Shown in pieces: positions 1 through 64,000 of a DNA stretch of 64,000 nucleotides. Positions within the stretch are counted from its first letter, which is position 1, and every line of letters starts with the position of its first letter. Location of the stretch: positions 3,041 through 67,040 of IMG/VR virus record IMGVR_UViG_3300049444_000051; one strand, written 5' to 3'. A model generated the notes under the pieces. That model worked only from the letters and a program-made list of their open reading frames with translations, had not been told where the DNA came from and searched no databases. Source of the DNA: a virus (lineage: Duplodnaviria > Caudoviricetes). The translations under genes were made by a program, and so were the position numbers.

Positions 1-1944
1 GTCCTGCAACAGCTTCCAGGTCAAGATATGCCCGGTTCCTATTGGCCAAAACCGCCTATTGCCGGTGTCGGATTTCAGGTAGATGCTTTCGTTTGTGGTG
101 GCGATGAATATTCCCCGCCGCTTCATATCGACCCTGATACGCCCATATGCTGGTCGCGCCCGGTCCTCTGTGCGGCTGGCAAATTGCTTTATGCGCTCCA
201 CGTCTGTGCGGCGCATGCCCGCCAGTTCCGCGATCTCATGCAGCCATACTCCACAGAAAGCCTCTTGCTGTTCCTTGTCGCCAGCCGCGAGGATATTCTG
301 GTCGGAGAAATTATCCTCACCCGCAAGAATCTTGATAGCCGTGGATTTGCCTGTTCCTTCCTTTCCTTCCCATACAACAATCTGGTCGAACTTGGTCCCT
401 GGGCACCTCGCACGCCTGACCGCAGCAATGAGCATCAGCCGTCCGAACTCGCGATTGAGTGGAGTATCCTTGGCCCCAAGGTAATCTATAACCCACCGCC
501 CTAGACGCTTTTTACCGTCCCATTTTTTCTGACAGGATTCTAAATAGTCGATGACAGGGTTAAACTGATTTTCTAAACATAACTGCAAGGCTGCATCGCG
601 CAGGTTTTTTTCCCCAGGATCAAAACCGTAAGCCCGCTTTACCATCTTGCGGATGACAAGGACCACGTCGTCCGACAGGTTACCGGCCCATTGCCCGATG
701 GCGTGCCCGCCTACCAGCATTTTCTCGTGAAACGTATCCTTGCTGCATATGATGCCTAATCCCCCTATGGCTTGCCCCGCGTTGGTAGTCGTCCCGCGCG
801 GATCGCCGTCCTTGTCCAGGTCGGTGAAATGTATATGAGGGGCTGCGTCAGCATGTCGCGGACCAAGAAACACATCGGCTGCTCCCGCGTGCCCGTTGAC
901 TTTCGCTCCTTCCTCGTTCATAAAACCCGGACCCCCTGCGGGAGCGTGATCACACGGGCTTGGGACGCCTAACCCGGCCGCAGGGGGTGAAATCTTTTTT
1001 GCCAGCCAGAACACCGTAGCACGGGTGATAGGCTTGCCCTCGTAACCAGCTTCATACTCTACCCATTTCCGCTCGCACACCCCCGCAGCTACATCCTCCC
1101 GGTATTCCCTTGCCGTCCGCGACCATGCTTTGAATAGTGACAGCCCGTCTGGCCCCGGATCGAACTCGTGTATGGCTGCGCCTACCTCGAACCATTGATC
1201 ATAGCCGCAGTCCGCAGGGATACACTTGAGAGCTTGCAGGAACTCGGCAATCTCGCTCTGCTGCTGGAGCGCTAGCGCCCGACCCACAAGCCGTCGTGGA
1301 TCGGGCGTCGTCTCAGGTCTTGTTTTGGATACGTTGTCAGTCGGCATCACCTCCCTTCGTCCCGCGCGCTCAAGCCAGTGGCCCTCAAGCCACGGCGGTA
1401 GATCCACGACCACGTCGCCAGGATTAGCCCACTGATATACGAACCCGGTCTTGGCATTGACCGAAGGCGGCATCACCACATAGCCGCCAGCCCCCTTGAG
1501 ATCGATCCCAGGATCGCCTTTGCGCTTGCGCTTGGCGTTATGCGAGCGCAGCGCCTGCTTTGCGTAGAAATAAAAATGCCAGCCATTGCTGGTCCTCACC
1601 GCTAAGGTGCGGGGCAAACCCCCATGCAATTTCGCAAGCGTCAGCAATTGCGCCAAGCCCTCGTCGCCATCGCAATCGATGACGACCAGCCACCTCTGAC
1701 TGGCATCCATCAGGGCGTTCACGCCCGTCTTAAACATACCAGTGTTTATGGGATTCCCGGTAGCGAGGCCGATGTTCCGGCTTCGTTCTAGAAAAGTTCC
1801 TGATTCTGGCCACCACGATTCAATAACTGCCGGATCGGTGGTCGCGTCCTTGAATCCGTGGGAACCCTTGAGGGGGGTTTTATAGCCTGTGAGGCGGAAA
1901 ACCGGCCAGCCGCGACCGGCATATTGTAGTGCGAACTCTCGCAT
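1..1944 (-). CDS. Primase-helicase: bifunctional Prim-Pol + PriCT-2 + VapE/VirE-like SF3 helicase (3' end outside window)
   Basis: Manual reverse-strand translation of both ends (absent from the ORF track because there is no stop in the window). Starts MREFALQYAGRGWPVFRL..KTPLKGSHGFKDATTD and contains GIDLKGAGGYVVMPPS and LKCIPADCGYDQWFEVGAAIH. Ends RRGIFIATTNESIYLKSDTGNRRFWP (VapE signature). Confidence 0.9.
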   Translation of the reverse strand, partial: MREFALQYAGRGWPVFRLTGYKTPLKGSHGFKDATTDPAVIESWWPESGTFLERSRNIGLATGNPINTGMFKTGVNALMDASQRWLVVIDCDGDEGLAQLLTLAKLHGGLPRTLAVRTSNGWHFYFYAKQALRSHNAKRKRKGDPGIDLKGAGGYVVMPPSVNAKTGFVYQWANPGDVVVDLPPWLEGHWLERAGRREVMPTDNVSKTRPETTPDPRRLVGRALALQQQSEIAEFLQALKCIPADCGYDQWFEVGAAIHEFDPGPDGLSLFKAWSRTAREYREDVAAGVCERKWVEYEAGYEGKPITRATVFWLAKKISPPAAGLGVPSPCDHAPAGGPGFMNEEGAKVNGHAGAADVFLGPRHADAAPHIHFTDLDKDGDPRGTTTNAGQAIGGLGIICSKDTFHEKMLVGGHAIGQWAGNLSDDVVLVIRKMVKRAYGFDPGEKNLRDAALQLCLENQFNPVIDYLESCQKKWDGKKRLGRWVIDYLGAKDTPLNREFGRLMLIAAVRRARCPGTKFDQIVVWEGKEGTGKSTAIKILAGEDNFSDQNILAAGDKEQQEAFCGVWLHEIAELAGMRRTDVERIKQFASRTEDRARPAYGRIRVDMKRRGIFIATTNESIYLKSDTGNRRFWPIGTGHILTWKLLQD

Positions 1945-2068
1945 ATTTTTTGGCCCTTGCGTTGGTTTGCAAGCGGCCCTACCAGGGAGAGTATTGACGC
2001 AGCCTTGTAAAACTGTTAGGTGCGTCAGGCTTTCTTGGTGACTGGCCTCCCCAAAGAGGACCGCCTTG

Positions 2069-2107
2069 CGCCCCGCCAAAGTTCCATCTGGCGGGGCGTT
2101 TCTTTTT
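2069..2107 (+). terminator. Intrinsic terminator-like hairpin
   Basis: cgccccgcca-aagttccatc-tggcggggcg (10-bp stem) followed by tttcttttt. Confidence 0.6.
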
Positions 2108-2285
2108 AGTGATAAGCTCTCGCGGATCGGGCGTTACACAGGAGCATAACCCTCCCCCGATGGAAGGCGGCTGATCAGGCCGCGAAGCTACGCCGCCGCG
2201 AGGGTCGAGAGACTGCCCCCGGCTGTCATCGAAAGTCAACACGTTTGTCCGATAGCTGCCATATAGTACAGCGGCTTATAGTTAA

Positions 2286-2450
2286 TTACTTTCCGACTTC
2301 AATTAGCCAGGATGAAACAGGCCCGGTGTCGGGACGCTGCTTTACGTATTCCACAACTGCCAGCGCACATTCATTATATGCGACATCGGCCTGCTTCGCT
2401 TCGCCGTACACGCGCGGAACTCCAGCTTTGTCATATCCGACGTATTGCAT
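2286..2450 (-). CDS. Small hypothetical protein (54 aa, MQYVGYDKAGVPRVYGE...)
   Basis: Manual translation; strong AGGAGA RBS upstream. Confidence 0.65.
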   Translation of the reverse strand: MQYVGYDKAGVPRVYGEAKQADVAYNECALAVVEYVKQRPDTGPVSSWLIEVGK

Positions 2451-2462
2451 TTTTCGATTCTC

Positions 2463-2660
2463 CTAGCCTTCAATCTTACTGCATCGTGATTCGATCCGCT
2501 GCACAACGTGATCGGCGGCGTTGTACGCTTCACGGTCAGCCTGTCGGAACCGTCCACTGACGGATTTCCCTGTTACCAGATTGCGAGCGTAGCTTTCTTG
2601 CATGCCCTGTGTTTCTTCCAAAATGATAACCATTAGATCGTGACGCAGTTCTTCCGTCAT
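2463..2660 (-). CDS. Small hypothetical protein
   Basis: ORF track; RBS AAGGGAG upstream. Confidence 0.65.
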   Translation of the reverse strand: MTEELRHDLMVIILEETQGMQESYARNLVTGKSVSGRFRQADREAYNAADHVVQRIESRCSKIEG

Positions 2661-2760
2661 TTCTAATCTCCCTTTTACAAAACCATCCTACCAAATTAAA
2701 TTCGGTTTTGTAAAGAGTACAATTATCACGATGTTGTGATCGTTGAATCTGTTGGGAGGG

Positions 2761-2789
2761 TTGACTGGTTTTGGGAGCGGGTGTACTCT
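2761..2789 (+). promoter_or_regulatory. Sigma70-like early promoter
   Basis: TTGACT-N17-TACTCT directly upstream of the rightward operon. Confidence 0.7.
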
Positions 2790-2813
2790 ATGCAAACAGA
2801 AGGGGAATCCCAA

Positions 2814-3002
2814 ATGATGCTTGACCGTGCAGATATGCGCTTTTGTATTGAGGGCGACTCGCGTTGCTATTATGTTGTCGATAAAGTTTTGTATCGTCGG
2901 GTGGCAAAATATGCATACCTGCAACAGGCTGACAGCATTGCAGCCTACAACAAAGCGAGGGACGATATGATCTCGCGTAATATAAAGGAAGGGTACGAAT
3001 GA
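2814..3002 (+). CDS. Hypothetical protein
   Basis: ORF track with start moved to the ATG after the GGGGAA RBS. Confidence 0.6.
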   Translation: MMLDRADMRFCIEGDSRCYYVVDKVLYRRVAKYAYLQQADSIAAYNKARDDMISRNIKEGYE

Positions 3003-3098
3003 CCCGCGCCATCCACATCTTCCTCGACGCCCTCACCCTCTCCACTTTCTTCGGAGCATCGTTCTTGCTGGTTTTTCTGTTGATGGGAGCTATTTGAA

Positions 3099-3317
3099 AT
3101 GCCGAAAGCCCCGATTGTCGCTGCCAGTGCAACCCTTGGCAAACGTACCGTAGGTTGTCAGTTAGAAGCTGATGACTATGTTGCCCTTTGCGAGGAAGCT
3201 GAGGCGCGGAAAATAGCTCCTGGTACACTGATTCGTCAAATCCTCACGCGCCTGTCACAACAGCCGAATTTAATTAACACTGTTCTTGGTTGGAGGATTG
3301 ATGACCGAGCACCTTAA
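3099..3317 (+). CDS. Small putative DNA-binding protein (ribbon-helix-helix-like)
   Basis: VGCQLEADDYVALCEEAEARKIAPGTLIRQIL resembles a strand-helix-helix pattern. Confidence 0.45.
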   Translation: MPKAPIVAASATLGKRTVGCQLEADDYVALCEEAEARKIAPGTLIRQILTRLSQQPNLINTVLGWRIDDRAP

Positions 3318-3558
3318 AGCAAAATCCTGGCGCGAGCGACATTCCCTCACGGTTGCCGATCTCAGCGAGCTGACCGGCTACAGCCCCGAAGCGATCTACT
3401 GCTTCGAGCGCGGACTTACAGCCTCGCGCACCCGCGCTGGCAGCAAGAAAAAGCGTGACTATGCCCCTGGCCCGATTCCGGAGGAGGTGTGGTTCCGGTA
3501 TAAAAGGATCTGTCAGGGCGTCCAAGCACATCTGGATGGAAGGAAGTTCCAATGGTAG
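3301..3558 (+). CDS. XRE-family helix-turn-helix protein
   Basis: LKSWRERHSLTVADLSELTGYSPEAIYCFERG-type HTH_3 pattern. Confidence 0.75.
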   Translation: MTEHLKAKSWRERHSLTVADLSELTGYSPEAIYCFERGLTASRTRAGSKKKRDYAPGPIPEEVWFRYKRICQGVQAHLDGRKFQW

Positions 3559-3950
3559 AGTATAAGAAATTATCGGATGGCGTGTACTGGAAATGCAAAC
3601 GAGGGCCATGTTCCAGCCCATCCAAATGTATGCGGGCTGAAGCGTGTTTGCTTCCGGAGGAAGTTCCAATGGTAAAGTGGGCATCGCCCATCATGGACCT
3701 GTTGCGGAGAGAATCGCGTTCAAAAACAAAACAAGACATTGATGATGGATATTATCCTGTTTATTACTTTTACTCAGCAGACCTCCTGAAAAGGATGGAA
3801 GAAGAATTGCGATTTTTCATGCATGTACATGGGGCGTCATCTTCCTTACCAAGAGTGAAAGCTCTTGTCATGATTGAAAAAGAATTGATAAGACGTGACA
3901 GAGCCCGATTGGAGCTTAACAGTAAAAACTTCTTGCAGGAGAGTGGTTGA
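3552..3950 (+). CDS. Hypothetical protein
   Basis: ORF track; coupled to its neighbours. Confidence 0.55.
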   Translation: MVEYKKLSDGVYWKCKRGPCSSPSKCMRAEACLLPEEVPMVKWASPIMDLLRRESRSKTKQDIDDGYYPVYYFYSADLLKRMEEELRFFMHVHGASSSLPRVKALVMIEKELIRRDRARLELNSKNFLQESG

Positions 3951-3951
3951 C

Positions 3952-4257
3952 ATGGCAACGACGACGCTATGCCCGCATTGCCATCAGCCATACTCTACCG
4001 AGCGGCTGGGTATACGCATCTCGCCGCTCAAGGCGAGGATCATCGACATCGTCAAGGCGGCTGGCGATGTCGGCATCAGCCCGCGCGAGTTGCAACGCGA
4101 TTTACAGCATGACTTCAGGCACGAGCGCACGATGCTGACCATGCGCGCACACAGGAGGCAGATCAACGACCAGCTTGAGGAAACCGACTGGGAGATCGCT
4201 ACGACCTGGGGTCCCAACGCACACTGGTTCATGCGGCGTAGGAAGGTGACGAAATGA
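3952..4257 (+). CDS. Putative winged-helix DNA-binding protein with N-terminal CxxC
   Basis: CPHCHQ plus ARIIDIVKAAGDVGISPRELQ. Confidence 0.55.
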   Translation: MATTTLCPHCHQPYSTERLGIRISPLKARIIDIVKAAGDVGISPRELQRDLQHDFRHERTMLTMRAHRRQINDQLEETDWEIATTWGPNAHWFMRRRKVTK

Positions 4258-4426
4258 AAGTATATGTCGTTATACAGCATGTTAGCTTGTCGGCAAGTAT
4301 TTGGCCTGAAGTTTTCAGGACTGAGAAAGCCGCAGAAAAGCTTTGTGTTGCCATGAATAAAGATACAGATGGGTTCTTTGAATTTGTCGAGTGTGAACTG
4401 GCTGATGAGCCAACTGGAGAAATACC

Positions 4427-4612
4427 ATGAAAGGTGTTGCTCACACGGTGTGGTTAGATGTTTGCGCGCCTCTGGGTACGATCCATGAGGGCGTAGCCAT
4501 AGCCAACTGTGACGATGACTTCTATTATTGTCTGTTTGAAACGCGGCAAGAACTAGAAAGTTTCATTACGGAATTGCGTGCTGCGGCTGATGAAAAGTGG
4601 GGTCAGCCATGA
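4427..4612 (+). CDS. Hypothetical protein
   Basis: ORF track; ATGA overlaps with neighbours. Confidence 0.6.
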   Translation: MKGVAHTVWLDVCAPLGTIHEGVAIANCDDDFYYCLFETRQELESFITELRAAADEKWGQP

Positions 4613-4980
4613 AAGTCCTTGTTTGCGGCGGGCGGGATTTCACGGATCGTAACAGGCTGTTCACGCGCTTGGATGAACTGAAATCGAGTTCATTCAGGCC
4701 ATTTAGCCTGATAATTCACGGTGCGTGTATGATCAGAGGAAGGCTAAGTGGGGTAGATGCTCTCGCAGAAGAATGGGCGATTCATAACGAGTTGCCGTAC
4801 ATCGGTGTACCGGCGTTATGGAGCGCCCAAGGAAAAGGCGCTGGGCCAATTCGTAATCAGCTCATAGTCGATAGTGAATTGATACGCCCCGATATCTGCG
4901 TAGCATTTCCAGGTGGCAGAGGTACCGCCGATATGGTACGACGCTGCATGGCGGCCGGAATTTCGGTTTTGGAAGGTTAG
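4609..4980 (+). CDS. DUF2493 / YspA-like SLOG-family protein
   Basis: MKVLVCGGRDF...IIHGA...GVDALAEEWA...AGPIRNQ...CVAFPGGRGTADMVRR. Confidence 0.85.
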   Translation: MKVLVCGGRDFTDRNRLFTRLDELKSSSFRPFSLIIHGACMIRGRLSGVDALAEEWAIHNELPYIGVPALWSAQGKGAGPIRNQLIVDSELIRPDICVAFPGGRGTADMVRRCMAAGISVLEG

Positions 4981-4983
4981 AAA

Positions 4984-6801
4984 ATGAGGTTTATTGTCCT
5001 AGACTTTGAGTCCTATTTCAGTGATGATTTCACGTTGAAAAAGATGTCCACCGAAAATTATATACGCGATCCTCGCTTCAAGGCCCACGGCGCTGCGATC
5101 AAGTGGTCGCCTCAACACCATGCAAAATGGTATGACGAGAAAGAGCTAAGGTTCGTTCTAAAACAGGAGGATTGGTCCGATGTTTTCATCATACACCATC
5201 ACAGCCAATTTGACGGTCTTATATTATCCCATTGCTACGACGTACATCCCAAAATGTTTGGCTGCACCTTGTCGATGGCCCGGTTACTGCTTGGGAACCA
5301 CCTGTCTGTGTCCCTCGATGCCGTCCGTAAACATTTCAATATCCCCGCTAAGTCAACGCCCTACAACTTATTCCAAGGAAAACAATGGAACGAGATCGAC
5401 CCAGATGCGCGGCACCTGATCGCTGAAGGAGCTTGCGACGAGGTGGAATCGATCTGGAACATATTCTGCAATTTCATGCACTCTGGGTTTCCTCGTGAAG
5501 AGCTTTACGTCATTGATGTAACGATTCGTATGTTTACCGAGCCAGTACTGCGCGCCGATATCCCGCTTTTAGCAAAAGTCTGGCAGGACGAGAACACCCG
5601 TAAGCAAGAGCGTCTGGCGGAACTCAACGTCACCAAGGAACAACTACAATCGGACAATAAGTTTGCTGAGCTACTGAAGGCCGAAGGCGTCGAGCCGCCT
5701 ACTAAAATATCTCCTAAAACTGGTAAGGACGCATGGGCTTTTGCCAAGACGGATCAAGGGATGCGCGACTTGCTAGAATGCGACGACGAGCGTCTCAGGA
5801 CGCTAGCAGAGGCCAGGATCGGCCAAAAAAGCACGTTCCTTCAAACGCGCGCCGAGACGCTTGGCTTTATGGCGCGTCGAGGCGCGATGCCGGTTTATTT
5901 ATCCTACTGCGGCGCTCATACAACTAGGTGGAGTGGCGGCGATAAGTGCAATTGGCAGAATTTCAAGCGGGGATCGGACATCCGCAAGGCCATATTGCCG
6001 CCTGAAGGATTTTATTTTGGCATCATCGATCTAGCCCAGATCGAGTACCGCATCCTTTGCTGGCTCGCTGGCGAGGAGGAAGCGCTACAGGAACTCAGAG
6101 ATGGAGGCGACCCATATGTGGAACTTGCTAGTGAGGTTTATGGATTTCGCGTTACCAAAGACCATATGGCCGAGCGAGGCACTGGAAAACAACTCAAGCT
6201 TTCTTGTGGGTACCAAGCCGGTGCCGCCACCATCCAGCGCACCGCCCGCTTAGGGATCTACGGCCCCCCTGTGAAAATTTCTATCGAAGAAGCCGAGCGT
6301 TGGAAAAATATCTATCGGCAACGCATGGTCAAGACTGTCCAGTACTGGCGCGAAGCCGGACGCATGATTGCCAGGATCGCTGGTGGGGAACCCGTGCAGT
6401 GGGGTCCAGGCTGGATCAAAGACGGAAAATTGTACGGACCCAACAATTGTGCTTTACAATACCCCAATATTGAGTATCATGTAGATAACGAAACTGGTGA
6501 CAGATTCTGGCGCTACCGGAACCGGCATGGCTGGACGAAGCTATATTCGGGCAAGCTCGTTGAAAACTATGTGCAATTCCTTGCCCGTATCGTGCTGTCG
6601 CAAGCCATGATAAGAATCTCCCGGCTAGGCTACCGCGTGGTCAACACCACCCACGACGAGCTGCTTTTGCTGATTCCCAAGGACGGGAAGGAACAACAGC
6701 ATCTGGAAATATGCGAAGCCGAGATGCGCAGGGAACCGGAATGGCTATCAGGAATACCATTAGACGTGGAAAGCTCGTTAGCGGAGAGATACAGCAAATG
6801 A
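4984..6801 (+). CDS. Family A DNA polymerase with N-terminal 3'-5' exonuclease
   Basis: LDFES exonuclease motif; motif A DLAQIEYR, motif B RGTGKQLKLSCGY, motif C THDE. Confidence 0.92.
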   Translation: MRFIVLDFESYFSDDFTLKKMSTENYIRDPRFKAHGAAIKWSPQHHAKWYDEKELRFVLKQEDWSDVFIIHHHSQFDGLILSHCYDVHPKMFGCTLSMARLLLGNHLSVSLDAVRKHFNIPAKSTPYNLFQGKQWNEIDPDARHLIAEGACDEVESIWNIFCNFMHSGFPREELYVIDVTIRMFTEPVLRADIPLLAKVWQDENTRKQERLAELNVTKEQLQSDNKFAELLKAEGVEPPTKISPKTGKDAWAFAKTDQGMRDLLECDDERLRTLAEARIGQKSTFLQTRAETLGFMARRGAMPVYLSYCGAHTTRWSGGDKCNWQNFKRGSDIRKAILPPEGFYFGIIDLAQIEYRILCWLAGEEEALQELRDGGDPYVELASEVYGFRVTKDHMAERGTGKQLKLSCGYQAGAATIQRTARLGIYGPPVKISIEEAERWKNIYRQRMVKTVQYWREAGRMIARIAGGEPVQWGPGWIKDGKLYGPNNCALQYPNIEYHVDNETGDRFWRYRNRHGWTKLYSGKLVENYVQFLARIVLSQAMIRISRLGYRVVNTTHDELLLLIPKDGKEQQHLEICEAEMRREPEWLSGIPLDVESSLAERYSK

Positions 6802-7445
6802 CCTCCGATGATCCAGAAGCCGAATGGGAAGCGCAAAAAGAGGTCGCATGGGCAGCGGGGGAATGGGCATCGGCCGAAGAATGTGAAAGGGCCGCCAAAG
6901 AGACCTCTGATGCAGAAGATATAAGATGGGAAGCCGAAGAACGCGCAGCCTTTGTTGCGAAACATTTTCCACCTAAACCAGAAGGAACCCAGCAAATGAC
7001 CGACGTAAACGACATCTTCAGCCTGTCCGATCCGCCCGTTGTAGCTCCTGCCCCGGTTGCCGCTCCCGCAACGGGCAACGGACGCCGCAAGCGTGCCGCC
7101 AGCGGCAATGGCGAGACTGCACCCGTGAAGCGCGGAGGCCGCCCGAAGGGGTCCAAGAATAAGCCCAGGGATGCTACCGGGCTCATGCCCAACCCGGTTT
7201 CAGCACCTGCAAAGCGCCGTGGACGCCCGAAGGGTTACAGCCCCAAACGCGCCGCCGCTCCTACGCCATCCGCATCTATCGGCAACGGTCCCGTGAAAAT
7301 AGACCTGTCGGTCGCCTTGGCTGTCTTCACGAGCCTCAAGACGGAAGATGTTACCCTCACTTCCAAGCTCGTGCAGGTGTTGTCCGGCATCGACAAGGAC
7401 TCGCGCACCCGCATCCTCGAAGCCGTGGGCAAGGTGTTTGCATGA
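6798..7445 (+). CDS. AT-hook protein with acidic N-terminus (second in-frame start at 6996)
   Basis: KRGGRPKGSKNK and KRRGRPKG motifs; GAAGGA RBS before ATG 6996. Confidence 0.7.
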   Translation: MTSDDPEAEWEAQKEVAWAAGEWASAEECERAAKETSDAEDIRWEAEERAAFVAKHFPPKPEGTQQMTDVNDIFSLSDPPVVAPAPVAAPATGNGRRKRAASGNGETAPVKRGGRPKGSKNKPRDATGLMPNPVSAPAKRRGRPKGYSPKRAAAPTPSASIGNGPVKIDLSVALAVFTSLKTEDVTLTSKLVQVLSGIDKDSRTRILEAVGKVFA

Positions 7446-7675
7446 ACGTGCAAACCGAGATTCACAATCGCGTAGCTGGTGAGGTTGTCAAGGCCATAAT
7501 AAAACCTACGCTGGCCGCTGGCGGGCAATTCAGCGACGTGCTTGTTATCTTGGAAAGCGTTGTATTGGGAGTGATGCTGATGGCGAAGCCGTTAGGGTGG
7601 AAGGGTGGAAGTAACGAAGTTCTGGATGAACTCGTCCTACACGTCAAAAAACGACTTGCCAGAGAAACAACATGA
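7442..7675 (+). CDS. Hypothetical protein
   Basis: ORF track; ATGA coupling. Confidence 0.65.
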   Translation: MNVQTEIHNRVAGEVVKAIIKPTLAAGGQFSDVLVILESVVLGVMLMAKPLGWKGGSNEVLDELVLHVKKRLARETT

Positions 7676-7899
7676 GACACTCCGAGATCGACAAGCGATC
7701 CAAGCGCAACGCACCTAAACAGTGCGTTGCCGACCATGGGATGCACAAGGACGCTACCACGTTTATAATTACCACAGCGCACCCCCCTTCAAAAGTCAGT
7801 ATCGATAGACGCGTCTGGCCTGTTGTAGCGTTTACTCGTTGGCCAGACCTGTGCGATGACGTGATGCGGCGACGTACTGAACGGGATCGGGACGAATGA
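7672..7899 (+). CDS. Hypothetical protein
   Basis: ORF track; ATGA coupling. Confidence 0.55.
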   Translation: MRHSEIDKRSKRNAPKQCVADHGMHKDATTFIITTAHPPSKVSIDRRVWPVVAFTRWPDLCDDVMRRRTERDRDE

Positions 7900-8186
7900 C
7901 AAACGCAGAATTAATCGCGCGTTTACAGACGCTCGATCCTAACTACCCCGTGATGCTCGAATGCGAGGATTGCTATTATAGCGGTCCTCTTACGAAGGAC
8001 GCAGTTGAACTCGGGGTGGTGTATCGTTATGAAAGCTATACATCCACGATGACAGAAGATGCTTATGGCAAGAAGCTGCTTAAACCTATCACCTATGTTA
8101 TTGAAGGTGATTGGAGAACGGACCCGCCTAGTAGCGTACCTATAGTAGAAGAGAAGCCGTGCATCGTTATTTATGTAGGTCGCTAG
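7896..8186 (+). CDS. Hypothetical protein
   Basis: ORF track; ATGA coupling. Confidence 0.65.
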   Translation: MTNAELIARLQTLDPNYPVMLECEDCYYSGPLTKDAVELGVVYRYESYTSTMTEDAYGKKLLKPITYVIEGDWRTDPPSSVPIVEEKPCIVIYVGR

Positions 8187-8331
8187 CATGAGCGACGTTC
8201 ACAAGCAGTGGCTATACTCTTGGCGCGAAGTTAAGCAAGCATGGTGGCATGGTTTTGTGGTCGGAGCTATGACAGCAAGTTTGGTGTGGATGATGATTTG
8301 GTTGTCCTTAATAAAATAGGAAAGCCGTACG

Positions 8332-8556
8332 ATGACAATTGACACCACCGACCGTGGTAGCGTGTACGGAGTTTATTGCAAACTGACCGGCGAGCAGATA
8401 GCTACAGTGCGCCATAGTACCAACAGCGGTAGCTGCAAATGCTTATCCAAGGACAAGTGCGAGCTGAAAAATAAGCGCTATCTCGCAGGCAACGGCGAAT
8501 TTCTCCCGAAAGGGTCTGCCGGAACCTCGATTATAAACGACGGCAGGCCAGTATGA
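8332..8556 (+). CDS. Small Cys-containing hypothetical protein
   Basis: ORF track; N-terminus resembles that of the next gene. Confidence 0.55.
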   Translation: MTIDTTDRGSVYGVYCKLTGEQIATVRHSTNSGSCKCLSKDKCELKNKRYLAGNGEFLPKGSAGTSIINDGRPV

Positions 8557-9284
8557 CAGTTGACACCACCGATCATGGCGGCATCCCTGCCTTTGCCGAC
8601 CGGCGCAAGCTGGTCTACACGTTTACGAATCTGGCAGCGTATAAAAATTGCCCGCACGCCATGTACAGAAGGTACATCACGCGCGATCTCCCATTTGTCG
8701 AAACACCGGCAATGCAGCGAGGGAATGACGTACACTCGGCGTTCGAGCATCGGGTACAAGCTGGGAAACCATTGCCTGTCGATATGCAACAGTGGGAACA
8801 GTTCGCGGTACCATTCGATTCTATACGCAACGTCCCACAAGATATTGCTCCTTCCGTCAAATGCGAACAGAAGCTGGGCTGCACGTCGGCAGGCGTCGTC
8901 ACTGATTTCTGGAGTCCTACCGTCTGGTTCCGAGGTAAGATCGATGTTCACGTTATCAGGGGTGATGTAGCCGCAATATACGACTGGAAAACGGGATCGG
9001 CAAAGTACGAAGATCCATTCGAGTTGGCTACAGGTGCCGTCCTGCTCAAGCTTAACTACCGGAATCTCAAGACCATCGTCGGCAACTACGTCTGGCTCAA
9101 GGAAAACCGCCTAGGGACGCGATACGACCTGTCGGATTTCAGGAAAACCTGGGACGAGATAAACCGGATCGTCGGCCTGATCGAGAGCGACTTGGCTGCG
9201 GGAAAGTTCAGGAAGCAGAAAAGCGGGTTATGCGGTTACTGCGGCGTCAAGGACTGTGAAAACTACAGGGAGGTAGGACAATGA
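8553..9284 (+). CDS. PD-(D/E)XK exonuclease, Cas4/RecB-like
   Basis: FRGKIDV..IYDWKTG nuclease motifs; N-terminal CP and C-terminal CGYCGVKDC Fe-S-type cysteines. Confidence 0.85.
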   Translation: MTVDTTDHGGIPAFADRRKLVYTFTNLAAYKNCPHAMYRRYITRDLPFVETPAMQRGNDVHSAFEHRVQAGKPLPVDMQQWEQFAVPFDSIRNVPQDIAPSVKCEQKLGCTSAGVVTDFWSPTVWFRGKIDVHVIRGDVAAIYDWKTGSAKYEDPFELATGAVLLKLNYRNLKTIVGNYVWLKENRLGTRYDLSDFRKTWDEINRIVGLIESDLAAGKFRKQKSGLCGYCGVKDCENYREVGQ

Positions 9285-9475
9285 ATATGTTCGTACTTAA
9301 TAAAAACAGGGTTAAAAATGCCATTCAGGCTTACCTGATATCGATAGGTAATCCCGGCATTGAAGTTATAGACATGCGCGTTGACTACGGAGGTGCTTTC
9401 GAGATTTACTATATAGGCCGAGATAACATTTTTCTGCCCCCGGATGCCGTTCCAAAAACGAGGGTAAAGGAATAG
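9281..9475 (+). CDS. Hypothetical protein
   Basis: ORF track. Confidence 0.55.
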   Translation: MNMFVLNKNRVKNAIQAYLISIGNPGIEVIDMRVDYGGAFEIYYIGRDNIFLPPDAVPKTRVKE

Positions 9476-9479
9476 GACG

Positions 9480-9746
9480 ATGACACACGATAAGAAAATT
9501 CTCATGGACCTTGAGCGTTGGTCGGATGAAAAACTGCGTCAGTGGTTCTTGGATTCGATAGAACGCTACAAGATGATTGATGTATCTGATCGCACGGCAT
9601 TTTCTTACGCAATGACGACTCTCGTAATGTTCTATGCGCGTCTCATAGTAGAGACATCTACCGCCACGCCGGAAGAATCCGCCGATCAAGTCAAGGATGT
9701 AATCAAGTTCATGAAAAAAGCCAAGCGCAAGCAGCAAGAAGATTAA
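9480..9746 (+). CDS. Hypothetical protein
   Basis: ORF track; GGAATAGGA RBS. Confidence 0.65.
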   Translation: MTHDKKILMDLERWSDEKLRQWFLDSIERYKMIDVSDRTAFSYAMTTLVMFYARLIVETSTATPEESADQVKDVIKFMKKAKRKQQED

Positions 9747-9747
9747 A

Positions 9748-10038
9748 ATGCGCACCCCGGAAAGTTATGAGAAAGATGAGATCAAGAAGTATCTCGAATC
9801 CATCGGCGCTTGGTACTGCCTGACGTTCACAGGCGGCTTCGGCAAATCGGGAAACCCCGACATCGTCGCTTGCATCAATGGGACGTTCTGGGGGATCGAG
9901 GTCAAGCGTGAAGGCAAATCGTTGACCGTACTGCAAGGACGCCGGATCGAAGCTATTATTGAAGCAGGTGGAATGGCAGTAGGTGGCCCTGCTGATAAAG
10001 TTATCGGGCACATCAAATGGTGGCTGGACGGCAAATGA
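9748..10038 (+). CDS. VRR-NUC domain nuclease
   Basis: GNPDIVACINGTFWGIEVKREGK..LQ..IEAIIEAGG. Confidence 0.88.
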   Translation: MRTPESYEKDEIKKYLESIGAWYCLTFTGGFGKSGNPDIVACINGTFWGIEVKREGKSLTVLQGRRIEAIIEAGGMAVGGPADKVIGHIKWWLDGK

Positions 10039-10232
10039 TTAGAAACATCATCCTAGCTATGCTTGTTATAATATTAACCCTAAACGCCCATAGCGTTGCC
10101 AACATTAGCCGCGAACTGAGAAGTATACGCTGGCGTTTGGATGCTATCTCTCGAGATACAATGTTGATGCATGTATGTACTTTCAGGGAAAGCAAAAAGT
10201 TCTGCGACGAAGCAACTCCGGGGAGTCAGTAA
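10035..10232 (+). CDS. Small protein with N-terminal hydrophobic segment
   Basis: MIRNIILAMLVIILTLNA. Confidence 0.5.
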   Translation: MIRNIILAMLVIILTLNAHSVANISRELRSIRWRLDAISRDTMLMHVCTFRESKKFCDEATPGSQ

Positions 10233-10233
10233 A

Positions 10234-10452
10234 ATGGCAAACGAAATAATCGAGCGAGTAGCATCCGCAATTCAAAAAGAGTACGTAAATCCACTAATGA
10301 CACTGGATACTCTTGCGTGCGCCGCCATCAAAGCGATGCGCGAGCCGACCGAGCCAATGATATTAAAAGGTCTTGAGTTCTCCGGGTATGACAACGATCC
10401 GAGTAACTTGCTATACGCTTGGGAATTAATGATCGATGAGGCGCTAAAATGA
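10234..10452 (+). CDS. Hypothetical protein
   Basis: IIERVASAI...ACAAIKAMREPTEPMI, a pattern common in small phage proteins. Confidence 0.65.
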   Translation: MANEIIERVASAIQKEYVNPLMTLDTLACAAIKAMREPTEPMILKGLEFSGYDNDPSNLLYAWELMIDEALK

Positions 10453-10627
10453 TGCACAACATTACGTTAGGAATTTCTATACTTGCGTTGATAATCTCCG
10501 TGTTGGCGCTGGTAGTTACATTCTGTGGCTACCCTCTCACCGTCACTAACGGCACGATCATCGACGATATCAAGACCACTTATCGAGGCTGGAAGCGTGG
10601 CGATTGGCGGAAGGGTTGATACTAGCA

Positions 10628-12238
10628 ATGCATTTTTTTCATGACACCCAGCGCAATCTCCTGATCTACCCCCGCTCCGAGTTCATCGAGCGCAACGTCG
10701 CACAAGCAAAGCCGCTCAACGGCGCTTATGTCTCGGTCCCGCGCACGCTGCACAACTCCCAGCTTTTACGGCATCTGAATTTCCCGGTAGCGCCAATCAT
10801 GGATGGCTACGATTGGCCAGCGGCTCCCGGCATCAGGCCGTGGGAAAGCCAGAAGCTAGCTTCCAACTTCATGGTGCTGCACCCTAGGTGCTTCAACTTA
10901 AGCGATATGGGCGTGGGCAAGACATATTCAGCGTTGTGGGCCGCAGATTGGCTCATGCGCCATCATACACTACCGTTTCGCTGCCTAATCGTCTGCCCCC
11001 TGTCCATCATCGAAAGGGTATGGTCCGATGCCATCTTCAAGCTATTCCTGGGCACGCGAACATTTGAAATCCTCCACGGCTCTCAACAGCAACGGCTTGA
11101 CGCCCTGGCTCGTCCAGCCGACTTTTACATCGTTAACTTCGACGGTGTTGGCGTGGGCGCTCATACCCGCAAGCGGTTCGAGTTGGACGGTTTCTCCGCT
11201 GCACTTGCGGCCCGAGACGATATCAAGCTGGCTATCGTTGACGAAGCTTCCGCTTATAAAGAAGCCTCGACCAAGCGCCATCGTATCGCCAGGATCGTCT
11301 TTGGACAAAAACCTTACCTCTGGTTAATGACGGGGACCCCGACTCCTAATGCGCCGACCGATGCCTATGGGCTCGCCAAGCTCGTCAACAATGCATTCGG
11401 AAAGAGCAAGGACACGTTCAAGCGCGAGACCATGATCCAAGTCTCCAATTTCGTCTGGCGACCGCAAAAGGACGGCTACGACAAAGCCAGGAAATTATTG
11501 ACGCCAGCCATTCGGTTCGACATCAAGGACGTGTGGGACGGTCCTGAGCTAACCACCCAACAACGCGAGGTACCGCTGACGGTCGAACAGAATAAACACA
11601 TGGCGGCGCTCAAACGTGACCTCCAAGTGATCGTGAAATCGGGAGTGCCCATTACCGCAGCCAATGAAGCTGCCGCACGCCAGAAATTTATTCAGATATC
11701 ATTAGGTGCAATCTACGATGCTCGCCACCAATGGCATACCATCGACGCTTCGCCCCGGATCGAGGAACTCAAGGCGGTGATCGAGCAGGCCCCGGCTAAA
11801 ATATTGATACTTGTGCCATTGACATCAGTTGTGAATCTGTTATATAAGCACTTGAAAGCTTGGCAACACGGTAACGCAAGAGCGTCAACCTATGTGGAAA
11901 TCGTCAATGGCAATACAAGCGCGAAAGAGCGTTCACGTATCTTTCAGGAATTCCAAAACCCGAGCATGGACCTGCGTGTCCTCGTTGCCGATCCCGGCGT
12001 GCTGGCCCACGGGCTTGATCTCTGGCAAGCGCAAACGGTGATCTGGTTCGGGACCACGGATAAGACCGAGCTATACCTGCAAGCAAACAAACGAGCGCAC
12101 AGACCAGGGCAGAAATATCCAGTGACCGTCGTGCAAATCGTGAGCAACCCGTTGGAGCGTGAGATATTCCGCAGGCTTGAAACAAACGAATCGCTGCAAG
12201 GCGTGCTGCTGAACGCCGTGAGAAAGGGAGACTTATGA
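10628..12238 (+). CDS. SNF2-family SF2 helicase
   Basis: SDMGVGKT (motif I), IVDEAS (II), MTGTP (III), AHGLDL (V), QANKRAHRPGQ (VI). Confidence 0.92.
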   Translation: MHFFHDTQRNLLIYPRSEFIERNVAQAKPLNGAYVSVPRTLHNSQLLRHLNFPVAPIMDGYDWPAAPGIRPWESQKLASNFMVLHPRCFNLSDMGVGKTYSALWAADWLMRHHTLPFRCLIVCPLSIIERVWSDAIFKLFLGTRTFEILHGSQQQRLDALARPADFYIVNFDGVGVGAHTRKRFELDGFSAALAARDDIKLAIVDEASAYKEASTKRHRIARIVFGQKPYLWLMTGTPTPNAPTDAYGLAKLVNNAFGKSKDTFKRETMIQVSNFVWRPQKDGYDKARKLLTPAIRFDIKDVWDGPELTTQQREVPLTVEQNKHMAALKRDLQVIVKSGVPITAANEAAARQKFIQISLGAIYDARHQWHTIDASPRIEELKAVIEQAPAKILILVPLTSVVNLLYKHLKAWQHGNARASTYVEIVNGNTSAKERSRIFQEFQNPSMDLRVLVADPGVLAHGLDLWQAQTVIWFGTTDKTELYLQANKRAHRPGQKYPVTVVQIVSNPLEREIFRRLETNESLQGVLLNAVRKGDL

Positions 12239-12420
12239 GCTTATTATTCTCTGGCCAGACTTGGCGCATAACCAGCTCTTATTTTGTTGCAGGTATCATC
12301 GTTGCACAGGACGGAGTTATTGTCAAAACGGCACCGATCTTGAAAAAATTTAACAATTGGGCCGCTTACGCTTTCGAGCAGCACTGCACTAAACAAGGTT
12401 GGAAAGTAGAAAAGCTATGA
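12235..12420 (+). CDS. Hypothetical protein
   Basis: ORF track. Confidence 0.6.
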   Translation: MSLLFSGQTWRITSSYFVAGIIVAQDGVIVKTAPILKKFNNWAAYAFEQHCTKQGWKVEKL

Positions 12421-12878
12421 ATTCCTTAGATACGTGGATCGATGAACAGCACAGAGATATCATGCGAAATGTACCTAAAGGGCCAAACCCCCACGATCTC
12501 ATAGTCGAGCATTTCAAGCTTGAGGACTGGCTGGAAGCCGAGAGCAAGCGTTTTGCCGAGCACATCAAGCCGGTCAAGGCGAGGATGGAGGCAATCAAAC
12601 AGACATTGTTGGCCATGGCTATAGAACAAAAAGTCGATGGCTTTCCAACTGAGGCAGGCACTGCTTACAAATCGACAATTATGAATCCATCCATAGAGAG
12701 CCGGGAAACTTACCTCGATTTCGTGCTGGACAACTGGGAAGCCTGTGGTAACGAGATGCTGCAACTGCGGGCTCCCAACGTCGATTCCGTTCGCAACTAT
12801 ATGCAGGACCATGACGGAGATCTGCCACCCGGTGTCAAGACCGCGAACCTCGTCCGAATGAACATAAGGCGTTCGTAA
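12417..12878 (+). CDS. Phage coiled-coil protein ending ...LPPGV (Gam/Gp157-like, tentative)
   Basis: N-terminal coiled coil, GTAYKS, DLPPGVK; position in the replication module. Confidence 0.5.
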   Translation: MNSLDTWIDEQHRDIMRNVPKGPNPHDLIVEHFKLEDWLEAESKRFAEHIKPVKARMEAIKQTLLAMAIEQKVDGFPTEAGTAYKSTIMNPSIESRETYLDFVLDNWEACGNEMLQLRAPNVDSVRNYMQDHDGDLPPGVKTANLVRMNIRRS

Positions 12879-13162
12879 TGACACAAGAAGAATATTTCAA
12901 GCTCTGCCCTGAAGCTGCCCTTCCGACGTTCCACGGGCAGAAGCCAGACAAAGGGCTCATCGTTATTGGTCGTAAGTACCCTAATGAGGGCTACGCAGTA
13001 ATCCGCTGCGGAAATACGGAAATCCAGGTTGGTTATACCCTCTTGCATGCTTTGACGCTGAGGATCGATAAAGAAAGCCCGTTTTTTGCCGCTCTTTCTG
13101 CGCTGCAAAACGCTCTGCATTCGATTGCCTGTGAAGCGTCCCTTGGACGCAAGGGTGATTAA
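12878..13162 (+). CDS. Hypothetical protein
   Basis: ORF track. Confidence 0.55.
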   Translation: MTQEEYFKLCPEAALPTFHGQKPDKGLIVIGRKYPNEGYAVIRCGNTEIQVGYTLLHALTLRIDKESPFFAALSALQNALHSIACEASLGRKGD

Positions 13163-13164
13163 GA

Positions 13165-13350
13165 ATGACACACAAAAAATACGATGGCGGCGCTATACAA
13201 GGCTTTTACTTAGAAAAAGCCTTATGCGGTGGATGGACTATCGATAGTTCCGCTAATCAACGCGCTGGTATGAGGTTGTTATTCGCTGCATTTTCAACGC
13301 TTGACGAAGCCTTGGCTTGGATCAAAGAGAATCAAGATGATCGACCGTGA
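13165..13350 (+). CDS. Hypothetical protein
   Basis: ORF track. Confidence 0.55.
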   Translation: MTHKKYDGGAIQGFYLEKALCGGWTIDSSANQRAGMRLLFAAFSTLDEALAWIKENQDDRP

Positions 13351-13552
13351 CGGCGACAAAATCATCTTCTCATGCGATTGCTGTGAAATCGCGCCGCCCA
13401 CTTATGACACTGTCCTCATATTAGACGACACCAAAGACGCCTGGAACATCGCGATGAATGCAGGCTGGCGCACTGTCGTAAATGCACATACACACGCCTG
13501 CCCGTCCTGTGCTAAAAAGCTAAGACAGCCTGTGCAACCAGTAGAAGAATAA
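13337..13552 (+). CDS. Small putative Zn-binding protein (paralog 1)
   Basis: CDCC ... GWR ... HACPSC. Confidence 0.65.
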   Translation: MIDRDGDKIIFSCDCCEIAPPTYDTVLILDDTKDAWNIAMNAGWRTVVNAHTHACPSCAKKLRQPVQPVEE

Positions 13553-13557
13553 CCTCA

Positions 13558-13746
13558 ATGATCGAACGTGACAGCGGCAAGATGCTGTTTGTTTGTGACG
13601 AATGCAACGAGGCATTCGAGTCGGAGGACGGCGAGACGTTCCAGGATACCTGGGCTGCCGCCAAGGATGACGGCTGGCGAGCCAGGAAACTGGGTAACGA
13701 CTGGGTACACGCCTGCCCAGACTGCGCGAAGACCATCAGGATCTGA
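13558..13746 (+). CDS. Small putative Zn-binding protein (paralog 2)
   Basis: CDEC ... GWR ... HACPDC. Confidence 0.7.
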   Translation: MIERDSGKMLFVCDECNEAFESEDGETFQDTWAAAKDDGWRARKLGNDWVHACPDCAKTIRI

Positions 13747-13749
13747 TCG

Positions 13750-13935
13750 ATGAACGAGAGCATAATGCCAGCAGCCGAAAGAGCGGCTTATGCCAACGGC
13801 TACGAAGCCGGGTTACATTCTCGGTTAGTTGAAAATGAAAAACTAAAGTACAAAATCGAACAGCTAGAGGCCGAGATCAAGCAACTAAAAGATCTAGTTA
13901 ATCGCTATAGAACCATGCACCAATGGGAGATCTAA
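13750..13935 (+). CDS. Small coiled-coil protein
   Basis: ENEKLKYKIEQLEAEIKQLK. Confidence 0.6.
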   Translation: MNESIMPAAERAAYANGYEAGLHSRLVENEKLKYKIEQLEAEIKQLKDLVNRYRTMHQWEI

Positions 13936-13937
13936 AA

Positions 13938-15017
13938 ATGACAACGCAGCTTCCTGCCCATCTCGCTAACCTGCCCAACCGCAACCTCGCCGCTCGTGCT
14001 ACCCAGGGCATGGGCTCGCAGATTCCACCGCATATCTCGATTCAAGGTAACAGGTTTACCCTGATCGACGCCGCCAATAACGAGCAAGATGCCGGACCCG
14101 TCATCGAAGCAGTCATCATCGACATCAGCGACGTGATGTGTAAGCGCTACATGGATCCCGACAAGCCTTGGACGCCGGACTCCAATGACCCACCACTGTG
14201 CTGGTCATCCAACGGTATCGGTCCTTCAATCGAGGCAGCCACACCACAGGCCGAGACTTGCATAAAGTGCCCGAACAACGTGCGTGGATCGGCAACCAGC
14301 AAGTTGTCTGGCGCTTCGATCAAGGCATGCCGGGACGAGAAATACCTTGCGCTTATGCTGCCAAAATATCCGGATATGATTTTCAGGCTGGTGTTAACCC
14401 CTGGCAGTTTCAAAAACTGGGATGGGTTCACTGCCTTGTTCAAGGGCCGCAACTTCGACATGGACAAAGTGCTGACCCAGTTTTCGTTCGTCCCCAAGGT
14501 CAATGGCGTGCTTGCCTTCAAGCCTACAACATTTCCTGGCGGATCGAATGCCTTCATCGACGCCGCCACGGCAAACACCATCCTCGCGGCGCTTAACGAG
14601 AAAAAGACTGATGCATTGGTTGGACGGCTTGACCGGCCAAGAGATGGTCTACTCGCACCGTCCCCTACGCAGGGGCAGCTCGCTACTGCCCCGAATGCGG
14701 TTTCCAAGTCATCGCCAGCCATGCCTCAAGCTGTGGAACATTTTAATTCCCCAGGGCTTTCGGGCACGACAACCGTTGCTGCTTCGGTGGAAGCACCTGC
14801 CGCTCCCGCGAAGCCGCGTGGCCGCCCGCGCAAGGCTGCGCAAGAAGCTCCTGCCCCTGAAGGTCAGCCTTTCGGAGCCGAGCCTACCGCTACCGCGCCG
14901 TTCATGCCATCCGCCCCGCCCGCTACCGGCAACAGCGGCTTTGGCATCCAGCAGGGCGTAGCGCCAAATCCCGAGCTACAGAACGCCATCGATAATATGT
15001 TTGGGCCGCAGTCATGA
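13938..15017 (+). CDS. Putative ssDNA-binding/recombination protein with Pro/Ala-rich tail and AT-hook
   Basis: ISIQGNRF, PLCWSSNG..P..CIKCPNNVRGS..KACR Cys cluster; KPRGRPRK in the tail. Confidence 0.6.
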   Translation: MTTQLPAHLANLPNRNLAARATQGMGSQIPPHISIQGNRFTLIDAANNEQDAGPVIEAVIIDISDVMCKRYMDPDKPWTPDSNDPPLCWSSNGIGPSIEAATPQAETCIKCPNNVRGSATSKLSGASIKACRDEKYLALMLPKYPDMIFRLVLTPGSFKNWDGFTALFKGRNFDMDKVLTQFSFVPKVNGVLAFKPTTFPGGSNAFIDAATANTILAALNEKKTDALVGRLDRPRDGLLAPSPTQGQLATAPNAVSKSSPAMPQAVEHFNSPGLSGTTTVAASVEAPAAPAKPRGRPRKAAQEAPAPEGQPFGAEPTATAPFMPSAPPATGNSGFGIQQGVAPNPELQNAIDNMFGPQS

Positions 15018-15208
15018 CCAAGAAGATCCAAATCCCGAAGGGAGCCATCAAAAAAGGTGGCAAGATCTACAATCACGCTGGCCGGATGATCGAGCTATAT
15101 CAAGGCCGATGGCGTGTCGTTAAGCACGGAGATCGCGACGGCTGGTGGCGATTCAACGAGCACTATGACCGCGATGGCTACTGCGATAACCCAGGACGAG
15201 GCTACTGA
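15014..15208 (+). CDS. Hypothetical protein
   Basis: ORF track. Confidence 0.6.
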   Translation: MTKKIQIPKGAIKKGGKIYNHAGRMIELYQGRWRVVKHGDRDGWWRFNEHYDRDGYCDNPGRGY

Positions 15209-15475
15209 ATGCGCTTGACCGAACGTCTTAACACCTGCCTGCGAGACGGTAACCTGACGGTTGCCGATCTCGCGGTCCTGTTCGACCGGCCATACCCTAC
15301 CGTGCGAACCTGGGTCCACGGCGGTAGCGTGCGGGCAGCATCGCACGATCTCGCTGAAATCGAGAAGCGCTTAGTGCGGATTGAGAAGCTGATTGGCATC
15401 GGCAAGAGACTGCCGGTGCCCCGGCTGCCGCGCGATGAACGAGTTGAGTATATCAGGGAGTTGGCAACGTCATGA
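15209..15475 (+). CDS. Helix-turn-helix protein
   Basis: LTVADLAVLFDRPYPTVRTWVHG. Confidence 0.7.
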   Translation: MRLTERLNTCLRDGNLTVADLAVLFDRPYPTVRTWVHGGSVRAASHDLAEIEKRLVRIEKLIGIGKRLPVPRLPRDERVEYIRELATS

Positions 15476-15822
15476 GTTCATGGGAAAAGGGTGAGGTAAC
15501 CGGAAAAGGATTTATAACAATGAAAGCCCCCGGTAGTGGTGGTAGTGAACCCGATATGGTCAACCATCCTCCGCACTACATAGGCACCAACGGCATCGAG
15601 GCTATCGACGTGATCGACGGCTTCAACCTTACCTACAATCTCGGCGCGGCCGTCGCTTATCTTTTACGATGTCAGAGCAAGGGCGATCCGGTCACCGACA
15701 TGCGCAAGGCGGTCTGGCACATTTCCAGGGAAGTCGAGCAGCGTTTGCGAGCGCAACAGAAAAGCCTGCCAGACGAGCGAATGTTCAGCAAGGATCTTTT
15801 ACGGAAAACAGGCGAGGAATAA
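15472..15822 (+). CDS. DUF3310-family protein
   Basis: DMVNHPPHY..IEAIDVI...LGAAVAYLLR...DMRKAVWHI. Confidence 0.85.
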   Translation: MSSWEKGEVTGKGFITMKAPGSGGSEPDMVNHPPHYIGTNGIEAIDVIDGFNLTYNLGAAVAYLLRCQSKGDPVTDMRKAVWHISREVEQRLRAQQKSLPDERMFSKDLLRKTGEE

Positions 15823-15827
15823 TCGTC

Positions 15828-16166
15828 ATGGTTGCTAAAACAATATGGGTAAGGGCTCTCAACTTTGAGAAAATAACTTTTGCTGAGTTCACTGCTAAGA
15901 TAATGGAGGTGATGCGCGATATACCTCCAGGCTATGAAAAGTACGTAATTGTATCTATCGATACTTGGTATGACGACGATGATAAAGCCACTGCCGATAT
16001 CACTTTTACTTATTGCCGGGAAGAAACCACCGAAGAAGCAAACGAGCGTATCAGGCAAGACAAAGAAAAATGGAAGCGTGACCCTGACCGTTATCTAGAG
16101 GAAGAATTGGAAAAAAGCTTTTGGAGAAGATTAAATAAACAGAATCCAATAAAAGACAGGGCATAA
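15828..16166 (+). CDS. Hypothetical acidic protein
   Basis: ORF track, start after the GAGGA RBS. Confidence 0.6.
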   Translation: MVAKTIWVRALNFEKITFAEFTAKIMEVMRDIPPGYEKYVIVSIDTWYDDDDKATADITFTYCREETTEEANERIRQDKEKWKRDPDRYLEEELEKSFWRRLNKQNPIKDRA

Positions 16167-16172
16167 TCTGAT

Positions 16173-16200
16173 TTGACAAGTACTAAGGTCCTGGTACCAT
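16173..16200 (+). promoter_or_regulatory. Sigma70-like promoter of the moron
   Basis: TTGACA-N16-TACCAT. Confidence 0.6.
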
Positions 16201-16282
16201 CATGCTGGGGGACAGCGAAGGAGGGCAAGGCAGGAAACATCGCTATCATGAACCCCTAACAACCAACTAGAGGAACTATCAC

Positions 16283-17044
16283 ATGCGCAAGTTGCTATTA
16301 TCGACCACCCTGGTTCTCGCCATGGCGGCACCGGCCAACGCCGATATTGTTCTATTCGGCCTTAGCGACGTGCTGTCATTCCGTGATGTCGGGGCTCAGG
16401 GCTTCGGCGACTTCCACCGGGCGTTGACCCTGCAAACCAACGACATCGAATTCGGTGCTCGTGGATTTGGTAACACCCAGATTGAGCAGGCTATCAACGG
16501 CGCCGACAAAGGCAATACCCCAACCATCAGTCAATTGGGCTGGATGAGCGGCATAAACGTCGGCATCGGCTTCAACACCGATCAAGCGGGCCAGCATGAC
16601 GGCATCACCATGCAAGCTCTAGGCTTGGTGGTGTGGGATACGACCGGGACTGCCGTGTTCACGGCGCATCTTGCCACTTCTCCGATCAACTTCAGCGCGG
16701 CTGCACTTGCCCTCCAACAGGGTAATGGCAATGCCGTGTTTGACTTTGAACTAGATGCGGCAGAGCGTCAGGAATTCAATAACAAGGTAGCGAACGTAGC
16801 TGGCAGCCAGAACTTCACGGTTGGACTTAGCGCGATCCTTGGCTGCGGCTCCGCTGGAGCCCATGGGACCTTCAACACCCCTGGGTGTCTGGTGTCCGAT
16901 GACGGACCCGACAGCTTTGTGCTGTTTAATAATGTGGTGGTGCCAGCGCCACTCGCGGGTGCTGGCATCCCTGGGATTCTCGCAGCCTGTGTCGGGCTGT
17001 GGGGACTCGCGGTGCGCAGGAAGCGTCGTCTTGGCATAGCGTAA
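16283..17044 (+). CDS. Exported protein with PEP-CTERM-like C-terminal sorting signal
   Basis: Signal peptide MRKLLLSTTLVLAMAAPANA; C-terminus VPAPLAGAGIPGILAACVGLWGLAVRRKRR (motif, TM helix, Arg cluster). Confidence 0.85.
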   Translation: MRKLLLSTTLVLAMAAPANADIVLFGLSDVLSFRDVGAQGFGDFHRALTLQTNDIEFGARGFGNTQIEQAINGADKGNTPTISQLGWMSGINVGIGFNTDQAGQHDGITMQALGLVVWDTTGTAVFTAHLATSPINFSAAALALQQGNGNAVFDFELDAAERQEFNNKVANVAGSQNFTVGLSAILGCGSAGAHGTFNTPGCLVSDDGPDSFVLFNNVVVPAPLAGAGIPGILAACVGLWGLAVRRKRRLGIA

Positions 17045-17070
17045 ACAAATAGGCCAAGCCCGGTGGCCTG

Positions 17071-17104
17071 GGGCAGGGTTAGCTTAACTCCCAATCCTGC
17101 CCCC
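17071..17104 (+). terminator. GC-rich hairpin after the PEP-CTERM gene
   Basis: ggggcagg-N18-cctgcccc; no clear U-tract. Confidence 0.4.
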
Positions 17105-17120
17105 TCTCCTAATCGGTCGG

Positions 17121-17426
17121 ATGTGGACCGTCCGGGCGCGCATTAACTTTATAGGAGCCGTTGTGGCTAATATCCGCATTCCGTTGCCGCGAGTGCCCGT
17201 CTGGCTTACCCGCGCTCTCGACCGTTATTCAGAATGGGCCGAGCAGCCGACCGGCCCCACGCTATGGTGCTACACGGTCCTGCGCCGGGACTGGGTCAGC
17301 ATAACCCTCATCACGATTATCAGCGCCTCCTTCGCGCAACTTACAGGCTCCTGGCAGGGCTTTGTCATGGGTATCGGTGCCGGTGTGTTTTCCTGGGTGA
17401 TGGTCGAGATGTGTACAAGAGAATAA
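17121..17426 (+). CDS. Small membrane protein
   Basis: Two C-terminal hydrophobic segments; start uncertain. Confidence 0.5.
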   Translation: MWTVRARINFIGAVVANIRIPLPRVPVWLTRALDRYSEWAEQPTGPTLWCYTVLRRDWVSITLITIISASFAQLTGSWQGFVMGIGAGVFSWVMVEMCTRE

Positions 17427-17431
17427 CCCGA

Positions 17432-17926
17432 ATGGCACTTCATGAACAAGCAGTCGGTTTAAGTGATGAATGGTATACGCCGCCACACGTTTTCGATGCG
17501 CTTGGTACGAGGTTTTATATGGACGTTGCAAGTCCAGGACAACATGTGACCCCATGGATACCAGCAGGTTTTTTTATTACGGCTAACAGCCTTGAAAAAG
17601 TATGGCTAGGTTGCGTGTGGATGAACCCTCCATTTGGCAAGCGGAATGGAATTATACCCTGGCTCAACAAATTCATAGAGCATGGCAACGGAATCTGCTT
17701 GGTTCCAGATCGTACCTCTGCGCCTTGGTGGCAAGCCTGGGCACCGAAGATGGATCTGATCCTGTTTGTTTCACCTAAGCTGAAATTTATCGGCGGTGAC
17801 GGTCGTCCTAGCATAGCCCCAGCTCAAGGTAGTTGTCTTGGCGCGATAGGTGAGCCAGGGCGCTTAGCACTGGTTAAAGCAGAAAAGGCAGGGCTTGGCA
17901 TTTTAATGCAGCCGTGGTCGTTATAA
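17432..17926 (+). CDS. Phage DNA N6-adenine methyltransferase (Dam-like)
   Basis: DEWYTP, MDVAS, WMNPPF (motif IV), LVPDRT. Confidence 0.88.
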   Translation: MALHEQAVGLSDEWYTPPHVFDALGTRFYMDVASPGQHVTPWIPAGFFITANSLEKVWLGCVWMNPPFGKRNGIIPWLNKFIEHGNGICLVPDRTSAPWWQAWAPKMDLILFVSPKLKFIGGDGRPSIAPAQGSCLGAIGEPGRLALVKAEKAGLGILMQPWSL

Positions 17927-18231
17927 TGCGCAAGGTTCTTCCAACCAGACGCCGCGCCGAGACTTTCGTGTTCGACCACGACACGCTTAAATTCACCGCC
18001 ACCATCGGGTATTACGGTAACGGACGCCCCGGCGAGATCTTTCTAAACTGCTCAAAGCTGGGTACCGGAGCCGACTCAAATGCCAGGGATGCCGCTATCG
18101 CGGTTAGCATCGCCCTGCAACACGGTGTGGAGATCGACACCCTGCGCAACGCCATGACCCGCAACTCAGATGGCAGCGCGTCATCGCCAATCGGGCATCT
18201 GCTCGATTTATTGCAAAAGGACAGCCGATGA
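17926..18231 (+). CDS. Stand-alone TSCPD domain protein (C-terminal domain of class II ribonucleotide reductase)
   Basis: LPTRRRAET...GRPGEIFL..K.G..ARDAAIAVSIALQHGV. Confidence 0.75.
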   Translation: MRKVLPTRRRAETFVFDHDTLKFTATIGYYGNGRPGEIFLNCSKLGTGADSNARDAAIAVSIALQHGVEIDTLRNAMTRNSDGSASSPIGHLLDLLQKDSR

Positions 18232-18629
18232 TCAACAGAGTCTGGCTTATGCGGGCGATGTGCCACGTATCGTCGGGCCAGTGCAAATGCGCAGACCGTG
18301 GTGGATCGGCCGACGACTATGACGCATGTCGAATTGTTTCCAGGCACGCTAACGCCATTATCGCAACCAAAGCCCGAGAGGAGGCTGAAATGAAAAAGTC
18401 CGCAAGTGAGCAGCTTGCTAACCTGAAATCGGCTTTCGTGGAGCACGACATCCCGTTCCATAAGACCAGTACTATTTATTGGGATCACGCAGGCCCACTG
18501 ATCACTTACACGGCCGGTCTTTTGCAAATTTCCAGTCTCAACCCTGAAATTCACACGAAGTGGCGCATGAGCCGCAGTGAGATGTTCATGGTTGGCGTGC
18601 GATTTATCAAGGCTGCGCTGTTTAGCTAA
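18228..18629 (+). CDS. Hypothetical protein
   Basis: ORF track. Confidence 0.55.
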   Translation: MINRVWLMRAMCHVSSGQCKCADRGGSADDYDACRIVSRHANAIIATKAREEAEMKKSASEQLANLKSAFVEHDIPFHKTSTIYWDHAGPLITYTAGLLQISSLNPEIHTKWRMSRSEMFMVGVRFIKAALFS

Positions 18630-18641
18630 TGGAGGAAACTA

Positions 18642-18965
18642 ATGTCCACAAGCTCAAATATGCGGCTGGCCGTTTCGCTTGGAAAAATGCAGGCTGCTAT
18701 CGAAGCGCTTGAATTACCCCACATCCGGCGAGGTGATCCCGACAGCCTGGAAGCGATAGGTTCGTACGCCTTGGAATTCGCCAGGATAATAGACGAGTAC
18801 TTCCTCGTCCTTGGCCAGGAGCTGGAAAATAATGCCCCTTGCAAGATCGGCATGAAGTGCTTTACCAACACGTTCACACGCGCAGTCGAGGGCTCCGCTG
18901 ATTTCGAGGCAAGACGAGCGGCCGACATTTTGAGGGAAGAGCTGGCAGAGGAGGAATGGAAATGA
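18642..18965 (+). CDS. Hypothetical protein
   Basis: ORF track; GGAGG RBS. Confidence 0.7.
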   Translation: MSTSSNMRLAVSLGKMQAAIEALELPHIRRGDPDSLEAIGSYALEFARIIDEYFLVLGQELENNAPCKIGMKCFTNTFTRAVEGSADFEARRAADILREELAEEEWK

Positions 18966-19228
18966 CAAATAATCCTTACGCCCCAATCCTCGAAGCCTTC
19001 CCGGCCGATGTCGAGGTCACGCGCTACGATGATCGGGTGGAATTCAGGATTGCTGGCGAGAGCAAAAGTGCTGTCATCGCCGAGACGGAACGCATCAGCA
19101 GCATATGTGCTGGCAAGGCTCCAATGGCGGAAGGCCGCCCTTATTTGAGATTTTTAGGCCCGGTATCGTGGGGTATCAAGGGGGCCGAAGAATACGTTGT
19201 GTATGGCGAGCTACGACTTGTTACTTAG
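18962..19228 (+). CDS. Hypothetical protein (last gene of the rightward operon)
   Basis: ORF track; GAGGA RBS. Confidence 0.65.
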   Translation: MTNNPYAPILEAFPADVEVTRYDDRVEFRIAGESKSAVIAETERISSICAGKAPMAEGRPYLRFLGPVSWGIKGAEEYVVYGELRLVT

Positions 19229-19959
19229 TTTATCGGGAACGCGGTTGTCGGCGGCGTAAAATTGGACGAGTACCGGCCAACCCCCTGCGTCCAACGATAA
19301 GCACCAATCCAGCCGCTATAAGGACGACTCCCTGCACCTTGCCCACCAAGCCCATAGAAAGAGCCAGCACTCTGCGCTTGAGACACCGTGCTAGTTGTAG
19401 CTCCCGCAATCCCGCCGATGAACATTCGGCATGTGGTTCCGTCCCGGCAAATAGCGAGATGGTACCAAGTCAACGTCGATGGGGACCATGAGTTTGAAAA
19501 ATGTCCACCTGAATCCCAATTAAACCAATCCAAGGAACCGCCAGAATAACGTAAAAACGATCCTCCCGCACCAGGGTTAGCCCCATTCGTGAATAATACC
19601 TGATCTCCAGCAGTCGAGTTGAACATAAACCAGCCTTCGTGCGTAAAAGCCGTTCCTTGCGCCCAATCTGCGGATGAATTATTTGCTGCGAGCCAGTCGT
19701 TTGAACCATCGAAGAAAGCTGCTGATGTTCCGAATTTGAATTGTGCCGTATCGGTTATTGTACCACTTGCAGTCATCGCATGCGCCGACGTACTCAAATC
19801 AGTAAACGTCGTGCCGTTATCTGCCCCCTGCATATCTAGCAGCAACTTAACCGATGAAAAGCTTGGATCAGCAGGAGCGTTGGGCTTGCCATGATGTTTA
19901 CGGGCAGTAGCAGCGGCGTGCTTCGCTCGTGATCTACGCCGATAAAGTTCCAGTCTCAT
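19225..19959 (-). CDS. LamG/ConA-like lectin domain virion protein
   Basis: VKLLLDMQG..FTDLS..QFKFGTS..FDG..FTHEGWF..WYHLAICRDG..GVGRYSSNFTPPT. Confidence 0.8.
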   Translation of the reverse strand: MRLELYRRRSRAKHAAATARKHHGKPNAPADPSFSSVKLLLDMQGADNGTTFTDLSTSAHAMTASGTITDTAQFKFGTSAAFFDGSNDWLAANNSSADWAQGTAFTHEGWFMFNSTAGDQVLFTNGANPGAGGSFLRYSGGSLDWFNWDSGGHFSNSWSPSTLTWYHLAICRDGTTCRMFIGGIAGATTSTVSQAQSAGSFYGLGGQGAGSRPYSGWIGAYRWTQGVGRYSSNFTPPTTAFPIN

Positions 19960-20606
19960 GTGAAGTTGCCTATCCCGATGGCGGTGACATTAGAACCAGT
20001 TGTGATTTTCCAAGCCCCACTGGTGGAAATGATGGCAAGCGGCACATAAATCGGCGCTAGATCGGCAAGCGCAGTGGTGCCGCCTCCTGCGAAGATGGAG
20101 ATCGAAGAACCAGAGCCATCCTTGATGGACACCGCACCAGCGGCGGTCGTGCCTGGGACGATAAGCACCGCTTCCAGGTAGTCCCCGGTCGCACCAGCAG
20201 CACCAAGCGCTTGATCGGTCTGCGAAGCGGCCACTGTCTCGTATTCACCAGCCGTGACGTTGGCCGAGTCGGTGTGAAGCGTGTTAAGCTGTGCAGTGAC
20301 CGTACGTAGTTTTGCAGAAACACTACCCGTGGAGCCTTGCGTTGCAGCAGCATCGCCGGTCGCACCTAGTGTCGTGTTGCCAGTGTCTTGCTTTGCCTCA
20401 GTGGCAGGCGCAGTAATTATCTTCGCCAGGATCGAGGTCAGGCGCGCGATCTCGGTCGTCTGGTTGGCGGCAGAAGCATCACCGCCACCGCCATCCCCAC
20501 CGAGACTGGCTGGAGCACCATCTTCTCCGACAACAAGGACTGGCGTTGCCATGACTGGATCGTATCCGGTCGGACCTTTGATAACGGGGAGCACTGCATC
20601 TACCAT
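19956..20606 (-). CDS. Virion fibre/spike-associated protein
   Basis: Ala/Thr/Gly-rich stalk plus beta-rich C-terminus, between two LamG genes. Confidence 0.6.
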   Translation of the reverse strand: MVDAVLPVIKGPTGYDPVMATPVLVVGEDGAPASLGGDGGGGDASAANQTTEIARLTSILAKIITAPATEAKQDTGNTTLGATGDAAATQGSTGSVSAKLRTVTAQLNTLHTDSANVTAGEYETVAASQTDQALGAAGATGDYLEAVLIVPGTTAAGAVSIKDGSGSSISIFAGGGTTALADLAPIYVPLAIISTSGAWKITTGSNVTAIGIGNFT

Positions 20607-20620
20607 AGGTTGTCTCCTTT

Positions 20621-22234
20621 TTAACTAGTCGGGAACGCGGTTGTCGGCGGCGTAAAATTGGACGAGTACCGGCCAACCCCCTTAGTCCATCGATATGCCC
20701 CAATCCAACCATTAAATGGACGACTGGAACCCCCCTGCAAGCCTAAGCGGTAGAATGTGCTGCCACTGAGAGTCTGCGATGCTGTGCTGGTCGTAGCTTG
20801 GGCAACACCATCTATAAACATACGGCATGTAGTGCCATCACGAGAAATCGCGAGGTGATACCAGACACCGGTTGACGGCGACCATGAATTCGAGAAATGC
20901 CCGCCTGAACTCCAATTAAACCAATCCAGCGATCCTCCGGTATAGCGTAAGAACGCTCCGTTACCTCCAGGATTCGCACCGTTGCTAAACAGCACCTGAT
21001 CGCCAGAAGTCGAGTTGAACATATACCAGCCTTCATACGTGAAGGCAGTACCTTGATCCCAATCCGAAGATGACGACTCGACCGCCAGCACATCGTCAGT
21101 GCCATCGAACTTGGCAGACGATGTCCCGAATTTGAATTGCGACGTATCGGTGTGAGTGTTGGTACCGCTCACCGTCATGGTGTGAGCGGAACTGCTGAGG
21201 TCGGTAAATGTGGTTCCGTTGTTGGTACCCTGCATATCCAATAGCAGCTTGACCGACGCAAAACTAGGATCACCGACAGCGGTACCGACAGCAGGAGCAT
21301 CGCCTACCCCACTGGCAGCACCAGCGGACGCAGCAGTCAATGCACCAACAGCCGAAGCAGCGCCTGTACCACTGGCAGAACCAATAGCTACACCAGAATC
21401 GGATGGCGCGGAAGCAGCGCCTACCCCACTGGCAGCACCAGCAGATGCAACAGTCGAGACACCCACAGCAGTAGCAGCGCCTGTACCGCTGGATGCGCCG
21501 ACAGACGCAGTAGTTGAAACGCTAACTGCGAGAGCTTCTCCAATTCCAGCGGCAATTCCGGCACCAATAGGCTCAGCACCCAATGTCGGAAGATCAGCAT
21601 CGGAAACCGGGGCATACATCCTAATTTTTGTAATGACCGTAGCGGAAGTGGTTGCGAGTGAAAAACCAACCGCATCGGCAGGCACGTCGATACGTGGATT
21701 AGCCTTTGCCGTAGTCGTAACACCATTAACCGATAATGCCATATTAGTTGTACTTAGTGTCATATTGGCATTATTAACACCCGTCGCGGTCATCCCTGGC
21801 AAGTGATCGAAAATATCGTCAAAATCGGCGATTTTAGTCTGGGTAGAAGGATCGACTTGCACATCGATAGTCAGTCCAGTCGTAAACGCCGGATCATCAA
21901 ATATCTGCACTTCAAGTCGCGGTGTCAGTCCACTGGCAGTCGTCATATCCCAGCGGACAGAGGTCCCTGCGAGAAAAGTATCAAGCGCAGGCCCAATAAA
22001 TCCACCCTCGACTGGGGCACGCAATCCGGTTCCAGCTAGAATACGACTAGCATCGAATGGCCCAAAAAAGCCATTGCTATCAATCAAGTCAGTTATGGCA
22101 ACAGATACACCGTCAACTGTGTAAACCTCGTTGAAGAAATCCATAACAATAAGAGACCCAACTGGCGCAGGTGGCTCTTCTACAAGAACCGCAGCAGCCT
22201 GCGAAGCTATAATGCCAAGTACGCTAAGCGACAT
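20621..22234 (-). CDS. Tail fibre-like protein: beta-rich N-domain, 20-aa Ala/Gly repeats, C-terminal LamG domain
   Basis: GAASGVGAASA repeats; C-terminal domain paralogous to 19225..19959. Confidence 0.75.
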   Translation of the reverse strand: MSLSVLGIIASQAAAVLVEEPPAPVGSLIVMDFFNEVYTVDGVSVAITDLIDSNGFFGPFDASRILAGTGLRAPVEGGFIGPALDTFLAGTSVRWDMTTASGLTPRLEVQIFDDPAFTTGLTIDVQVDPSTQTKIADFDDIFDHLPGMTATGVNNANMTLSTTNMALSVNGVTTTAKANPRIDVPADAVGFSLATTSATVITKIRMYAPVSDADLPTLGAEPIGAGIAAGIGEALAVSVSTTASVGASSGTGAATAVGVSTVASAGAASGVGAASAPSDSGVAIGSASGTGAASAVGALTAASAGAASGVGDAPAVGTAVGDPSFASVKLLLDMQGTNNGTTFTDLSSSAHTMTVSGTNTHTDTSQFKFGTSSAKFDGTDDVLAVESSSSDWDQGTAFTYEGWYMFNSTSGDQVLFSNGANPGGNGAFLRYTGGSLDWFNWSSGGHFSNSWSPSTGVWYHLAISRDGTTCRMFIDGVAQATTSTASQTLSGSTFYRLGLQGGSSRPFNGWIGAYRWTKGVGRYSSNFTPPTTAFPTS

Positions 22235-22236
22235 AT

Positions 22237-22962
22237 TTAAGAGCCTGTAATCGGATCGAGCAACCCAAATACATCCCATTCGTCATCGTCAACTTTCCTT
22301 ATGGCTATAACCGCCCCCTTCTTGCTAGCTACTAAATCAAAATCGTCTTCTGGATAATTGATAGTTACCCCGCCAGTTTCAGGAACAAACGTCATAGACA
22401 TCCCAGACACGCCAAGCCTGTATTCAATAACAGTTCCGATCACATGATCGGCGGTCGCATCGGAAAGTATGGTGATTTCTGTGCCGGTTGATGAATTGCA
22501 ACGCACATACTTTTCAGCGTGGGCTAGGATTGTTGTGATTGCATCAGAAGTGGTCTTGATTATCCCGGTATTGGGCTGGGTGAGCGAAAAGATGAAGCTA
22601 TAATAAGAGTGCCCCATGCCGTCGTTGGCACCGGCATCAAAAGGTGTAGCTGTCGTGTGATCGAATATCGTAAGCCAAAAACTACCATCCGCAGTGAACA
22701 CATCGCCAGTTAAGTACGTCAAGCCATTTGCGAACTCACCACGCGGCCTCCAGCTAGAAGTCGGTACTGTCACGGTAAAAGTCGTGTAGTCAGTCAGGGT
22801 AATCGTCATCTGATTACCGACGACCGTTATGTCATCGATGCTCGCCGCTACTGGCGGATTGTCCTCAATCGCTGTTATGCGCCCGTCGAGATCATCGGTG
22901 TTTCCATCACCCTCGTCGGCGGTGAGGTTGCGGGATAGATCGCGGCGACGAACTAAGACCAT
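22237..22962 (-). CDS. Tail fibre adaptor/proximal protein
   Basis: WRPRGEF..TYLTGDVFT motif; position in the tail tip module. Confidence 0.55.
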   Translation of the reverse strand: MVLVRRRDLSRNLTADEGDGNTDDLDGRITAIEDNPPVAASIDDITVVGNQMTITLTDYTTFTVTVPTSSWRPRGEFANGLTYLTGDVFTADGSFWLTIFDHTTATPFDAGANDGMGHSYYSFIFSLTQPNTGIIKTTSDAITTILAHAEKYVRCNSSTGTEITILSDATADHVIGTVIEYRLGVSGMSMTFVPETGGVTINYPEDDFDLVASKKGAVIAIRKVDDDEWDVFGLLDPITGS

Positions 22963-22988
22963 ATTATGTACCTGTCCACAAGTTATAC

Positions 22989-24158
22989 TTAGTCACGTTT
23001 CATAAACAAAGTTACACTGATGGACCCCGGTGCCAGTTCGGCCCCAGGTGCGGCTTCTAGCTCTGCGTGATCGATACTCCACGTCGATCCATCAAAATCA
23101 GCAGTAATACCAGTCGCATCTACTATGACGCTTTCACCCGTTTCCACTAAAGTATTACCATAGACGCCACGGATATTACCGATAATCACTTCGGCATCAC
23201 TGGGGAAGGCCACACAACGAGGTCCTTGACCATCACCTAGGATACCTTGCAACTGGATCGTACCGAAAGCCGCGGGAATAACTGTTTGTACGAACTCCAT
23301 AAATAGCCGTTCAAATGGATCAAATGTAAAGACAGTATCGCTAATACTAGGTTCTCCGTGGACAGTCACGCCTTCCAGCGGAGTAGAATACGGTCCTTCT
23401 ATACGCAAGACAGAATCGTACCCGGTGCTGATAGTGACCGTCCCCGGCTCAATTATGTCAGGATCTTCACATGACTCGCCTGGAACACCGCCAGAATCAA
23501 CAACCCCAAACCACTGCCAACCTAAACTGAGACTCGCTGAACCCCACTTTATGTTGACAGGCTCCTGCACAGGATCAAACCTCCAAGAAGGATCAAAACC
23601 TTCATCGGGATCTGTATCAACTGGTGCATCGGCTTGGTCAAATTCAACATCGTTCCAATCAAGCAGCCATATCTCTTTATTGTAAGTAGGTCCTGAACCT
23701 GTTTTCAGAGTCACCTCGTCAGTACGCTTGATGTCAATCCAAGAATCTCTCGAATGCCCCTCTTCTGTACCTTTGATCCTGACTGTATGAGTCTTTCGGA
23801 TTGGTAGAGCTTCATCGTCATCAGTTCTTGATAGTGCATGAATACGTTTCTGATAAATGAACCCCCGCCCGGTCTTAGTCGAGAACTCATCGATAATCTC
23901 TACGTCAACCTTTTGATTAGGGTCATCACTATCACTGGGATCGGGGGAACCATCAGGCATTTTAGCTTTATGCGTAATGGTCTTTGTATGGATATGTCTA
24001 GTCGTGTTTGGTGAGTCATTCAAAAATGACAAAATATGCTTTTTATAAATTTCACCTTGTCCATGTGTGAGCGTCAATTCATCGACAATCCGCACAGGAA
24101 TATACTGATTGGCGTTATCCGGGTTCTTGATATGCTTTATGCGTCCGGCTTTAGGCAT
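22989..24158 (-). CDS. Minor tail protein with three internal repeats
   Basis: Repeats of the form I-x-DE-x-T-x-x-x-G-x-G-x-x-Y-x-K; position. Confidence 0.55.
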   Translation of the reverse strand: MPKAGRIKHIKNPDNANQYIPVRIVDELTLTHGQGEIYKKHILSFLNDSPNTTRHIHTKTITHKAKMPDGSPDPSDSDDPNQKVDVEIIDEFSTKTGRGFIYQKRIHALSRTDDDEALPIRKTHTVRIKGTEEGHSRDSWIDIKRTDEVTLKTGSGPTYNKEIWLLDWNDVEFDQADAPVDTDPDEGFDPSWRFDPVQEPVNIKWGSASLSLGWQWFGVVDSGGVPGESCEDPDIIEPGTVTISTGYDSVLRIEGPYSTPLEGVTVHGEPSISDTVFTFDPFERLFMEFVQTVIPAAFGTIQLQGILGDGQGPRCVAFPSDAEVIIGNIRGVYGNTLVETGESVIVDATGITADFDGSTWSIDHAELEAAPGAELAPGSISVTLFMKRD

Positions 24159-24172
24159 GGAGAAGAACTACT

Positions 24173-24400
24173 CTAAGGGGGGGAAGCAAATGCGCTACTT
24201 TGTAAAGCTTGCTCTTTAAGTTTAGTATCCATATAAAGTGTGGTTGTTATACTAACGCTACCACTCAGAGACTTTCCACTACCGCCTTTTCCTGGCGTCA
24301 GAATAGTATTTTTAGGCTGAGACGCAAACGTACTAGGAATCCGTCTGGCTGGCGTTACATCCTGCGTCTGGAACGGACGTACTATACGTTCTATGGGCAT
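24173..24400 (-). CDS. Small tail protein
   Basis: ORF track; coupled to the tail tip gene. Confidence 0.6.
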   Translation of the reverse strand: MPIERIVRPFQTQDVTPARRIPSTFASQPKNTILTPGKGGSGKSLSGSVSITTTLYMDTKLKEQALQSSAFASPP

Positions 24401-27000
24401 TACACGGCCAGTGCTGCTAGATCGATTTGTTTAGGGGGCTTCAACACAGTCGTTTCTATATCGTATTGGTAAGAGAAATTACCACCTAGTGAAACGAGTT
24501 CGATTTCATACCAACGGGGCACTTTCGCAAGCTCACCTGATACAGAGGTTTTACTTAGCTGCTGTCTTGAGAACTCGTTTGCAATAGATTGTTGCACACT
24601 GGACCCCTCCGGTAGTTGCGCGAGAGCGACCTGTGCAGCTAGCCCTGTATTAATAGCTGTAACTTGCTCTGCTAGGCTTGCTCCACGCACCCCCGGTTGC
24701 CCTACAACACTTTGACTATCAGAAAGCGGAAAGACCAGCTTATCATCGACTGCTTTATACACCGGACGTGAGTAACCAATGTCCCCTGTATCGAGAGCGA
24801 GCGTGCCTCCTTCTTCCGCATAATAAGCATCTATGTAATCGTCTATATAGACATTTTCACCTTCCACGTCCTCAACCGTACCTCCATTTCCCACAGAGCA
24901 GGCTATGGTGATAGTACCAAATCTCCTTCCACCGTCTACTGTGAGTACACAGCTAACGATCTTGCCGTAGGCTCCCAGGTCACCAGGGATGCGCCGGTCG
25001 AACAGCCAGCCATTCTTGCGCAAAGTAATTGGCACCGCACGCGCGAATGGTACGTCGAAGGTTATCCTGACAGCCCGAGAAGCTGCCAGCAACTTAGCAC
25101 GTCCAAAATTAAGTAAATACTTTATGCTGTCTTGTCCACGATCACTGGCAAAATAAGAAGACGAAGATAGATCTCCAATGGCAGGGCCAATCATTACCCC
25201 GCTAGTACCTAGGCTTGTCCAGACTACCGTGTTGTCATTAGTTGTAGCTCCAGAAGTGGTACCGAAAACGGGCTCTAATAGGCCCGTCGTTCCTGGAGTT
25301 GTGCATAGCTGAAGTGCGGCACTTCCAGGTAAGACAGGCCCCAACGAAACCCAAGTAACTGTGTTGTCAGCAGTGGTAGCCCCACGAGTATCATTGAAAT
25401 TAGGCTCTATAATCCCGGTGGTGCCCGCTGTTCGCACCTGCTGAAAGCTGGCACCATTGCGCCGCTTGAGGATCAAGCCCTCAGGGACTGCCACGCCAGC
25501 TACAGGCGGTGGAACCGGTGGGATAATGGTATCCCAGAGCGTGAAACGAGGAGGCTTCGGTAAAATCCTCTGCCCAGTCGTAGTGATAGCATTGGGTAGC
25601 CAGTCTGGGGTTTCATTTAATGCCGTATCCCCCATCGCAACCCAGATCACGGTGCCATCGGTTGTAGCGACTCCAAATGTGTCACTGAACTCTGGCTCAA
25701 TCAGTCCGGCAGTTCCGGCTTGAATAGCTACCTGGAAAACAGACGCAGTAAATTCAGTATCCACAACAATGACGGTACCAATAACAACCGGCTTTCCCTT
25801 TATCGAAAGCCAGTTCAAGGCGTTGATCATCGGCTGACCAACATCGTTACCGCTCTTGGAAATGACCTCCGGTTGTCCAGATTCTTCTATCTGCAAATCC
25901 GACCTCAAGGTGAAACGAAGCCGTTCTGTCCTATCCCTGGCGGCTTTGTAAGCTAAATGCATCGATCCGCTAACTGTCCATAACGGGACTGTTACCGATG
26001 TAGTTCTTAAAGAAGCAGCCCTGTTTACCTGTGGATCGGAGTAAGGATCTAATAACCCGATTACTTCCTGATGCGTGAGTTCAGCAGTTATCCCGCTCGC
26101 TGAAGGTATTGTGACCGCTGTATCAACTAACAATGTATCCCCATTGATATGTTCTTTTTCATGATTCTCCCATTTTGCGTGCAATGAAATAGAAGTAGAA
26201 TCTGCAATATGGTTTGTATCATTGACAACAGACGAAGTAACCGTCCAACCATCCCCCAAGGTAGCCAACGGCTTTGGCCAATCTCCAATAAATCCATCCC
26301 CTGTATACGTTTGGAATATGCCAGTTTCAATAAACGTGCCACCTTCAGCCGACTGTGTCCAACCCACATCTGCAATGATCTGCACAACACTCTGCGGATT
26401 CTGATTGATCTCCTCTTTAACGCTATTATACGGTACTTCATCGTCGTCAATCAGAAAGACCTCTACCCCATCCTCCCCTACGATGATATCTGATGTAGTA
26501 ACTTCAAGCCTGATTGGATCAACGTGCCATAATCTTGGGTAACCCTCCAACACAGTATTAGGATCGTCGGCTTTGTTGGCATCAATGAAGACACGATCAT
26601 AATTCGGAAGTGTCTTTAGAGTCTCTGCAATATCCTGCATCTGCTCTTCTTGGTCAGACGCCTTACAATCAAACTGGTAAGTGATGCGCTCCCCAATCAG
26701 ATCGTTTGGAATAGGAATTAACTTACCAAAACATATAGGTACAATCTCATCAATAGCTTCTATGTCATTTTCTTCGTCAGCAGGTTCTATACGATGATAC
26801 GATACCCAAGCCCACTGTTTTCGCCCAGGAGCAAGCGGGCCTTCCAAGGGATTTCTGAAAACAATGGTGAACTTCGGGTTTTCCCCCTCGTTGTGCTCAC
26901 GGCTAAAAGACTTGACCGTGACCTCGTCTTCACGAAAGTACTCAGGCAGGAATACGTTATCCTCCTCGTTAACCCATGCAAATCCAAACGCAATATACAC
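24400..27000 (-). CDS. Tail tip/hub protein with three GT.G..EP.F...G.TT.D.TV.W modules
   Basis: 866 aa, downstream of the distal tail gene. Confidence 0.7.
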   Translation of the reverse strand: MYIAFGFAWVNEEDNVFLPEYFREDEVTVKSFSREHNEGENPKFTIVFRNPLEGPLAPGRKQWAWVSYHRIEPADEENDIEAIDEIVPICFGKLIPIPNDLIGERITYQFDCKASDQEEQMQDIAETLKTLPNYDRVFIDANKADDPNTVLEGYPRLWHVDPIRLEVTTSDIIVGEDGVEVFLIDDDEVPYNSVKEEINQNPQSVVQIIADVGWTQSAEGGTFIETGIFQTYTGDGFIGDWPKPLATLGDGWTVTSSVVNDTNHIADSTSISLHAKWENHEKEHINGDTLLVDTAVTIPSASGITAELTHQEVIGLLDPYSDPQVNRAASLRTTSVTVPLWTVSGSMHLAYKAARDRTERLRFTLRSDLQIEESGQPEVISKSGNDVGQPMINALNWLSIKGKPVVIGTVIVVDTEFTASVFQVAIQAGTAGLIEPEFSDTFGVATTDGTVIWVAMGDTALNETPDWLPNAITTTGQRILPKPPRFTLWDTIIPPVPPPVAGVAVPEGLILKRRNGASFQQVRTAGTTGIIEPNFNDTRGATTADNTVTWVSLGPVLPGSAALQLCTTPGTTGLLEPVFGTTSGATTNDNTVVWTSLGTSGVMIGPAIGDLSSSSYFASDRGQDSIKYLLNFGRAKLLAASRAVRITFDVPFARAVPITLRKNGWLFDRRIPGDLGAYGKIVSCVLTVDGGRRFGTITIACSVGNGGTVEDVEGENVYIDDYIDAYYAEEGGTLALDTGDIGYSRPVYKAVDDKLVFPLSDSQSVVGQPGVRGASLAEQVTAINTGLAAQVALAQLPEGSSVQQSIANEFSRQQLSKTSVSGELAKVPRWYEIELVSLGGNFSYQYDIETTVLKPPKQIDLAALAV

Positions 27001-27003
27001 GAC

Positions 27004-27477
27004 TTAAGAATCCCCATCGAAGTCTGGCACTTCTCGTAAGCTAATTCTCCAATTGTATTTAGCTCCATACTCATCGAAATCGGAGCTAAGACCAAGGATA
27101 ACCATCCTCATTGATGGCCGATAAAATATGAAGTCACCTTCTGTACGGGAAGAACCGGTAACCACTGCGCGTCCCGGAAATCCATCCGCTACCGGATATG
27201 AAAGCTCCTTGCAACACTCAACGTCTACCTGCATTCCCGGCCATAGGTTGTCGAACGAAGGCTCCTCAAAATCAGAGCAGGATATTTCGGATTGATACAG
27301 CCTGAACTGTATGTAAGAAAAATCGATAGGACGCGCATTCCAGGAAAGTTCAACCTGATTTGACTCCGCAATTGGGTCCAACGTCTGGCTGAGCCCTCGC
27401 GCAGAGTACTTCGTTATGAGCGGAGTACCTTCCGTCGTGGATATCTTCAGCAGAGTACCTGTTGTGTTTAGGGGCAT
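27004..27477 (-). CDS. Distal tail protein (putative)
   Basis: 157 aa directly after the tape measure. Confidence 0.6.
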   Translation of the reverse strand: MPLNTTGTLLKISTTEGTPLITKYSARGLSQTLDPIAESNQVELSWNARPIDFSYIQFRLYQSEISCSDFEEPSFDNLWPGMQVDVECCKELSYPVADGFPGRAVVTGSSRTEGDFIFYRPSMRMVILGLSSDFDEYGAKYNWRISLREVPDFDGDS

Positions 27478-27478
27478 A

Positions 27479-30400
27479 TTAAGAAGTGTACCAACTGGGT
27501 TTCTTGGCGATTCGGGATATGCTATGTTTCACAGCTTCTTTTTCAACATGATCCACAGCCTTGCCTTGCCCAGTGAATGGGCCGTGTGGTTTACCGCCAT
27601 CAATTGATAGGAACAGAGCGCGACCTGTGTTACCTCCGCTATCGCCACCGAAATCCACAGGTCCACCGCTTGCCAGTTGTGGTATGGAATTCCTGGTCAT
27701 TACTCCAAAATCCGTGACAAATCCACCCATGCTAAATTCCGGTAACTTTTTCAAATTATCCAGTACCTGTAAATTGGTGCTGAGACTGTTCGTGGTAGCG
27801 TTATTGAAAATAGTACTAATATTGCGCACTTGGCCACCGAAATTAAACTTGGGAAACTTAAGATTGTTAATGTCATGAAAGAACGGTAGCCCATAGTAAT
27901 CTACCGCAGCCGCTCGATGCACGAACTCCCCGCGCGACAGCCGTGCCAAGATGGAATCGCTTGTCTTGGTGCCTGGACCTCGTATGAACCCGGCCGGTCC
28001 GCCACTGGCAAGCTCTGTTGCAGATCCACCAGAACCGCTGGAAGCGGTACTGATAGCATCTGTAATGCGGCTGGCTGCGGAATCTACCGCTGTACTGATA
28101 TTCTGCACTGCTGCTGTGGTCGCTTGCACAGCGGTAACGACCGAGCCAATAGCGGTCACAATCGACTGAAACCCGGTACCTAAGCTGGATGCTTCGGTTG
28201 TGAGACTGGTATTTAGCGTATCCAGCTTTGCGCTATCTCCACTCAACGTGGTGGAGATCGTGTTGAGAACCGTGGTGATAGCTTGTATATCGGTCGAGGT
28301 AGCTGGGGTACCTGTCGCCCCCGGCGCTGCTGGTGTTGCAGGTGCCGCTGCCGGTGTGCCTGTCGTGCCAGCCTGCGGGGTCGCCCCCGCCATCCGCGCA
28401 ATGTTTTGCCCAATAGATGCAAGTGTCGTGGAAATTGCACTAAAAGCAGAACTGATGGCTGTCTTCAAATCCTGAATTGCGGATATCACCCCATCCTGAG
28501 AGATAGTGACAGGACCTTGAGCAGTAGTGACAGGAACCCCGCCACGGTCAGTTGCAACAGCGCCCCCGCCAGCAGATCCTTGTGGGGCAGCAGCCTGTTG
28601 TTGACTTACCTGCCTGCTCAATCCAGATATTGCATTTATTATCGATTGTAACCCAGAATTGATGCTGTCATTAATAACCTTCGTATTATCATTCGTCCTG
28701 CCTATAGTAGCCAGAATTGAATCTAGCTTGCTAATGACATTTCTTATAGCTCCGCTTATGGTTTCGGCCGACTTGTCAATGGCGTCTGTTACGGTTTTTA
28801 TACCTTGCGTGCCAAAGAATGAATCTGAGATCGATATAGGTCCGGTTGCGGTCGAGCTACCAGTAACCGGGCCACCCGTCGCAAAGCCGGGAAGCCTCAG
28901 GTTATTCAGGGCATGAAAAGTACTAACACCATATTTAGCGACAGCAGCAGCCTTGATAACAAATTCATGGCGAGACAGGCGCGCTAGAATACTGTCACTT
29001 GTAGTGGTTCCGGGACCGCGCACGAAGCCGCCGCCCGCTCCACCTGGGACAGGCGAACTGGCATTGGCTTGAACAGCTTGTATAACCCCATCGAGTTTTG
29101 ACTGTATGTTGGTTGACGCATTATCTATAGAAGCTACGATCCCAGAGACGATCTCATTCAATGCAGTGACTCTGGCGCTAAGATCTTGCAGCCACGTCAC
29201 CATGGTAGAAGTATTTTGCGCGATAGCACTTAATTGAGTATTAAGGGCCTCTTGTAAGCCGGTTAGCGCGGTACTCAACGCGCTTAATGGAACGCCGATA
29301 CTATTTTGAAAATTAGTTAATGTATCATTAATGGTAGTAAGAATGCTGCTTGCAGTAGTCAACGCTGTGGAAATAGCAGTATCCACAGGGGTAGGCGTAG
29401 CAGGGGTAGGCGTAGCAGGGGTAGGCGTAGCAGGGGTAGGCGTAGCAGGGGTAGCAGGGATAGGCGTAGCAGGGGTAGGAGCCAATTGCCTTATAGCTTC
29501 AACAGTCTGTGCAGTATCGTCCTGTATAGCTGTTATTAATGGCCCAAACATCCCCTCAGGTTGTACAAGCGGCGCTTCTTGAATAAGTTTGGCTTTCCCT
29601 GCCGCTGTATTAGCTTGAAATTCAGCTTCAAGTTTCTTTATCTCAGCAATTGCCGCTTCGTCAGCAGGTCCATGAGGGCCAAACATACCCTCAACAGCCC
29701 CTTTAATTATATCGGCAGACTCCTTACCCGATTCCTTAATTACATCGACAAGCTTATTTATACCGGCATCTGAACCAATAAGAGGCCCCTGCGGCGCTGC
29801 CGTTGTAGTAGGCTCCATTGGTGTAGTTTGTTGCTGTACTTGTTGTGGCGCTATCTTCTCCAAAATAGTTTTTACTGTATCCCTAATTTCTGCAACTAAC
29901 CCGAATAATCCGTCCAATGTTTCAGCAGATTGGACCAATATAGCAGCTATCGTTTCCAGCTTATCCAAAGAACTATTACGGGCGTCTTCGATATTAGCGC
30001 TAGCTGGAACTCCCGCTCGCGCGAGTTGGCCCTCTTTTCCAGGTACCGAGAAATTCTTGATAGTCTCAATCCAGGTATTGATGGTGTTAGACAGAGAAGA
30101 GAAAAATCCTTCCTCTTTACCAACCCCAGCCTCGAAACTGGTGGTCAACATTTCCAATTCACGAAATACGCTGTCTAACCTAGCAGCAGCTTCAGGTGCT
30201 AGTGGAGTAGCTATCGTGGCACCTGCACCAGTGGCATGTAACACATCGGCAATGCCTTGCGGCATCTGCTTGATGGTTTCTTCCAGTTCGCGTATGATCT
30301 GGTCGTCTAATATTTGCTTCTTTTCAGCAGCAGTTTGGCCAGTGCGATCCTCAATTCGCGACCGTCCCAAGGCTTCTTTACCAAGCGCATCGAAAGCGTC

Positions 30401-33400
30401 CTCTACACGCTTCGACGCAGAAACATCCGCATCCACAGCTTTTTCAGCTTCAGAAAAACTGAGAGTTAGTTTTTCCAATTCCGCAAACAGCGCGGATTCT
30501 CTGACAGCAGCCTCTGGAGAAAGCTCTGAAGGCTTGGATTCCGGTTTGAATTGGAATTGTGACTTATCCAACTCATCGATCTTGCTTCCAAGAGTTTTGA
30601 ATAGATCATTTAATACGTTATTAATAGCATCAGATACTTCTGGACTTGCTCCACCCTGTTGAGTATGTATTTCACGACCTTTGGCAATAATTGCCTCTAC
30701 AAGGTCTGTGAGCTTCTTGTTTTCATCCGCTGGAACTTGTGTAGTAAGTTCTTTCTGCCTATCAATTTCAGTAAACGCCTCCTTGAACTTCTCCTGAATC
30801 TGATCAACATTTTCTTTTAGCTTATCCAAGCTAGTAGCGGTACTATCGGCAGTAGTCCCCAGCTCGATAAATTTCTGAGGCAGTATTTCAAGCTTATCTC
30901 TATCAATCTGGACCTTGAATTCTTCCCCAGGGGGTCCCTTTGGAAATGGCCCCTGAATAATCTTCGTACGAGATCGCTCCACCGCAGCATCTATATCAGC
31001 GGCAGTCGGCCCCGACGCCCCTCCTCCACGAGAACCCGGCTGCGCGTTAATACCGCGATCCTCGGTATCCCTGGCAGCGGCCGTAGGAGCTATATGTGGC
31101 TTGAAATCTTTGGTTGTTTTATCAAGATCGCCAAAAAGATTCTTCCAGATGCCTTTAACTGAATCAGCAAAGGACTGGAAAGTACCAAGCATATTATCAG
31201 TCGAATCTTTAGTCTTGTTCTCTAAATCCTTAAGGGACGAATCTCCTCCGGTAAGAGCGTCCTTGAGTACCTTCCCAAGCTCGTTGAGATTCTCTAATGC
31301 AGCCCCCGGCTTGATTTCTTGCAGCTTTTTATTTATCTCATTCTTACGTCGCTCATACTCTTGCGGATCTAGCGTACCTTTTATCTCCTCTAGTTTTTTA
31401 AATGCATTTTCCAACCCAGCAAGTGTGTGAGCCTTATCAAATACATTGAGCAGATCTTTAAGTGCGGTAAATAGTAGTATGACAGGAAGTACCACAAGCC
31501 CCAATCGGGCGATTGCAGGAATAAGGGTTGTCGTTACCGCAATTGCAGCTCGACGCAACGCCGGTACCAAAGCCACTGTAAGTATAGCAGCCACGGCCAA
31601 TATAGCTTCAGCAACCACCTTGGCAGATACTTGAATGCCAAAAAAGTCTTCTGCGAATTTAGATATTGCACCACTAATTTTAGCCAGTTCATTTAGTACC
31701 GCATCGGCAGCGGCAGTTATTTCTTTGCTAAATAGTATGATTACTGCAATTGCCCCAACAATGGCGGCTACCCAAGCTAATGCGGCTCCGACCGTTAGGG
31801 TAAAAGCCCCTGCAATGAGATTGACACCGAGACTGAGAGCAGCAAGAGTACCTCCTACAACACCAATACTGAATGCAACAACCTGCAATAAATCTTTTAG
31901 TAGGGTGAGGGCACCACTTGCCTCAAGTACAATGGCTTTGAAGAGTCTTCCTGGACCCACAAACCCAGAGACAGCCGCAAGCAGCAAAGTAAGCTCTATC
32001 ACCGCATTTGGTATCGCCGTGACAATATCCTTGATGGCGAGAGTCGCCTCGAAAATCCATTTAAAATTCTGGTCGGATGCCTGCTTCTTCCCTGACAGTG
32101 CTTCTGTGAAGGCAGTCCATGCTCCAGATAAAAATGTCTTGATCGTAGTGCCAAGTTCCTGTAGCCCCTTAATGGTAGAGGTAATCCACGGATTTTTAAC
32201 AACCGCCTGATTACCGGCTAAAGCCGCCGTTATGTCAGTGAACAGTTCCTTTGCTTTATCCTTGATTGCATCGATATCGACACCAACACCCTTCAAGCTT
32301 TCCTTAAATGGCTTGAGTACATCACCCCCACTAAATACAGCGATAACAGCCAATGCCAGCGAATTAAACCCGCCGATCAACGCGGTGATGATCCCCCCGA
32401 TAATCAGCATGGGGGATGATATGTTAGTACCAAAAGCGTCATTTAATGACTTGGCTACGAATTTCGCCGCATCGCCTATGCTCTTCAAAACGTCTCGTAT
32501 GACAACAAAGATTTTCGTATTTATCTGTATATCTGGAGCACCTGCCAACGTCTTGAAGAAATCATCGATAATTGGAGCTACCGAAGTACCAATGGTAGCT
32601 GCCAACTCCTTCAAATTCAATTTCAGGGATTTGATACCCTCGGTAATAGCATTCAAAATTGGAGTGGCTGTCGGGGCGATCAGCAGCCCCAAGTCCAGCT
32701 TCCCGGTGCCGACACCGGCAAGCCCTGTGAACGCCTTTTTCAGATCGTCTATCGCCTTTGAGAAATCGCGAGCGGTCTGGATGTCAGCGGCGGTCTTGCG
32801 TACGAACTCGTCCAGAGGTACGAGCGCTTGACGTATGGAGCCGGGGGTTTCGTTCAACGACTTGACAAGCGCGGTACCAAAAGTCTCGCCAAGAACCTCA
32901 ATGGCCTTCTTGAGACGCTCGGCCGGATCTTTGATCTTTTGCAGGCTCTCGGCAAATTTCTCAAGATTGTTGGAGGTGAAATCCTTCTGTAGAGCCTTAA
33001 TGGCTTCCAGCTGCTCGCGCGCGTTCCGCAGGCCCTCACTGCCTTTGGACAGTAGTGCTATCTGCTCTGGGGTCAGATGAAGCCCGAGAGCGGAAGCAAT
33101 GGCGGCGTTCTTTGCCGCATCACCCGTTCCCTTGAACAGATCAGCCAGCTTATTTAATACGCGAGATACATCAATGCCGTTCTTGTTGATGCCATCTAGC
33201 GATCCATCAAAATCCTTTAATTGCCTTGCACTATCACCAATCGAGGCCACGAAGCCCCTTGCGATGTTCTGTGCCGATGTATCGACCTTATCGCCAATAA
33301 CCTGTACGCCAGCCGCCAAGGCGTTTGCGAGCTTTATGGCGCTTGCTATTGAAGTTTCTGTATCTTTTTGTCGCGCCGCCGCCCTTGCAGCATCTTTATC

Positions 33401-35326
33401 AGTAATTTCTTTTTCTGCATCTATCTGCTGCTGAATTTTTTCTGCCGCCGCTGCCTTAACTGCTTCTGCTATCTTAAGCTGGGCAGCCGCCTGTTGTTCA
33501 AGATCGTGCTTTTCGTCTTGACGAGCTTTCTTTTCTGCCGCAGCCACTTCAGCCTTGGCTTTGGCTATCCTGAAGGCATTATTAAAAGCGTCGTCTAGTA
33601 TCTTCTGTTCAGCTTGCTGGAGGCGGAACTCAGCCTCCTCCACCGCCAATACAGCCTTGCGCTCTGCCAATTCCTTATTAAATCGGTCATCGACCGGATG
33701 CCCTTGCAACGCAAGAAGCGCCTTCTGTGCCTCAAGCAACGATATTTGAGCATGCTCTACCGCGAAGGTGCTGGATTCTTCGTCTTTTTGCTGTTTGATA
33801 ATTGCCTGCGATAAACTCTCACGTGCCTTTTTAATATTCTGTGTATTAGTAACAGCTTTAGCAGCACTAGCTTCTTGTATCTTATCTAAATTGGTAAATG
33901 CCTGTTCTACCGCGTCTACGCCTTTTTTGACAGAATCTGTAAGTGCCTTTTCTACATCGGTTGCACCTGATTTGATAGAATTTTTAATCTTATCCCACTG
34001 AGCTTCAAACCCAGCCGAGAGCCCTGAAAATATGTTTTTAATATCTGTACCACCAATGCCCAAGCCCTCCAACGACTTGGTAATGTCGTCCAATGGTCCC
34101 TTCTTGACACCAAGGCTTAATTCTGCCTGCATATCCTTAAAAGCGGCGGTAGCCGCCAGGAGTTCTCTCTGCTTATCGGTTACAGTACCGATCTCGTCCT
34201 GCATAGCCTTGAAGGCTGAATTTGCATTTTCTAAATCAGGTACGAGTGCAGCATACGTGCTCTTTAATTTTTCTACTACGCTTACAGCGTTTCCCTGCTC
34301 CTCCTGCATGGCCTTGAAGGCTTCATTGGCGCGCTCCAAAGCCTGGATTATCCCCGGATCAAGCTCATCCAGCATATCCTTATAGGCAGCTTGCGTCCGC
34401 TCCAAATCCGGAACAGTCGCTCTTACCGCAGCACCAGTGTTGCTAAAAGCAGCGGCGATCCTGTCAAATACCTCACCAAGGACACTGCGGCTGGCAACGA
34501 GGCTCAATTCCTCATTCATGTCCTGCAAAGCAGTGGCAGCAGTAGCCAGATCCTTATCGAACGTAACTATCGGCACGTTAGTGCCATTGAGAGTATCAAG
34601 CATATCCTTCAGGGCGGCAGCAGAACTTTCCAGATCGTCGCGGAAATTGCTGGCAAGCGCTTTCGAGCCTATCTCTTGCACGAACTGCGCATAAGCTGCA
34701 TTTGCACGATCCAGCGAGGAGGCAAAGGCATCTGCCCCAACAGTGCTCAAATCGAAAGCGCCGATAGAGCTTTTCAGAGTCTCTCTGGTACCGTCTACCG
34801 CCTTGTTGAACTCCTCTACGTCCTTGATGCGACTGCTTATCGCACCGCCAAGATCAGACGCAGCAAACGCTTCCACTGCGCTCTTGACATCCTTAGCGAA
34901 GCTGACGACAGCAGTAGCAATCGCCACCTTGCTGAGAGTGGTATTTACGTTGAATACCTCCTTAGCCAACCGCTGAAAATCAGAAATAGAGCCAGTTACG
35001 AATCCGTTGATGTTTCCAAATACAGTCTCAGCCGTTCCACCAAGCGTGATCAACGCCTGCTGTGGCTGCTCAGTACCTAAATTAAGCTTAGTATTATTTG
35101 CGGTATCCTCAATCCGCTTGAAAGCAGCGGCACCAGCAGTACCAACGTCGTCAAGATTCTTTTGTATTTTATCAGTCGGAATATCGATATTTCCAAGTCT
35201 CTTAACTGCATCGCCTAGAGAGCCAAACGCCTTCTGTCCAGCTTCCGCCACATCCTGAAGCTGGCGAATAAGCTCTTCGCCACCATCAAGCGCGATTTGT
35301 TGTAGGATTTTGTCGTTCTGGGCCAT
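27479..35326 (-). CDS. Tape measure protein (2615 aa)
   Basis: Ala/Leu/Lys-rich helical composition; follows G/GT chaperones; C-terminal GPGT.TSDSILARLS..EFV and xxGGxV motifs typical of TMP ends. Confidence 0.92.
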   Translation of the reverse strand: MAQNDKILQQIALDGGEELIRQLQDVAEAGQKAFGSLGDAVKRLGNIDIPTDKIQKNLDDVGTAGAAAFKRIEDTANNTKLNLGTEQPQQALITLGGTAETVFGNINGFVTGSISDFQRLAKEVFNVNTTLSKVAIATAVVSFAKDVKSAVEAFAASDLGGAISSRIKDVEEFNKAVDGTRETLKSSIGAFDLSTVGADAFASSLDRANAAYAQFVQEIGSKALASNFRDDLESSAAALKDMLDTLNGTNVPIVTFDKDLATAATALQDMNEELSLVASRSVLGEVFDRIAAAFSNTGAAVRATVPDLERTQAAYKDMLDELDPGIIQALERANEAFKAMQEEQGNAVSVVEKLKSTYAALVPDLENANSAFKAMQDEIGTVTDKQRELLAATAAFKDMQAELSLGVKKGPLDDITKSLEGLGIGGTDIKNIFSGLSAGFEAQWDKIKNSIKSGATDVEKALTDSVKKGVDAVEQAFTNLDKIQEASAAKAVTNTQNIKKARESLSQAIIKQQKDEESSTFAVEHAQISLLEAQKALLALQGHPVDDRFNKELAERKAVLAVEEAEFRLQQAEQKILDDAFNNAFRIAKAKAEVAAAEKKARQDEKHDLEQQAAAQLKIAEAVKAAAAEKIQQQIDAEKEITDKDAARAAARQKDTETSIASAIKLANALAAGVQVIGDKVDTSAQNIARGFVASIGDSARQLKDFDGSLDGINKNGIDVSRVLNKLADLFKGTGDAAKNAAIASALGLHLTPEQIALLSKGSEGLRNAREQLEAIKALQKDFTSNNLEKFAESLQKIKDPAERLKKAIEVLGETFGTALVKSLNETPGSIRQALVPLDEFVRKTAADIQTARDFSKAIDDLKKAFTGLAGVGTGKLDLGLLIAPTATPILNAITEGIKSLKLNLKELAATIGTSVAPIIDDFFKTLAGAPDIQINTKIFVVIRDVLKSIGDAAKFVAKSLNDAFGTNISSPMLIIGGIITALIGGFNSLALAVIAVFSGGDVLKPFKESLKGVGVDIDAIKDKAKELFTDITAALAGNQAVVKNPWITSTIKGLQELGTTIKTFLSGAWTAFTEALSGKKQASDQNFKWIFEATLAIKDIVTAIPNAVIELTLLLAAVSGFVGPGRLFKAIVLEASGALTLLKDLLQVVAFSIGVVGGTLAALSLGVNLIAGAFTLTVGAALAWVAAIVGAIAVIILFSKEITAAADAVLNELAKISGAISKFAEDFFGIQVSAKVVAEAILAVAAILTVALVPALRRAAIAVTTTLIPAIARLGLVVLPVILLFTALKDLLNVFDKAHTLAGLENAFKKLEEIKGTLDPQEYERRKNEINKKLQEIKPGAALENLNELGKVLKDALTGGDSSLKDLENKTKDSTDNMLGTFQSFADSVKGIWKNLFGDLDKTTKDFKPHIAPTAAARDTEDRGINAQPGSRGGGASGPTAADIDAAVERSRTKIIQGPFPKGPPGEEFKVQIDRDKLEILPQKFIELGTTADSTATSLDKLKENVDQIQEKFKEAFTEIDRQKELTTQVPADENKKLTDLVEAIIAKGREIHTQQGGASPEVSDAINNVLNDLFKTLGSKIDELDKSQFQFKPESKPSELSPEAAVRESALFAELEKLTLSFSEAEKAVDADVSASKRVEDAFDALGKEALGRSRIEDRTGQTAAEKKQILDDQIIRELEETIKQMPQGIADVLHATGAGATIATPLAPEAAARLDSVFRELEMLTTSFEAGVGKEEGFFSSLSNTINTWIETIKNFSVPGKEGQLARAGVPASANIEDARNSSLDKLETIAAILVQSAETLDGLFGLVAEIRDTVKTILEKIAPQQVQQQTTPMEPTTTAAPQGPLIGSDAGINKLVDVIKESGKESADIIKGAVEGMFGPHGPADEAAIAEIKKLEAEFQANTAAGKAKLIQEAPLVQPEGMFGPLITAIQDDTAQTVEAIRQLAPTPATPIPATPATPTPATPTPATPTPATPTPVDTAISTALTTASSILTTINDTLTNFQNSIGVPLSALSTALTGLQEALNTQLSAIAQNTSTMVTWLQDLSARVTALNEIVSGIVASIDNASTNIQSKLDGVIQAVQANASSPVPGGAGGGFVRGPGTTTSDSILARLSRHEFVIKAAAVAKYGVSTFHALNNLRLPGFATGGPVTGSSTATGPISISDSFFGTQGIKTVTDAIDKSAETISGAIRNVISKLDSILATIGRTNDNTKVINDSINSGLQSIINAISGLSRQVSQQQAAAPQGSAGGGAVATDRGGVPVTTAQGPVTISQDGVISAIQDLKTAISSAFSAISTTLASIGQNIARMAGATPQAGTTGTPAAAPATPAAPGATGTPATSTDIQAITTVLNTISTTLSGDSAKLDTLNTSLTTEASSLGTGFQSIVTAIGSVVTAVQATTAAVQNISTAVDSAASRITDAISTASSGSGGSATELASGGPAGFIRGPGTKTSDSILARLSRGEFVHRAAAVDYYGLPFFHDINNLKFPKFNFGGQVRNISTIFNNATTNSLSTNLQVLDNLKKLPEFSMGGFVTDFGVMTRNSIPQLASGGPVDFGGDSGGNTGRALFLSIDGGKPHGPFTGQGKAVDHVEKEAVKHSISRIAKKPSWYTS
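29386..29479 (-). repeat. 15-bp tandem repeat encoding PATPT
   Basis: caggggtaggcgtag in 4 perfect copies (29386-29445) plus degenerate copies. Confidence 0.95.
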
Positions 35327-35880
35327 TACTTATTGATCCTACTAAAATAGAACTCGCGCATGCGCTTGGCCACGTCCCGAATGATCTCCAGAAGGTGGAA
35401 GCGCTTCGGTATCCTGACCTGTTGTCTCAGGAAGTATTTCACTTCCCCAGTACGCCTGGACAGAAGCAAAGGAGCCCCACCAGCCTTGCGATCCACACGA
35501 AAAAGCCCGCCAGGATAGTTTCTGGCGAGCACACCTTTGGCATCGGGCGCAAAACTCATAGGAATGGCTAGAAGGGGCTTGCCTCGAATCAAAGCTCCCT
35601 TTTCATGAACTAGAAAATAAGGAACATCATGTGACACATCGATAGTGGCATCTCCACTGGCATCGTCCTGTTTGACTTCTACATGCAGGCCATCTGTCCA
35701 GCGCGAACCAAAGTTGCCAGCCGACGCGATGTCAGCACGGCCCTTTTTCAAAATTTCCTGCTTGGCATCCTCGGCCGTACCCTTTAATGCTTGTTTGACC
35801 CTATCCGCCTGCTGACGAATGGCGCGGTTGAAGCGCCGTCCAATGGCATCACCATCGAACTGAAATCTAAGCTCAGGCAT
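35326..35880 (-). CDS. Putative tail-completion/neck protein (basic)
   Basis: Basic composition; PYFLVHEKGALIR..LLAIP motif; displaced between the chaperone and TMP genes. Confidence 0.55.
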   Translation of the reverse strand: MPELRFQFDGDAIGRRFNRAIRQQADRVKQALKGTAEDAKQEILKKGRADIASAGNFGSRWTDGLHVEVKQDDASGDATIDVSHDVPYFLVHEKGALIRGKPLLAIPMSFAPDAKGVLARNYPGGLFRVDRKAGGAPLLLSRRTGEVKYFLRQQVRIPKRFHLLEIIRDVAKRMREFYFSRINK

Positions 35881-36109
35881 CGTCCGTAAGCTTTCTCACG
35901 GTTTTATTTACGTTCTTGCGATCCCCTCTTGATGCCAGAGCAGAATCGGCAATGTAGCGTGCTCGATCAGGGTTCAGGCCACGTTCTATAACCTCACACC
36001 ATCCCCGTAATTCACGCGGAGTATATTTCCACGCTACGTCTGGGGAATGACCTCCGATACGGATGACCCGTTCAAGTGCGATGGCGATTTCGTAGCCTGA
36101 TCCTTTCCA
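35873..36109 (-). CDS. T-region of tail assembly chaperone G-T (-1 frameshift extension)
   Basis: -1 frame open from T-GGA-AAG to TGA 35873, no own start: ...GGHSPDVAWKYTPRELRGW... Confidence 0.75.
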   Translation of the reverse strand, partial: WKGSGYEIAIALERVIRIGGHSPDVAWKYTPRELRGWCEVIERGLNPDRARYIADSALASRGDRKNVNKTVRKLTDDA

Positions 36110-36549
36110 CCATCGACGGAGGCGGGATTTGCTGGCATCGCCTGGGCGCGCAATCCGATGCTGCTTAGTTTTTCCACGAAAGGGCCAAGACCGTCCTTGA
36201 AGGTGACATCGAGGATTGCCTCAATGAAATCAAGCTGATCACTGGCCCCAAATTGTGAAGCCCACTTCTCATGTTCTTCATCGTCTGGATACCCAAGCCC
36301 GCAAGCGATCACTGCCGCCACCACTTTCGGTGCCAGCTTCATCACATTGTCAGCAGACAGGTCTTCGTCATCAAGCTTGCGATCCGCCAGCAGCTTACGA
36401 ACTTCCGGGAATTTCTGCATAAGGGTACTGATCCCATATGCACTGATTCCCGGAACCGGAATGTTAACGGTGAGGGGATCACCATTCTCAGTCTCGGTCT
36501 TGATCGGCACCTTACGACGCATCGGTGCGATATTGAGAAGTCCAACCAT
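36034..36549 (-). CDS. Tail assembly chaperone G
   Basis: Directly after the tail tube gene; ends with Gly-Lys slippery site. Confidence 0.8.
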   Translation of the reverse strand: MVGLLNIAPMRRKVPIKTETENGDPLTVNIPVPGISAYGISTLMQKFPEVRKLLADRKLDDEDLSADNVMKLAPKVVAAVIACGLGYPDDEEHEKWASQFGASDQLDFIEAILDVTFKDGLGPFVEKLSSIGLRAQAMPANPASVDGGKDQATKSPSHLNGSSVSEVIPQT

Positions 36550-36581
36550 GTAGAATTCCTTCCCTTTGTTTGTGTAACTTA

Positions 36582-37115
36582 TTACGACTCTGCGACGAGG
36601 TTCGTCAGTTGCAGGAAGCCGAAGCCGTCATCGGTAGCCGAGAAAAGGATTTCCCCTTCCACTTCGATGCCGCCCCACTCGTCCGAGATGAAGTTGATAG
36701 AGGCAGACGGCTTGTAGCGGACGTTGAACAACTCGATATTCCAGCGCGGGCCGACATCGTTGCGCTGCCGGAAACGCACCTTGCCGGTGATCGACTCCTC
36801 GCTCATGATGCTAACCGTAGCACCGCCAGGAGCAGCCTCATCGATTGTCCCCAACGACCACAGGGCAATGTTGAATGGGGTGAACTCCTCGAAGATCGAC
36901 CTGATAGTGCCTTGCCGCTGCAAGGTCACGATCAAATCCTTCGACTTGATGCCCGACCGCTGGGTGAAGTGCTCAAGCTCCTCGACGTTGAGCGTGACCT
37001 CGCATTCACGCACTTCGCCCATGTCGCGGAATTCCGTGTTGCCGGCTGGCATGAATTCGTAGATGCCCTTACCGACTTGTAGATTGCCGGTGCTGGGAGA
37101 GGTAAGAGAAACCAT
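36582..37115 (-). CDS. Major tail (tube) protein
   Basis: GKG..F...FRDMGE..EVTLNVEELEHF..RSG.KSKD pattern; GAAGGAG RBS. Confidence 0.85.
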   Translation of the reverse strand: MVSLTSPSTGNLQVGKGIYEFMPAGNTEFRDMGEVRECEVTLNVEELEHFTQRSGIKSKDLIVTLQRQGTIRSIFEEFTPFNIALWSLGTIDEAAPGGATVSIMSEESITGKVRFRQRNDVGPRWNIELFNVRYKPSASINFISDEWGGIEVEGEILFSATDDGFGFLQLTNLVAES

Positions 37116-37133
37116 AGCATTATCTCCTTCTGC

Positions 37134-37634
37134 CTAGAGTTCGCTCGTTATGAGCGGGTAGGTAAACGCGAATAGCATTTGTAGTTGGCCTTCCATCGAA
37201 CTGAGAGTTTTCATGTCGGTATCGTACCCTTGATACGCAATCTGCCCATTCGATGTAACCAGAGAGATTAGCTCAGAATCTTCCAGTAGAGTCTTAATCA
37301 ACGCGATCCGATACTGAGACAACAAGGGGCCGTATTCGTCGGATTTATCAGGGATGCGCTGATTAAGAACTGCAAACACCTGTGGATGCATCACCATAAA
37401 AGCGGGTCTAGAAAACGTACTGCGCTGGGTAGTATAGCCACCAACAGGTGAGCCAATATCTTCAGGGCCATCAAATAAATACAAAGCTGGTCTAGCATAA
37501 TCTCGCAACGGGGCACGGTTGCGATAAACACTTTCCACAAATACGCCGCCGCCAACAATCGGCGTAACATTAAGAGCCTTCAACTCGTTGAGAGCTTCCT
37601 CGATACGCACCAAAATTAATTCGTGCCGGTCCAT
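37134..37634 (-). CDS. Tail terminator (putative)
   Basis: Position and size. Confidence 0.6.
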   Translation of the reverse strand: MDRHELILVRIEEALNELKALNVTPIVGGGVFVESVYRNRAPLRDYARPALYLFDGPEDIGSPVGGYTTQRSTFSRPAFMVMHPQVFAVLNQRIPDKSDEYGPLLSQYRIALIKTLLEDSELISLVTSNGQIAYQGYDTDMKTLSSMEGQLQMLFAFTYPLITSEL

Positions 37635-37638
37635 TAAT

Positions 37639-38001
37639 TCAACGCCGTAGCTGAAGTTCCCAGTATATGACGACGCCAGCCGGATCGAGCTTGCCGGGAG
37701 GCGCTACTATCCGAAGCGTCTCAGTCTCGGCACCCGTAACAGGATCAAGCCGCACCAGCACCTCGGTCTCGTTATCAGGCTCTGCCAAGATTGATCCATC
37801 GGGCGCAATAGCCGCTATGACGCCAAGTTGATCCGTAGCCTGAATTAGCTCGCCACGTCGCTCTTGCGCGCTGTAATCGGTCAGATGCACATGACAATGC
37901 CGGTCAGTAACGCCACGCAGAATTGCCACGGCATTGTCACTCAGCCTTTTAATTTGCCGAAGCGCCACTTTACGCGCGCGTATGCTGCTGAACACGGGCA
38001 T
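37639..38001 (-). CDS. Head closure/stopper protein (putative)
   Basis: Position after the adaptor. Confidence 0.55.
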   Translation of the reverse strand: MPVFSSIRARKVALRQIKRLSDNAVAILRGVTDRHCHVHLTDYSAQERRGELIQATDQLGVIAAIAPDGSILAEPDNETEVLVRLDPVTGAETETLRIVAPPGKLDPAGVVIYWELQLRR

Positions 38002-38002
38002 T

Positions 38003-38380
38003 TCAAACGACCAGCACCGCAGGGAAATTGCGCTTCACAAGGCCGAGAAACAGCAGCCCATAACTCGTAGCCTGTAATCCGCTTGGGCTGACCGCAGCGG
38101 CAGCACCGCCTGTACCGTAGCTTAAGGAAATACGCCCCAGGCTTTCAGACGTGATCAACTGCGAACTTGTATCGCCACCGCTTTCAACGGTCTGGTTGGC
38201 AATCGAGGCCAAGTGCGCCGTCAAATAGATAAGTGCGGTCGTATAGTCACCTTCCAGCCATGTCGTATCGACCCGTCGTTGCGCTTCCAGCAGCACAAGC
38301 TCGAACACGTCCGAACTGGTATCCGCTAACTCGGGGAAGCGCGCTATGACATCGTCCACTGTCGGAATATCATAAGACAT
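38003..38380 (-). CDS. Head-tail adaptor, DUF4054 family
   Basis: ARFPEL..LYLTAHL..SESLGRISLSY..TSYG..FL. Confidence 0.85.
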   Translation of the reverse strand: MSYDIPTVDDVIARFPELADTSSDVFELVLLEAQRRVDTTWLEGDYTTALIYLTAHLASIANQTVESGGDTSSQLITSESLGRISLSYGTGGAAAAVSPSGLQATSYGLLFLGLVKRNFPAVLVV

Positions 38381-38815
38381 CTATGACGCCTTGCTCAGAC
38401 GCACCTGCGTACGCGGCCCTATTGGGGCATTAGTTGGAGACGGTACTGCTTCTGCTTTCTGTGCCAAATCCTTCAAGATAGTAGCGGTGCCTTCGTCAAG
38501 TTTGCCCCACTCTTCTTGCGGCGAAGGCGGCGGTACCGGCTCTAGCACGACCTCTTCGGAAGGAGGCGCGGGATCGTTAAAGCGCATCGACAACTGCTCG
38601 GGACCAAGCGGCGTGAATACGACGTTAAGCGCCGACGCAGCTTCCTCGTCCACGGGTTCGATCCGCAGCGACTTACTAAATCGCTGGATGCTGATCGCTG
38701 CCTCTTTCGACAAAGCAATATGAATTGTTACGTCAGAATCGAGAATCTTAGCAACAAGCTTGCTATCGTGAATGATACGTCTGGCCCTCGCAAGGTTAGT
38801 CACGCGAAACATCAT
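38381..38815 (-). CDS. Hypothetical protein with Pro/Glu-rich tail, after the capsid gene
   Basis: ORF track; AAAGGA RBS. Confidence 0.65.
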   Translation of the reverse strand: MMFRVTNLARARRIIHDSKLVAKILDSDVTIHIALSKEAAISIQRFSKSLRIEPVDEEAASALNVVFTPLGPEQLSMRFNDPAPPSEEVVLEPVPPPSPQEEWGKLDEGTATILKDLAQKAEAVPSPTNAPIGPRTQVRLSKAS

Positions 38816-38916
38816 GGGTATATTCCTTTCGAGTGGTAGGGGGCATCAAGCGGGGAAGGACGCGAGATGCCCCCCTGCAAACCGAACCGCGAGGCGCGTC
38901 ACACCATCGCTTCGGC

Positions 38917-39882
38917 TTACTCGTAGGCCGGGTGCAGGATCTTGTCCACGTACCGCATTGCTCCAGGTCGCCGGATTTCGAGCCCGCCAGTACGAAAAAT
39001 ACCGGGAACCTCGAATTGCATTGGGCCGTCCTGGTATGCTTGCAGAAAGTTGTGCGACATCGGAAGATGGAACTTCAACACCTGGGGATCTTTTTTATAA
39101 GCGACCATCCGCCCGGTACCGCCTTCCCCCGCCGTCTCCAGTCCCCGCACCGCCATGATGGTCAAGGGCTGCTTAGTATATGCCGTATAGGCGTTGTACT
39201 CTTCCAACCAGGACATGATCGTCCTGTCGATCCCAGTGACGCGACGAGTTGCGAGGGTCGTATAAATCGACACGGGCAGCAACAACATATCTGCCATTTC
39301 AACCTGTTTCGTGTCTTCGTATACCCCGCTGAGTGCAGCGTTCACATCGCGCATGATCTGATCCGAAGTCTTATCGGAAAAAGCCGGTGAACCTCCATCT
39401 CCATCAAGTGGAACCTCCGACACCGTCACATTAGGATCGTTGATCAGGCCGGTCCAGTTCTTGCCCGTGTCGCCAGTCAAAGCAACAGCGTCCAGAAACT
39501 CCTCAGCCGCGCGCGAAGCAGCAAGCGCACGATCCGCTGTAAGCGGCTGGCCGGTCATAGCAGCTTGCCCGAGTTCTTCGAGCGTATAACCGTAGCCAAT
39601 TGCCGCCATTTCGAGGCCGTGCTCGAACTTCTGCCGGACCACATCGGCGCGCGGGATGTCCTTGGCCATGTGGTGGAACCATTCGGCCTTACCGACTTTA
39701 TCGGTCGAGAAGAACGTGACCGACTTGGCCCATGGATTGGCCGACGTATCTATCGGTACGAGTTTCGTATATTGAATCTCGGGGTATCTTGTTGCGTAGA
39801 CCTCGGCTTCGATTGACGAAACTTGAGAGATCAGGAAGCCCAAAGCCTGCTGCTGGGCATCCCGAGTGTACATCTGATACAT
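38917..39882 (-). CDS. Major capsid protein, DUF2184 family
   Basis: RDAQ..GFLISQ..IEAEVY..YPEI; GYGYTLEEL; GGLEIRRP; GAGGAG RBS before ATG 39882. Confidence 0.92.
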   Translation of the reverse strand: MYQMYTRDAQQQALGFLISQVSSIEAEVYATRYPEIQYTKLVPIDTSANPWAKSVTFFSTDKVGKAEWFHHMAKDIPRADVVRQKFEHGLEMAAIGYGYTLEELGQAAMTGQPLTADRALAASRAAEEFLDAVALTGDTGKNWTGLINDPNVTVSEVPLDGDGGSPAFSDKTSDQIMRDVNAALSGVYEDTKQVEMADMLLLPVSIYTTLATRRVTGIDRTIMSWLEEYNAYTAYTKQPLTIMAVRGLETAGEGGTGRMVAYKKDPQVLKFHLPMSHNFLQAYQDGPMQFEVPGIFRTGGLEIRRPGAMRYVDKILHPAYE

Positions 39883-39972
39883 ATCAGACTCCTCATTATG
39901 GGGTTGTGCGGGAAGCCTCACAGGGGGTGACGCAAGTACCCCTTGAGAACTAGGTGAAAGCACACATAAAGA

Positions 39973-40434
39973 TTAAGCCAACTGATCGGCTTTATCGATA
40001 TGCAGCAGCGCGAGATTATTAGCGCCAGTTTTCCGCCAGCGTGCGCCTACGATTGGCCCGGTGCCGCCAGTGATGGCGAACACGCCGGTCGTAGCGCTGT
40101 AATGCACGGGATCAGCGGGGGTAGGCGCTGTGCCGGATGTCACCACCCAGATCGTACCATGAGACCTGACGCTCATATTCTGGTATTGCACGTACTTGTC
40201 GGTCTGGCTGACTTCCAGAGTGATATCACGCTGCGACACGCCGACAAATTTCGCCAAGGTACCGCCAAGAACGGCCCCCTTATCGGCAGTGCCACGCCCG
40301 ACCGCAAGCCCGAAGCCAATCCCGGCCACAGTCTCACAAAGATAGGTAACGCCGTCCCACTCCTCCATGGTCGCGGGCATTCCGGCCACGGCCTCCGGGA
40401 TGTTGTCGAGGTAAGTAGACTGTACGACAGCCAT
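39973..40434 (-). CDS. Head decoration (cement) protein
   Basis: 153 aa between scaffold and MCP; GIGFGLAVGRG..FVGVS..GTIWV. Confidence 0.8.
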   Translation of the reverse strand: MAVVQSTYLDNIPEAVAGMPATMEEWDGVTYLCETVAGIGFGLAVGRGTADKGAVLGGTLAKFVGVSQRDITLEVSQTDKYVQYQNMSVRSHGTIWVVTSGTAPTPADPVHYSATTGVFAITGGTGPIVGARWRKTGANNLALLHIDKADQLA

Positions 40435-40483
40435 TTTAATCTCCTCTTTTCGAGCCGCAGAAGGCGGCGATGAATGTTAAGAA

Positions 40484-41053
40484 TTACGCCGTCTTCGCGG
40501 GCGTCTTCCAGGCGTTTCGCATATACTCGTCCCGGTCTGCCAGCGCTTTTGTACGCGCGTCCATGACTGGAGCCGCGAACCTGATGCTGTCAGCCAAGCT
40601 ACGGGCGCTGCCAACAGGTTTCACAGCAGCATCCTTAGTTATGACCACAAACGCAGCCGACACATGCTCGTCGGTGAACGTCTTGGCAGTTCCGCCCATG
40701 TAATCATCGACAACCTGCCTGCGAATCTCGGCATCGGTCTTGCCGTCAGTGACAAGCCGGTCGCCAAGAATGGCTTGCGCCTTGTTCACAGTCTCATAGC
40801 GCTCGCGTACCGCCTCGTCCTTCTGCTGCGGGGTCAACGTACTGTCCGCAAGCTTCTTGGTCAGAACGGCGATCTCGGCGTCCTTGGCCACGAGCGCCTC
40901 GTCCTTCTTGGCAATAGTCGCCGCCGCCGTGGCCGCCGCAGTAGCTGCGTCGGTCGTGAGCTTGGCGAGCTTGTCAAGTTCCTTCTTAATCACGGTCGCA
41001 CCGATCTCGGTGGTTTCGACCGGGATGCTGTCGATGGTAAGTGTCACACTCAT
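40484..41053 (-). CDS. Nested in-frame scaffold protein (internal start)
   Basis: GAGGAAGGAGACTCAACCATG immediately before the coiled-coil region. Confidence 0.65.
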   Translation of the reverse strand: MSVTLTIDSIPVETTEIGATVIKKELDKLAKLTTDAATAAATAAATIAKKDEALVAKDAEIAVLTKKLADSTLTPQQKDEAVRERYETVNKAQAILGDRLVTDGKTDAEIRRQVVDDYMGGTAKTFTDEHVSAAFVVITKDAAVKPVGSARSLADSIRFAAPVMDARTKALADRDEYMRNAWKTPAKTA

Positions 41054-43255
41054 GGTTGAGTCTCCTTCCTCGTCTATGAGAACCATGTCGATCAAGTCAT
41101 CGCTGACGAGGGAGTTGCTGTCATGACTGATCGTGTAGTGATACGTCTTTATTTTCTTAACGCCTCCGAAAAAGCCAGCCCCCGGTACAAGCTGATATTC
41201 CGGAACTGGTTTAATTTTCGCTTTATCCCATTTCTTCTTTTGTTCCTCAATTAACTTCTGCGCCTGTTGCAAATCCTTAAGATGTCGAGCAAGCTGCTCC
41301 TGCTGAAACGATACACGGGCCTTAGCTTCCTCAACGTTACGGATAGTGTGATCAGCTGGAGGTTCAATCCTTGAAACAGCAGCACTTGCTAAGGCAGTAT
41401 GCCCAACAGAAGTAGAAGCAAACTCACCTGTAATCGGATCGTGATTCTCGTTATAATCCAGAACTTCGACCAAGGACTCGTCTGGAGGCATTTCATCGAA
41501 ACGAACCTGGAAATGCGTAGACCTTACTTCCTTATATCCCTTGAAAGGATGCCTAAGACGTGCCAATCCGCGAGTAGGTACATGTTGAGTAGGGCCTGGA
41601 ACTGCCCGCGCGCGGTTCCAGATATTACGCTGCTGTTCGATATGCGCAATTGCCGCCGCTTTCGAGGTGAATCCCGGCGAGTTGGGCTTGAGAATAGCGC
41701 CCTTAGCGTTTTTACCTACGCCTGGAATATGGATAAAAGGTGCTTCCGGCAGTTCCCCCGTTTTGCTCTTGCGGCTAAATAGTTTGCGCAGGATTCCTGG
41801 TGCCTTGGGGTTAGTCCAGACGGTGCGTGCCGGATCATGATAACGCTCCGCTGTTGGAAAGGTCTGTCCAGAAGTGGCCGTGCCCTCTCCATAATGCAAA
41901 TGCGCACCATGGGGAATAGCATTCGGATCTTCAGGCTTACCAGCAGTTCCCCTCGAATGACCGGCACCATAAGGGCTTGGCTCACCGGGCGCTCCAGTCA
42001 ATCCAATTTTAGCATGTTGGCGTCCTGGCTGAATTTCAATGGGCTGTCCAGACCAGGGATCGAGTTTCAGGGCTCCACCTATCCCTGATTCCTGCTTTCC
42101 CATCCGAATTTCAGGCTGCTCGCCAAATATACCAAGCGTCTTTGCGTGCATTATTGCAAGGTTAATAGCTTGACGACGCCCTTCTGCTGCCGTATTAGCA
42201 ATAATAGGACCAACGCGCCAATGAAGAGCTTTGTTACCTACGTAACGTCCCGGCTTCTCTCCTGGGCCTGCACCTCCAAGAGCGTAACCAGGAGGAAGCC
42301 CGCGTTTTTTACGTTGTGTCTTCGGGCCGTCCGGTCCAGACGTAAATTCTCCGGTGTTAGGATCATGGTTGGGATTTCCGCCGTGACCCGGTATTAAATC
42401 TCCTATAAAAAACTCATCGTTCGCATACGCAACAATAGCCGCCATCTCGTCTTCGGTAATCGGAATCGCTTCTAGGTACGGCCCCCCAGTGCGTTCCACG
42501 AAACTGTCGTAGGACTCGTCATCCTGAGTCAGATCATAACCACATTCCGGGCATGTCTTGGCATCATGTGGAATATCAGCGCCACATTGCGAACACTGGT
42601 CCATTTTGGCAGCATCGTTGATGGCAGCTATTAAAGAATCGCCAAATCCAGCTACGGTGCCGGGTTTTACGAACTCTTCAGACGACGAGAGTCGCGGCAT
42701 AACTGAATCAGCGTGCTCATCACCTATCCGAAGCAAGCTACCGCCCCGCGCCGAATTGACAACGGCGAGATGATTGGCCCGGATATTGGTCTGCACAGCA
42801 TCGTACGATTCGCCATCATTAGTCACACCGTCACCAAATTTCAAGTCACAAAGGTAACCTAAGCTCAATTCCACCCGTCCATCCTCGAACGCTTTGACAG
42901 CATTTGCGTCCATCAAGGTCATAGGAACCCGCACGTAACCGCCATCTCTAATGACTTCATCGCCCACGCTGCCGACCGCATGTTGCTTCCAATTAACCGA
43001 CGACACCATCTCGTTAGGATGTCCAACCGTTACCGTTTTGTGGGCATACGACTTCAAGGAATCGGCGCTGAACACCTCGCTAGGCGGCCGGTAGACCCGC
43101 ACGCGATCCAGCTCGGGCTTACCAACCTCGCTCCCCCGGTAAATCTGAATGCCCGTGCGCGCCACGCGCGGCTGGGCAGTCAGAAAGCCATCCTTGGTCT
43201 TGCGCACTTTTGCCTGCGCGTCGAAAACGAGATCGTCATGCAGTTCGAGCGACAT
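40484..43255 (-). CDS. DUF2213 head maturation protease/scaffold with large central insertion
   Basis: ARTGIQIY, VTVGHP, ELSLGY, NHLAVV..ARGG; C-terminal coiled-coil scaffold. Confidence 0.88.
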   Translation of the reverse strand: MSLELHDDLVFDAQAKVRKTKDGFLTAQPRVARTGIQIYRGSEVGKPELDRVRVYRPPSEVFSADSLKSYAHKTVTVGHPNEMVSSVNWKQHAVGSVGDEVIRDGGYVRVPMTLMDANAVKAFEDGRVELSLGYLCDLKFGDGVTNDGESYDAVQTNIRANHLAVVNSARGGSLLRIGDEHADSVMPRLSSSEEFVKPGTVAGFGDSLIAAINDAAKMDQCSQCGADIPHDAKTCPECGYDLTQDDESYDSFVERTGGPYLEAIPITEDEMAAIVAYANDEFFIGDLIPGHGGNPNHDPNTGEFTSGPDGPKTQRKKRGLPPGYALGGAGPGEKPGRYVGNKALHWRVGPIIANTAAEGRRQAINLAIMHAKTLGIFGEQPEIRMGKQESGIGGALKLDPWSGQPIEIQPGRQHAKIGLTGAPGEPSPYGAGHSRGTAGKPEDPNAIPHGAHLHYGEGTATSGQTFPTAERYHDPARTVWTNPKAPGILRKLFSRKSKTGELPEAPFIHIPGVGKNAKGAILKPNSPGFTSKAAAIAHIEQQRNIWNRARAVPGPTQHVPTRGLARLRHPFKGYKEVRSTHFQVRFDEMPPDESLVEVLDYNENHDPITGEFASTSVGHTALASAAVSRIEPPADHTIRNVEEAKARVSFQQEQLARHLKDLQQAQKLIEEQKKKWDKAKIKPVPEYQLVPGAGFFGGVKKIKTYHYTISHDSNSLVSDDLIDMVLIDEEGDSTMSVTLTIDSIPVETTEIGATVIKKELDKLAKLTTDAATAAATAAATIAKKDEALVAKDAEIAVLTKKLADSTLTPQQKDEAVRERYETVNKAQAILGDRLVTDGKTDAEIRRQVVDDYMGGTAKTFTDEHVSAAFVVITKDAAVKPVGSARSLADSIRFAAPVMDARTKALADRDEYMRNAWKTPAKTA

Positions 43256-44066
43256 TGATAGGATGCTCCTGTGTGGGAGGCTTTAGGTCGTAATTCACGT
43301 AGCGCGAGACCCATGGTGCCAGCGTCTTAGCTTCCCGGTGCCACGGTTTTATACGCCCGCTCCAGAACACGATGCGCGCCTTTGCAAGCGAAGCCCTGCG
43401 TATGCGGATGTCGCGGTAGAAGCTGTAGACGCCATCTTGGTCGGCGGTCCAGCGTCCGACGAACGATTTTCCCAGGAGCTGGGCCGACAGATACGCCTGA
43501 TCGGACCCCAGGTAGCCTTTCTTGCATGCATCGCGCGGGGACGTAAGCGGATCGAACTCGGTCCACAGCCAGTCAAGCCGTCCGGCAGTAAATAGGAAAA
43601 GCGAACCATTCAACACCGTCTTAACGCGCGTGCCGGGAACATGATAAAAAACACATTCATCTGGGCGGTCGAACAATGGCGTCACGTCATTAACAATAAG
43701 CGCGTCAAGATCGAGACTAACTATCCGTTCACCCGGCGTGATTCCCATTGCACGCTGAGTGACAGGATCGAAGATTCGGAGGCGGCGGTAACAGCTCGGG
43801 AGATTTGCGCCCGAATAATTCGGAAGGTTACTATGATCTGGCCAGAGTGGAAAAGTCTCGCAATTCAAGCCGATTGGGTCGTCAGTAACGACGATGATTC
43901 GGAAAGAAAGTTTACAAAAGGTTTTTAGTTGGTGAATCAAGGCATGAACGTGCGTTGGCGTATAAGTCTCACGGAAAGGATGTTCTCCCCGTTTTCCAAC
44001 CCGTTGGTGCCATTTCCACATAATTATATTTAGCATATACTTCAACGCCAGTAATGACGAATCCAC
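43236..44066 (-). CDS. GT-A fold glycosyltransferase (GT8-like)
   Basis: VVTDDP, SLDLDALI (DxD), NGSLF, SDQAY. Confidence 0.82.
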   Translation of the reverse strand: MDSSLLALKYMLNIIMWKWHQRVGKRGEHPFRETYTPTHVHALIHQLKTFCKLSFRIIVVTDDPIGLNCETFPLWPDHSNLPNYSGANLPSCYRRLRIFDPVTQRAMGITPGERIVSLDLDALIVNDVTPLFDRPDECVFYHVPGTRVKTVLNGSLFLFTAGRLDWLWTEFDPLTSPRDACKKGYLGSDQAYLSAQLLGKSFVGRWTADQDGVYSFYRDIRIRRASLAKARIVFWSGRIKPWHREAKTLAPWVSRYVNYDLKPPTQEHPINVARTA

Positions 44067-44767
44067 GGTGCCTCAGACTGAGTTATATCGTGCCAAGGCT
44101 TCCAGCGTCCGTTAAAGGAAACTAATCTAGCATTACGTGGAAATATTTTTTTGTGTACATCCGAGCTATAACTATAAATTCCGTCGCCCTTAACCCATCC
44201 TGGGTATGCACCACGAAGTACATAACTAATCCAGGCTTGATCCGACCCATGTAAGCCATATCGGCGTGTAATTATCGGCGAACGCTCAGGGCTAAAGGTA
44301 TCAAAAACATCCTGCATCCTACCAGCTCGAAGCATAAAGAGACTTCCTTGATACTCTATCGGACGACCAGGACTAATGCGTTTCCAGCCAAGAAAACAGT
44401 CTGTGGTATTTGCAAATAACGGTGTCAAATCCCTAATGATCACGACATCGAGATCCATAGAAACTACTTTGCTATCCCTCGGAATTTTCATCGCATCGGT
44501 CACGGCTCCATTAAATAGACAGAGGCGTCGAAAACACGACGGTAAATGCCGTCCGCTTGGGTTAGGGATATCTTTGAATGTATCCCATAGCGGGTAAGTA
44601 TCTCCGACAACATCTTTTGGATCGTCCGTAATTGCTATTACTCTATGTGGTACCATCAAATTCCGGCTAATCATCCGTTTAAAAACATTTATGTGCTCTG
44701 CCGTGTAACTCGACCGACAGCCTAACTGACTCCACTTCCAACAACAGATCGTAATAGGCTCAACCAC
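44042..44767 (-). CDS. GT-A fold glycosyltransferase (paralog)
   Basis: ICCWKW, ITDDP, SMDLDVVI, YQGSLF, SDQAWI. Confidence 0.82.
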   Translation of the reverse strand: MVEPITICCWKWSQLGCRSSYTAEHINVFKRMISRNLMVPHRVIAITDDPKDVVGDTYPLWDTFKDIPNPSGRHLPSCFRRLCLFNGAVTDAMKIPRDSKVVSMDLDVVIIRDLTPLFANTTDCFLGWKRISPGRPIEYQGSLFMLRAGRMQDVFDTFSPERSPIITRRYGLHGSDQAWISYVLRGAYPGWVKGDGIYSYSSDVHKKIFPRNARLVSFNGRWKPWHDITQSEAPWIRHYWR

Positions 44768-44768
44768 A

Positions 44769-44912
44769 TTATACTCGCTCTGGCTCTTTCTCTACAGGCA
44801 ACTTTTCCAACACGACAGGCACGTCGAACCAATCGGAAGTCTTGTATTGAAGCACCAGTGTGCCATCGGCCTTTTTTAACCAGCGAAGATACACGACAAT
44901 TTTAAAGTTCAT
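44769..44912 (-). CDS. Small hypothetical protein (47 aa)
   Basis: Manual translation MNFKIVVYLRWLKK...; ATGA-coupled. Confidence 0.5.
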   Translation of the reverse strand: MNFKIVVYLRWLKKADGTLVLQYKTSDWFDVPVVLEKLPVEKEPERV

Positions 44913-45679
44913 AGTTGCACCTTATGATACCGAAACGAAAGAATTTTAGGCTTGGACCCTTTCGGAAAGGCCCGCACTATTTCTTTCAACTTAGCATCCT
45001 CTGGCTGTTTGCGAAGGTACTTGACCGTTGAAGAATCTCCAAGCTTTTCGTAGCGTACAAGTTCATCGGCCATAATCCGAATAGGCGCAGTCTCAGCACA
45101 ACGTCTCCGGTAATACCCATCTGACCCGTAATACCCTGACATCCGCTCATCGTACCCACCAATTTTCCAAAACATAGCCTTGGTCATAAACCAACTGTTT
45201 GGATGCGGATGGATCTTCTCACCCGAATGCTCACGCCGGCTAAAACGATAAATCACGTTCAGATCATGCTGCCCGTACACTAAGGTTTTTAGTACTTCGG
45301 CTGTTAGTACGTGATCCATGTCGGTGAGCATGACCCACACCATACTAGCGTGCACTGCACCGATATTACGAGCTGCAAGCCAATTCCACCTTACATCTAC
45401 CTCAATTCTAAAAAGTTGAAAATCAGCAATGGGACGATCCCATCTAAATTCTTCTAGCACTATTTGTTCAGCCGGGTGCCCAGGCGATCCATCATCGACA
45501 ATAATGCAGTGCATGTATTGCCGTAAGTCTTCCGGTAAACCGCGCCAGAAACCAATTTGCTTTCTAAAAAAATCTGGATTCTCGTAGTAAGGCATAATCA
45601 ACGTAAACGACTTGGGTACTGCGCCCAAAGGAACTTTCACAATGGGCGCGTTGTCGCACTTTTCGCGGCCGGTTTTCAT
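44909..45679 (-). CDS. GT2/GT7C-like glycosyltransferase
   Basis: LIMPYY, IIVDDGS, ARNIGA, LTDMDH, IGGYDERMSGY..SD. Confidence 0.85.
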   Translation of the reverse strand: MKTGREKCDNAPIVKVPLGAVPKSFTLIMPYYENPDFFRKQIGFWRGLPEDLRQYMHCIIVDDGSPGHPAEQIVLEEFRWDRPIADFQLFRIEVDVRWNWLAARNIGAVHASMVWVMLTDMDHVLTAEVLKTLVYGQHDLNVIYRFSRREHSGEKIHPHPNSWFMTKAMFWKIGGYDERMSGYYGSDGYYRRRCAETAPIRIMADELVRYEKLGDSSTVKYLRKQPEDAKLKEIVRAFPKGSKPKILSFRYHKVQL

Positions 45680-45680
45680 T

Positions 45681-46199
45681 TCAGGTAAGCTTCACAATCG
45701 CAAAGCCGTTCTTTTCAAGTTCTCGGATCAAGTCAAGTCCTTCGACCGTGACAGTACCAGACTTATCTTCTGGATATGGGGTAACACGTACATGACGTGG
45801 CATAGCCAGCCTCAAAGCTTCAGCAGCCTCTTTATCGGGTATCCACTCGAAACTATCCTTCTGATTGAAAGTAGACTCCTTGCCCTCATCCGTAAGATAG
45901 AACTCAAAGCGGAGTTCTTGCGAGAGCCAGCCACCTCTAGCACCAATAGATGACTTCAAGTCCACTCCCTCAGGGATGACCCGCCCACTATCAAGCCCAT
46001 CCGCCAACTGACGCAAGGCATGTGCAGTAGCCTTGCACGAAATACAATTACCGAGTTGGGGCGAACTCCCATCTCCAGTACGCTCAAACTGTCGTAAAGC
46101 CATCGCCTCAGTCTGCAACGGCAGGGACGCTCCCGCCCCTGCGAGGCCCAAGAACGCCAGAACATTTCGACGTGACGAACGCGCATTGTGATCCATCAT
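45681..46199 (-). CDS. Hypothetical protein with twin-arginine-like leader
   Basis: SSRRNVLAFLGLAGAGASLP. Confidence 0.55.
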   Translation of the reverse strand: MMDHNARSSRRNVLAFLGLAGAGASLPLQTEAMALRQFERTGDGSSPQLGNCISCKATAHALRQLADGLDSGRVIPEGVDLKSSIGARGGWLSQELRFEFYLTDEGKESTFNQKDSFEWIPDKEAAEALRLAMPRHVRVTPYPEDKSGTVTVEGLDLIRELEKNGFAIVKLT

Positions 46200-46225
46200 G
46201 ACGCTTTCCTTCCCTTGTGTTAGAC

Positions 46226-46882
46226 TCAGTTCCACGCTTCCTTAAACCAAGGCCACTTAATTGCTGCATCGGCATTCTTGGGACGCTTTGCTAGTACCAC
46301 TCTAGCTTCTGGCACGGCTGAAAGTCCGTCGCCGTTAATCTGCGAAAGACGAGGGAACCATGCGCGAGGCATCATGTCAAGATCAGGCAGCAGCCCCGCA
46401 ATAAAATCTTGATCTCCCCACAATCTATAAGTTATCTTCGGAGACCAAGTCGTATAAAGATGCGCATACCGGTTAGCCTCAAACACCATCACAGATGAAT
46501 TATACTTTTTTATAACCTTTTTGTCTCCCTTACCGTTGAACTCTCCCGCGTGAGGCACCAGGGCAAATGGCGACGGATAATCCGCAATCGGATCGAGCGG
46601 CTTGGTTATCAACACGTCGAGGTCCAAATAAAGTATACGCCCGCTCAACCCAAGCTTGGGATTGAATAGATTTAATTTACTCCACCAAGCATAGACGCCC
46701 CGTGGCGTACCAATAACAATACGGTCCATATCGGCGGGCAAATAAGCGGACCTATCTGTGAAACAAACGAAATCATGTGGACGATCCAGATTGCGCTTCA
46801 CCATCGAACGAAGCTTGACGACATACTCGGTCGTGAACGGAACATGCCCTTCGACAAATACGCAAGCAACAGTGAGGCTCAT
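46226..46882 (-). CDS. GT-A fold glycosyltransferase (paralog)
   Basis: YVVKLRSMVKRNL, CFTD, WWSKLNLF, YLDLDVLI, NSSVM, GDQDFI. Confidence 0.85.
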   Translation of the reverse strand: MSLTVACVFVEGHVPFTTEYVVKLRSMVKRNLDRPHDFVCFTDRSAYLPADMDRIVIGTPRGVYAWWSKLNLFNPKLGLSGRILYLDLDVLITKPLDPIADYPSPFALVPHAGEFNGKGDKKVIKKYNSSVMVFEANRYAHLYTTWSPKITYRLWGDQDFIAGLLPDLDMMPRAWFPRLSQINGDGLSAVPEARVVLAKRPKNADAAIKWPWFKEAWN

Positions 46883-47151
46883 TGCTGCGCCTGTTTCCTC
46901 GGCGTGATCTTGGCATTCCGCTGAAAGTGCCTGACCACTTGTTCCGCCATCGGAGCGTAGGTCTTCCACAACAAGTTGATAACCCTGGTACGCTCTTCAG
47001 CGCCAATCAAGGCACCGCTCTGCCGCATCAGAGTGCTGACCATGCTTCGTGCCAGACTCTCGACCCGGCAACCGTTTAGCGAGCATACCTGATCGCCGCA
47101 AGCACAATCGTAGCCGATATGAAGTTTTGGTTTAAGAAGCTGAAGGCTCAT
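46879..47151 (-). CDS. Hypothetical protein
   Basis: ORF track; ATGA-coupled on both sides. Confidence 0.55.
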   Translation of the reverse strand: MSLQLLKPKLHIGYDCACGDQVCSLNGCRVESLARSMVSTLMRQSGALIGAEERTRVINLLWKTYAPMAEQVVRHFQRNAKITPRKQAQQ

Positions 47152-47729
47152 GCCACTTTTGGCTCCATAATTGGACGCAAGATCTTTTTATAACGACCCT
47201 GCTGAGGAATTCTAAATTTTTGCTTTTTAACTTTTTGAAATATGCCACGAATCAACTCGCCACCATTGCGCCCGTTGGATCGTTCTAAACGAATTATTTT
47301 GTAGTCGTTAGCATCAGCAAGTCCTTCATATAAACATCGATGTGTTAGATAAAACCCGTGTTCGGGATAACCTTGACTGGCGCGGTCAAATATAATAAAA
47401 CCTTGCACCTTGGTAAGATAGTGTATTGTCTGCCAAACAGCCCGCTGGTCGAAGCAGTGTTCGCCGGTTCCGAAATCCGTGACCAGATCGAACTCACCAA
47501 GTTTGCGTGCAAGATCAGGCGGAAGTGGGCGGTTAAGATCGTGTGTGACTGTAGCACGGCCATTGCCATCAATCGATTCATAACGTCCACAACCAAGTTC
47601 TTTATACCAATCCTTGGCAAGACGCCGTACGCCGTGAGTAACCCACTGATCACCGAGTTCAAGGACACTAAAACCTTTCGGCAACTTCAAATCAATAACA
47701 AACTGCATAGTGTGCCCGAGAATTCCCAT
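47148..47729 (-). CDS. Class I SAM-dependent methyltransferase
   Basis: VLELG, YESID, HDLN, FDLVTDFGTGEH. Confidence 0.8.
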   Translation of the reverse strand: MGILGHTMQFVIDLKLPKGFSVLELGDQWVTHGVRRLAKDWYKELGCGRYESIDGNGRATVTHDLNRPLPPDLARKLGEFDLVTDFGTGEHCFDQRAVWQTIHYLTKVQGFIIFDRASQGYPEHGFYLTHRCLYEGLADANDYKIIRLERSNGRNGGELIRGIFQKVKKQKFRIPQQGRYKKILRPIMEPKVA

Positions 47730-47756
47730 ATCAACCCCTGCTATAACCTGACACCA

Positions 47757-48515
47757 TCACTGCACATTTATCCTTTGCTGCTGCTTATAGCATAAATAGT
47801 ACTCCCGCCCTGGCAGCAGCTTGATATGCGTTGCCTTTTCATAACCTTTCAACTCAGTCGCGGCCTTGTAAACACCATCGATATGCACGTCGTCGAACAT
47901 GATATAATCTTCGTGAAGCTGTCTCTGCGAAATCAACTGTGCTTCCAGCCGGACTTGCTCATATTTATGTTTTCCGTCGATAAAAGCAAATGTGATATGA
48001 TCGAAATTCTCTGATAGCCAATGTACCCCGGTCGATTGGATGAACTCTATTTGCTCCGACTCAGGCCACGGCTTGAGGATCTCGGCAAGCGTTTTATAAC
48101 CATCCACCTCGGCAATCGTGTTCCTGCGCACGCGCGCTAAAGGATCGATAACATCAAGAGAAACAACTCGCCCGGTTACATTAGGACGGCTATCGAGCAA
48201 CGCCCACAACAGGCACATGGCAGAAAATCCCTTGGCCGTACCGATATCTAATAAAAGCACTTCACCTTGTGAACGCGCTAATATATTACGTACGGTGCTG
48301 TAAATCACTCTACCATGCTGCCAATTTGGAGGATTGACCTTAAGCGGACAGGCCAGGACACGCGCTGCATGTTCGAGGCGCTTACGATCCAGCGCGTACC
48401 CCAAAGCACGTTCAAAAGCAATAATAGATCCATAAATCTGCGTGCATTCCTTCTGGAATACAGCGTTGTATTCGTCGTACGAAGGCTGTTTATGAGCAGG
48501 AACTTTCACGTTCAT
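47757..48515 (-). CDS. Class I SAM-dependent methyltransferase (Methyltransf_24-like)
   Basis: LDIGTAKGFSA, VSLD, FAFIDGKHKYE, IMFDD; start overlaps the MuF stop. Confidence 0.82.
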   Translation of the reverse strand: MNVKVPAHKQPSYDEYNAVFQKECTQIYGSIIAFERALGYALDRKRLEHAARVLACPLKVNPPNWQHGRVIYSTVRNILARSQGEVLLLDIGTAKGFSAMCLLWALLDSRPNVTGRVVSLDVIDPLARVRRNTIAEVDGYKTLAEILKPWPESEQIEFIQSTGVHWLSENFDHITFAFIDGKHKYEQVRLEAQLISQRQLHEDYIMFDDVHIDGVYKAATELKGYEKATHIKLLPGREYYLCYKQQQRINVQ

Positions 48516-49453
48516 TCCACTGGGATTAATAGGCAACGACACCTGTTGTGGGCGGGGATAAGCCCGCGAGCACGGTCGATGTCGTAAGGCCCGTCCTCCG
48601 CGATATTCTCGCAAATCATGCACACTCTGTCGTCTTCAGCGGTTTGCACGTTGACCTCGCCAAGACGGTTCAGCTTCGCCTCACGCCGCTGGATCAGGTT
48701 ACGTTGCCGTGGAGAAGGGCGCTTCCCGCGCGGAATCACTTCAGCCTTGCGAGCGTCTCCTATATGAAAATGCCGCCGCTCACCGCTGGCATCGATACCG
48801 ACTTGCTTGACGCCTGCCGCCGAGAACGTATCCAACGTGGCCTCGGCATAGGCGCGCTTCACGCTCCAATCGACCAGCATGTTCGAGCGCGCTTCGCCAA
48901 CCTTCACGAGGCGCTCCTTGACGGCAGTATAGGCTTGCATAGACGGTTCACAGCGCATCGTAGCATCGGTAAAGGCCCGTACGGTCTGTTGCACCGTGGC
49001 GGCAGCGATCCCTTGCGTTTCCGAAATTGCCGCATCAGCCAGAATAGGCAGGCATTGATTTATCTGCGTTGGCGCGTGCTGTAGTGTCATGCATGCGCTA
49101 CCTACACCTCGATTATAAGCTGAACGCACATACTTAACCGGCCACTCTCCGGTAACAGCTTGCTTCACGGCGGTATCAATAAACGAACTAAATGCCGCCA
49201 CGCTGTTGATGGAATTCTTATCGACCACGGCCTCGCGCACGAGGCTATCGACCTTACGCCAACGGCGATTGAACTCTTCCCGAAAGGCATTGCGCACATC
49301 GATTGTATTCGTAGGATCGACCGGCAGGGCATCTCTTACCCGGCACTTATGCCGAAAACCACCGGAAGCGTGGTAAGCAATAACCTGCTTCTTAGTCCAG
49401 ATTCGACCGGACGGACTTTTGTATTTATCAGGCCCTAGTTTCGTGAATGGCAT
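48512..49453 (-). CDS. MuF-like minor head protein
   Basis: DDRVC..C..PAHNRCRC C-terminal signature. Confidence 0.85.
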   Translation of the reverse strand: MPFTKLGPDKYKSPSGRIWTKKQVIAYHASGGFRHKCRVRDALPVDPTNTIDVRNAFREEFNRRWRKVDSLVREAVVDKNSINSVAAFSSFIDTAVKQAVTGEWPVKYVRSAYNRGVGSACMTLQHAPTQINQCLPILADAAISETQGIAAATVQQTVRAFTDATMRCEPSMQAYTAVKERLVKVGEARSNMLVDWSVKRAYAEATLDTFSAAGVKQVGIDASGERRHFHIGDARKAEVIPRGKRPSPRQRNLIQRREAKLNRLGEVNVQTAEDDRVCMICENIAEDGPYDIDRARGLIPAHNRCRCLLIPVE

Positions 49454-49905
49454 TATTTGAACGCTATCTTAGTATGTGCTGCACAATAGGGTCCGCTGCC
49501 TTTACGGACCAACCCGCAAAAAAGGAAATACTCTTTAGGCGCTGGATCATTGACCGGCCACTTGCACTGCTTGAGTTTTAACTTAGTCAGACGTACCGGT
49601 CTTCGCGATGTAGGTTCTAGGCGTTGCGTAACATAAACACCATCGTTTTTTGGATTTAACGCCGTAGGATAAAACCTAGTTTTCTTACTACGCGACTGCT
49701 TTTTCTCTTGTATAGACCCTAAATTGATGCTGACCCCGCTGCGCGGTTTTGACATGCCAAGCCTATGCCAACGTCCTATCAAAGAATTACCGGAAAGCGC
49801 GGGGAAATATTTTGCAGCTATTTTTGTAAAAGACATACCCTCGTTCTTGCCCTTAATGAGCAGCTCATCGTCTTCCTTAGTGAAATCGTGGTGATGTCTA
49901 CCCAT
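49453..49905 (-). CDS. gcrA: GcrA-like regulator
   Basis: N-terminal HTH FTKEDDELL..G.S..IA..SGNSLIGRWHRLG; C-terminal L..L...CKWP..D..FCG..PYC..H. Confidence 0.85.
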   Translation of the reverse strand: MGRHHHDFTKEDDELLIKGKNEGMSFTKIAAKYFPALSGNSLIGRWHRLGMSKPRSGVSINLGSIQEKKQSRSKKTRFYPTALNPKNDGVYVTQRLEPTSRRPVRLTKLKLKQCKWPVNDPAPKEYFLFCGLVRKGSGPYCAAHTKIAFK

Positions 49906-49911
49906 GGTAAC

Positions 49912-50142
49912 TCACAATGTGGACCTACGTTTATCCAACACCCTCTGCGAAGGAGCGCCGGGGATTGGCAAGGGCTCCCACCATGTCAGCGGATCGCTAG
50001 GGACAGAATCGCTCTCGATAATGATCGGCCCGCCATGAGGCCGCCAATAACCGATGAAAACAGTGTGCTCGGTTCCCACCAGGACGCGCGTACCATCTTG
50101 GGGAAAGTCGGTTATTGCGTGACGATGTTCGTCTATCATCAA
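49912..50142 (-). CDS. Hypothetical protein
   Basis: ORF track. Confidence 0.6.
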   Translation of the reverse strand: MMIDEHRHAITDFPQDGTRVLVGTEHTVFIGYWRPHGGPIIIESDSVPSDPLTWWEPLPIPGAPSQRVLDKRRSTL

Positions 50143-50606
50143 GGCATCTCCACTGTAAAATAAACATCGGGTGTCGTAATCAAGTTAGGCATATTAAGAG
50201 CCCACCACAGCGGGTTACACACGAAGGCCGCCTCGGAATGATACACGGCCGGACCTGGGGCAATGTAATCCGGCAGAACAAATGGACGCCGTAAGGGATT
50301 CGATATCTGGCGTTTGCCAAGACCATAGACGTTTTCTGTCTTGGGCAACTCATGAACGCCGTTTACATCCGTGATCGTCCTGCTGACATGCAACGAATTA
50401 ACCGGGTTGCAGTCTTGCCTATAGAGAGCGATCTCCCACTCGACCAAGACATCAGCACCAGGGATAACCCTGCCGCCTTCCTGCGCTGGAAGAATGCGAC
50501 CAAACAGCCGATCATAAGGTCCCTTAGTATCGAAAACCCACCAGACAGCCTGCACGCTTATGATAAAAAAGCAAATCGTTGCTCCTATCAGTACGGTCCT
50601 ACTCAT
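50139..50606 (-). CDS. Membrane-anchored protein of the lysis cassette
   Basis: N-terminal TM helix plus periplasmic-type domain with two Cys. Confidence 0.6.
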   Translation of the reverse strand: MSRTVLIGATICFFIISVQAVWWVFDTKGPYDRLFGRILPAQEGGRVIPGADVLVEWEIALYRQDCNPVNSLHVSRTITDVNGVHELPKTENVYGLGKRQISNPLRRPFVLPDYIAPGPAVYHSEAAFVCNPLWWALNMPNLITTPDVYFTVEMP

Positions 50607-50920
50607 TTAGTTTTTCCCTTATTGTCGTACTCTCCGTTAATAGCATCTCGAACCCAGCCTCTTCCATGCCTAAGCTCCCTTATATCTTCTTGAACGGCAA
50701 CTATCTCGGTGCGCTGGACCGCGAGTTGCGTCAAAATGTCACCCAATCTTTGGTTGGATGTGGTTAACGCGGCCATCTGGATCTCAAGAGAGGACATTTT
50801 GGTATCAACCTTGACCTCCACGCTCTCAACCCTTCCTCTTATTATCATCACGAAGACAGTGGCGCTCACGGCATAGACTATAACTTGCCCAACCTGTAGC
50901 AGATACGCCACTTCACCCAC
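50603..50920 (-). CDS. TM + coiled-coil protein (holin/spanin-like)
   Basis: N-terminal hydrophobic helix followed by a coiled coil. Confidence 0.55.
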   Translation of the reverse strand: MGEVAYLLQVGQVIVYAVSATVFVMIIRGRVESVEVKVDTKMSSLEIQMAALTTSNQRLGDILTQLAVQRTEIVAVQEDIRELRHGRGWVRDAINGEYDNKGKTK

Positions 50921-50937
50921 AAGGACGCCTCCTCAAG

Positions 50938-51267
50938 CTATTTTCGTTCCAAAGCAGTGACCCTCTCGGAAAGTGCGCGAATCCTGTCATCTAAAATATT
51001 AATATTTTTTTCCAAATCTACGACGTGACGAGCCAGTGGAGTTTCCTGCCGATCAACCCGCGAAGCAAAATCACGTACATATGCTCGAATTTCCACTGTT
51101 TGTAACCTGTTCGCTTCAATAGCCATTTCCGCCGAATTAATCCTGGCCGCCTGCGTTGCCACCCAGAATACAGTGAAAATCATATTGACTATAATCGTAA
51201 CGGCAAATACAGGGTTATTCTTTACCTGCCCTACTAAACCATTACCATTTTTGTCTCCGTTGCTCAT
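50938..51267 (-). CDS. TM + coiled-coil protein (lysis accessory)
   Basis: VFAVTIIVNMIFTVFWVA plus a coiled coil. Confidence 0.55.
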   Translation of the reverse strand: MSNGDKNGNGLVGQVKNNPVFAVTIIVNMIFTVFWVATQAARINSAEMAIEANRLQTVEIRAYVRDFASRVDRQETPLARHVVDLEKNINILDDRIRALSERVTALERK

Positions 51268-51270
51268 CTG

Positions 51271-51310
51271 AATAAATCCGGCGCACTGAAGATAGTCTCC
51301 AGTGCGCCGG
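51271..51310 (-). terminator. Intrinsic terminator
   Basis: CCGGCGCACTG-N11-CAGTGCGCCGG followed by ATTTATT on the minus strand. Confidence 0.7.
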
Positions 51311-51315
51311 GTTGT

Positions 51316-51531
51316 CTAGACCGCTGGAGCCGCGACCGCAGCGTTGAGTTTCGCTGCATCGGAAGTCGAGAGGTCGAAGATCTGGTCGATCTTAGCCTGT
51401 ACTTCAGGAGTAACAGCCTTGCCGAGAGCATCGATGACCTGTTGCTTTAGCGTAGCTACCATAGCCACAACAGAATCAACACCAGCGGACTCTGCCTGCA
51501 CCGCAGCCAAGACTTCATCAATTGATGCCAT
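51316..51531 (-). CDS. Small Ala-rich helical protein
   Basis: ORF track; AGGAGGA RBS. Confidence 0.75.
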   Translation of the reverse strand: MASIDEVLAAVQAESAGVDSVVAMVATLKQQVIDALGKAVTPEVQAKIDQIFDLSTSDAAKLNAAVAAPAV

Positions 51532-51580
51532 CTATTTTCTCCTCCTACGCACCAGGGGACCGCCTGGATCGGTCTATTAG

Positions 51581-51829
51581 CTAACCTAGTACAGACTGCA
51601 ACTTAGCACTTGAAGCCTGTACAGTCGTATGTATCGCATCTAGCTTTTGCTGGTTCTGTACAGAAGTCAAGACGAGAACTTCCCGTAGCAGCTTATAGAA
51701 CACTTCCAGCTCGTCCCATCGTTTGGCTTTTACAAAACCAGCTACGATGAGCAGAAAGTTACTAAGATCCATGACCACTCCCCGTCTGAGAATCTCTAAA
51801 AATAACTCTTGTGTTGGAGATGTTGCCAA
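51581..51829 (-). CDS. Hypothetical protein
   Basis: ORF track. Confidence 0.6.
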   Translation of the reverse strand: MATSPTQELFLEILRRGVVMDLSNFLLIVAGFVKAKRWDELEVFYKLLREVLVLTSVQNQQKLDAIHTTVQASSAKLQSVLG

Positions 51830-51842
51830 CTGATGACACCGC

Positions 51843-52373
51843 TTACGGCTTGGCGTTGAGGATCGGGTTCACGCCAGCGGGCGCGACCTTGGGAACCTCC
51901 ACGGTATTTTTCTTCTCGCCCTCGCCACCAAGCAACAGCGGCACGGTCTTCACCGCATCTTCCCGCAATGCAACCAGCGTGTTATCGCCGGGGAAGCCAT
52001 CGACAACCAGTCCCTTCGCCTTCTGGTATTTAGCAACGGCGTCCTTCGTTTTAACCCCGATGTACCCATCCACGTCGAGGTTGGGAGAAGGAGACACTAC
52101 TTGATTAAGCAGCTTTTGAATTTTCGATACATAATCCGGTGCATAAGTTAAAACCCCTGCCGCAGTCTGCAACTCTGGACGAACAGCCGGGAAATCAGAT
52201 GCACCTCTGGCTTTGAGCCAATCAAGCAACGGTGGAAAATTAAAAGCATCCTTGAGATCTTCCCCAACGGCGTTAACCGAAAACCCGCGCGCCAGGATTC
52301 GCCCCAGCAGCGGCAGCATAGAACTGACCTTCCCGAAGTATGGCAGAAATTTCATGAATAGTGCGAAGTCCAT
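51843..52373 (-). CDS. Peptidoglycan-binding (PG_binding_1) protein without a recognisable catalytic domain
   Basis: IQKLLN..LDVDGYIGVKTKDAVAKYQKAKGLVVDGFPGDNT. Confidence 0.8.
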   Translation of the reverse strand: MDFALFMKFLPYFGKVSSMLPLLGRILARGFSVNAVGEDLKDAFNFPPLLDWLKARGASDFPAVRPELQTAAGVLTYAPDYVSKIQKLLNQVVSPSPNLDVDGYIGVKTKDAVAKYQKAKGLVVDGFPGDNTLVALREDAVKTVPLLLGGEGEKKNTVEVPKVAPAGVNPILNAKP

Positions 52374-52383
52374 GTTAGCTCCT

Positions 52384-53595
52384 TCAGGTTGTTGTGACGC
52401 CAACGAATTCCCAATCTACCTTGTCCTTGCCGGAAATACTTAACCTTCGAGCAGTTTCCGGCGAAAGATCTATCCCAGCATCATTCCTTGGTACCTTGCC
52501 TTTATTCGGACCAGATGGAAGTGGTGTTTTATTAGCGTAGCAAGTCTCTGCTACTGGCCTAGTGTTTTTAGATGGATAGTCATCATCAACATTCCAAGGG
52601 CCGATGTCTTCGATGGAAGCTTCTACCGTCTTCCCATTAGCGAACACCCTGACTTTCGGCCTATCGCCCTTGAGTCTATATGGTAAAGCTACATATAAAT
52701 CCGTGTCATTAAGTGGCTCCCCTGTGTAGGCACTATCATTCGGGTCTGCCGCACCGCCAAACACGGTCGCCGTGATATTCATCTGCCTGCCTTTTACCTC
52801 AGGGTGAGGCACCGAAACTGCCGGGGGAACCTCCTCCTTGAGCAAGGCTTTCCAGGTGTTGGGTCCTACGATCCCATCAACTGTCAAACCTTCAGACTTT
52901 TGGAAATCCTTGACCGCCTGCTCAGTGACCTTCCCAAATATGCCATCCACAAACAGCAGCAATTGAACGTATTCGACATCCTCGCCTTTAGAGCCTAGCT
53001 GTAAAACAGGAAGCTCGCGGCTTACAGGAGGAGGTTTTGGAATTGGCGGTAGCTCTGGAGGTTTCGGAATCAGCGATGGCTCTGGCGGCACAACGACCGG
53101 CGCATCTACTGTAAAAGTACCACCGCCACATGCCTCGAAGTGCATTGGATCTGTACGGCCCTTATAATCGCCTCCCCATCGAAACCCAACATGCTTAAAA
53201 GCATCTACCGCCAACTGCGGCATTGTGCCGTGCCCAGTGTTGAACCCATTGTGCTCGGCATCGATATCAATTGCTGCTCCAAAAGCGTGGTTAGACCATC
53301 GATTTGAACCGGCAATCTTGCGCGGATTATAAGCCCCGTCATACACGGACAACCTGAGTGCATCGACCTTCTTCTGATCGTGACCGCACTTGTCCCAGAT
53401 TTCCTGAAGAGCAACCTGCAAAGCTGGCGCTGCCTTCTTATGAAATTTAATTGAGCTTATTGGCTTGCCTCCATAGTACATTTGAAATGGAGGTATGACC
53501 TTGACCAGTTGTGCTTCCAATTCTGCCGATCCAGGCATCCCATAAAAATCTATGAGAACCTTCTCAATATCTCTGGGCCACGTAACCGTTACCAT
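52384..53595 (-). CDS. Endolysin: M15 peptidase + PG_binding_1 + RlpA-like DPBB domain
   Basis: SNHAFGAAIDI..DPMHFE; VDGIFGKVTEQAVKDFQ..VDGIVGPNTW; DIGPW..GIDLS. Confidence 0.88.
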   Translation of the reverse strand: MVTVTWPRDIEKVLIDFYGMPGSAELEAQLVKVIPPFQMYYGGKPISSIKFHKKAAPALQVALQEIWDKCGHDQKKVDALRLSVYDGAYNPRKIAGSNRWSNHAFGAAIDIDAEHNGFNTGHGTMPQLAVDAFKHVGFRWGGDYKGRTDPMHFEACGGGTFTVDAPVVVPPEPSLIPKPPELPPIPKPPPVSRELPVLQLGSKGEDVEYVQLLLFVDGIFGKVTEQAVKDFQKSEGLTVDGIVGPNTWKALLKEEVPPAVSVPHPEVKGRQMNITATVFGGAADPNDSAYTGEPLNDTDLYVALPYRLKGDRPKVRVFANGKTVEASIEDIGPWNVDDDYPSKNTRPVAETCYANKTPLPSGPNKGKVPRNDAGIDLSPETARRLSISGKDKVDWEFVGVTTT

Positions 53596-53723
53596 TACCC
53601 TAACGCTTCCTTATCCCCAATGTGCAGCAGCACAACGCTTGCAAACCATCAACGGCCCCCAAACCGTAATGCCCTTACACCTATGATAACGGCCGTGAAA
53701 AAGTTTGCACCACAGTTCACGCA

Positions 53724-53930
53724 TCATGTTTTCACCTTGCGCCCAGCTAAAATAATAAACACCAAAAACAAAGGCCAAAGAGTCACAACACCAGTAAGCG
53801 TGATAAACGCAGCTACGATAGTAGCTACTTTGGATTTCCTAAAAGAATCGCGCACCGGTTCCCAAAGCTGTTTGGGCGATGCCAGCAGCAAAATCAGCGT
53901 AATAAGTTCGCCAATTATAAAATATATCAT
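53724..53930 (-). CDS. Two-TM small protein, holin candidate
   Basis: Two hydrophobic helices, basic C-terminus, just upstream of the endolysin. Confidence 0.5.
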   Translation of the reverse strand: MIYFIIGELITLILLLASPKQLWEPVRDSFRKSKVATIVAAFITLTGVVTLWPLFLVFIILAGRKVKT

Positions 53931-54574
53931 GAAAGTATTTTGCCTTTAGCATCGAAGCGCATGGCTTCAAGCATCTTGCGCGCCTCTTCGCCCAGCTTCT
54001 CACCGATGCTCTTCTCGATAAAATCAAATCCAGCAGGTGTCAATGCATATTCCGTAGCTGAATCTTCACTTAGAGTAGCAGCCAACTTGTGCGCACGAAC
54101 TATCGCCGCAAACTTTTCATGCATAAGATTTTCAAAATCTGCTTGCGAAAGGGTCTTAACCGCTCCCAGAAGCCCAAGCGCTCCTGCACCCGAGATCAAC
54201 CCATATCCAACCAATGCTGCCCCGATACCGACTAGCGCCACTTTTCCAGCGAACTTCAACGTGTCAGGATCAGTCAGCTTCTTCTTGAAATACGCGCCCC
54301 AAGTCTCCTTTGAAGCACTGGCAGATGGCTCTGCCGACCCAAGAGTGCCTTCCTGCTTATTATGAAAAGCCAAACCGCCGCCACCAAACTTTATACCAGA
54401 TGGACTAATAGAGAAAGAAGACACACCACCTCCGGAAGTCCATTGCCCTTGCGGATCGCGCGGCTCATTAGGGTCGTAATCTTTCATTGGAACCATCGCG
54501 CGCAATACCTCTGGCAACGCTGCCCCAAACATTTGTTGCACCTCGCCTGGAGCCAGGATTATTGCATCTCTCAT
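53927..54574 (-). CDS. Putative capsid-internal/ejection protein with tag motif and hydrophobic hairpin
   Basis: KDYDPNEPRDPQGQWTSGGG; GKVALVGIGAALVGYGLISGAGALGLLG; coupled to the portal stop. Confidence 0.6.
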   Translation of the reverse strand: MRDAIILAPGEVQQMFGAALPEVLRAMVPMKDYDPNEPRDPQGQWTSGGGVSSFSISPSGIKFGGGGLAFHNKQEGTLGSAEPSASASKETWGAYFKKKLTDPDTLKFAGKVALVGIGAALVGYGLISGAGALGLLGAVKTLSQADFENLMHEKFAAIVRAHKLAATLSEDSATEYALTPAGFDFIEKSIGEKLGEEARKMLEAMRFDAKGKILS

Positions 54575-56649
54575 TGCACTAGCTCCACGCGCATGATTGG
54601 ACGATTATGTTCATCCCGATGTACTGAATTAACCCGATAATGCCCGTGCCGATGGAATAGTAATTCTTTTTCCTCGGCATGGCCAGTAAAACCACCAAAC
54701 TGATACAGATCTAGCGCCTTTGCACCTTTCTTGGCGCTGATCTCTAGTATAACTTCATCTCGACTTTGCGGGGTACGCCCTAATAAGTGCCCTAATGGCC
54801 CCGAATGCTTCCCGGTAGGCTGGGCAAATGTACGCGACACATGGTCCCGATCTAAAGACGTTGATTGATAATTTTTAATTGGAAGCTCCTTACCCACAAG
54901 AGATTCTGCATTGTCATGCACAACTGGATTTTGCAATCCTCGATACACTACCGTGTCTTTTGCAAGCGTAGATTTATCCAAAGCAGAATCAAGATGATTA
55001 ACAGCTTCTACCCATTTTGAACTCCAACGTCCCTCCCCACGCAACCAAGCATTCATATCATCTGAACCCGTTGCATAACTCAAAAGCGCAGTATACTCAT
55101 TCTGATTAAACATCCCACTTTGTTTGACGTGAGCAGATGGATCGGACGAATTTACCCCACCCCCTGAAGAAGCCCATTTCCCATCTGGACCACGCGGCTG
55201 GTCAGGAGAATAGTCTTTTGTTGGTACCTTCGCTCCGACCTTGATCTTAGTAATAGCCAACTCATGCGCGTGCTGCTGCTCGGTCTGCGCTGCTTGCTGC
55301 TCTTGCTGGGCGACCTCCTGCGGGCTTGGCCCTACAGGTTCGAGCTTACCAGCGTCGTAGTCTTCCAACGTTTGTTGTAGACCTGGATACGTGCCATCCT
55401 CGATAAGCTGGTTCTCGCGAGCCTCGCGTAGCACCTCGGGTGGAATCAGCCCCATATCATGGTCAATCTTGAAAGTGGCAGCTTTCTTCGAGGCCAGATC
55501 CGCCTTCTCAGTCTCGGTCATCTGCCAGAGGCTATTCCACTCGTAGAAAATGCCGGGGTCGCGCGTGCCCAAAGCAGAGCGAATAAGTACCTCATCAAGG
55601 GTGTGCAGCGCAGGAGACAACTCGGTCTTTTGTTCCGAATTAATATGGTCGTAGTAATTCCTGGTGTCGCTCTCACCAGTCGCAGACAACCCGGCAGGTG
55701 ACTGCCCCAGCATGCGCGTAGCGGGAATATCAGCCGCACCGCCAGCCATCAACAAGTAAAGTTTCAAAATATCCGGGAGGCTGCCAAAATTAAGTGTCTT
55801 GGTCTCGAACTCCTCGTCGGCATCGAGCAGTAGCATATTATTGACCGACTTCATCATATTTCCATATGTGAAGCGTGAAGTCATACGATCTGTATATTCT
55901 TGCGATGTAAGGTTCTCACTAAGATTCGGTACCTTGATAATATCAATCTTGGCCTCGTGCGTTAACGACGCAATGGCCGCAGCAACCGCGCTAGCACTGT
56001 TGGTCGCATCGTACACAGATTGCAAGATACTATCGCCCCACATCCGGCTTTCTGCAATCGTAAGATCCGGGACCTCACGTCCTATCAAGCGTACGACGCG
56101 CGAGGGATGGATACGACGCAGAAGCTCGCTGTTCTTTGCATTCACCGAAGTTACACTAAGCCCGTAATATTCCGGATGCCCGTAGAACGGATCCATGACA
56201 TCATCGATGATCTGCCCGGAAGTCGTTATCTCGTAGCGACTAAAAACATGCACGAATTTCAGAGAACCTTGTTTAACCCGATCTAAAACAAGCTCTTGCT
56301 CAGGACTACCAGCCCCATCGACACCAAGAACAATAACAGCGCCGCCATAAAGACGGGCGCGAATGAGCGCTCGTTTGAGCTTCTGCTGTACGGCATGCTG
56401 TTTCTCTGCTTCTTCAAGCAGCTCGATTTGAGGCTGATCGGCCTGCCAATTCCGCCATGCGCGTGTTGAATCCTTCGCTGGGATATCAATAACCTTGGCG
56501 GCAATCCAATCGCTTCGGTAAGCCGCATCCAATTGCATCTTATCGAGCTGTGTATAAACATAACGGTTATGAAACGCCTTATCCTTGGGCGTGCCAAGAT
56601 TCGTAACTAGATTCTTCAGTCCATCAAGCATGCGAAAAGGGGCGTTCAT
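54571..56649 (-). CDS. Portal protein (DUF1073/HI1409 family) with C-terminal VIP2-like ADP-ribosyltransferase domain
   Basis: Portal: LDAAYRSDWIAAKVIDIPAKDSTR, ARLYGG, AADIPATRMLGQSPAGLSATGESD..NYYD. ART: YRG, YQSTS, EEKELL. Confidence 0.9.
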   Translation of the reverse strand: MNAPFRMLDGLKNLVTNLGTPKDKAFHNRYVYTQLDKMQLDAAYRSDWIAAKVIDIPAKDSTRAWRNWQADQPQIELLEEAEKQHAVQQKLKRALIRARLYGGAVIVLGVDGAGSPEQELVLDRVKQGSLKFVHVFSRYEITTSGQIIDDVMDPFYGHPEYYGLSVTSVNAKNSELLRRIHPSRVVRLIGREVPDLTIAESRMWGDSILQSVYDATNSASAVAAAIASLTHEAKIDIIKVPNLSENLTSQEYTDRMTSRFTYGNMMKSVNNMLLLDADEEFETKTLNFGSLPDILKLYLLMAGGAADIPATRMLGQSPAGLSATGESDTRNYYDHINSEQKTELSPALHTLDEVLIRSALGTRDPGIFYEWNSLWQMTETEKADLASKKAATFKIDHDMGLIPPEVLREARENQLIEDGTYPGLQQTLEDYDAGKLEPVGPSPQEVAQQEQQAAQTEQQHAHELAITKIKVGAKVPTKDYSPDQPRGPDGKWASSGGGVNSSDPSAHVKQSGMFNQNEYTALLSYATGSDDMNAWLRGEGRWSSKWVEAVNHLDSALDKSTLAKDTVVYRGLQNPVVHDNAESLVGKELPIKNYQSTSLDRDHVSRTFAQPTGKHSGPLGHLLGRTPQSRDEVILEISAKKGAKALDLYQFGGFTGHAEEKELLFHRHGHYRVNSVHRDEHNRPIMRVELVQ

Positions 56650-56671
56650 CTTAAGTGCTCTCTGTCACACT

Positions 56672-56899
56672 TTACTTTTTTGAAGTAGCGCCTTTTACAG
56701 CCCACATCGCAGCATCCTCATAATGCGTCATCGCCAACGCCCACAATCGTTTGGCTTCCGGATCGTCGGTCTTGCCGGACTCGCTATGGCAGATGTCGAT
56801 CAAGTCGGCAGTGTAACGTTTGATCTTGGTAACCATATTATCTTGCGAGGGATTAAAATCCTCACGGACTCGAAGAGCACCGATGCTTCCTGCTGGCAT
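56672..56899 (-). CDS. Small helical-hairpin protein, Acb2/Tad1-like (putative nucleotide sponge)
   Basis: FNPS...IK...ADLID..RLWALAMTHYEDAAMWAVKGAT. Confidence 0.5.
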   Translation of the reverse strand: MPAGSIGALRVREDFNPSQDNMVTKIKRYTADLIDICHSESGKTDDPEAKRLWALAMTHYEDAAMWAVKGATSKK

Positions 56900-56929
56900 T
56901 TTATAAGTTCCTTTATGGTTAGTTTTATT

Positions 56930-57145
56930 TCACTCCGAAGCAAAAACGGTTTGAAGGACCTCTGTTACAACTTCTTGATCCTCGGGACCAAGATATCTCT
57001 CGATCAAATTAGCTAATATGTGTAGCGCCCGAGATTGCTGTTCCGATTGCAATGCTAGCTTACGTAAAATCTCCCCACTAGGAGAAAGCCTTTGTGCAAC
57101 TGGGATATAATCGACTTGGACTTGTTCCGCATCAAGCATAAACAT
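56930..57145 (-). CDS. Small helical protein, paralog of 61972..62181
   Basis: Shares LRKLALQ.EQQSRALHILANLIERYLG.EDQEVVTEV. Confidence 0.75.
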   Translation of the reverse strand: MFMLDAEQVQVDYIPVAQRLSPSGEILRKLALQSEQQSRALHILANLIERYLGPEDQEVVTEVLQTVFASE

Positions 57146-57153
57146 TTCCTTTT

Positions 57154-57531
57154 CTATGGCTCGTTCCGCACCATTGTGGCGATGATCTTGAACTTCCCTA
57201 CAACCACCGTCGATACGGTCAATCCAATGACGATTTCTGCTTCATGATAATAAGTGCCCGCTTTGATCTCCTCGGTATCGCTCGCATCAAGCACAATGAT
57301 AAGCGATCCGATATCTGTAGGAGTATCCTGATTTATCGCGATCCCACCGCCAAGATCGGTGCTTTTCTCCACATATACGTCATCGTCAACAGCCAGCACG
57401 CTCTTGCCCATCCACCAGCGCGCCGTGGCACCACTCAAATCGACCGCCACTCCATCTTTATCCGTAACTGGAATAGTGATAACTGCACTATCGCCTTGAT
57501 AGTGAATAATATCTTGACCAGTTCCAGGCAT
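57154..57531 (-). CDS. BppU-N-like Ig-fold virion adaptor
   Basis: QGDS..ITIPVTD..G.AVDLSGATA..LDASDT..G.YYHEAEI. Confidence 0.65.
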   Translation of the reverse strand: MPGTGQDIIHYQGDSAVITIPVTDKDGVAVDLSGATARWWMGKSVLAVDDDVYVEKSTDLGGGIAINQDTPTDIGSLIIVLDASDTEEIKAGTYYHEAEIVIGLTVSTVVVGKFKIIATMVRNEP

Positions 57532-57540
57532 TCTTATTTC

Positions 57541-60500
57541 TCACGCAGCAAGAGCCCAATCTGTATCTTCTTCGTCGTTCAACGTCAGCCCGTGAAGGAC
57601 AGTAATGTTGTCCTGTATTCCGACAAGGTGATACTCGATATCGAGAATTCCTGCACAGGTGCGCGCAATATCAAACTGCCCCGATAGCACGACAGGCCCG
57701 TCAATAACCCCCTGAAGAACGTAGCTAATCTGGGCAATTCCAGAAAGTGCATAGACATTATCTATCTGCCCGACAAGAGTGAACCGTTCTCCAACCGCCG
57801 CTGTGGCCGCGACACTAACCGCATCCGCTTGCCCACCTCCAGCAGCATTACCAATCGCCGCTGTAATCGCGATACTGGTTGCAGTTGCCGTTCCGATCCC
57901 AGCGGCGGCTCCAATGCTAGCAGCAGCAATAATTATCGCATTGGCTGCGCCGATCCCGCTGGCAGTCCCTACCGCAACACTAACAGCCGCTCCAACAGCA
58001 AAAGCCTCGCCTACAGTACCGACACCGGCACCGGTAGTCAGCGGATTTCCAAAATCATCGACAAGGATATTACCGAATTCATCGACGAGGATGGATACCG
58101 CCGCTGTCGAGCCAACACCTGTAACGATTAACCCTGTTGCTGCATCCGCTGTCCCAAAGCCAGATGCAAGACCATTAGCTGTTGCCGTTGCCACACTGAC
58201 AGCGGTAGCTATTCCCGTCCCACTCGCTTGTCCGACATAACCAGATATAGCATTGCTAGCTGCATCCGCAGCGCCAACACCGGCTGCCGCGCCAATAACC
58301 GCAGCGGTCGCAGCGCCGACTGCCGAAGCCGTGCTTGTGCCAGCGGCTATACCAATAGCCGCATCGGTCTGAGCGCCTACCGCCGAAGCTGTGCTTGTGC
58401 CACTGGCTGTACCGATAGCCGCATCGGTCTGAACGCTTACTGCCGAAGCCGTAGCAGTGCCACTGGCCGTACCGGCTGCTGCGTCGGTCGCAGCGCTTAC
58501 TGCCGAAGCTGTGCTTGTGCCAGAAGCAAGCCCAATAGCCTGACTCGGGCTAAGCGCGCTCGCGGTACCTGCGCCGGAAGCCGCGCCATTTGCCGCCGCC
58601 GTACTTGCCCCAATAGCGGCGGCTGTACCAACACCAGTGGCCTTGCCTATTCCGATGCCCTGCTCGGAATAAGCCGCTGCATCACTCGTGCCTTTAGCTA
58701 GACCTATTGCAACGGCGGTCTGCACACCAACCGCCGTCGCTGTGCTCGTGCCAGCCGAAGCGCCATCGGCCGCATCGGTCTGAGCACCTATTGCCGAAGC
58801 CGTACTTGTGCCAGCGGCTGTACCAATAGCCGCATCGGTCGCAGCGCCTGTCGCCGAAGCCGTACTTGTGCCAGCGGCTGCGCCAATAACCGCATCGGTC
58901 TGAGCGCCTGTCGCCGAAGCCGTGCTTGTGCCAGCGGCTGTACCAATAGCCACATCGGTCTGAACGCCGACTGCCGAAGCCGTACTTGTGCCAGCGGCTG
59001 CGCCAATAACCACATCGGTCTGTGCGCCGACTGCCGAAGCCGTGCCTATACCGGCAGAAGCGCCATCGGCCTTCGTTGCAATAACTGTTGTGGTACCAAC
59101 AGCGTTTGCATCGCCAGCACCGGAAGCACTGCCAACAGCCGCATCGGTTTGCGCGCCAACAGCACTGGCAGCGCCAAGTCCGGCTGAAGCACCGACACTG
59201 ATAACCAGCCCTAGACTTACAGCAGACGCAGCGCCTAGACCGCTTGCAGCACCAATAGCCGCATCGGTCTGGACGCCAACGGCAATGGCGGTACTCGTGC
59301 CCGCCGCCGATCCAACAGCAGCATCAGTCTGAGCGCCGACAGCCGTAGCCGCGCCGATCCCAGCAGCGGCTCCGACCGCAGGAAATAGTCCAGTACCAAC
59401 GCCAGGGGCAGCACCAAGCCCGCTCACCAATCCAACCGCTGCATCGGTCTGAACACCGGTAGCGGTTGCTGTACTTGTGCCCGCCGAAGCTCCAACCGCA
59501 GCGTCAGTTTGCGCACCAACGGCAACGGCAGTACTTGTACCCGCAGCGCTTGCGACCGCTGTATCGGTCTGAGCGCCTGTCGCAGTAGCAGATCCGATAC
59601 TGGTAGCGCTTGCTTTTGCTGCATCGGTCTGAGCACCAATTGAAAGCGCCGTACCTGTTCCGGCAGAATCACCTTTTGCGGCATCGGTTTGCCTGCCAAC
59701 AGCAGTCGCTGCACCAAGGGAGTTTACCGTCGCTCCGACAGCCGCCGCAGTCTGGACGCCGACCGAAGTCGCTGCACCGATACCCGCCGCCGCAGCCGTT
59801 GCCGCATCGGTCTGCGCGCCTACAGCAATAGCCGTGCTCGTACCAGCAGCAGAACCTACTGCTACCCCCGAAAGGGCCGTCAGCAGAGTTATAGGCTGAA
59901 AAGCGTAGCTGGTATTTTTCGATGCTTTGAAAAGCGATGGACCCCAATCGGTAACAACACTAGGAATAGCATATACTGAAGCGCCGACAGCTATAGCTGT
60001 GCTGGTGCCAGTAGCCGTACCAGGGGCAGCGTCAGTCTGAGCGCCAACGCCAGGAGCCGCACCAGTACCGCCTGCCGTACCGACGCCAAGTCCAGGCGTG
60101 TACGTGATGACGATGAGGCCATCACCACCTGTACCAGCCGTCTGGCTGCCGGAACCTCTGAGGCCGCCCGCGCCGCCACCACCAGCCCCGTAACAATTGG
60201 TTGCATTGGCATTACCACCGACGCTGCTTTCCCCGGCATTATTTCCGGTAACTTGCCCACCACCGCCACCGCCACCCGTTGGGCCGTGTGTCGAGTCCCA
60301 CACATTGACGGTCGTTTGGGCTGCACCATTTCCCCCTGTACCGCCCGCGCCGCTAGCCGTGGCCGTACCGCCGCCGCCGCCCGCACCGGAGCCTGCTGTC
60401 GCACTGCCATTCGCGACACCATGGCCAGTACCAGCGTTGCCATCGCCGCCGATAGCTCCGGTACCGGAGCTTGACGCCGTTCCGGCTGTAGCCGATCCAC

Positions 60501-61053
60501 CATTGCTCCCACCACCACCACTGCCGCCCGTTCCGCTGGCTGCGGGTGCTCCACCAGCCTTGGCCGCACCTCCGGGGCCAGGAGTGCCAGCGCCACCGCC
60601 ACCTCCTCTGTTGGTGGCTGCAACGCTGCCACCAGCTGCACCTACTGTAGTTGTAGTAACTGTATACGTGACCGGGGTCGGTGACCCAATTATTACGGTT
60701 TGATTTCCTCCCGCGCCACCGGTACTGGTTGTGGCATTTGTTCCATCACCGGAAAGATAGCCATAGGCTCCGAAAGTTACATCCGCTTCGTAGATAGTGC
60801 CGGAATTCGAGATATTCGAACCACCAGCATTGATCTGGTAGCGCGTGGTACTGCCGAGTGTACCACTCGAATAAGTAAGTCTTACATATTCGCCAGACCC
60901 GCCACCTCCACCGCCTCGCGGGTTGGCGCCCGTCGTCCCGACAGCACCATTACCACCGCAACCTAGAAGCTCGACAGTGTGCCCAGCCTCAACAAAATCA
61001 CCGGGCTTACTCCAGGGTGCCGCCGAAGCAATAACAAGAATAACCTGTGTCAC
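57541..61053 (-). CDS. 1170-aa Gly/Ala/Thr/Ser-rich fibre-like protein with long 20-aa repeat array
   Basis: N-terminal glycine-rich domain; many GAQTDAA[VI]G.A.GTSTA.A[VI] units. Confidence 0.75.
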   Translation of the reverse strand: MTQVILVIASAAPWSKPGDFVEAGHTVELLGCGGNGAVGTTGANPRGGGGGGSGEYVRLTYSSGTLGSTTRYQINAGGSNISNSGTIYEADVTFGAYGYLSGDGTNATTSTGGAGGNQTVIIGSPTPVTYTVTTTTVGAAGGSVAATNRGGGGGAGTPGPGGAAKAGGAPAASGTGGSGGGGSNGGSATAGTASSSGTGAIGGDGNAGTGHGVANGSATAGSGAGGGGGTATASGAGGTGGNGAAQTTVNVWDSTHGPTGGGGGGGQVTGNNAGESSVGGNANATNCYGAGGGGAGGLRGSGSQTAGTGGDGLIVITYTPGLGVGTAGGTGAAPGVGAQTDAAPGTATGTSTAIAVGASVYAIPSVVTDWGPSLFKASKNTSYAFQPITLLTALSGVAVGSAAGTSTAIAVGAQTDAATAAAAGIGAATSVGVQTAAAVGATVNSLGAATAVGRQTDAAKGDSAGTGTALSIGAQTDAAKASATSIGSATATGAQTDTAVASAAGTSTAVAVGAQTDAAVGASAGTSTATATGVQTDAAVGLVSGLGAAPGVGTGLFPAVGAAAGIGAATAVGAQTDAAVGSAAGTSTAIAVGVQTDAAIGAASGLGAASAVSLGLVISVGASAGLGAASAVGAQTDAAVGSASGAGDANAVGTTTVIATKADGASAGIGTASAVGAQTDVVIGAAAGTSTASAVGVQTDVAIGTAAGTSTASATGAQTDAVIGAAAGTSTASATGAATDAAIGTAAGTSTASAIGAQTDAADGASAGTSTATAVGVQTAVAIGLAKGTSDAAAYSEQGIGIGKATGVGTAAAIGASTAAANGAASGAGTASALSPSQAIGLASGTSTASAVSAATDAAAGTASGTATASAVSVQTDAAIGTASGTSTASAVGAQTDAAIGIAAGTSTASAVGAATAAVIGAAAGVGAADAASNAISGYVGQASGTGIATAVSVATATANGLASGFGTADAATGLIVTGVGSTAAVSILVDEFGNILVDDFGNPLTTGAGVGTVGEAFAVGAAVSVAVGTASGIGAANAIIIAAASIGAAAGIGTATATSIAITAAIGNAAGGGQADAVSVAATAAVGERFTLVGQIDNVYALSGIAQISYVLQGVIDGPVVLSGQFDIARTCAGILDIEYHLVGIQDNITVLHGLTLNDEEDTDWALAA
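58250..60100 (-). repeat. Degenerate 60-bp tandem coding repeat (roughly 30 units; boundaries approximate)
   Basis: Near-identical units at about 58740-59040 (gccgtacttgtgccagcggctg..gcatcggtc). Confidence 0.85.
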
Positions 61054-61307
61054 AACGTAATTCCCTTATTACGACGTGACTGCCCATAACGAATAGCATA
61101 TTGGATAATTAAAGATGTACTCTTGATTTTGGAGGGATGCGCCGTAATCGGTTCACGCACCATCAAGCACTTACCATTCGGTTTAATCACGCGAATTGCA
61201 CGGTCATACCCATAACGCAGATTAGACTTAAGCGAGGATATATTATTAGTGATAATAATTCGTTCACCACCATCGATCTCAGCTATGTAATAGACTGAGC
61301 TAAACAT
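61050..61307 (-). CDS. Hypothetical protein
   Basis: ORF track; stop overlaps the fibre gene start. Confidence 0.5.
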   Translation of the reverse strand: MFSSVYYIAEIDGGERIIITNNISSLKSNLRYGYDRAIRVIKPNGKCLMVREPITAHPSKIKSTSLIIQYAIRYGQSRRNKGITL

Positions 61308-61310
61308 GAT

Positions 61311-61970
61311 TCACTTGAATCCGAGCAGGATCATGACGCCTAAGCGGTTGGCGTTGAGGGTTGGTGAATAAACCACATCACCTGCCGCGTTATCATGTTT
61401 TGCCGTGCAATGAACTGTCGCGTTGAAACCAGTAGCCGACTGCGTGATATCAGTTGCCCAGCCTCCGGAAGATTGAGTAAACACGTCGTTGTTAGGGCCA
61501 GCCACCACCAACCCGGCATGAACACTATCGCCTACATTCACATGCATAGTACCATTCGGATTAAGCGGCGTAGCGGACCACTCGCTGGACCACTTCACAA
61601 GGGAATTTGTGAAACTGCCTTGCGCACCCGTGTAATAATACAACACGCCACCGAGATCGACGCGCTCCGAGCACTGGAACGTCACGGTATCGGCGGTCGT
61701 CAGCGCAATAGCGCTCTTACAGATAAAAAGACTCACCAGCATCGGTGACCCGGTCGGTCCCGACAAGTCAACCAAGCCTTCGTAAACATTGGACTTCGAG
61801 TCGATAAGACTGCACACCGCCGTATCTGGGTTTGTAATCGTCCCACCAAACTCATAAACCAAAAGCGCACCAGCCGGAACAGCCACAACCGGGTTAAAAC
61901 TAAAAGGCGTATTGGCGGCTTGGTTGCGTTGAAACGCACTACCAACGAGTACCGGATTTGAAATTGCCAT
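61311..61970 (-). CDS. Beta-rich putative virion protein
   Basis: GGAGAAG RBS; Ser/Thr/Gly-rich beta-strand composition. Confidence 0.65.
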   Translation of the reverse strand: MAISNPVLVGSAFQRNQAANTPFSFNPVVAVPAGALLVYEFGGTITNPDTAVCSLIDSKSNVYEGLVDLSGPTGSPMLVSLFICKSAIALTTADTVTFQCSERVDLGGVLYYYTGAQGSFTNSLVKWSSEWSATPLNPNGTMHVNVGDSVHAGLVVAGPNNDVFTQSSGGWATDITQSATGFNATVHCTAKHDNAAGDVVYSPTLNANRLGVMILLGFK

Positions 61971-61971
61971 T

Positions 61972-62181
61972 TTACTTCTCCAACAGGCAGCCAATAACCT
62001 CTGTTACGACTTCTTGGTCTTCCTTACCAAGATATCTTTCTATCAAATTAGCTAGTATATGTAACGCACGAGATTGCTGTTCTGCTTGCAATGCCAGTTT
62101 ACGTAAATATTCCCCACTGGAAGATAGTCTTTGCTCAACTGAAGCATAATCAGTCTCAACTCGGTCTACTACATCGAACAT
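61972..62181 (-). CDS. Small helical protein, paralog of 56930..57145
   Basis: Shared core sequence at protein and DNA level. Confidence 0.75.
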   Translation of the reverse strand: MFDVVDRVETDYASVEQRLSSSGEYLRKLALQAEQQSRALHILANLIERYLGKEDQEVVTEVIGCLLEK

Positions 62182-62199
62182 GGCTGTCTCTTTTCACTA

Positions 62200-62838
62200 T
62201 TACGCACCGAAGTTCAAAGCGCCCACAGGTGCCGCAGGCGAATAAGCCGTCCCACCAAGATTCACGGTAACCGTACGCCCGGTATCATACACCCCGATCA
62301 TCGGATAAAGCTGAGCAGGGGGAGTTCCAAGGCTGTTAACGATACCACCAAGCCCACTACTAGCGTTTGTAGGATCGACGGATGCGTTATTATTCCAATT
62401 ACCGGAATTAACTCGAACGAATAGAAATCCAGAATTGATTGCAAGGCTTATTGTATCTCCAGCCGAGAATGACGCATAGGTAGCTACCACACTAAAACCA
62501 AATACTACCTGACCTAAACTATTGTATCCCGCAGAGTTGCCATCATTACCAGGAGCATTGTTAAAGTCCCCCGACACATTGCATAGCCCCACGCTGGTGT
62601 AGCCGGGAGCGTCCATTGAATCGATATGCACCTGATACATTCTAATGATCCCAATATTATCATTCGCGCTACTAACCGTCGCTATGGACGCCCCCCAAGT
62701 GGTCGCGGTCCCCTGAGTAGCAGTCAAATTACCGTTTGATAACGCAGTTCCAGAATATGTTTTCGCGGAATCTAAGGATACCGCTGAAATAACCCCTGCA
62801 ACCCTCGGCCCCATCGACGCAAATGTAATTGGAGACAT
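62200..62838 (-). CDS. SPRY/B30.2 (ConA-like) domain virion protein
   Basis: LSNGNLTA..VGL..SAGY..GDTISLA..LYP pattern. Confidence 0.7.
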   Translation of the reverse strand: MSPITFASMGPRVAGVISAVSLDSAKTYSGTALSNGNLTATQGTATTWGASIATVSSANDNIGIIRMYQVHIDSMDAPGYTSVGLCNVSGDFNNAPGNDGNSAGYNSLGQVVFGFSVVATYASFSAGDTISLAINSGFLFVRVNSGNWNNNASVDPTNASSGLGGIVNSLGTPPAQLYPMIGVYDTGRTVTVNLGGTAYSPAAPVGALNFGA

Positions 62839-62840
62839 TA

Positions 62841-63347
62841 TTAAAGTGGCTCGTACGTGATGGCCGCCGAGATCGTACCCGTCCCAGTGCCGGTAAACCC
62901 CGACAACACCGCCTCGCCAAGCGGCTGGGTGTTTCCAAGAATAGAAAACTCCCCAGGATCGCAGGTGTACCTCAAAATTCCCCCATATAGATTTAAGCCT
63001 AATGGAATTTTAGCATCGGTCACGGCTGCCGAGCGCTGCGGTCCAGCAGAAGCCGCAGTAAACGTCACGGGCGGCGCAGCTAGAGCTGCCGTGGAAGGAT
63101 GCGCCGGACCATCTGAGGCAGGCGCTGCCAACGCTGTCGCAGTAGTCTCAACCGTGGTTACACGCGCAAAACTCAATATACCGGCAGCCGACGTGCTGCC
63201 AAATGCCGATATCATGAACCCCACGATATTGATAAGCTGTGTGCTGGACCCACCCTTAATCGCCATGTAAGTCGCATTAGCTAGTGCAGATGTATCGGCT
63301 GTCGCAGTCGGCGACCAGTTTTGATTGGTAAATATGCGACGGGCCAT
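62841..63347 (-). CDS. Ala/Thr-rich putative virion protein
   Basis: ORF track; AGAAGGA RBS. Confidence 0.65.
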   Translation of the reverse strand: MARRIFTNQNWSPTATADTSALANATYMAIKGGSSTQLINIVGFMISAFGSTSAAGILSFARVTTVETTATALAAPASDGPAHPSTAALAAPPVTFTAASAGPQRSAAVTDAKIPLGLNLYGGILRYTCDPGEFSILGNTQPLGEAVLSGFTGTGTGTISAAITYEPL

Positions 63348-63360
63348 TTATGCGATCCTT

Positions 63361-63693
63361 CTAAGAACTAGCTACAGGCTTCCCATCCATCACGTTATCT
63401 ATGATTTTCTGGAACGGCGTATGCACATAATCTGACTGGCGTGAAAGCCATTCGCAAACGTCACATATGTAAACTCCACCGCACTTCTGGCAACTGGCTC
63501 GCTCGCGCGTACGCATTGGGTTTTTGAAAAACGGCTGCTGACAATGCTTACAATGAAGTACCGCCATTTCCAGCATTTTTCCGCCGGGGACCTCTGGCAT
63601 ATCGAATCCCCGCGCCTGGAAGTATCCCTCAGGAATACCGGGCGAAGCCCGATGATCTATCATCAAGTACCCTTCTCGCTTTGGAAACGACAT
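63361..63693 (-). CDS. Zn-finger protein
   Basis: CKHC..CQKC..CDVC. Confidence 0.65.
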   Translation of the reverse strand: MSFPKREGYLMIDHRASPGIPEGYFQARGFDMPEVPGGKMLEMAVLHCKHCQQPFFKNPMRTRERASCQKCGGVYICDVCEWLSRQSDYVHTPFQKIIDNVMDGKPVASS

Positions 63694-63699
63694 GTGTCC

Positions 63700-64000
63700 C
63701 TATCCTATGCGCCAGTTGGTACCGTCACAAAATACGGGCACGGCATTATTGCTGCCCCCAGCGACGATAGCAGCGAAATTGCCGCTTGCGGCAACAGTGC
63801 TGTCGGTCACAAACATCGATAGTCCCTTTAGCCCAGCCTTAGGGGCGGGAAGACCAGCAACCACATACACCCCTTGTCCGGCCATATCGTAATCATGTAC
63901 CTGCGACGAACAGAAGGTGAGCAACTTCGCTGGGTATCGAAATTGGTTGTTCCTGATGAACAAGCTGCCACCATCACTATTTCCAAGTATAACCGTCTCT
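63700..64000 (-). CDS. C-terminal end of a tailspike/fibre-like protein (5' end outside window)
   Basis: Frame open to the window edge; VAGLPA..FVTDST..VAGGSNNAVPVFCDGTNWRIG resembles C-termini of phage tailspike proteins. Confidence 0.55.
   Translation of the reverse strand, partial: ETVILGNSDGGSLFIRNNQFRYPAKLLTFCSSQVHDYDMAGQGVYVVAGLPAPKAGLKGLSMFVTDSTVAASGNFAAIVAGGSNNAVPVFCDGTNWRIG

Follow-up and report, generated by a model that had tools for sequence, protein, structure and literature searches.

A shared peptide tag ahead of cargo modules in phage head proteins, a candidate signal for loading and cutting

Background

Phage T4 marks proteins that are loaded into its head and injected, an ADP-ribosyltransferase (ART) among them, with a short N-terminal leader, the capsid targeting sequence (CTS). 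Encapsulins load their HK97-fold shell by means of cargo-loading peptides that are usually C-terminal and remain uncut. Among bacterial polymorphic toxins, short motifs mark the border ahead of the toxin, PxxxxDPxGL in Rhs proteins and VENN in CdiA, and the Rhs motif is also a cleavage point.

The T4 internal proteins and Alt carry this CTS, which is cut by the prohead protease gp21; the introduction of PMC5512222 also deals with T4. The searched text of two papers (Iyer et al. 2017, PMC5512222; Iyer et al. 2022, PMC9503650) describes polyvalent proteins, encoded among the head genes, in which effectors (ART, Zeta, NUDIX, InPase, PBECR) are fused to a portal, MuF or capsid-processing peptidase, and proposes processing by zincin-like metallopeptidase domains; these portions of the two papers describe no junction peptide. 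In the MuF polymorphic toxins of temperate phages a head protein carries, at its C-terminus, a toxin that varies; the text of the paper on them says nothing of a linker, a motif or cleavage (Jamet et al. 2017, PMC5576092).

Four tag copies in the head region

The window, a stretch of 64,000 nucleotides (positions 3,041 to 67,040 of virus record IMGVR_UViG_3300049444_000051), carries four related motifs, which by their sequences are copies of one tag of about 25 residues. A sequence-only reading had located them in a DUF2213 protein, a portal with an ART domain and the next gene; all four are present at those positions, on the minus strand, and the proteins that carry them fit the description.

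40484..43255, minus strand, 923-aa head polyprotein (translation; PF09979, Zn-ribbon and PHROG 530 matches)
42716..43201, minus strand, DUF2213 protease domain, aa 19–180 (PF09979, E 7e-48)
42338-42400, minus strand, tag1, aa 286–306 of the polyprotein, reads DLIPGHGGNPNHDPNTGEFTS
41516..42337, minus strand, cargo segment, aa 307–580, basic, Pro/Gly-rich and Asp-poor
41414-41458, minus strand, tag2, aa 600–614 of the polyprotein, reads DYNENHDPITGEFAS
40487..41413, minus strand, scaffold-like C-terminal part, aa 615–923 (second PHROG 530 stretch)
54571..56649, minus strand, portal and ART fusion, 692 aa (PF06381, PF03496)
55156-55218, minus strand, tag3, aa 478–498 of the portal-ART protein, reads KDYSPDQPRGPDGKWASSGGG
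54610..55110, minus strand, ART cargo domain, aa 514–680 (PF03496, E 1e-14)
53927..54574, minus strand, 215-aa ORF, its start ATG overlapping the portal stop
54425-54487, minus strand, tag4, aa 30–50 of the 215-aa ORF, reads MKDYDPNEPRDPQGQWTSGGG
54158..54253, minus strand, hydrophobic Gly-zipper stretch, aa 108–139 of the 215-aa ORF, read from the sequence
38917..39963, minus strand, major capsid protein of the DUF2184 type (PF09950, E 2e-82), context only
39973..40434, minus strand, cement protein of the E217 gp24 / Pam3 gp6 type (PF22758, E 1e-27), context only

Tag1 has the class 1b core NPNHDPNTGEF followed by TSG, and is atypical in that no aromatic residue precedes N-P-N and the Asp is shifted 8 residues further upstream. 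Tag2 is also of class 1b (D-Y-NENHDPITGEF-AS) with an acidic lead-in ahead of it. Tag3, between the portal crown linker and the ART, is of class 2 and reads K-D-Y-SPDQPRGPDGKW-ASSGGG, and tag4 has the layout M-K-D-Y-DPNEPRDPQGQW-TSGGG; the two are alike as proteins with many synonymous differences in the DNA. For tag4 the earlier location holds, and the peptide then given was one codon short. That every Asp in the tags adjoins a Pro is correct, yet it follows from the motif itself.

When all six frames of the 67,040-bp genome are scanned with a strict tag pattern, these four sites are the only matches. An HMM made exclusively from tags of other phages, 132 in number, scores them at 39.5 bits (tag4, i-E 2e-11), 34.1 (tag3, 1e-9), 10.2 (tag2, 0.031) and 9.8 (tag1, 0.042), against 4.2 bits for the next stretch in the genome and 3.7 for the top reversed decoy, and together with the exclusivity of the strict pattern these scores indicate that the four motifs exceed chance.

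The polyprotein consists, in order, of the DUF2213 prohead protease, a Zn ribbon (families matching aa 220–242) with an acidic spacer, tag1, the basic cargo, tag2 and the scaffold-like part. PHROG 530, 'head maturation protease', matches it in two stretches, and typical relatives have 382–412 aa, leaving about 450 extra residues here. The C-terminal part is helical, Ala/Lys-rich and contains 8.7% Asp; its putative identity as a scaffold is taken from the usual protease-plus-scaffold layout of the family. The cargo segment has 1.5% Asp, 5.2% Glu, 14% Lys+Arg and 11% Pro, with 4 Asp in total, each adjoining Pro, whereas Asp makes up 8–12% of the neighbouring protease, spacer and scaffold. It is probably disordered; Pfam gave no match to it and the ESM Atlas no usable one. 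The homologue P0008 is 43% identical across protease, Zn ribbon and tag1, with a regular tag where tag1 stands, and although its cargo is no longer alignable, that slot holds 1.1% Asp compared with 7–10% around it.

In the 692-aa protein the portal family PF06381 matches aa 39–394 (E 3e-107). The 215-aa ORF, with no match in Pfam or PHROG, has a lead-in, tag4, a Gly-rich spacer, the Gly-zipper stretch, which from its sequence may insert in a membrane, and a helical tail. The same tag and Gly-zipper module is a C-terminal fusion on the portal_3 proteins P0010 and P0019 and a gene of its own here. Neither the ART (6.1% Asp) nor the small protein (3.6%) is Asp-poor.

D-A junctions had also been proposed at the N-termini of the capsid, DUF2213 and a MuF protein. 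Those of the capsid and DUF2213 proteins exist, and two or three relatives keep D-[A/G/S] there (for the capsid, D-A and D-S in two relatives), a retention that by sequence is weak evidence; the capsid protein probably starts at Met28 or Met31, and the PHROG 264 alignment begins at aa 26. A MuF protein is undetectable, PF04233 having no match in this genome, which is rated 100% complete.

Form and spread of the tag family

The tag begins with a hydrophobic lead-in and a variable 'dialect' residue, followed by an aromatic residue, the core and a Gly-rich spacer; the core runs N/D-P-N/D, then H or Q-P-R, then D-x2-3-G-(R/K/Q/E)-(F/W)-(T/A/S)-(S/T). In a profile search at least 5000 representative proteins (protein clusters) match it at E ≤1e-3; 898 reach E ≤1e-10 and 66 reach E ≤1e-30, and the richest protein carries 20 copies. 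Degenerate DNA patterns for NPNHDxxGRF and DQPRDxxGKW matched at least 120 and 83 stretches of viral contigs, respectively, where by our own estimate about 3 and 1 are expected by chance, and positions flanking the core, which the patterns leave unconstrained, are conserved as well. Searches found no publication on the tag and no model of it in Pfam or NCBIfam, and it is apparently undescribed so far; nor was a cultured phage bearing it found. It is absent from some relatives, namely Rhizobium phage RHEph04, whose portal has a 2H-like extension, the MuF-ART of Raoultella RP180, and phi24B gp47.

The Gly-rich spacer after every tag, and a single-sequence structure model in which the region is disordered, would suit a flexible linker that is passive and does nothing specific. 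This is very unlikely, as the core is strongly conserved throughout these clusters, is under selection at the protein level (see below) and has a fixed place ahead of modules. AlphaFold supplied with an alignment of 136 tags predicts a compact turn with a His-Phe bridge (pLDDT 70–78).

Position of the tag and link to head genes

Among 157 tagged viral ORFs, 34 have a portal domain (five families), 11 a MuF domain and 11 a prohead-protease domain (S78, S78_2, ClpP or DUF2213), and these three kinds occur far above chance frequency. They are, with ARTs and other effectors, the commonest Pfam domains on tagged proteins, and the cargo domains include ART, ART-PolyVal, Zeta toxin, Acb1, PBECR nucleases, NUDIX and InPase. 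Prophage copies in bacterial genomes adjoin portal, terminase and capsid genes. As the sequence-only reading proposed, the motif is a real and modular tag that recurs in head genes ahead of variable effector modules, in this phage as well as in thousands of proteins from others. Its tie to head genes goes against the independent occurrence that would have refuted that reading.

The tag heads a module. It lies at the N-terminus of the ORF in 41% of cases (88 of 216 within 70 residues of the upstream stop) and at the C-terminus in 2.5% (5 of 197 with ≤40 residues after it), the median length downstream being 236 aa, and in loci L173, L001 and L121 the proteases themselves have a tag ahead. With the Gly-zipper module that is either fused or separate, this makes the tag a leader and not a symmetric linker.

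One could suppose that the peptide is never cut, and binds the capsid shell, scaffold or portal like an encapsulin targeting peptide, the fused cargo working while attached or staying uninjected. The predicted compact turn, the two conserved aromatics of the core with the flexible Gly-rich spacer behind them, the tags on proteases and the 41% that are N-terminal leaders, with nothing upstream for release, all speak for such docking. Cargo fused to the portal could not, however, leave through the portal channel uncut, the cargo of the protease-scaffold protein has tags on both sides, and its low Asp content amid Asp-rich parts suggests pressure from a protease. Docking would also call for a partner conserved across five portal families, and we know of none. 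On balance docking by itself is a doubtful explanation, though a tenable one.

Dialects and the Asp residue

At variable positions, tags share 40% identity within a locus versus 23% between loci, and the pre-aromatic residue agrees in 90% of pairs from one locus versus 32% of pairs from different loci. Of the identical residues within a locus 43% use different codons, and as many as 11 of 20 codons differ between near-identical peptides of one genome. By this comparison the dialect of a genome is held as protein and not as DNA, and locus-specific dialects would fit a tag that is read by a partner encoded in the same genome. The codon divergence leaves little DNA homology for recombination and places the conservation at the protein level; that the tag is a homology cassette by which phages swap cargo, comparable to the VENN or DPxGL borders in polymorphic toxins, is for this reason improbable, even though tags lie exactly at the borders of highly variable modules and a module that is a fusion in one phage can be a gene of its own in a second one. 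The core is nearly identical in phages with hosts of several phyla, as would be expected if a universal partner in the infected cell read the tag and refolded, localised or activated modules that had passed the tail unfolded. Against this, the dialect residue follows the phage head type and not the host, and tags also occur on two proteins that do their work within the procapsid, the prohead protease and the scaffold, making a signal read after injection hardly credible.

The motifs had been called Asp-flanked. For the family as a whole this does not hold, the pre-aromatic residue being mostly Lys and Asp only in about 5–17%; in HK97-type portal loci, 14 of 18 tags carry Lys or Arg there. In 14 of 15 DUF2213/portal_3/DUF2184 loci, versus 7 of 162 others, an Asp lies one or two positions ahead of the aromatic, and by these counts Asp is a signature of DUF2213/portal_3-type heads. 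Together with the Asp-poor cargo here and in P0008, this link makes Asp-specific cutting plausible in that head type. The evidence is circumstantial: neither the ART nor the small protein is poor in Asp and tag1 has no regular Asp-aromatic pair, which argues against it, and the link could come from shared ancestry instead. As protease, portal and capsid genes travel together, it cannot tell which of their products would read the tag.

The tag may also be nothing but a maturation-protease site that punctuates polyproteins, with no addressing role. The richest proteins, with one tag between each pair of modules, the genome-specific dialect residues and the Asp that accompanies the DUF2213 head type would agree with this. 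It is nonetheless unlikely, since the N-terminal leaders have no upstream domain to be cut from, the core is alike across unrelated protease families, and the conserved span exceeds 20 residues, far beyond known prohead-protease sites, which are only 3–4 residues long.

Proposed mechanism

By analogy with the T4 CTS, the tag may mark head-internal proteins for both loading and cutting, a reading to which we give about an even chance. Tagged modules would travel inside phage heads. Some follow an internal head protein (portal, MuF, prohead protease or scaffold) in the same polypeptide, and others are separate proteins next to one. A head component of the same phage, most likely the prohead protease, would recognise the tag in the procapsid, retain the module and then cut it free. 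The conserved core might serve as the common docking element, and the pre-aromatic residue, next to the presumed scissile bond, as the lineage-specific determinant, Lys/Arg in HK97-type and Asp in DUF2213-type heads. In this phage the products would be a free ART cut from the 12-fold portal, a basic, Asp-poor, disordered protein excised from the protease-scaffold polyprotein, and a small hydrophobic Gly-zipper protein, all three possibly co-ejected with the DNA as free internal proteins.

Several observations count against this proposal. The untagged relatives RHEph04, RP180 and phi24B gp47 do so, and the same core accompanies four protease families, ClpP being of a different fold. A head-internal fusion needs no separate address, and multiple tags per polypeptide would be redundant for docking.

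Comparison with known systems

The T4 CTS, like this candidate loading tag, is a short N-terminal leader on proteins that include an ART, with a hydrophobic residue two places before the charged residue ahead of the cut, which for the tag is a proposed one. The two have no sequence similarity, and the conserved part lies before the cut in the CTS but after the proposed cut in the tag; unlike the CTS, the tag is also internal, occurs many times per protein and accompanies at least four protease families. Encapsulin peptides are likewise short and attached through a flexible Gly/Pro-rich tether, and they direct cargo into an HK97-fold shell (putatively so for the tag), but they are usually C-terminal, of other sequence and uncut. 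The Rhs and CdiA motifs form a similar short conserved border ahead of a swappable module; they belong to secreted bacterial toxins and their cleavage needs a large folded core, whereas the tag is specific to phage heads, repeated and often at the extreme N-terminus. Tagged proteins resemble the MuF toxins in having a head-protein carrier and a variable toxin at the C-terminus, and MuF is one of the carriers of tagged modules in other phages; this phage has no MuF gene, and the MuF-ART of Raoultella RP180 is untagged. For the polyvalent proteins, some of them, for example phi24B gp47, are untagged, and Pfam detects no zincin-like metallopeptidase in the tagged proteins of this phage, but polyvalent and tagged proteins have the same layout and the same families of effector domains.

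Head genes and the four tags

The virus record is a single contig of 67,040 bp, rated as 100% complete, of which the window makes up 64 kb, and the tagged genes and the head module are located on the minus strand. The genes discussed here are the following.

57541–61053, minus strand: 1170-aa ORF just upstream of the portal
Minus strand: PF06381-type portal and ADP-ribosyltransferase (ART) joined in one ORF
Minus strand: 215-aa ORF, the ATG of which overlaps the portal stop
52384–53595, minus strand: 403-aa protein with M15 D-Ala-D-Ala peptidase and peptidoglycan-binding domains, directly after the tagged small ORF
51843–52403, minus strand: second peptidoglycan-binding protein, next after the 403-aa protein
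49453–49905, minus strand: GcrA-type cell-cycle regulator (PF07750, E 5e-21), within the head-gene block
43236–48623, minus strand: glycosyltransferase-like and methyltransferase genes, with Pfam matches of weak to moderate strength, which separate the portal block from the protease-capsid block
Head module, minus strand: 923-aa DUF2213 "head maturation protease" protein
Head module, minus strand: cement protein and DUF2184-type capsid protein

The capsid, cement and protease genes lie 11–16 kb from the portal-ART ORF on the same strand, and the head module contains the block of peptidoglycan-binding, GcrA-like, methyltransferase and glycosyltransferase genes. The 1170-aa ORF matched nothing in Pfam or PHROG, the protease gene gave no megablast match among phage records, and a close relative of the capsid gene was not found in viral contigs. 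The 403-aa protein carries no tag and could be a wall hydrolase associated with the virion and not the endolysin, and the GcrA-type gene possibly gives the phage control of the host cell cycle. The nearest cultured relatives of the portal are found in Rhizobium, Aminobacter and Xanthomonas phages with about 43% identity, and together with the GcrA gene they point to a presumptive alphaproteobacterial host. A MuF protein had been claimed for this phage by the sequence-only reading, but the whole genome has no match to PF04233 at E ≤ 0.1.

The four related peptides which that reading described in the head proteins are all present where it placed them, tag4 having been given with one extra codon (Met). 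They are located behind the portal (tag3, ahead of the ART), inside the protease-scaffold protein of 923 aa (tag1 and tag2, flanking a cargo segment), and at the start of the ORF following the portal (tag4). A strict core pattern matches exactly these four places when the whole genome is read in six frames. A profile built from 132 tags of other phages, none of them from the window, was scored against every stop-to-stop segment of the genome and gave 39.5, 34.1, 10.2 and 9.8 bits for the four tags, with 4.2 bits for the runner-up segment and 3.7 bits for the top reversed decoy. Tags 3 and 4 have the scores of 34–40 bits, and tags 1 and 2 score only about 10 bits because a three-residue spacing is rare in the profile. 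The tags are a real feature of this genome. A Tyr precedes the core in tags 2, 3 and 4, with no aromatic residue in tag1, and the spacer behind the tag is Gly-rich in tags 1, 3 and 4 and Ser/Thr-rich in tag2.

Sequence and spread of the tag family

The family core reads N/D-P-N/D, then H or Q-P-R, and then D-x2-3-G-x-F/W-(T/A/S). Portal, MuF, ART and DUF2213 proteins of other samples, in which the motif is repeated between domains, were retrieved by a word-plus-HMM search that started from the four tags. Since "H-D...G-x-F" and "Q-P-R-D...G-x-W" co-occur in one protein, they are regarded as a first and a second form of one motif. Searched as degenerate DNA patterns, NPNHDxxGRF was found in at least 120 viral-contig stretches and DQPRDxxGKW in 83, where about 3 and 1 respectively would be expected by chance according to our own estimate. 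Positions left free in the patterns are also conserved, namely a hydrophobic residue four places before the core, followed by Lys and then Phe or Tyr, and past the F/W a small residue, Ser/Thr and a Gly run. A profile of 136 tags gave at least 5000 proteins at E ≤ 1e-3 among 1.84 billion representative proteins, with 898 at E ≤ 1e-10 and 66 at E ≤ 1e-30. The richest tagged protein, P0101, has 20 copies in 7334 aa, and another, P0166, has 16 copies in 5313 aa; both are extreme polyproteins. Neither Pfam nor NCBIfam contains a model matching the tag. Tag peptides of 26 residues, used as tblastn queries on 50,697 phage records, gave no match up to E 10, being very short and subject to the low-complexity filter.

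Tagged head proteins and their cargo

Among the matches listed, the 92 viral ORFs with the first form include 15 with a portal domain, 6 with MuF and 4 with a prohead protease, and many carry ART and other effector domains. The 65 ORFs with the second form include 20 with a portal domain (PF06381, PF04860, Mu, lambda and P23-45 types), 5 with MuF and 7 with a protease (S78, S78_2 and DUF2213), and their cargo includes ART, Zeta toxin, Acb1, PBECR nucleases and topoisomerase IB. The anti-CBASS nuclease Acb1 is found on two of these ORFs (PF23474, best E 9e-39), which suggests that some phages might load Acb1 into the head. Multi-tag proteins of an unbiased library contain ART, PARP, Zeta, MuF and Tpt1 domains.

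A search of 596 Gb of bacterial genomes gave only 19 copies of the exact sequence KFNPNHDxxGRF, mostly in Alphaproteobacteria, and these copies adjoin portal, terminase, capsid and protease genes. One prophage ORF in a Hyphomicrobiaceae genome combines the tag with a contact-dependent-inhibition toxin domain, which appears to be reused as head cargo.

L207 (a tagged bacterial locus) 1363–2001, minus strand: ORF with tag and CdiA-CT RNase A-type toxin domain (E 2e-13)

Occurrence of the motif independently of head genes, named by the sequence-only reading as the outcome that would speak against it, is not what was found; many of the tagged viral ORFs have portal, MuF or protease domains, and the bacterial copies have head-gene neighbours.

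Position of the tag ahead of a module

Among tags with a defined upstream end, 88 of 216 (41%) are no more than 70 residues away from the upstream stop, and an ATG is mostly located 5–20 residues ahead of the tag aromatic. At the other side only 5 of the 197 tags with a defined downstream end are within 40 residues of it, the median being 236 residues. These counts indicate that the tag heads a module, with or without anything upstream, and it is thus a leader and not a symmetric linker. The tag also precedes the prohead protease itself in several phages. The module of the small ORF, consisting of the tag and a Gly-zipper hydrophobic stretch, is separate here and fused to the end of portal_3 in two other phages, indicating that one and the same module serves in fused as well as in free form.

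We read the tag as a leader for proteins that would travel inside the head, and the main argument for an addressing role is that free proteins, and proteases as well, carry it at the N-terminus. Docking without any cutting would also serve such a role, and we consider it unlikely. Cargo fused to the portal could exit through the portal channel only after being cut, which is the main argument for cleavage. The opposite alternative, cutting without addressing, is still less probable; the leader position, the tagged proteases and the module that is found fused or free fit an addressing role and not a pure inter-domain cutting site. Self-cleavage at the Asn-Pro or Asp-Pro bond was rejected, as about one sixth of the tags have Glu in place of the Pro and the unit is too short for a catalytic fold.

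Likeness within genomes and dialects

At the variable positions the tags are 40% identical within a locus versus 23% between loci, and the within-locus identity is above the between-locus mean in 40 of 47 loci. Different codons encode 43% of the identical residues within loci, and tags 3 and 4 of this phage likewise show likeness in protein together with differences in codons. Recent homogenisation of the tags at the DNA level is ruled out by these counts. The differing codons also make a recombination cassette unlikely, and this reading shares with a passive linker and with a signal recognised after injection the little probability that the docking and cutting readings leave.

The residue before the aromatic, here called the dialect residue, is the position most often shared within a genome, being the same in 90% of within-locus pairs versus 32% between loci, and K, D, E, N, A, L, F or G can each be used throughout a locus. 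A contact with a genome-encoded reader would be expected to give such a position, constant within a genome and variable from one genome to the next. The finding points to the first residue to mutate, and suggests that the specificity of prohead proteases might be readable from genomes.

Asp in the DUF2213 head type

The sequence-only reading regarded the tags as Asp-flanked and proposed that an Asp-specific prohead protease releases the tagged effectors. As a general rule the Asp flank fails, since Lys dominates the position, but Asp is the dialect of the head type of this phage. Asp at the pre-aromatic position is rare in the first form and is found in 12 of 71 tags of the second. In loci with a DUF2213 protease, a PF06381-type portal or a DUF2184 capsid gene, as identified by tblastn with the proteins of this phage, 16 of 17 tags (14 of 15 loci) have their Asp 1–2 residues ahead of the aromatic, compared with 7 of 235 tags (7 of 162 loci) elsewhere; Fisher's test gives p about 1e-14 per locus, a value inflated by shared ancestry. 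Tag1 is irregular with respect to the Asp rule. Of 18 tags in loci with HK97-type portals, 14 have Lys or Arg. The protease of HK97 cleaves its capsid protein behind a Lys and those of T4 and phiKZ cleave behind Glu, so a charged cut-site residue that varies with lineage would fit the family.

The amino acid composition of the 923-aa protein is in line with cutting at Asp. Asp accounts for 1.5% of the segment from tag1 to tag2 (four residues, all beside Pro), where Glu reaches 5.2%, and for 8.4% of the protease, 11.6% of the acidic spacer and 8.7% of the scaffold part. P0008, a homologue with 43% identity up to tag1 only and with its cargo past the alignment, shows the same contrast (1.1% in the cargo versus 7–10%). 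A disordered cargo poor in Asp beside a scaffold rich in Asp is expected if an Asp-directed protease spares the former and destroys the latter. The ART (6.1%) and the small protein (3.6%) are not Asp-poor, and could be protected by their folding. Residues ~27–38 of P0008, ahead of its protease domain, contain a degenerate tag-like stretch, K-N-S-G-R-F-T-G, which may be a third, decayed tag. The D-A junctions noted earlier near the N-termini of the capsid protein and the protease have D-[A/G/S] counterparts in two or three relatives, which is weak evidence. Because the head genes travel together, protease, portal and capsid are indistinguishable as the reader of the dialect residue, and Asp-specific cutting by the DUF2213 protease is a tentative proposal, to which we give somewhat less than an even chance within the reading of docking followed by cutting.

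Structure of the tag

AlphaFold predicts the tag alone, with the alignment of 136 tags, as a compact turn with one His-Phe bridge (pLDDT 70–78), a hint that the core might form a small knob. The single-sequence model of tag3 with the ART was too poor to read, and neither of the two unknown cargo modules had a usable match in the ESM Atlas. Among PDB sequences no clear example of the tag was found by a profile search. The best candidate, chain Af of 9RKU in the baseplate core complex of phage 7-7-1, has the weak half-motif QPRDASGRF (E 0.022) and was not counted as a tag. Only the second half is present, and the match may be due to chance or be a relic. This chain is a "putative tail biosynthetic protein" of 454 aa in three copies, with QPRDASGRFAYSGGPG at residues 83–98.

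Proposed function and comparison with known systems

From these comparisons of sequence we give an even probability to a double role like that of the T4 capsid targeting sequence (CTS). The tag would first dock in the procapsid, where the prohead protease encoded by the phage itself would then cut it, and the pre-aromatic residue would set the specificity of the cut, this being Asp in the present phage. A wider proposal, which we consider doubtful, is that tailed phages have a general, programmable "cargo leader code", where the core addresses the procapsid interior and the preceding residue picks the releasing protease, with Lys or Arg for HK97-type proteases, Asp for the DUF2213 type and other residues elsewhere. 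If so, anti-defence enzymes, toxins and internal proteins could be attached to portal, protease or MuF, and the modules could also be loaded as free proteins and injected with the DNA.

Phages inject proteins along with their DNA, and to our knowledge it is unclear outside T4 and a few models how these are chosen, loaded and released. The tag probably marks thousands of such proteins in many head types. Metagenomes could then be searched by sequence for injected effectors, among them Acb1, ARTs and nucleases, and a testable rule for their processing would be at hand. It could also become a portable means of bringing selected proteins into phage capsids. The window has four tags in three carrier arrangements together with a single protease and is a compact test case, and the giant proteins P0101 and P0166 are suited to processing tests.

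No cultured or well-studied carrier of the tag was found. It is absent from phage phi24B and its virion-packaged polyvalent gp47, from the MuF-ART of Raoultella phage RP180 and from Rhizobium phage RHEph04, and the cultured-phage relatives of P0018, a tagged portal, lack the extension. A 2811-aa ORF in a tagged locus (L062) was rejected as phi24B gp47 despite its equal length. In RHEph04 (L226, NC_041908; 4954–6801) the portal has a C-terminal extension with two H-x-T-type motifs and the look of a 2H-phosphoesterase, attached by a tag-free joint, and the DUF2213 protein is a plain 374 aa.

The closest functional analogue of the tag is the T4 CTS with the protease gp21, although the protease of this phage is DUF2213 and not of the gp21 type. 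We know of no likeness between the tag and the T4 CTS in sequence. Effectors fused to portal, MuF or capsid-processing peptidase are known as the phage-type polyvalent or head-fused architecture (PMC5512222, PMC9503650), which the present phage shares by having portal and ART in one ORF, but the zincin-like metallopeptidase domain proposed for processing in Iyer 2017 has no Pfam match in the three tagged proteins. The MuF polymorphic toxins (Jamet 2017) have an N-terminal MuF domain, and this genome differs in lacking PF04233. A description of the tag is absent from the searched text of the two polyvalent-protein papers, from the MuF-toxin paper and from full-text literature searches, and the tag, its two forms, the position rule, the genome dialects and the link of Asp to DUF2213 are absent from the searchable literature.

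Follow-up and report, generated by a model that had tools for sequence, protein, structure and literature searches.

A phage portal protein with a C-terminal ADP-ribosyltransferase domain, a probable way of loading the virus head with a host-modifying enzyme

Enzymes that enter a bacterium together with phage DNA can affect the host even before expression of the phage genes begins. The locus described here, which lies in a window of 64,000 nucleotides from an uncultivated virus of the Caudoviricetes (IMG/VR record IMGVR_UViG_3300049444_000051, positions 3,041 to 67,040), raises the question whether a phage can carry such an enzyme in its head by building it into the portal protein. The original prediction, made from the letters of the DNA, described a portal protein fused to an intact ADP-ribosyltransferase (ART) domain and proposed its delivery at infection. 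In the analysis reported here, Pfam, motifs and AlphaFold (AF2)/Foldseek agree in placing a portal, a linker, a short junction motif (in the following called the tag) and an intact R-S-ExE ART on one polypeptide, and this portal-ART probably serves to equip the virus head with a host-modifying enzyme.

Portal core, linker and ART domain on one polypeptide

The portal-ART gene P0001 (54571..56649, minus strand) is one unbroken open reading frame of 692 aa that matches both PF06381 and PF03496 in Pfam. The exact 692-aa protein is present on five contigs from two sources, JGI/IMG and Logan, which makes an assembly chimera unlikely. Its portal core of the Phage_portal_3/DUF1073 type comprises residues 1–423 (55381..56649, minus strand): PF06381 spans residues 39–394 (E 2.8e-107, 359 bits), the 692-aa protein matches the PHROG portal family phrog_146 (E 3.2e-126), the closest solved relative is the portal of the cyanophage Pam3 (8hds; E 2.4e-95 over residues 7–429), and E217 gp19 is a further match among solved portals (E 3.6e-18). 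Across 32 aligned portals conservation stops at EDGTYPG (residues 417–423). Judged by these sequence matches, the N-terminal part is a genuine portal.

The ART domain occupies residues 514–692 (54574..55110, minus strand). PF03496 (ADPrib_exo_Tox) matches at residues 514–680 with E 1.2e-14 and 54.5 bits, the cut-off being 23.4 (a search of the genome gave 55.8 bits), and further sequence matches are VIP2 (1qs2), C3larvin and Lmo0066. All motifs quoted in the original prediction are found in the protein, namely, on the minus strand, VVYRG (residues 567–571; 54937..54951), YQSTS (residues 594–598; 54856..54870) and EEKE (residues 659–662; 54664..54675), as well as the helix motifs ALLSY (521–525), MNAWLR (532–537) and LDSALDK (553–559). 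The catalytic residues are R570, S596-T597-S598 and E660-K-E662, which align with YRW, STS and EKE of VIP2, and R570, S596, T597 and E662 do not vary among 39 aligned divergent homologues, portal-ART included. Structure prediction, which had been named as the check on the fold, gave an AF2 model of the last 215 residues with a mean pLDDT of 85.8, for which the best Foldseek matches are C3bot1 (E 1.6e-12, TM 0.61–0.65), Listeria Lmo0066, VIP2, Certhrax, Vis, iota and CDT. Sequence and model together confirm a C3/VIP2-type R-S-ExE fold with an apparently intact active site, and we infer that the enzyme is specific for arginine. After the STS motif follows an insert of ~25 residues (608–632; 54754..54828, minus strand), most of which is gapped in most ART homologues and modeled with low confidence (pLDDT 54–60).

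Portal core and ART are joined by a linker (residues 424–503; 55141..55380, minus strand) that, by composition and in the full-length AF2 model, consists of a Gln/Ala-rich helix and a subsequent low-confidence stretch. The helix is predicted at residues 443–467, low confidence extends over 467–502 with pLDDT values of 32–45 over about residues 461–500, and residues 424–512 contain 12 Q, 9 A, 9 G, 8 P and 8 S. The model thus depicts a flexible tether that is partly disordered. The only in-frame ATG upstream of the ART domain is that of Met511; production of a free ART from this internal start was considered and dropped, as the DNA has no convincing ribosome-binding site there.

Genome context and a recurrent junction tag

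The linker carries the motif KDYSPDQPRGPDGKW..GGG as part of the tag KDYSPDQPRGPDGKWASSGGG (residues 478–498; 55156..55218, minus strand). The tag has a length of ~20 residues and the general form [FY][DS]P[DN]QPR(D)xxG[KR]W..GGG, and it occurs a second time at 54440..54463, inside the gene downstream of portal-ART. With a strict pattern, 97 copies were counted in 272 collected proteins versus one in shuffled sequences. The tag precedes ART, GNAT, Zeta, DUF7178, PARP-like and oxidoreductase domains, and it is located near the N-terminus of stand-alone ARTs that are encoded in virion modules, often beside the portal gene; in giant multi-effector proteins it lies between domains. It is found in 16 of 118 extended portals and most ART-bearing portals do not have it, which rules out a universal release site. 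No description of the tag was found in the literature by a search for 'QPRD' or in what the polyvalent-protein paper says about linkers and cleavage sites; one may exist elsewhere. Tentatively, and with a likelihood clearly on the lower side, we suggest that the tag is a portable signal for phage-head cargo that marks where passengers dock to, or are cut from, their carriers. Of all parts of portal-ART, the tag is the one least well explained.

The downstream gene (215 aa; 53927..54574, minus strand) overlaps the portal stop by 4 nt, and its product has the tag near the N-terminus followed by a Gly-rich hydrophobic segment. This protein gave no usable match in Pfam, PHROG or the protein atlas, no immunity or hydrolase fold was recognized in it, and it is probably a second tagged head cargo. 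Genes for a protease, the major head protein, head closure and the tail lie downstream of portal-ART on the same strand. The protease is a DUF2213 head maturation protease with a long extension (40484..43255, minus strand; PF09979, E 6.8e-48, plus a Zn ribbon; phrog_530, E 6.5e-83) and is a candidate enzyme for processing of the linker; the major head protein of the head module is encoded at 38917..39963 (minus strand). The tail genes are of the siphovirus type with a tape measure of 2615 aa. An open reading frame at 48512..49453 had been designated a short MuF protein, a designation that Pfam does not bear out by any MuF match; PHROG gives weak matches to minor-head and head-morphogenesis families (best E 4.4e-07), and the three PHROG matches with a passing stretch cover the last ~45 residues. 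No large terminase subunit was recognized by a PF03237 search, by PHROG comparison of the upstream open reading frames or by tblastn with the proteins of two relatives. Neither an ADP-ribosylhydrolase (ARH) nor a Macro domain was found in the genome, a tyrosine integrase was likewise not found and there is no sign of a temperate lifestyle, and the phage has no separate Acb1 gene.

The suggestion that related portals would bear variable C-terminal domains proved correct. A C-terminal extension of at least 120 aa is present in 118 of 130 related portals, and the passengers among the nearest 120 are Acb1 (78), ART (15, six of them with both), ParB_N (2), Zeta (2), topoisomerase IB (1) and S78 prohead protease (1). 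One relative is a triple fusion of portal, S78 protease and Acb1, while another has a portal-ART followed by a separate Acb1 gene. In this clade the portal C-terminus serves as a site at which early-acting effectors, mostly Acb1, are exchanged. In the ART tree, which is poorly resolved, portal-fused ARTs are scattered, with 20 label changes for 25 rows, at least three of which are forced by well-supported branches. Stand-alone homologous ARTs lie within virion modules in all five informative contexts and in three of the five directly after a portal gene (DUF4055 or Portal_Mu portals), which points to gene fusion; a tag-ART cassette that is a separate portal-adjacent gene in other phages would have been fused to the portal gene. 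Among 80 prophage loci of named bacteria with related portals, at least 40 encode a portal-Acb1 and none has an ART within 6 kb. Four GenBank phage isolate records cover at least 80% of the whole 692-aa protein; a tblastn search of GenBank phage isolates with the last 352 residues returned no record spanning both parts and does not account for these four as ART fusions. In GenBank the only isolate-phage match to the ART by tblastn was a MuF-type head morphogenesis protein of Raoultella phage RP180.

Proposed head packaging and release, and competing explanations

Portal C-termini are directed toward the capsid interior, so that each virion should hold up to 12 ART domains. The copy number put forward in the original prediction agrees with the dodecamer formed by the Pam3 portal gp3 in the virion (PMC9942802), while the location of the ART inside the capsid would follow from general portal topology.

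The explanation we favor, which we consider to have an even chance of being right, is that portal-ART is a head-packaged early effector that is freed in maturation, injected with the DNA and modifies host proteins. In this mechanism 12 or fewer ART domains per virion would be positioned above the portal crown and a separate packaging signal would be unnecessary. During head maturation the linker would be cut at or near the tag, probably by the DUF2213 prohead protease, the freed ART of ~20 kDa would exit together with the DNA, and host proteins would be ADP-ribosylated in the first moments of infection, as with T4 Alt. RNA polymerase, ribosomes and defense proteins, which the original prediction named, are possible targets. 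Delivery to the host would need cleavage in the linker; the tether of an uncut ART, about 40–90 residues, would be far too short for it to reach the host through the tail. It is possible that the ART stays permanently attached to the portal, and for Pam3 no text was found on whether the Acb1-like part of its portal is resolved or removed.

Less probable is that the ART acts in the producing cell. Before procapsid assembly or in its course it would, as part of newly made portal, modify host or defense proteins that come into contact with the portal or the packaging machinery, such as immune proteins that sense the portal or the terminase, and its presence in the capsid would be incidental. The main text of Iyer et al. 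(2022; PMC9503650) raises this for portal- and terminase-linked ARTs. It works without cleavage, the enzyme is made late alongside the structural genes, and the lack of a detectable ARH, Macro domain or integrase fits a lytic phage that does not spare its host. However, action at entry is what would be expected of such other common passengers as Acb1, ParB and Zeta kinase, the ART cassette also occurs as a tagged stand-alone head-module gene and on MuF, which is the pattern of packaged cargo, and late activity leaves the recurrent fusion to a structural protein unexplained.

It is improbable that the ART stays attached to the portal as long as the virion exists and has a structural or packaging role, such as ordering the DNA that is packaged first or last or adding bulk to the crown, with catalysis irrelevant or residual. 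Portals such as Pam3 gp3 do have extra barrel and crown elements, and the low-confidence insert after STS might disturb the NAD pocket; however, the invariance of R, STS and the catalytic Glu over the 39 homologues argues for selection on catalysis, and the passengers of sister portals are unrelated enzymes rather than a single structural fold.

Similarly low is the likelihood that we assign to a polymorphic toxin in the style of MuF, delivered so as to kill or inhibit competitors without immunity and accompanied by the 215-aa protein as immunity protein. A conserved virion N-terminal domain with varying C-terminal domains and a small, translationally coupled gene downstream resemble such a toxin, and the MuF-ART Bxa has adjacent immunity genes. 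[quoted passage not shown] Some R-S-E ARTs, such as Scabin and pierisin and, going by the title of a paper, CmdT, target DNA or RNA, and the domain adjoins the DNA channel with one distant homologue having a Scabin-like Pfam match, but modification of nucleic acid (phage DNA passing the portal, or host RNA) instead of protein arginine is highly unlikely, since the DNA-targeting group has QxE while this protein has ExE and matches only PF03496, the best structural matches are the protein-targeting C3, VIP2 and iota enzymes, and the NAD supply within the procapsid is doubtful.

Relation to known systems and significance

Alt of phage T4 is a free internal protein, which enters the head by means of a capsid-targeting sequence and undergoes trimming by the prohead protease. 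Whereas portal-ART forms one chain with the portal, Alt does not, and the two are likened by description. According to the main texts of both Iyer papers, Alt is an R-S-ExE ART that is packaged in the head, is co-injected with the DNA and modifies arginine residues of host RNA polymerase and of other proteins (PMC9503650, PMC5512222). The C3/VIP2/iota toxins share with portal-ART the fold and the R, STS and ExE motifs at 17–22% identity, whereas portal-ART is without a binding or translocation component, sits in a phage structural protein and has the extra loop of ~25 residues after STS. In the MuF toxins, such as Bxa and the E. faecalis EFV toxin, an Alt/VIP2-class ART likewise forms the C-terminal part of a minor head protein whose gene belongs to the packaging module, and the C-terminal domains vary (Jamet et al., 2017, PMC5576092; PMC11699363), and Bxa of a Bacteroides phage modifies arginines (PMC11699363). 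Portal-ART differs in that its N-terminal domain is a portal without MuF match in Pfam or PHROG, and in that neither an ARH nor a Bsi-like immunity gene was found in its genome.

Phage ARTs had been taken to be known as Alt/Mod or as MuF fusions; these exist, but the list is incomplete, as portal-ART fusions are covered by Iyer et al. In the main texts, PBECR, 2H and InPase are reported as portal fusions in 2017 (PMC5512222), fusions to ART, 2H (Acb1-type), PBECR, InPase and Nudix are named across both papers, and injection is predicted for head-packaged ARTs and for fusions to portals or MuF (PMC9503650, PMC5512222). These fusions resemble portal-ART in joining a conflict enzyme to the C-terminal side of a portal domain and in their varying passengers, and they were described there by comparative genomics with no experiment. 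The main text, to which our comparison refers, gives no specific account of the PF06381 clade, its 78 Acb1 and 15 ART in 120 portals, or the junction tag. Portal-ART is therefore a real but recurrent arrangement of a kind already in the literature and less novel than first read. The portal gp3 of Pam3 also carries an enzyme-like C-terminal passenger, but an Acb1-like one (8hds chain residues 464–611, E 3.1e-30), and Pam3 is a myophage whereas the portal-ART phage has siphovirus-type tail genes. No experimental test of any portal-borne effector was found in the literature, and portal-ART, or the portal-Acb1 of the culturable Pam3, would offer a direct way to ask if such passengers are cut off and injected.

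If the tag is indeed a cargo signal and the prohead protease cuts at it, 12 ART molecules would be freed for injection along with a tagged membrane protein. The tag could then become a marker of injected proteins and allow prediction of which proteins many uncultivated phages inject. With the portal as carrier, an enzyme would be supplied at a fixed dose of 12 copies with no need for a separate packaging signal, and one large portal clade appears as an exchange site for such enzymes, occupied mostly by the anti-CBASS phosphodiesterase Acb1 and in about one in eight portals by an ART.

Architecture, fold and catalytic residues of the portal-ART protein

The uninterrupted ORF at 54571..56649(-) codes for 692 residues. 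Its N-terminal part is a portal both by Pfam (Phage_portal_3, PF06381, DUF1073 family; residues 39-394, E 2.8e-107) and by PHROGs (phrog_146, E 3.2e-126), and a linker connects it to an ADP-ribosyltransferase (ART) domain (ADPrib_exo_Tox, PF03496; residues 514-680, E 1.2e-14, 54.5 bits vs a curated cut-off of 23.4). All motifs quoted in the original prediction are found in place, namely the catalytic arginine R570 in VVYRG, the STS motif S596-T597-S598 and the ExE motif E660-K-E662. A comparison of the C-terminal 199 residues with solved structures finds Listeria Lmo0066 (E 9.7e-05), VIP2 and C3larvin as matches, the YRG, STS and EKE motifs line up with those of VIP2, and in an alignment with 38 homologues (26-36% identity) the columns of R570, S596, T597 and E662 are invariant. 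Structure prediction agreed with the proposed ART fold: the last 215 residues were modelled by AlphaFold with a mean pLDDT of 85.8, and the best Foldseek match of this model is C3bot1 (E 1.6e-12, TM 0.61-0.65), with Lmo0066, VIP2, Plx2A, Certhrax, Vis, iota and CDT as further top matches. Poorly modelled are the tag and linker as well as an insert of ~25 residues after STS (residues 608-632), which is mostly gapped in most ART homologues. Five contigs from two sources, JGI/IMG and Logan, carry the identical 692-aa protein, and an assembly chimera at the junction is therefore unlikely. The portal-ART fusion is confirmed as real and its ART as intact.

In sequence and fold the protein shows every feature of an R-S-E ART and of a PF06381 portal, and it lacks the feature that defines MuF, the minor head protein. 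Its novelty was overstated, as it fits an already described class of portal-effector fusions, which includes PBECR, 2H and InPase fusions to portals (Iyer et al., 2017; PMC5512222) and portal fusions with ART and Nudix domains (Iyer et al.; PMC9503650, PMC5512222). It differs from the documented MuF-ART toxins, of which one, Bxa, has been characterised (PMC11699363), in that these carry the ART on MuF. The ORF that had been called a short MuF (48512..49453(-)) has a weak PHROG match and is without a Pfam MuF match; its homologue in the phage of P0255, a relative with a portal-ART, has 808 aa.

In 32 related portals conservation stops at EDGTYPG (residues 417-423). The model of the entire protein shows a folded portal core and, further on, a confidently modelled ART, with a predicted Gln/Ala-rich helix at 443-467 between them; pLDDT falls to 32-45 over about residues 461-500, and the junction motif KDYSPDQPRGPDGKWASSGGG (residues 478-498; 55156..55218) lies in this stretch. 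Among solved portals the nearest relative is the dodecameric gp3 of cyanophage Pam3 (8hds, E 2.4e-95; PMC9942802). The C-terminus of portals in general faces the capsid interior, and therefore the ART domains, up to 12 per virion, should be located inside the head.

The window covers bases 3041-67040 of a 67,040-bp IMG/VR virus record of a siphovirus-like phage, whose portal is closest (40-52% identity) to prophage portals in the Alphaproteobacteria Bosea, Inquilinus, Aureimonas, Rhizobium and Caulobacter; an integrase was not found in the phage. The portal-ART gene is located in the late operon on the minus strand, and downstream of it on the same strand are two peptidoglycan-binding or M15 peptidase genes, a glycosyltransferase and methyltransferase cluster, a 923-aa DUF2213 head maturation protease (40484..43255(-)), the major head protein (38917..39963(-)), head closure and major tail proteins, and a 2615-aa tape measure protein (27479..35326(-)), a length which means either that the tail is very long or that the protein contains additional domains. 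The DUF2213 domain comprises residues 19-180 of the protease, followed by a zinc ribbon and ~700 residues without family match; PHROG family 30637 matches both portal and protease of this phage. Although CheckV rates the record complete, no large terminase subunit was recognised in the whole of it by a PF03237 search, PHROG scans of the ORFs upstream of the portal and tblastn with proteins of relatives.

Passengers of related portals

With the portal part as query, 1404 relatives were retrieved, and passengers were counted in a precomputed Pfam column for the best 120 (48-58% identity). PF23474, the anti-CBASS nuclease Acb1 (a 2H phosphodiesterase), is present on 78 of these 120, which makes portal-Acb1 the majority form in this clade. 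PF03496 is found on 15, six of which also carry PF23474, ParB_N and Zeta toxin on two each, topoisomerase IB and S78 prohead protease on one each, while 32 are without an extra Pfam domain. Nine examples of such architectures were checked and confirmed, and 118 of 130 collected portals extend at least 120 residues beyond the core, which supports the expectation that related portals bear variable C-terminal domains. This prevalence of passengers is new here. One relative (P0184) is a triple fusion in which S78 stands between portal and Acb1 in a single polypeptide.

In named bacteria, 80 prophage loci (L006-L085) were compared: at least 40 encode a portal-Acb1 fusion, in hosts such as Brevundimonas, Caulobacter, Rhizobium, Mesorhizobium, Pseudomonas, Xanthomonas, Stenotrophomonas and others, and in none of the 80 does an ART lie up to 6 kb away from the portal. 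Residues 464-611 of the Pam3 portal (8hds chain A) match a stand-alone Acb1-type protein (E 3.1e-30); this Acb1-like domain on a solved portal is likewise new, and no mention of it was found in the text of the structure paper.

Recurrence of the ART as a cassette and the junction motif

The ART part was compared by HMMER with all 1.84 billion representatives, which gave 291 relatives; among the best 150 of these and one protein from another search, the window's portal type stands at the N-terminus of nine more proteins, complete or partial. The portal-fused ARTs do not cluster on the ART tree (20 label changes over 25 rows), which is poorly resolved overall and on which at least three changes are forced by well-supported branches; the window ART has no close portal-fused sister there. 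By tblastn, no portal-ART fusion of this kind was detected in 50,697 GenBank phage records, the only ART match being a MuF-type head morphogenesis protein of Raoultella phage RP180. In the P0255 phage a separate Acb1 gene lies immediately downstream of the portal-ART.

All five stand-alone ART homologues with informative context lie in virion modules: three directly after a portal gene of another family (DUF4055 twice, Portal_Mu once), one after MuF and one between head-completion and tail-terminator genes. Two of the three portal-adjacent genes immediately precede MuF, and the third is followed, four genes on, by a MuF-ART fusion. Stand-alone ART cassettes next to a portal gene are also new here. 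Given these positions, the simplest reading is that the window gene arose when a portal gene became fused to the ART gene beside it. At the Portal_Mu locus (L089; 5677-7681, 8188-9939) portal and ART genes overlap by 41 nt in different frames, and two ARTs stand in one head module.

The strict junction-motif pattern gave 97 copies in the collected proteins vs 1 in shuffled sequences, and 46 of the 97 stand upstream of an ART domain at a distance of at most 80 residues (median gap 21). The motif is found near the N-terminus of many stand-alone ARTs. Giant multi-domain proteins contain it in up to seven copies; there it separates unrelated enzyme domains and, besides ARTs, stands ahead of GNAT, Zeta kinase, DUF7178, PARP-like and oxidoreductase domains. 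Giant proteins with tandem ARTs or motif repeats are P0004 (nine matched ART stretches), P0028 (about 10 ART domains), P0100, P0097, P0081 and P0099. Since the motif occurs in only 16 of the 118 extended portals and never before Acb1, it travels with certain cargo cassettes and not with the portal. Its breadth is new, and no description of it was found in the literature searched; it may serve more generally to mark the internal cargo of phage heads, the most novel of the surviving ideas, although this is less likely than not.

Possible release and targets of the ART

The tether of 40-90 residues is too short to span a tail with a 2615-aa tape measure, and delivery at infection, as originally proposed, therefore requires release. 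Candidate proteases are the DUF2213 prohead protease of this phage and, in a relative, the S78 domain inserted between portal and Acb1. Alternatively, the ART might act near the packaging machinery of the cell in which the virions are made, a possibility raised previously (PMC9503650). A permanent structural role of the domain is unlikely in view of its conserved catalytic residues. If the protein were a polymorphic toxin, the downstream gene (53927..54574(-), 215 aa, overlapping the portal stop by 4 nt) would be the immunity gene; this gene carries the junction motif near its N-terminus (KDYDPNEPRDPQGQW..GGG, 54440..54463), after which come a hydrophobic stretch rich in Gly and a helical tail, its protein had no match in any library searched, and ARH, Macro or Acb1 genes were not found in the phage genome. 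Nucleic acid as substrate is the weakest reading beside the ExE motif, which is established to confer arginine specificity in C3-, iota- and Alt-type enzymes and because of which arginine is suggested as the target residue. Bxa, the MuF-fused ART, modifies arginines (PMC11699363). For the portal-ART we infer that the linker would be cut during head maturation and that the freed ART would exit with the DNA and, like T4 Alt, ADP-ribosylate arginines of host proteins early in infection.
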